In this document: positions 1 through 23,675 of the stretch, one piece after another
Numbering within the stretch: position 1 is the first letter of the stretch
How the letters are laid out: each line of letters starts with the position of its first letter
DNA from: Amoebophrya sp. A120
Taxonomy: Eukaryota; Protista; Dinoflagellata
NCBI GenBank assembly: GCA_905178155.1
Contig: CAJINV010000003.1
Location: 8,164,040-8,187,714 of the forward strand
DNA: 23,675 nt
Direction: 5' to 3'
The notes under the pieces: generated by a model
What the model saw: only the letters and a program-made list of their open reading frames with translations
What the model was told of the DNA's origin: nothing
The model's database searches: none
Translations under genes and position numbers: made by a program

Positions 1-381
1 CCGCTGGACGCGAATCACGACGGCACGGCGCCGCATCAGAAAACTGCTCTTTTTTGTCATAAAACCGAATCCGCCTGCTACGGCGGTCCTCGCGGGCCAC
101 GCCCGTGAGCCGTTCCGCATGCTATGGCGCATCCCATAAAAACGCAGCTTTTTGCTTTTTTCGAGGTCCCCGGTCTGTATCTGCCACCCGGGCAGAACCA
201 CTGGACGCGAATCACGACGGCACGGCGCCGCATCAGGAAGCTGCTCTTTTTTGTCACAAAACTGAATCCGTCTGCTACGGCGGTCCTCGCGGGCCACGCC
301 CGTGAGCCATTCCGCATGCTATGGCGCATCCCATAAAAATACAACTTTTCGCCTTCCCACTCTGTATCTGCCGCCCGGGCA
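1..381. repeat. 197-bp tandem repeat, about 2 copies visible, cut by the window edge
   Basis: ctggacgcgaatcacgacggcacggcgccgcatcag occurs at 4 and 201. Similarity continues to ctgtatctgcc(a/g)cccgggca at about 184 and 381. Confidence 0.9.
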
Positions 382-689
382 AATGCAATTTACGCAAAAC
401 ACACTTGCGCGGCACGCATTTTTTTTGTTTTGTCTTTTTCAAATGTTTCCAAAAGAAACATTTGATGTTTTTTGCTTTGCATTTGCTTTGCATTTACTTT
501 GGTTGTCATTTGTTTGAGGGGGGGGGGTACTTTTCATTCTGATAGTTCTTTTTCGACGCCCTTTATCCTCAGGATCAATAAACTGGACCTTCTTTGCAAC
601 AACATCATTACAGCATGTAGCACATTTGCATTGATATACTTACCTACGATCATGACTTCGAAGCGACGCCTTGGAGTTTTTCTTTTTAC

Positions 690-3600
690 ATGATTATGTT
701 CTTTCCATCTGGTGGTCATGGTCTTCGCGCTTTGTTCTTGTCGTTGCCTCTCTTTTTACTCCATTTGCGCGTCGAGTTTTTCCCACTAACTCAGGCTGAG
801 GTCGTTCTCGGGCCCCGGCTGCCGCGCCGGTGGCCGGCACAACTACAAACCACGAGTTTGATTGGGCATGATCTTCCACACGATGACACGGTCGTTTCAT
901 CCTCCGTGGCGGCCGCGGCGGGTGCCGGGGCAGGCGACTCGGGTCGTTACGTGAACCTGACTCAGTTTTCCGATCCCCAGGGGCGAGATCTGCCGAATGT
1001 CCTGCCGGACTACGACTGTGAGCGTGTCTATGGAAGTGTCAGAATCGAAATCGACAAAATCGAAAAACTTGTAATGCATAAGATGTAGGGCACGCGTGGC
1101 CTGTGTTGGGGAGCAAGCAAATGAGACCGATTGCAAGCCTGTTTAGAGGAAGACGATGCGCTCCCAGAGTAGCATGACAGGAGCAGTCTTCTTTGCCCAA
1201 ACAGCATGACAAACTGGATCTTGGCGCTCCCGAAATTTGTCATGCGCCACCTGACCAGGGTGTAAAGAAAAGAAAGTGACAACGCCCTTTTTTTCCAGGG
1301 TGTAAAGAAAAGAAAGTGACCATTGTTTTTTCCAGGGTGTAAAGAAAAGAAAGTGATCATTGTTTTTTCCAGGGTGTAATTGTTTTTTCCAGTGATCATT
1401 GTTTTTTCCAGGGTGTAAAGAAAAGAAAGTGACAACGCCCTTCGATTTGTCGGTCTGCTCTTCGTGTGAATCGTAGAACTACGTCGCACTACGTTGCACT
1501 TCGTAAAGTGGTGGCGATAGGTTGCGAGCGTCTGGGTTTTGATTTTTTCAGGATCTTGCTTAGGACCTGTCATTTCTGTAGCACCTGTTCTGACGCAGGG
1601 AAGGGCAAGCAGAGGCGGCTTGCTTTGGACCCTGTGGCTATGCGGAGGTTGAGTGAGGCACTACGGAGGCGGTAGTAGTGCATTGCTCTGAAGCCAGAGG
1701 TGATTGAGGGTCTCGGCTCGCTTTCCCTCAGGCAACTCCCCAGATCGGTTGGTTCACCACTAAAACGGGCGGTGTTTCTCCAGATCTTGGTGGTGACCGG
1801 TTGAGACACCGATCGCCAGCTACTTACAAGCAGGAATATAGATAGTACGTTAGACAGTCACTCGCTCGCCTAAAGAAGCGAGCACACGATTGATTTTTTC
1901 AGGATCCGCCTTGTTTGTTTGGGCTTGCTCGTGATGCTTGCATGAGAGAGCTCCCATTTCTGGTGGAGGCGCCGCCCTGGTTGCGGATTTGGGTGGACAC
2001 AGCTCTCTCATGTCGGAGCACCGGTATGCCGCTGGGGAGTGCAGCTTGCTCTTTGCAGCTTGCTGGATCTGTCCGGATTAGCGCAGCAGAGGCTTTGCGG
2101 CCTCTTACCTGCGTTTCACTGCCACACGCATAAGGACCTCCAGGGCCGTGCATCACGTTCGGCCTCTTGACTTTAGACGCATGCCGTACGTCTGTCCCTC
2201 ATGCAGCATGGGCCCCGACTCATGTTGCATGTTGTAGCTGCCCCGCGCCGCGGCCCTTTCGTTGCGCCTTCTATCACCACTCCATTGTCGAAAGGCCTAC
2301 TTCTGTATGACAAGCGCTTTAGCAGTACTAGTGGCTATCCTTAACCTTATGCCATCTTAGCTTACGACTTTAGTCTGTTTTGTTTCCTTAATTACTTAAT
2401 GACGATGATGATGCTTAAGTTATGGTTGATTGTTTTATTTTTCATTAAGAGGCCTTCGCGCCACCCGGACGTCCTGCCGGTAGACCACCAATGTCATGCG
2501 CCACCTGAAAACTGAGGCTTCAACTGGTATCGATTTTGCGTATCACAAGTTTTTCGATTTTGTCGATTTCGATCCTGACACATTCATAGTGTCCCGGAAA
2601 TCCAGTTCCGCTATGTCGTCGGCGCCCCGGGACAGGAGGATGAGGACGTGCGGAACTTCGATCCGGACGAAGCGCTTGCAGGTGACGTCCCCGCTTCCAG
2701 TGTCTACACGGAACAGATCGATTTCGACCGCTGGTTCCGCGAGCACCAGGAACGCAGTGCGGCGGTGCGGAAGTTGTTTGAGCAGAAGGAGCACTTCGTC
2801 CATCGGGAGGGCGAGTACTCCGAGGCGCTGCGGCTGCTGCTCAACACTGACGAGGCGATGGCGCTGCGGCGGGCCCAGATGATGGCGCACCCCAACTTCA
2901 CGGAGGCGGCTGTCTCGCACTGCCCCCTCGGGGTGCTCTTCTGGGGTGCCATGGAATACGTAGCCTGCCACATGCTGCACTACCGAACCATCCACGATGC
3001 CTGCACCAAGCAGCGGGAGCTGCTGGAGGAGGTGCTGCTCCCGGCGACGCAGGACTACGACGTGCGGCTCGACTTCGGTTATGCTGGGATTTCGCAAGCG
3101 GCACGCATTGGCGCCGTCGAGCGCGAGACCCAGTTCCAGGAGCATCGCATGTCGGAGGACGCAGGGGCCAGCGCCAGCAGTGGACCCCAGGATGACGGAC
3201 AAGAAATCATTGCAAACCACGCTGCTGCAGAACGTAGTACCCTTGGTGACGACGCGAGTCATTCCGGAACAACGACTACATCACAGCTGCACTACCATGA
3301 CACGACACAGTACAGTGACCAGGTTTCTCGTCGACGAAAGATGATCCCGCAGTCAGAAACTCTCACGCTCGCGCCTCTAATGTACACACGCTGGCCAGTC
3401 TTTCACGTTCTGCTTCAGTCGCAGGTATGGCGGCAGCCCTACTTCGCCGACATCTACTACGACCGTGACATCAATTGTTTGCGCGACAGACCGCAGGAGG
3501 AGCTCCTGGAGGAACAGCGACACGAAGTAGACATCACGAGCGAAAGCTCGAGCGAACGAACGGATAATCATAATGTATTTTCATCTGCCGAATACACGCA

Positions 3601-6012
3601 GCGCGCCGATCCGCGGACGGCGTTGCGGCGCATCGATGCGGTCCGACAGGCCGTGGCCGAAGTTCAACGGCACACTACCTCAGCGGAAGTGATCGACAAG
3701 GTGCTGCCCGATGTCTTCATTGGTATTTTCCGCAATTTGATCGACGAGTCGGCCATCGAGCAAGCAGGTGCAGTCCACGACCTTTCGCAAGGCGAACATC
3801 AAGAGTTGGTGGAGAACAATGGAAAAGATCTTCTTGTTCCTAACAACGAGCAGGCACGAGTGAGGACTGACAAAATGAGGAAGATGTTGAACATGACGCG
3901 ATACGACAGCTTTCGGCGGGCGTTCAACAACTACGACTTGCAGTCGAGTTTGCACTTTTTTTGGCAGGACGATTGGACGCACAGCAGTATGGAGTTTGCG
4001 TTCACAGAGTGGATCAGTCAGCGGGCAAATTTCGAGCAGGTAGGTCGCGAGTGCTTGTGGAGCTACGTGGTCGCAAATCTGTTCAAGAATTACGTGTGTT
4101 TACAAACCGAAACGAAATGCAGCGAAATGTTTTTGCCCCTGATTGAGCTCAGCCTGACGGGAGCGCTGAAAGACGCGCCGAAGCTTCGCCGTGCGCTCAA
4201 CAGCGACGATGAGGGGTTCGCGCGTGACGACATGCTCCAAATGGTGGACCGCCAGTATCTCTGCAACTTCGAGTGTCTGTTCGCCTCGATGTGGCCTGTT
4301 TCGAGCTTTTTGTGGCTGACCGCCAGCATGACCCTGAAACACTCTTTTTCGCTCGACTTCTCCGAAGATTGGCTCTTTGGGCGCAGCGCAAAGTTGGCGC
4401 TGCTCACCGGCGACGGAGCTGAGCACTTCGAACAAAAGAGCGACGGCAAGGAGAGCACCGACGGCGACATCCACCAGAAAGATCGAGACAAGAAGCAGCG
4501 ACTACTGGGTCTACGCCGAGAATTCTTTTCTTCGCAAGATAATGGATTCTTGCAAGAACAATTTGACGAGGCAGTTCAAACGGTGTACGTGACGATGGTG
4601 TGGGGGAGCCTGTACGGCAAGTACGTGCCTCACTTCTGCGAGCACTTGCGGACAATCCTCGCAGAGGACGCTTCTTCTGATTTTGCCGTCTTTGCGCACG
4701 ACGACGTCAGCTACCGCTCCTGTGTGCAAGCATCGGCGGCGGCATCTGGTATAGTACCTGGTTCCGAGCACGCGGCAGCAGGGGCGGCTCGTCCTTCACG
4801 TCAACATGGCAGCGCTACTTCCGCAACGTTGAAGGGACGATGTTTTCGGGGGTACTCCAAAGCGCTGGGCAAGTTTTCGCTGTCTCTGGTCCTGCTCCAG
4901 CTGGGCTACTATCTTGTGCAAAAGTTTCTCATTCCAGAAAATTTTTGTATCCTATCACCAGGAGCAGATAGATTGCTTATACTGATAGATACTCTCGTTT
5001 TAATGTCGCAATGAGCGTACGGATGCGTTCTTTGAAAATTCTTGAATACCATAAATACGTGTGGTGCGGTGCTTTTGCAATGCATAGGCGCGATGTGTTA
5101 TACCTGGATTTTGACACCTATCTTCTACGGAACCCAACGCCGTTTCTGCGGCATCTTACCGAGGGAAACAATAATGACGTCGAGATGCTTGTGGGGGGGA
5201 GTATCTTCGACGACTGCATCAATAACGGGGTGTACTACCTTCGCAGCACACTGAGGACACAGGAGTGGCTGGGACGCATGTTTAAGTACCTGTATGACCG
5301 ACCTTATCTGGTGGACCAAAAGTGTTTCTCGGCCTTTCTGGGTTCGAACGCCGCTTACGAGCGCGTGCCTGAGGAGGTAGGTATCGCTTTCGCGGCCAAC
5401 CCGGCCGTCTACGTCGGCACGAGCGTGCCCTCGTGGCAACCGATTGACCCATACCGCTACTGGGCCCATTCGCATTGGTTTGTTGAACAAGACAAGGAAG
5501 CTACTCCGCCCGATGCACAAGTGGATGACGTAGGAACAAGATTGGCCCTCTTCGCATTTCACTTCGAGAAAGCCGCGTGGCTGGATCAAGTTGCGAAGGA
5601 CACTTTTGGGCTAGACGACGACAGCAAGCGCGAACGTATGCAGTCAGAGGGTTTCTTTGCAGTAGGAGCGGAGCAAGCTGCACCCGTAGACGTCAGATCG
5701 GAGCAGAAATTTGACGGTGCTGCTGCAGAGCATGGTGAAGTCGTGGCTTCTAGCACCTCGGAATCAATATCGCCAGATCATAGTATCCCGGAATTCGAGA
5801 TGTTTTACGTGAGGAAAGATGCCACCGAAATTCGTCGCTTTTTGGAGAGCAAAAAACTGACGCGGCTCCCAGAGACGCAAAAGACGTGCGTCACGCTGCC
5901 ACAGCAGGAAGACGACATCCCCCTCATGGTCCGCAAAAATCGGCACGGGGGACGGATTCCAGAGTACTTTCCAATTTACGGTCCGGAGCCCGACATCGCC
6001 CTCGCACTCTGA
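690..6012 (+). CDS. Glycosyltransferase with a C-terminal nucleotide-diphospho-sugar transferase (GT77-like, GT-A fold) domain and N-terminal signal peptide/anchor. Exons 690-1028, 2594-4909, 5092-6012; about 1191 aa
   Basis: Hydrophobic N-terminus LRALFLSLPLFLLHL...TQA. After splicing: K-x-LLQLGYDVLYLDFDTYLLRNP (DxD), INNGVYYLRST and DQKCF, typical of this family. All three exon lengths are multiples of 3. Start could be 690 or 696. Confidence 0.8.
1029..2593 (+). mobile_element. TIR element acting as a non-canonical intron (introner-like), 1565 nt
   Basis: TIR 1029-1084 vs 2533-2588, with 41 of the first 44 nt complementary and ends TAT...ATA. Perfect 5-bp direct repeat GTGTC at 1024-1028 and 2589-2593. 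Removal joins DYDCERV to PEIQFRYVVG in frame. Confidence 0.9.
1255..1440. repeat. Irregular ~33-bp minisatellite inside the introner
   Basis: ccagggtgta occurs five times, four of them followed by aagaaaagaaagtga, separated by c(a)ttgttttttt-type linkers. Confidence 0.85.
4910..5091 (+). mobile_element. Non-canonical introner-like intron, 182 nt
   Basis: tatcttgtgcaaaag (4910-4924) pairs with cttttgcaatgcata (5072-5086). Flanking pentamers are GCTAC/GGCGC. Removal gives LQLGY|DVLYLDFD and fixes the frame change between ORFs 2648-5014 and 5011-6012. Confidence 0.8.
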
Positions 6013-6659
6013 GCAGCAGAGACCAGGATCCGTTCGTGTCAGAGGTATTCCTTGTTTAGCTCGTCTACCTATGGGCCTGGTTTCTTTCATCATATGTTTT
6101 TGTGTCAAATTCCGCCGACGCCGACTTATCGAAAAACTCACTTGAAGATCTGAGTTCGTTCGTCGTAATTGCGTCTATTTTCGAATTGCCATAAGCAAGT
6201 TGAATTTGAAATGCAAATACTTGGTATAATTGGCATTGGGGGTCGTGGTCTAGCTATTTCCCAATTAGCGTTGTAGTTCGTAGGGTATGCTTGTGGTTAC
6301 GTGATGCGCCTGCGTCCAATCGCATTTGCATCCATGACTTTGCAGAACATCGTCAAGGGTCGTAGCGTAGCTTCACTTGTCGAGATACATAACTGCTTCC
6401 GGAAGGGTTTTAAACCAACATTTCATTGTCCATACGCATAGAAGATAAGTGCCGGCGTCGTTTTTTTTTTTGCACAGTTTTTTTACTGTAGTTGCCATTG
6501 TGACAGTGACAGCCCAAAGTCGCAACACTGGCGTCTGTACCTGTATTCAGAGGAAATCAAGAATAATCCTACCACCTACTCGCTTCACGAACCAGGCGAC
6601 TTCCCTTTCCAGCGCGTTGCCAAAGGCTCACCCCCCGAGCAGGTGCAGTAATCAGCGAC

Positions 6660-8771
6660 ATGCTGGGGTTTGCTTTGGGCCCACGGAAGGTGGCCGCTAG
6701 CGATGAGGGACTCCAGTCGGAGCAGGCAAAGAGCCTTCGAGAGAGGAATGAAAACGCGCTCGAGCTTTCCCCGAGCGAAAGACTGCGCGAAGACGTTTCG
6801 TTGCTGATGGCGCACGGACCTTCGACGGCGACGAAAAGCTCTTTCAGGCGTGGGAGCGGCGGTCCCCGGGAGCTTCGCGAGTGGCATCGCTTCAAGAAAA
6901 CGCAACTGGGTCCCGACCGGGAAGCCTTTGATCCTCGCTACAATCCCGTCAGTAATCCACCCAGGGACGATCAGGGGCCTCGAGCTGCGCGCGATGGCGA
7001 GCGTAAAGTAGATGCAGCAAAAAATCATGCTCTGGGTGCCCGGAGTGCAACTAGTTTTCGGTATCAGTGCCGAGATCCCACGGCACGTCCGGACACGTCT
7101 CCGAATCTTTTCGCGCTTTACGGAGAGCAGGAAGGCCGGGCGGCAGGAATGAAGGCGACTGATCTTCGGAGCGAATCCGCCATGGATCTGCTTGGTATCG
7201 TCGATGTGCGAGGAAGGGACAAAAACCAGGGAGAAGATGCATTCTTGCGCGACGAGGCAGATGCGATCAATGCAGCGTCGGCGCTGGACCCGCGAGGGAA
7301 AAAAAACTTCTTTCGGATTATCCAAACAAAATGATGCGACCGAGGTCACGCACACAACGTTGCCAATTTGAAATTCCGAACAGGCACGAAGCGAAGTGCA
7401 TTTTTGATGTATAGTCTGGTACGTGAGTAACATGAATACATTAGATATAGAATGAAATGATCTTTCTCTAATATGCTCCAAGCACATCATAGCGCTGCTG
7501 TGGTCTCAGCTTCACATTTTGTTTCGATACCACTTTTGTTCGAGCAACGCCACCAAAAGTACTTTCTGCCCCAAGCGAAGCATGCGGAATCAAGCACGCA
7601 AGAAAGATACAGCCAGCTCCCACCGCAACTGTTGGAGCGCCAACTGCGCACGGCCCACGCCGACGACCTCTCGGAGCTAGAGTTCAGTCATGCGCACGAA
7701 TCCGAGTTGATGCGGAACGAACGGCATCAATGGGCCCCTTCCGGAACGGAAGACGAGAACATGTACCAACAAGGCGGGAATGGATTGTATCCCGTAGGAA
7801 ATCTTCTTGAGGAATAGATAGTGGCTGCATGTGCACCATGTCATAGCAGATATTGATATTAACATATCAGCAGCTCCCGAAGAAGGAAGTGAGAAATTAT
7901 TTCCCTCGGCCTGGAGGTGTCAGTGATGTTTCGGTATTCATAGTTGGTACTTGTAGAATTATGTTTGCAGCAGCAACAAATTTATTGAGCTCAAGTAGAT
8001 TTTGTAGTGGATGATAAACGCGCTTTTCTGTTTCGGGATTTGGTGCAGAACTCCGCTACGGATCCCCGCGCGGGCAGTCGGCGGGACGAGCGCACCACGC
8101 GATCGCAGCATTCGGCTTACCACTTGCGAGGGTTCGACGTCTTCAATCGCACACGCACGTTAGAGGATCGTACCAGCTTCTTGGTGGACAAGGCCCACGA
8201 GTGGCTGTCGGGGGAGAAGCGGACCCCAGTGTCGCACGAACAGATCTCCCCACACACCTGCGACGCGGCACGCTCGGCCGCCCCCGCGTTTGGGAGCGCT
8301 GCGGATAACAATGTTTACAGCCAGCACCTGGCACGGTTTCGCTTCGACGAGCGTTATCACGCGGGCGACGCTCGGCACCAGCATTTTTTTAGTATGGAAC
8401 AGGAACCACCAGCACGACCGGCACGAGGCGGAGCAAGAAAATCCGCCTCATCTCACGCGGCGAACACGACGACCTTTCTGTACCCCGCGGCTTCGGGCCG
8501 GCGCGGTGATAGGCTTGCGATGACTGGTGTCACCGCAGCAAGGGAGGAACGTGCCGATGAGGAACGGCGGCAACTCGCACTGATAACCTATGAGCTACAG
8601 ACTCGCCGGGACCTACGGACACGCTACAAAATCCTCCCACGCCTGTTTGACCACTGGGCACAGCAGACGTGGGACAACGTCGAGGTCGACCACCGCTTCG
8701 CGGCCGCGCTGCGGCGCAACGTTCTCCGCAGAACGTTTGAGAGCTGGCGAAATGTCGCATCCGATCTCTGA
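6660..8771 (+). CDS. Hypothetical protein of about 554 aa with two C-terminal Sfi1-like (centrin-binding type) repeats. Exons 6660-7318, 7535-7787, about 8019-8771
   Basis: Three GC-rich co-frame ORFs separated by AT-rich segments with inverted-repeat ends. The C-terminus has KILPRLFDHW and NVLRRTFESWR, with the W residues 30 aa apart. The function is an inference. Confidence 0.6.
7319..7534 (+). mobile_element. Non-canonical introner-like intron, 216 nt
   Basis: tatccaaacaaaatg (7319-7333) pairs with cattttgtttcgata (7515-7529), 14/15. Flanking pentamers are CGGAT/CCACT. Removal keeps the frame and removes the stops. Confidence 0.8.
7788..8018 (+). mobile_element. Non-canonical introner-like intron, 231 nt (or 234 nt, ending 8021)
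   Basis: tatcccgtaggaaatcttcttgag pairs imperfectly with ctcaagtagattttgtagtggatg(ata). The 'TIR end plus 5 nt' rule gives a phase-0 in-frame join. No direct repeat remains. Confidence 0.6.
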
Positions 8772-9933
8772 CGGACCGCAGAGCGCACGTCTATTTGGCC
8801 GCTACAACAGGCGAGGGCAATGCCGCTTGCCAAACAAGCAAGCTGCAGCGGTGGCACACGAAAAGGTGAAGCGATTTTGCATGTCTGATTCCATGTATAG
8901 ATGCGTATAGATACTGCTTGTCCCTGCGACAGCAATTCGTTTTGTTTCTTATGACATTGTATGTAGTGCCGCCTGAAGTATCAGATATGTTTGCCTCCGT
9001 ATTGAGTTCACTCTCTTGTTCCTTATTGCTCGTCACCTCAAGCAAACCTGTGTGTCCAAAATAAAATTGAAAACACTGCTACCGCTATTCACCATAGAGG
9101 TGAAAAATACGCATGCGAAGAATAAGTGCGCTTTGCTGTTGCTGGCCCCTGTTGTGGTTGATCCGCGTAAAAAGATAGTGCTCCTCTCGCTATTTGTGCT
9201 GTCCGTCTGTAAGCGCTACCCACAGAGTCATAACTAGCAGTGCGCGACAGAATAAGTACGAATAGAAAAATGAACGTAAACTTAAGGAATCGCATGCCAT
9301 TCGAATACTAAAAAAAGATTGGGAGTTCTGTTCTACCGCAAGCTATGCGAAATGCAAAACATACACGGTAGTGCGTAGAAAAAGTGTCGCTACTACGACC
9401 TGCAGGTGACTAATACAGCTAAATTTCTTGAAAAAATTCCAACATAACTACGATCAGTACCGCCCCCAAGCGAATAAAGGCAAGATCCTATAACAAGCCA
9501 AAAGCGAGAACCCAAAGACACACTATCCGACTATAAGGCCTAATTATTCTGCGTCGATGTAGAGGTAGAAGTAGTGAAAATTGACACACCATACTTACAT
9601 AAACGAACCTCTTCTTAATGATCCATGTCATATGAATTTTGAACTTTCATCATATCACAGAAGGGTGCTGCATTTGCTTTTGCATTTGCAAAATAGTAGT
9701 GATAGCGACGCAGTGGCCGACATTTTCTAGTACGGCGAAAAAATTCAATAGCGGGGTCGTCAGCATAGAGGGAATTCAAAATTTATTCTAACAATCTGTG
9801 TACGACATAGGTGTAAGGAACGTAGCGTATATTTAGTCACTACTTAAGCATCCTAACTCAGTCCGGTTCACCAGCAGGACTACTAGTCGACACCTAACCT
9901 CCTAATAGTTCGCATCTATTGCAAGTTCTCAAA

Positions 9934-12618
9934 ATGTCTTCGCAAAACAACGCCGGAAAGGTCTTTATAGGCGGCTTAGCGCCGCAGTCAACGAAAGAAT
10001 CCCTGATGGCCTACTTTGCGGTACCTACTACTTCCGCGGAAGCGCACTAATTCCTGCTGATAGAATGTTGACTATCATGCTAAAAAAAAGTAAACCGCGA
10101 CGCAATACGCATTACATGCATGCCAGCACATTAGGGTCTATTCTTCGCGCTACCATTTGCATCAACACAAATACCACCATACATAAAAAAATTTATGTCA
10201 CTTAGCATGTAAAAAGTAGCAGCGGGGCATAGCCATAGGCACTTATCATGTAAGTTTAGGTCACAACACTGGACTTATGTCATAAGAAACTAGGAAACCA
10301 ACAAGGAGGTGTGTATGCTGCATGTCGTGGTCGTCGATTTACTATGGTTGCTACTGTATCCCATTTCCACGCTGCAGTTGGGAAAGAAATCAGTTTTAGA
10401 CCATATTTGCCGGTCAATCTAAGCATCCCATATATGTAGATACTACAAATGTCGTGCATGCTTCTGAATCATACATGTGTATTTTTTGAAAAAAAAAAAT
10501 ACTACAGCAATACGGGGCGGTGTCGGATGTCAATGTCATGATGTCCATGGATCAAGCGACTGGTCAGATGCGTTCCCGGGGCTTCGGTTTCGTCACCTTC
10601 CAGGATCCTAACAGCGTCGAAAGCGTATGATTTGATTTTTGCTGTTGATTTTTATGCCTCTTGGTTTTGTATCCTGCACCAGGTTCTTGCGGCACATACA
10701 CGCCGCCAAAGTCAAGAGGCCTAGTACCGGGTCATTTGCAACCCGTACTACGAAACAGAAACTAAGATATTTACAACTAATCCGCGCAGTTTCGATATTT
10801 CGGGAAAAATCAAAATTAGAATTGAAATCGCAACAAAAGTTAACTCATCGTCTGCCTTCGAGCGACGTAGAAGATGAATCCTAAACCCAAAGAACTCACT
10901 TTTTCTGAACAGTTGGTTGGCCCCGGAGTTTTTCAAGTCCGCATGAACGTGGATGGAAAGGACGTAGATGTGAAGCGAATTGACGAGAACCGAAAAGGCG
11001 ACAATGGACTTTCCGAAATCGATAGCCGAAAGATTTTTGTGGGTGGCCTTCCGGACACGTGTGACGGACCAACGTTGCGAGGTACTTTGTGCTTGTTCTC
11101 ACCCGCAAACCAGATGTTGACATTGGGAAATCTATTTGATGTTTCTTTCACTTCAAATAAATAGTTCTTCTTCTTCAGTGTCAAAACCAGTGCGCTGCCT
11201 GACCCGTCACGCAGCGAGCGCCTTTGGTCCTCGCTGAACTTTCGGGATCATCAGCATCATCATCATCATGACCATACAATAATATCCTTTTGCACTCCAA
11301 CAATTCTTTCAGAGTACTTCGTCAAATTTGACCCGCAAGTGCAGGAAGCACGGGTGCAGACGGATCCGGTTTCCGGGCGAAGTCGGTGTTTCGGGTACGT
11401 GACATTCTCGGACAAGAACGTCGTGCAGCAAGTCATCCAGATGCGGGACCAGCACTACATTGGCACGAAGTGGATTGATATCAAATGCAAAAATATGTTT
11501 GGGTCTGGAAGCGTGGGAACTTGTCATGCAGATTTTCCATGACCTCCGATGAGGTCAAGGTCTGGAATGCAGGACCTGGCATGACAGAAGATTCTCTGAG
11601 ATCTATATCATGCCGGTCCTGCATGAGAAACTCGCTCTCTACTTGGTCAAAAGTGGACAACTGTTGGCAGTCATGCAACACACATTTTTCCAGGGTGTAG
11701 GCTTAGCATCACAAGTTACTGCCTTCCAGATGACCCAGACATATTTGCAATGCATAATCGATGTGAAGGCGATCGAACCGAAGGGCGCGGCAGGGGGGAA
11801 AGGCAAGGGCGGCAAGGGGTTTGGCAAAGGCGGAAAGGGTGGAGGAAAGCAGAAAGGCGGCAAAAACTACAACCAATTCGGCGGCAAGCAGCAGGGCTAC
11901 GGACAGCCACAATATGGAGCCCCGCAGCAGGGATACGGTACTTCTACTTTTGCCCGATTTTTCGTTGTAGTCCCTCATCTCTACTTCTCACGCATAAGTA
12001 AAAATCTCCCCGTACTAGATGATGGCTAGCTCTTGTGATAAGCGGATATTTGTTCAGAGACGAAGCGGATATTTGTTCAGAGACGAAGACGCCGGATGCA
12101 ATTCACACGGGAAGATGATCGCAGCAGGCACGATCACGATGGATGATCGTCGTTCTTTCACTGGAACAGCCATGGTCAATTCGTGCACAGCATTGTATCA
12201 TTTTTTCATCTCTGCAGGTGCTCCGCCGGCGCAGAACTACGGTGCGCCCGCATACCAGCAGCAGGCCTACGGGCAGCCGCCACCGGCGTACCAGCAGCCC
12301 GCGTACGGCCAACCACCAGCGTATGGCGCCCCGCCGGGTGGCTACCAGCAACCGCCGATGCAGCAACCGTACCAAGGATCTCCCGGTCAGTACCAACAGC
12401 CCGGAGCCGCGCCACCAGCACAAGGTACATTGTTCATTCGGACTATAAATAAGTAGTTCATCTTGCTTGTGATTCTTCATTCGAATGCGCGAGGCTTATC
12501 CTGGTATTCCAATGAGTCTATCAGTATCATACAAAACCTTACAGGATATGCACCGCAATACGCAGCAGCACCACCCCAAGGCCAGTACTACGACCAGTCG
12601 CGTCCGGCTCCCTACTGA
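9934..12618 (+). CDS. Two-RRM RNA-binding protein (hnRNP A/B/D, Musashi, Hrp1-like) with Gly/Lys-rich and Q/P/Y-rich tail; about 334 aa. Exons 9934-10020, 10508-10624, 10683-10716 (or 10710), 10938-11081, 11313-11478, 11762-11937, 12218-12424, 12545-12618
   Basis: RNP2/RNP1 motifs KVFIGGL and RSRGFGFVTF, then KIFVGGL and RSRCFGYVTF. Also DGKDVDVKR, KWIDVKA, and a C-terminal RPAPY (PY-NLS-like). Intron phases are consistent throughout. Confidence 0.9.
11479..11761 (+). mobile_element. Non-canonical introner-like intron inside RRM2, 283 nt
   Basis: About 50-nt imperfect TIR (tatcaaatgcaaaaatatgtttgggtctggaag...aacttgtcatgc vs gcatcacaagtt...cttccagatgacccagacatatttgcaatgcata). Direct repeat ATTGA/ATCGA. 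Removal restores HYIGTKWIDVKAIEPK. Confidence 0.9.
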
Positions 12619-14734
12619 TTCAGGATATTTGGCGGCATCTCACTTAGTAGTAGTACGCAAACACCAGCGATCCAAAACAAAACCTATTTTTAATTCTATG
12701 TAACAACACCCACCTGGCGAGCTTTCTATTTTTCAGCTTTTGAGAACTGTAGTTTTAATAGATCATACTAGCACCCAGAAATCCAAGATTTGTGCTAGTC
12801 GAGGATTTTTGCGGGGCTGGTCAGTAAACTCTATACACGACAAGGAGTTTACTGCTTGTATTCTTCGACATGTACCACGCGCGAGATTAGATAACCAAAG
12901 AATCTGAGGCCAAGGAACAACATCTCAAGAACATAGGCTTTTTGAACACGTAGCGGAACTAATGGCCCCTGCCAAGATTGATCCGTCTTGATTATCAGTT
13001 TTCGGCACTGAGTTACAACTTTGTCGTCTCTCTGGTGCACTCAGATAGGCGTACCGTTTACAAAAATTTCAACCTCCACATTTGGAATTGGAAGCTCATG
13101 CCGTTCGCAGCAGCACAGCATAACGTCGAAAATTGCACGACAGATCACAGACGGTAGAAAGAGGCTTTTTCTCCGATTTTCGTCTTCGTGGAGCGGAAAT
13201 TAGCACGGTGCATTGATGCATGCATTGCTTTTGCTACGGTTGTATATTGACGGATGACACACCAAAGAGAAAGATGCAGTATGCGCAACGAAGGATTTGA
13301 CGACCACGCCACTTTTGTATGCTGTACTTGTATTTCCACTTTCCCTAACAGAATTGTCATTCCCTTTCCTCGCGCATAGCGACGGAAGAATTTTATATGC
13401 GAATTTCTTGTCGTTTCACCCAAAATCAAAAATAGAAGACCAAAAAGTAGATCGGATACTGAGGTTTCGGGGCAGCTGACGCAGTGACCAACAATCAGCG
13501 ATCCGCTGTTGATGTGTTTTATCGTTGTTCACGAGAACGAGAAGGTAATGGTTTTTTCGGCTGAGTGCTTTGTGTATACAAATTCAAATTTGAAACAGTT
13601 GTTGAGTAAACCTACCTGCCTAACAGCAACAGCACTTCATAGTCTTTGCAAGTCGGGAGTTGCGAGTTTTAGCTTTGTGTTTCGACGGCGGTCAAGGACT
13701 GCTCAGAACGTGAGGATATTCGAGGATCATGAGCGAAACTGTGTAAAAAGTGAACTCGTGCGCTAGAAAGTGAACTCGTGCGCCATTCCACTGGTCATTC
13801 GAAGGCCGGATTGCAATGTGGCTTTATTATCCTGCACGAGTCGTGATTAGGAGCCGAGCGAGAGCTACAGCTGCAGCTAGCGGTTCAGATTTTTTCCCGC
13901 ACGGCGGGAGTAGTGCATAGTACTTTTTTTGAAAACTGAATTTCCGTCGGGCCACCTGTGATTTGCTTGAGATTCACGGTAAACTGATCATGCCTTTCTC
14001 TGGCGTCCATCCCTGGATTATTGCGTGCTGCGTGAGCCCTGGGGTGTGCGACAGCGTGATAAACCGTGCTGCGTTACGTTGACGGTGTGCTGGCTGGATT
14101 CTCATCCACGCAATGCTGGTTCCGAGTTCTTGTGCATCTTCACTGAGATCATGATAATCCGGTCGGCGAGGGATCTTGTAGTTTTTGACGTCAAATAAGA
14201 ACCGGACCCACGACGAAAAGTCATACACTTTGCTCGAGCCTCTCACTGCACGACTCGCCGCGAAATTAATTGCTGGTGAAGAAGAGGAACACTAAGGAGC
14301 CGCACGCGGCGGCACAGTCACGTCTGCACAAAAGACAAGGCGCTCGCGCGAACCGAAAGTATTCTTGCCGTCCGCACGCCTCGAAAAAATAAAAAAACCA
14401 CGCCAGTGTCGAATGGAAAAAGACCGACGCCACGGCAGTTGATGATGAAGTAGCCCGGAGTAAACGGAGTCTCCGGCGCGAGAACAACCGTGACCATGCA
14501 GACGATGAAGTTCCTTTCGGAGCTTAGTTTTGTTCCGTAGAGACGATCGTTTTTCTATCGCTCCCGGGTCACCACGGAGCGTCCTGTCTAAGAAGATCAA
14601 AGACAAAGGCCAAAGGAAACGCAGCGTAAGTCGTCAAACCTGACGCATCTACTTAGCAGTGCCTTTACTCTCTGTGTCGCAACGTGACGAAGAGACTTCA
14701 CTACTTATAGAGATGAAAAAGGTGATCTTCCCGC

Positions 14735-16306
14735 GTGTTCTTATCCCTAAGAGAAATCGCGCCATACCGTCGCGATTCGTGAGTTTTTTTCATTCTAGGC
14801 GAGGCCTGGCGTGTCTGAGGCCAACAAAAGCGAGACCGCCCAGGGCTATCCAAAGCCTTCGCCGCGCATCCTCCAGAGGGTCGCGCTTTCGTGCTTGGCG
14901 CAGCCCCAGCGCATGCGCCAGGGAACGCGCTGCGCGCTGACAGAATAACCGCCGGCCACTGCGTCCAAGTTCGCGCGCCTGGGCGCGAGCTGATGCCCCA
15001 GCTTGGAGGGGCTCTTTTTTTCCCCAAAGACCCCCCCCAAGCCGGGGCTACGCCGGCGGTCACACCGGGCCGCGGCAGTGTGCGGGCCCATTCGTCTCTC
15101 TTTGTGTCAGATAGCAGATGATAGCCCCTGCGGTGTTGTCTTTGTTGCCTGCGCCGTGCCATCGGTCCTAAATTAGGACCGATGGGGCGCTGGCTTATCG
15201 CGGAAGAGAACACCCGGACAAGCCAGCCGCGCAGACCAGTGGGGGCGAACGTCGTAAAATGCTGGCAACGGCAGGCCCCCCCTCACCAACTTCCAAAAAG
15301 CCAGCTGCCTTCGGATAGCCGTCAACTTCGCGTAATGCTTCCCCTCCCCGCGAGGACCACCACGACTGGGCAGCAGTGTCGGAATGTCGCTCTCCAGCTT
15401 CCAACCTGCAGTAGGGTAATTGGATCAGAATTGAAGCTGCTCCTCCAGATGTTCCCGTTCTCTCAAAAGTGCTGTTCTTATCCCTCCTGTTCGTGCATAG
15501 ATAAGAACACCACTTTTAGGTCGTTACAAACGTGTTCTTATCTATGCACCATTTGGAGGATAAGAACAGCATTTTTGCGAGAGCGGGAACATCTGGCGCA
15601 CAAGATGTCATTCTGCTTCGTGCCAGCCACCAACTTCTGGTCGCTACAAACGTGTTCTTATCTATGCACGGCGTGGAGGATAAGAGCAGCAGTCTTCGAG
15701 AGCGGGAACATTCGGCGCAGAAGCTCCAACTCTGTTTCGTGCCAAAACATCAATCGCAGGTCGTTGCAGTAGGCGTTCTTATCTATCTTTTTTGAGCGTT
15801 TAAACGAACACCAGGCGGGAAGCTTTTCGGGTCTTCTGCCAGTGCGTCCACCACGGCCGCGAAAGCGGTCCGGTGCCAACGGTGAGTGATTGGGGCGGCG
15901 GGTGAGAGATGGGGGCGCGCTTGAAGAGTTCCAAGAGGTCTCGAGGGGCCTGCGCACCAAGTCTGCACGAGCCGGCTTGCGGCCTTTTTTGGGTCGCGAG
16001 TACGTCGGGCTCGGGGCCGCGGAAAAGATGCCCGCCTGCGCCGGGTGGGTGTGTTGTGAGTGCCCGCGGGGCGCGTCGATCTGCGCAGTGGGGGGGGCCT
16101 CTTTAGTCTATGTCTAGGCTCGCCGGGGTGCTAGCGTGCCTGTTGGTTCCTCTAGAAAGACGCCTGGGCCGCGTGAAAAAACCCACCAGGGAAGGCAACA
16201 GCACTCCTACGCAGGCGCGACCATAAAAGCTGCAGCGCCTGCGTTGGCGCAAAAAACAGGGCAAATCCCGACGGTATGCTGCGAATTCCTTTAGGGATAA
16301 GAACAC
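14735..16306. mobile_element. Non-autonomous TIR/foldback-like element of about 1.57 kb
   Basis: 45-bp TIR 14735-14779 vs 16262-16306 (38/45), with weaker inverted similarity further in (14785-14827 vs 16140-16181). The terminal motif gtgttcttatc recurs internally. No credible ORF. Confidence 0.7.
15445..15786. repeat. Internal 120-bp-period repeats with one inverted copy
   Basis: gtgttcttatctatgcac...ggaggataaga(a/g)cagca...gagagcgggaacat occurs at 15532 and 15652, partially at 15773, and reverse-complemented at 15445-15510. Confidence 0.8.
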
Positions 16307-16681
16307 TGCTGGGTGTCGCAACGTGACGAAGAGACTTCACTACTTCGCCGCAACGACGTGACGAATTTGAGTAAGGTGAGTTTCCCCCACGGCGGCCCAC
16401 GACAACTGAGACTTCGCGACTGGGACTTGCTTTGCTTCCATCTACTGCGACGACAGGGTACGAACTCAACCGCATAATTCACGGGCGAAGAAAAGCATCA
16501 AAAGCTGGTCGTTTGGTAGAGGTATACTGAACGTGGCCAAGACCATCTCGGCACTTGGAGCGACCTGTTGTACGAACGGAGTTTGCTTCTAGCGTTGACA
16601 TTCTCGTCGCCTCGGTGTGCAAACAGCAACGTCTGGAGGTGGGACTCTTCTAAGTAGCCCTGTGCATCCCAGGAAGTGAAA

Positions 16682-19600
16682 ATGCGGGTTCTTATAGTAG
16701 ACGGCTTCACCAAGTCCAGGCGGGGCAGGGAGGCCTTCAACGATTTCAAGTACACGATCACCAAGGCATTGGAAGGACCCTACTACAAATACCTCACTGC
16801 GGTGGCGCTAGCGGTATACATAAGTAATATCCGGGACGACTTTGTGGTCCAGGATTTTGTCGTTTTTTGTTTTTCTTTGTCGTGCTTGTTTCATGTCTCT
16901 ACTTATTCTGAATGCGTATGCGACTTCGAGTCTCATCGCAAACGAGATGAAAACCACGACCGCCTATTTTCCGGTTGCAAACTGAACATCAGGTTCGCAA
17001 TTACCGCCAACTTGATGAATTTCTGTTCGACATGGGTGGGAACGGGGATTCATCATGCTTGAAGGCGTTTCAAAATTTGGATATGATTTTTATCGGCTGC
17101 GACGAGCCGGCGTTGGTGCCGTGGGGTGAGGCCGTAAAGGGCGTTCGCCTTCTGCTGAGGCAGTGTATTCAGTACGGAACGCCGACTTTCGCGACCGGAT
17201 TCGCCTCCCACTTGATACCCTACCTAGTGCAATTACGAGGCGAGCACATCCGAGTCATAAATGGGTGCGGGCTTGGCGGCAGCTACAACGAAATCTCAGC
17301 TCTCCCCGCGAAAGTGAAGTACTTAACATCACTACATTTTTATCATTGTCCTAAACACGATGTGCTGCTGTTCCTGTTCCTGCGGCCGACACTTCTTTTG
17401 TAGACGTTTTTTGTCACGTTGAGCGGGCTTCTTGAAGTTGAATATATCCAAATCAACTTCGATGTTTCTATCGTTTCCTTGATCTGGTATTCGCAGGAAG
17501 TCCGCGCTTCCGCCAGACACATTTCTGGATGCCGAAAATGGAGACATATACCAGCGGAAGGAGTATTGCGACTTCAAGCACGTTGGGAACGTTGGTGTTT
17601 ACAACCCGAAACTGAAGCAAGGGCGCAACGTCTACAAAACGGTACATTTTCATATGTGTTTTATCCGTTGTTGTTTGTTGTTGTCGAGATTGCTCAGAGG
17701 TTACAGCTTGGGCACCTGTTAAATAAGCGGCCGCGTAAGCTCTTTGTAATTGGTGCGTATTTCGCGTCTCGGATAATTTCACGAACAGTGCAGTGCACAC
17801 CCTGAAACTTTCCCCAGGGTCGCAATATTTGGCAGCTTTCGCGCCCGCCGGTCGCAAGAACAAAAGCGGGCCAGCGATCCATCGTGGGTTGGCGCAGCTT
17901 TTGTGGCAGCGCCTTTCCCGCGGATCAGACGGGCGCGCGAACGCGATTGCGTGGGCGACGCCTCTGGCACTCCGGGCCGGGTTGGGGAGGAGGTAGGAGG
18001 ACGGCGGGCCAAGCCGCTCCGAGAACGCGTTCTCGAGCCGATTTGGCCGGGGGGCGCAGGCGTTCTCGAGCCGGTTTGGTCGCTCGCGGATGGGCCAGAG
18101 GTCGGAGCGGCCGAAGTCGGCCCGGAGTGGCGGTTTGGTCGGGAAGCGATGCTGGGGCCCGGCACGCCGGGCCGGGTTGGGGACGAGGCGGGAGGGCGGC
18201 GGGGCAGGTCGGATGGGCGACTGGCTCTGGCACTTCGGGCCGGGTTGGAGAGGGCGACCAAATCGGCGTGAGGTCGCGTTCTCGAGCCGGTTTGGTGGGG
18301 CTGCTGACCAAATCGCCTCGAGATCGCGGTCTCGCGCCGATTTGGTCGCCCGATGGTGGACGCCCCAGGACGGGTTGGGGAGGGCGACCAAATCGGCGCG
18401 AGACCGCGACTTGGTGAGGCCGCTGACCAAATCGTCTCGAGATCGCGGTCTCGCGCCGATTTGGTCCACCTTTGGTGAGGCTGCTGACCAAATCGGCCCG
18501 AGATCGCGGTCTCGAGCCGATTTGGTCGGCCGCGGTTGGACGGGTTGGAGAGGCCGATGGCCAAATCGTCCCGAGATCGCGGTCTCGAGCCGATTTGGTC
18601 GGCCGCGGTTGGACGGGCTGGAGAGGCCGATGACCAAATCGCCCCGAGATCGCGGTCTCGAGCCGATTTGGTCGGCCGCGGGTGGACGGGTTGGAGAGGC
18701 CGATGGCCAAATCGCCCCGAGATCGCGATCTCGAGCCGATTTGGTCGGCCGCGGGTGGACGGGTTGGAGAGGCCGATGACCAAATCGTCCCGAGATCGCG
18801 ATCTCGAGCCGATTTGGTCGGCCGCGGGTGGACGGGTTGGAGAGGCCGATGACCAAATCGTCCCGAGATCGCGATCTCGAGCCGATTTGGTCGGCCGCGG
18901 GTGGACGGGTTGGAGAGGCCGATGACCAAATCGTCCCGAGATCGCGATCTCGAGCCGATTTGGTCGGCCGCGGGTGGACGGGTTGGAGAGGCCGATGACC
19001 AAATCGTCCCGAGATCGCGATCTCGAGCCGATTTGGTCGGCCGCGGGTGGACGGGTTGGAGAGGCCGATGACCAAATCGTCCCGAGATCGCGATCTCGAG
19101 CCGATTTGGTCGGCCGCGGGTGGACGGGTTGGAGAGGCCGATGACCAAATCGTCCCGAGATCGCGATCTCGAGCCGATTTGGTCGGCCGCGGGTGGACGG
19201 GTTGGAGAGGCCGATGACCAAATCGTCCCGAGATCGCGATCTCGAGCCGATTTGGTCGGCCGCGGGTGGACGGGTTGGAGAGGCCGATGACCAAATCGTC
19301 CCGAGATCGCGATCTCGAGCCGATTTGGTCGGCCGCGGATGGACGGGTTGGAGAGGCCGATGACCAAATCGTCCCGAGATCGCGATCTCGAGCCGATTTG
19401 GTCGGCCGCGGGTGGACGGGTTGGAGAGGCCGATGACCAAATCGTCCCGAGATCGCGATCTCGAGCCGATTTGGTCGGCCGCGGGTGGACGGGTTGGAGA
19501 GGCCGATGACCAAATCGTCCCGAGATCGCGATCTCGAGCCGATTTGGTCGGCCGCGGGTGGACGGGTTGGAGAGGCCGATGACCAAATCGTCCCGAGATC

Positions 19601-22600
19601 GCGATCTCGAGCCGATTTGGTCGGCCGCGGGTGGACGGGTTGGAGAGGCCGATGACCAAATCGTCCCGAGATCGCGATCTCGAGCCGATTTGGTCGGCCG
19701 CGGGTGGACGGGTTGGAGAGGCCGATGACCAAATCGTCCCGAGATCGCGATCTCGAGCCGATTTGGTCGGCCGCGGGTGGACGGGTTGGAGAGGCCGATG
19801 ACCAAATCGTCCCGAGATCGCGATCTCGAGCCGATTTGGTCGGCCGCGGGTGGACGGGTTGGAGAGGCCGATGACCAAATCGTCCCGAGATCGCGATCTC
19901 GAGCCGATTTGGTCGGCCGCGGGTGGACGGGTTGGAGAGGCCGATGACCAAATCGTCCCGAGATCGCGATCTCGAGCCGATTTGGTCGGCCGCGGGTGGA
20001 CGGGTTGGAGAGGCCGATGACCAAATCGTCCCGAGATCGCGATCTCGAGCCGATTTGGTCGGCCGCGGGTGGACGGGTTGGAGAGGCCGATGACCAAATC
20101 GTCCCGAGATCGCGATCTCGAGCCGATTTGGTCGGCCGCGGGTGGACGGGTTGGAGAGGCCGATGACCAAATCGTCCCGAGATCGCGATCTCGAGCCGAT
20201 TTGGTCGGCCGCGGGTGGACGGGTTGGAGAGGCCGATGACCAAATCGTCCCGAGATCGCGATCTCGAGCCGATTTGGTCGGCCGCGGGTGGACGGGTTGG
20301 AGAGGCCGATGACCAAATCGTCCCGAGATCGCGATCTCGAGCCGATTTGGTCGGCCGCGGGTGGACGGGTTGGAGAGGCCGATGACCAAATCGTCCCGAG
20401 ATCGCGATCTCGAGCCGATTTGGTCGGCCGCGGGTGGACGGGTTGGAGAGGCCGATGACCAAATCGTCCCGAGATCGCGATCTCGAGCCGATTTGGTCGG
20501 CCGCGGGTGGACGGGTTGGAGAGGCCGATGACCAAATCGGCCCGAGATCGCGATCTCGAGCCGATTTGGTCGGCCGCGGGGGGACGGGTTGGAGAGGCCG
20601 ATGACCAAATCGGCTCGAGATCACTCCGAGCTGGAGTGGGAGTGGTGGGGCTGGTCAGCTGCTGCCCAAATCGTCTCGCGCCGATTTGGTCATCCGCGGG
20701 TGGACGCCCCTTGCACCCCGAGCTAGGTCGGGGAGTCGTGGGGTTGGGTCATGCGCCGGGTTGGGTTGGAGAGGGCGACCAAATCGGCGCGAGACCGCGA
20801 TCTCGGGCCTGTTTGGCTTCCGTTTCGTTGTTTGGGGGCCTTAACCCGCCGACCTGAGTCTGCGACTTCGCAGAAAACGCGGGCCGTGTTTTCCGCAAAG
20901 TCGCAGTTTCAGGGCGGCGGGTTAAGGCCCCCAAACAACGAAACGGAAACCAGCCAGGCCCGAGATCGCGGCCCCGGACCGGTGGGGGCGCGGCTGAGGA
21001 AATCGGCTCGAGCCCGCGTTCTCGGGCCTTTTTTTAGTCCGATATCGTTGCCCTCGTTCATTTTCGGAAATCGCCGGAAGCCACAACGAATTCGATTTTG
21101 AGAAATCGCCGGAAGCCACAACGAGTTCGGTGTTGCTAACACCAAATACAAGCACCATACCAACAACTTACGCGCCCAAGGAATTAACAGTTGCTCAAGC
21201 TGTAACTCAGAGGTTGATTGCTGGCACCGGTTGCCTTCGGGCTGGAATGGCCCTGTAGTGATTCAAGTACTAAAAATGACGCGCTGACCACGTCGACGAA
21301 AAACAAAAACTGAATAAAGAATCATGTTCCCATCAGCGTCCGTCCACCGTTCCGGGTGATGATCCTGTCGCTGCGCGGAGGGACGAGTGCGTTGTCGAGC
21401 TGAGCTCTACTCGGTACGCCAACCACTGGATTTTGCGGGACTTGCCGAAGCGGTTCGTGGGAACAACCAGTGCCTTGTGGATGGTGCACGACAAGATCAG
21501 CCAGCGCATGCAGTCTTTCCTGGTGAGCCGCCCGAACAGCCTGCCGCAGCTGATCGGGCTGGACCAAACCATTTTCGGGTGCCAGTTCGGTATCTCGCGC
21601 AAGTACCCGGAGACAATGCAGCTGCTGCTCAACTTCGCGACGCACTACTGTGAGGAAATGATCCGGAACCCCGGGAAACGCGTCGGCGCGGTGGGGACGG
21701 ACATTTTGTCCAATGACGTCGAAGAGACCACAGTGAGCGACATGTGGGAGGAAAAATTGGAACACGAGCTCAAGAGGAGAAAGGCACAGCAAACGAGGGT
21801 GTTGCAGGAGGCCGATTTGGATGAAGAAGTTGGTACATTTTTACTTGCTTTTATTCAGACGACGCCTACTATTCCATTCTATTTCGACACCAGAACCCGG
21901 GATCATGAGCAAGTGCACCTATTTGTTGCGATGCAGTCTATCTGACGAGACATCGCTGATGAACCTATGACTGGAACAAGCAAGAACAAGATTGATCGTG
22001 TTTGTCGAAACATGAAGTTGTGAGTAAACACCAGCAGCAACAGGAGGAGCGTATGATTGAAGACGAAGCTTGTGCAGACGTAGCTAGTTCTGGGGGATCT
22101 AACTATATAGATCCTTGTGCCTCTATGCATATTGAAGTTGTCAACATGTCTGTGATTGAGTGAATAAAATAAACGCAACGATCTTTAGGAAATATCGGCG
22201 GCTTTCCAGTGCGTGCGCTGACAGCAGGCCGAGAGAGCATGAGCTGTGCGAGTGCATCGGCAAAAGCACCGGCGTCTTCCTCACAGAACAAGGAGAACCA
22301 GAACAACTACACCGACGATTTTGCCGCCCTCTTTGCGAGCAGTGGCTGGCCCCTCCCTGCCGAAACCGCTGGAGGCGCTACGTCCAGCACGAGCAGAATG
22401 CCCCCAAAATCCGCCCCGTCCCGCTCGAAGCTTCGCTCGCGGCCCGTGGGACGAGGAGCCTCGGGAAGCGTGTCTTCGTTGTTCAAGGAAGAAGACACAG
22501 GCTTCGTGGCGACCATACGAAAAGCTTTGGAGACCACTGAGGTGAATCTCATGGACCACACGCGAACTCTATCCCCAGTGAGTTTCGCGTACACGTACAA

Positions 22601-22885
22601 AAAGTTCGGTTCTTGCATGACAAAACTTGCTTTATTCAATGCTAAGTAGCCCGCATGAAATAAATTGTCAAAACTTGTGATGCATTTATTTAAACGTGTG
22701 TGCGGGAAATTTGTGTTGCATAAACGTTCTCGAAGGTGGAGATCCGTAAGATGCTCCACCCCGAGGCCGACGTGCAAGCGATTACACCCTACGTGCCGCC
22801 CAAGGTGGTGCGGGTCGTGTCAAGAGGGGCCAAACCTTTTACGCGGTGGAAGTACTACGAGCAGCTTGAAAAGTACAGGCTCTGA
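16682..22885 (+). CDS. Hypothetical protein with a degenerate class I glutamine amidotransferase-like N-terminal domain. Exons 16682 to ~16786, ~16975-17318, 17497-17641, 21337-21832, 22189-22569, 22728 to ~22885; 3' end uncertain
   Basis: MRVLIVDGF, LDMIFIG and PTFATGFASHLI echo the GATase1 strand and elbow pattern but lack the catalytic Cys. Phase-compatible GTAC...AG introns at 17319-17496, 17642-21336 and 21833-22188. A possible further donor lies at 22873. Confidence 0.6.
18486..20602. repeat. 73-bp tandem satellite, 29 full units, intronic, with degenerate copies at ~17980-18485 and 20603-20810
   Basis: Unit gaccaaatcgtcccgagatcgcgatctcgagccgatttggtcggccgcgggtggacgggttggagaggccgat. Unit starts at 18486, 18851 and 20603 fit the 73-bp period exactly. 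Confidence 0.97.
20795..20971. repeat. Long near-perfect inverted repeat (hairpin of about 177 bp)
   Basis: ccgcgatctcgggcctg...ttccgtttcgttgtttgggggccttaacccgccg...ctgcgact...gaaaac pairs with gttttc...agtcgcag...cggcgggttaaggcccccaaacaacgaaacggaa...caggcccgagatcgcgg. The loop is near 20883. Confidence 0.92.
21067..21124. repeat. Short direct duplication (23 bp, two copies)
   Basis: gaaatcgccggaagccacaacga at 21067 and 21102. Confidence 0.85.
22570..22727 (+). mobile_element. Probable introner-like intron, 158 nt (a GT-AG alternative at 22578-22735 is also in frame)
   Basis: tatccccagtgagtttcgcgtacac pairs in register with gtgtgcgggaaatttgtgttgcata. Pentamers are AACTC/AACGT, and the internal family motifs gcatgacaa and aacttgtgatgc are present. 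The join gives TLSKVEIRKMLHPE. Confidence 0.6.
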
Positions 22886-23145
22886 TTTATTCTAGTATTT
22901 CCGAAGACTCCGGAGCGTAATTTTCGCCTCTCTTTTTTTAGGTCTTGTTCTTCCGTCGAAAGCCAGACTGAGCTGTTTTTCGGCCTGTTTTTGTACTTTC
23001 AATATTGCACCAATAGGACGAAGTCGCAGGTGGCGAAGCTAGACTTAATGGTCGAAATACGAGCACTGCACCATCGAAAATGTAGTAAACTGAACACAGC
23101 TTTGAGCGGGCAGCTGCGAGTAGCAGACCACCTAGTAGGGTAACG

Positions 23146-23265
23146 ATGTCTTCGCAATCTGCGACCAGACCTCTCCACCCGACTGAGTATCGATTGCCGC
23201 CAGACCAGACAACGGACCCGTTTGCCCAGTTGGATGGCCGAGTGGTGGAGCGGCTTCCGGGCAAG
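23146..23265 (+). CDS. First exon of a further gene, possibly RP2/TBCC-domain-like (partial)
   Basis: ATG plus 39 further open codons (MSSQSATRPLHPTEYRL...LDGRVVERLPGK), ending at an AAG|GTACGG donor. The P-x-E-Y...V-x-RLPG pattern recalls the RP2 N-terminus, from memory only. Confidence 0.4.
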
Positions 23266-23563
23266 GTACGGCTCTTGACCTGCGGCCTGCATTGTATGTG
23301 CAAGTATTGCTAAGATGAATAAAGGGGCAGGAAAAAACTCGTGTGCTCTCCATAACAAACTAGAAACCACTTATAGTATTGTCCGCACTTCTATAGAAAC
23401 GACAGCACTTCTTCCGCCGCGTCTTTCCAAAGCCAACAGCTACCTACTCAAGCTATAATGAGACTCCAGGGACGTAGAAGAATAGGAGTCGATAAGGGAA
23501 CAATCTAAGGCTTAGAGTCGAACAGATTCAAATCATCATCTGGTAACCAAATGCGTGCGCGCG

Positions 23564-23614
23564 CGCGCGCAGAGCGCGCGCCGGCCCACGAAGCCGGCGC
23601 GCGCGCTCTGCGCG
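23564..23614. repeat. GC-rich hairpin with alternating CG tracts
   Basis: gcgcgcagagcgcgcgccggc-ccacgaa-gccggcgcgcgcgctctgcgcgc, preceded by a (gc)n run. Confidence 0.8.
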
Positions 23615-23675
23615 CTTGCGATATTGCTTAGCAAACGCAGCGCGAAGGCAGTTGCCGTTACCATATAGGGCAACC

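Follow-up and report, generated by a model that had tools for sequence, protein, structure and literature searches.

Transposon-shaped non-GT-AG introns of Amoebophrya sp. A120 share one cut register wherever it can be read

We analysed a stretch of 23,675 nucleotides of the Amoebophrya sp. A120 genome (the window; contig CAJINV010000003.1, positions 8,164,040 to 8,187,714) and found that the segments of transposon shape which interrupt its genes are real non-GT-AG introns, cut one nucleotide before a starting TAT and four nucleotides after a closing ATA (the -1/+4 register) wherever the position is readable, so that the removed length is the element from one terminal inverted repeat (TIR) to the other plus 5 nt (TIR + 5). 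They belong to the Amoebophrya introner elements, a class already published for the A120 genome (PMC7789003); an earlier note on this DNA had thought it probable that the class was known, and the available text of that paper agrees. What is new here is the precise cut rule with its fixed register, a modest refinement of a known class.

Results

Elements and host genes

The host genes all lie on the forward strand. Gene 1 (690..6012, +) encodes a nucleotide-diphospho-sugar transferase domain (PF03407) and hosts elements E1 and E2; gene 2 (6660..8771, +; 554 aa), two exons of which were scanned with 0 Pfam matches, hosts E3 and E4; gene 3 (9934..12618, +) encodes a two-RRM RNA-binding protein and contains E5 and five GT-AG introns; and gene 4 (16682..23265, +) contains E6 along with GT-AG introns. 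The earlier note had described four complete genes, which does not hold for gene 4: the window covers residues 1-597 of 776, and the coding sequence for residues 598-776 of the annotated protein P0004 falls outside it. Both annotated A120 proteins, P0001 and P0004, match the window at 100% identity. All six segments proposed earlier were present at their positions, with TAT starts and ATA or ATG ends, and a seventh, E7 (intron 14741..16303, +, ends TT..AA; element 14742-16299), had been overlooked in a transcribed region 5' of gene 4.

Removal from RNA

Five of the seven elements are missing from the contigs of X3 and X5, two RNA-like sets (their RNA status is guessed, and contigs lose rare variants), E2, E5 and E7 directly and E3 and E4 as judged by exon ends and length. 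E2 (intron 4909..5090, +, ends CT..CG; element 4910-5086) and E5 (intron 11478..11760, +, ends AT..CG; element 11479-11756) are each skipped by TIR + 5, the former in an X3 contig that joins 4908 to 5091 and the latter through the joint 11476>11760, seen in X3 and X5 and 0 times in the DNA-like run X1. E3 (intron 7318..7533, +, ends TT..AC; element 7319-7529) and E4 (intron 7787..8017, +, ends GT..AA; element 7788-8013, with the ATG end) are skipped jointly by 447 nt: an X5 exon piece terminates at 7317, pieces of both X3 and X5 begin at 8018, the downstream exon of E4, without extra letters, and 253 nt lie between the 7317 end and the 8018 start. The 3' end of E3 is a deduced one, and the 5' end of E4 depends on the assumption that E3 measures TIR + 5; alternative 253-nt middle exons of gene 2 are also stop-free. 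The E7 joint, 14740>16304, has no ambiguity, with short sides of 30 and 39 nt, and was likewise found 0 times in X1. In a single RNA-like contig one non-canonical intron and four GT-AG introns are all absent, and the second intron system of the earlier note is supported as a set of non-GT-AG introns of transposon shape, but not as a separate machinery.

Reading frames and proteins agree with these joints. As had been claimed, removal of TIR + 5 leaves genes 1-3, and as much of gene 4 as the window contains, with frames free of stops, and stops appear when E1-E4 are left in. P0001 continues through the site of E2, which sits in a glycosyltransferase motif, and E5 interrupts RRM2. For E6 (intron 22569..22726, +, predicted ends CT..CG; element 22570-22722) the evidence is from protein, P0004 aligning to 22191-22568 and resuming at 22727. 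No RNA joint of E1 (intron 1028..2592 in the -1/+4 register, +; element 1029-2588) was among the X3/X5 joints listed; its support comes from the frame, from the ortholog P0003, a protein uninterrupted across E1, and from the flanks of DNA contigs, the A120 annotation beginning at 2879, 3' of E1. Two nearby GT-AG pairs that the earlier note had offered as alternatives are disfavoured: 1026-2605 would remove residues present in P0003, and 22578-22735 conflicts with P0004 and with the orthologs P0005 and P0006.

Template switching classically takes place at hairpins that have direct repeats on either side. Reverse transcriptase jumping across the hairpins, or excision from DNA in a subpopulation, could mimic splicing, an artefact to which this hairpin and direct-repeat architecture is suited and which the guessed RNA status of X3 and X5, and the loss of rare variants from contigs, leave some room for. 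We nevertheless regard it as very improbable. The joints at E7 and E4 have no overlap; joined forms occur at full flank depth, the E7 joint reaching 155.8 and 54.7, similar to its flanks, while one E7-internal bin has depth 0 in X3; and X3 and X5 also skip GT-AG introns, whereas an X1 contig runs continuously from 2560 to 11587, spanning E2-E4 with 0 differences, and X1 has zero depth for every joint listed. Moreover, retention of the segments introduces stops and the orthologs are continuous.

Cut register

The registers allowed by the data are {-1,0} for E2, {-1,0,+1} for E3, {-1} for E4, {-2..+1} for E5, {-5..-1} for E6 (from protein) and {-1} for E7, and -1 is the only one common to all six. 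A shared register of any kind has a probability of 0.005 by chance, or 0.097 if E3 and E4 are excluded. The flanking pentamers bear on this resolution: those of E1 form a perfect 5-bp duplication (5/5), which leaves its register ambiguous, those of E5 are identical at 4/5 positions, E7 has no duplication and the remaining ones have decayed. Mismatched duplications in family copies carried no register information.

The length rule of the earlier note, element plus 5 nt, was right, and its register was not. It had let the intron begin with TAT itself and end five bases past ATA (0/+5), with the end of the stem as sole determinant, a form which gives the correct length and frame in all six of its segments and fits E1, E2, E3 and E5. 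It is contradicted by contig ends at E7 and at E4, where the downstream exon starts at 8018 and not at 8019, and by the residue at E6, which is F in P0004, P0005 and P0006, as had been predicted from the -1 register before the proteins were compared, where 0/+5 would yield L. It also expects TA-xx classes, none of which is among the listed classes of Table S4 of PMC7789003, and at E7 the cut lies away from the end of the stem; we consider the 0/+5 form scarcely credible.

An alternative possibility is that the register is variable, with cuts at several positions in the duplication, as the legend of Fig. 3 of PMC7789003 has it, in which case the agreement seen here would be a small-sample effect. 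E7 is indeed the only listed joint that displays the register directly, with a short side of 30-39 nt, chance agreement reaches 0.097 when E3 and E4 are set aside, and the Fig. S23 legend of that paper places repeats 1-5 nt from the splice sites. Against this, E2 and E6 by themselves leave -1 as their one common register, with no contribution from E4 and E7; and because 70/100 family copies have perfect duplications, alignment is ambiguous and the reported variability is to be expected. We judge a variable register improbable. Table S4 of PMC7789003, in its listed classes, speaks on both sides: T is at +2 in 9/9 top A120 non-canonical classes, and the mass expected to fall in these classes is 14% for a register of -1 and 0% for 0/+5 (a post hoc comparison). 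On the other side, 8/9 carry A at -2. By itself -1/+4 does not lead to this (1/9 classes in its top 16), and 6/9 reach the top 16 only on the extra assumption that half of the junctions had been assigned to the wrong strand.

With the cut at -1 the donor reads N-TAT, and its TAT agrees with the canonical GTAY at positions +2 to +4: all 11 canonical donors are GTAY and all seven element donors N-TAT, a match with a chance of about 1 in 6 among possible registers. GT(GC)...AG ends occur in 0/7 of the element introns in the -1/+4 register. In A25, by comparison, the repeat begins with TTA, and 9/9 top classes begin with TT.

Terminal pairing

The ends of each element are complementary to one another, as the earlier note had seen. 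Over TIR positions 4-15 the seven elements form 57 Watson-Crick pairs with their cognate ends against a permutation mean of 35, and 1/5040 permutations reaches 57; over 15 positions six of the seven have 10-14 pairs and E6 has 7. The duplexes of the elements have energies of -13 to -29 kcal/mol, those of 11 canonical introns -2 to -10. An end-to-end stem is predicted in five of the seven elements, the predicted pairing between the ends of E2 and of E6 being at most 0.1, and whole-intron folding is strong in E5 alone (z-score -6.95; E4 -2.16, E3 -0.72, E2 -0.68). In E7, TAT and ATA lie 7 bp within a longer inverted repeat, so that the stem continues 7 bp beyond them, while the offset of the cut from the motif is unchanged at -1/+4, inside a continuous stem. 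A pure stem-end rule for the cut position is doubtful: a terminal stem is missing from the predictions for E2 and E6, the E7 stem overruns the cut, and the view that the stem end alone fixes the cut is not supported.

A genome scan for TAT...ATA had been suggested as a detector; by itself the plain motif does not discriminate, TAT..ATA/ATG pairs not exceeding chance in 20 shuffles, and those with at least 10, 11 or 12 of 15 positions paired numbering 74, 20 and 3 vs 84.7, 16.1 and 2.1 in shuffled sequence. Of the A120 signature, a TAT followed by 7 bases and then at least AAA, the TAT is at 7/7 5' ends and the A run is in place in 3/7 (E2, E3 and E5); among family copies of a related assembly, A occupies each of positions 11-13 in 95-99 of 100.

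Multi-copy families

Repetition is established for E1 and E5, whose depth is hundreds of times the single-copy level. At 1029, 45 DNA contigs attach other flanks to E1, and 53 carry other flanks beyond 11756 of E5. E5 belongs to a high-copy family of ~260 bp (119 loci), while E1 is a member of a ~310-bp multi-copy family with a nested insert of ~1.24 kb (about 1250-2491), shorter copies being found at 7 loci. A perfect 5-bp target duplication flanks 70/100 family copies in the related assembly, and a 4- or 6-bp one 0/100. Scanning the 3 longest ORFs of E1 and E7 gave 0 Pfam matches. TIRs, a fixed-length duplication, dispersed copies and no transposase found are traits of MITEs, or non-autonomous TIR DNA transposons, and the elements likely derive from insertion of such short transposons with TAT...ATA ends and a 5-base target duplication. 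The window has what describes A120 introners: terminal inverted repeats of 8-20 nt, direct repeats of 3-5 nt, non-GT-AG ends and repetition (E1, E5).

In coding-like DNA of the relative, as called by a codon model, 58 copies occur in both orientations (31 vs 27). G is at +1 in 11 of these and AG at the end in 3, GT-AG ends in any TIR + 5 register are found in 0/58, and only 16/58 have GT..AG pairs that preserve the frame within about 15-20 nt of the ends. Imperfect duplications are not significantly more frequent in forward than in reverse copies (8/31 vs 2/27; p 0.087). A six-frame stop-free test on 64 of the 100 copies did not discriminate, 55-62 passing whatever the removal length, and Pfam matches were found in 7/198 copy-flanking frames.

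Discussion

Since the -1 register aligns TAT with GTAY, the ordinary spliceosome is at least as well indicated as a separate system, and we lean towards a relaxed form of the host's major spliceosome as the agent that removes these introns. The 5' cut would be recognised through N-TAT, in effect a GTAY donor in which the first G has become dispensable, and the 3' cut would be set by distance, four bases from the ATA motif; pairing, or a protein binding both ends, would keep ATA adjacent to the donor and make AG unnecessary. The intron would then carry off one base from the left duplication and four from the right, which would return the mRNA to its pre-insertion sequence and make an insertion at any site and in either orientation tolerable. 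We infer that reverse-orientation copies are spliced, that pairing has a role and that the spliceosome is the enzyme. According to the available text of PMC7789003, A120 retains 83/89 spliceosomal proteins and U2, U4, U5 and U6, and U1 was not detected.

Several observations sit less easily with a spliceosome. The family sample shows no residual preference for G or AG, its orientations are equally frequent, canonical introns of the same genes hold strictly to GTAY..AG, and for E2 and E6 no pairing between the two ends is predicted. We saw no branch-point motif shared by the two arms, and four bases past a stem offer a branch point scant room.

These introns might instead be removed by a separate, non-spliceosomal endonuclease-ligase which reads the paired TAT/ATA, makes two staggered cuts, one at -1 and one at +4, and then joins the exons, comparable to what has been proposed for euglenids. 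The absence of G, AG and orientation bias would fit such an enzyme, as would E7, cut within a continuous stem at an unchanged offset from the motif, and the undetected U1 (PMC7789003); the available text of PMC12501133 describes Euglena introns in which a paired motif is likewise set off by a short spacer on the 5' side and a longer one on the 3' side, and one of these introns is reported to be released as a circle. This is set against the coincidence of TAT with GTAY under the -1 register, the near-complete A120 spliceosome (PMC7789003), the same geometry with G and AG in Polarella (10.1101/2020.10.14.339549, in its available part) and the stem missing from the predictions for E2 and E6, and we hold the endonuclease-ligase to be possible but unlikely. 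Somewhat more doubtful still is a general second code independent of the spliceosome, in which any duplex with facing TAT/ATA is cut at -1 and +4 and its flanks ligated; we are equally tentative that such a code would ignore flanking bases, orientation and, as E7 suggests, the position of the stem end. If true, it would amount to a rescue at the RNA level by which a whole transposon family does no harm wherever in a gene its copies lie, a case of convergence with Euglena.

Compared with the available text of PMC7789003, the introns described here share the TAT-starting inverted repeat, direct repeats of 3-5 nt, non-GT-AG ends, genes with mixed introns, repeated families and a mechanism left open. 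They differ in that the cut has one offset, -1/+4, at every informative site here, whereas that text calls its position with respect to the hairpin variable or unknown; the 58 copies of a relative, which occur in either orientation and show no G/AG bias, also go beyond it, and the offsets may already appear in its Figs 3, S19 and S23. The A120 introner families of PMC12130899, in the part available, are likewise mostly TIR DNA elements, many of 150-350 bp, with largely non-canonical ends and a 5' site often co-opted from the duplication; their automated duplication lengths are 2-5 nt, and no single register emerges from the 19 rows covered of the 58 for A120. Family 38 in that set bears integrase-like ORFs and is a possible mobiliser, which does not lie in this window.

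Outside Amoebophrya, the closest geometry is that of class 12 of Polarella glacialis, for which the available part of 10.1101/2020.10.14.339549 gives a 5-nt duplication NNAGG and -1/+4 cuts, the first donor base being the last base of the duplication and the acceptor its positions 3-4; other Polarella classes function in either orientation, and G and AG are required there but not in A120 (GT-AG 0/58). Euglenid nonconventional introns, as far as the text of PMC12501133 goes, also combine a paired terminal motif with a short fixed 5' and a longer 3' spacer, occur alongside GT-AG introns and have a proposed MITE-like origin, but belong to an unrelated lineage and use a CDG/CHG motif, spacers of 3 and 5-6 nt and a purine after the cut; their signature N3CDG...CHG N5-6|R fits 0/7 of our elements, which have T at +4 in 7/7. 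In Fritillaria borealis, TIR/TSD-derived introns that escape GT-AG are attributed to a modified U2 spliceosome, and AG-AC/AG-AT ends are favoured (PMC11282704; 10.1101/2025.08.15.670264, both in their available parts), whereas the constant bases here are T at +2 and A at +3.

With a fixed -1/+4 register, tens of thousands of ambiguous A120 junctions could be annotated correctly, and residues change where the duplication has decayed, as with F rather than L at E6. If the spliceosome is responsible, it would be one that needs neither a G at +1 nor a terminal AG; if it is not, A120 would possess a second nuclear splicing machine.

Removal of the elements from RNA-like contigs

The six segments that begin with TAT and end with ATA or ATG are present as the earlier note described: E1 (1029-2588) and E2 (4910-5086) in gene 1, E3 (7319-7529) and E4 (7788-8013) in gene 2, E5 (11479-11756) in gene 3 and E6 (22570-22722) in gene 4, which runs past the window, so that not every host gene is complete as had been stated. 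Frames stay open once each element and a further 5 nt are taken out, and stops appear when E1-E4 are kept in. The 5' ends pair best with their own 3' ends (57 pairs against a mean of 35; 1 of 5040 permutations reaches 57). The motif scan that had been proposed is unselective, TAT..ATA alone being no commoner than in shuffles.

We compared contig sets from sequencing runs over 400-17800. Sets X3 and X5 look like RNA, in that seven of the joints listed skip GT-AG introns, and set X1 looks like DNA, a single contig running without a break over 2560-11587 with 0 differences. E5 is skipped in X3 and X5 (joint 11476>11760), and the same contig skips four GT-AG introns, which bears out the claim that this removal operates alongside GT-AG splicing. 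Across E2, 4908 is joined to 5091 in X3. In gene 2, X5 has an exon piece ending at 7317, both X3 and X5 have one beginning at 8018, and X5 carries 253 nt between the two; the missing length is therefore 447 nt, equal to E3 and E4 at element + 5 each. A seventh element upstream of gene 4, E7 (14742-16299), is skipped by the joint 14740>16304 in both X3 and X5. Among the joints listed, X1 depth was zero for those of E5 and E7. We consider an artefact, or excision from DNA, very improbable; since contigs lose rare variants, retention or excision from DNA at a low level could escape detection.

No joint for E1 was among those listed over 400-17800. The annotated A120 protein of gene 1 (P0001) lacks the first exon and begins at 2879 (region 690-2878), and the ortholog P0003 matches 993-1028 and from 2591 onward; judging from these matches, the gene 1 model has probably been truncated by E1. 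Nested in E1 is a ~1.24-kb insert (1250-2491), bounded by a direct repeat of ~17 bp and containing a 37-bp tandem repeat; parts of the insert are multi-copy and found in RNA-like contigs. Upstream of gene 1 (1-340), a ~200-bp sequence occurs in two near-identical copies. A 551-nt GT-AG intron (6045-6595) appears to link sequence just after the gene 1 stop with sequence just before the gene 2 start, fitting record lengths in X3 and X5, the joint itself being absent among those listed; this suggests read-through or dicistronic RNA.

E7 is flanked by a direct repeat of ~33 bp (14675-14706 and 16313-16345), where contigs break, and its interior holds 120-bp repeats (15518-15786) bearing copies of its own terminal motif. 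The ~900 nt before it (13822-14740) are strongly covered in RNA-like contigs and joined via E7 toward gene 4; they hold no ATG-started ORF above 44 aa, and represent either an exceptionally long 5' UTR or an independent non-coding transcript. Within the 3.7-kb GT-AG intron of gene 4 (17642-21336) lies a GC-rich tandem array (18472-20622; 73-bp unit, 29.5 copies, 99% identical); RNA-like contigs exit at 17641 and resume at the next exon.

Cut register

Because agreeing 5-nt flanks make junctions ambiguous, we listed the equivalent registers (cut offset from the TAT start) per element: -1 or 0 for E2, -1 to +1 for E3, -2 to +1 for E5, and -1 only for E7 and, given E3 = element + 5, for E4, whose 5' end is inferred since alternative 253-nt middle exons are also stop-free. 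At E6 the annotated protein maps to 22568 and 22727 with F there, as in both orthologs, where 0/+5 would give L. This outcome matched a prediction written down beforehand; the protein evidence, from an annotation that is itself no read, fits -1 and -2 to -5 equally.

The sole register common to all informative elements is -1/+4 (chance of any common register 0.005 for six elements, 0.097 leaving out E3 and E4). A register varying between elements is improbable in our judgement, and the 0/+5 form of the earlier note, allowed at E2, E3 and E5 but contradicted by E7 and by the F at E6, is barely tenable. With -1/+4, introns start N-TAT; among the window's canonical donors, 11/11 begin with GTAY (7/11 from listed RNA joints, the remainder placed by protein mapping or by length). 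Nine top non-canonical A120 classes, each with T at +2, are given in Table S4 of PMC7789003. A post hoc model assigns these classes 14% of the expected mass if the cut is at -1 and none if it is at 0/+5; it accounts for the A at -2 in 8/9 classes only if half of the junctions are on the wrong strand.

A rule in which the end of the terminal stem alone sets the cut is doubtful. End-to-end pairing is predicted for E1, E3, E4, E5 and E7; for E2 and E6 it is <=0.1, and E2 is nonetheless removed in X3. In E7, which lacks a 5-bp duplication, the inverted repeat extends 7 bp past TAT/ATA; even so, the joint, inside the stem, is -1/+4 from the motif. This one case (short side 30-39 nt) suggests that the cut is set by the motif, rather than by the stem end or the duplication.

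A probably mobile family in a relative

In X1, unrelated sequences join before 1029 in 45 contigs and behind 11756 in 53, which places the ends of the repeated unit at TAT and ATA. The 25-nt end of E5 matches 119 loci, every one in JACKZZ01 contigs. The single host exon searched matched Amoebophrya A25 at 70% and another eukaryote protein at 90% over 53 aa, with no identical A120 protein; therefore we assign these copies to a relative, rather than demonstrably to A120. Of 123 distinct ends, 8 lacked a partner end, 7 lacked TAY, 1 had a short flank, 2 were duplicates and 5 exceeded 320 bp; all of these were set aside. The 5-bp duplication is perfect in 70 of the remaining 100 copies and has one mismatch in 24, the exact-match search favouring young copies; a perfect 4- or 6-bp duplication occurs in 0/100.

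We trained a codon model on the window's genes (correct strand for 97% of held-out 240-nt pieces) and ran it on the 66 copies with sufficient flank. Left and right flanks agreed in strand in 42, of which 32 are in frame after removal of element + 5 (P = 2e-8 against one third). Pfam matched 7/198 flank frames; these belong to 6 copies (4 forward and 2 reverse), for all of which (6/6) the model gives the same sign. A DGAT motif, unbroken in two homologs, is split by one copy in reverse orientation. On this sequence evidence, we infer that the family copies would be spliced. The two ends consistently differ at repeat positions 4, 5 and 7, and are predicted to form an outer helix of 3 bp, followed by an internal loop and then a long stem. 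One copy (L058:1270-1770) adjoins a Tpt1/KptA RNA 2'-phosphotransferase domain, a tRNA-type splicing enzyme, which is uninformative on these introns.

Mechanism of removal

We favour, at somewhat better than even probability, removal by a relaxed major spliceosome. The -1/+4 register aligns the element TAT with canonical GTAY, and Polarella class 12 has the same geometry, but with G and AG (10.1101/2020.10.14.339549). Most of the spliceosome is kept in A120, with U1 not detected there (PMC7789003); U1 is present in an Amoebophrya with mainly GT-AG introns (PMC12005148), and tunicates offer a precedent for a modified spliceosome (PMC11282704). Against this stand the lack of a visible branch motif, of an orientation bias (31 forward and 27 reverse among 58 confident calls) and of a G/AG bias: G at +1 in 11/58 family copies and terminal AG in 3/58 are at background level, and GT-AG occurs in no element + 5 register (0/58). 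These same three absences fit an endonuclease-ligase, like one proposed for Euglena (PMC12501133), which would be a possible but distinctly less probable agent.

Relation to known introns

Annotated Amoebophrya sp. A120 proteins are 100% identical to exons of genes 1 and 4, which have orthologs in A25 and in a third source. Non-canonical introns exceed 60% of all A120 introns; a subset carries inverted repeats of 8-20 nt, starting with TAT, and direct repeats of 3-5 nt (PMC7789003). The window's introns are therefore of a known class, in the genome of its description. The open-access passages covered, including ones from PMC7789003, PMC11453091 and PMC12130899, state no fixed -1/+4 register or N-TAT donor for A120. 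The legend of Fig. S23 in PMC7789003 places repeats 1-5 nt from splice sites, which suggests that the figure may already plot these offsets. The elements are real introns of an already known class; what this analysis adds is a correction of the cut by one base and a refinement that can be tested.
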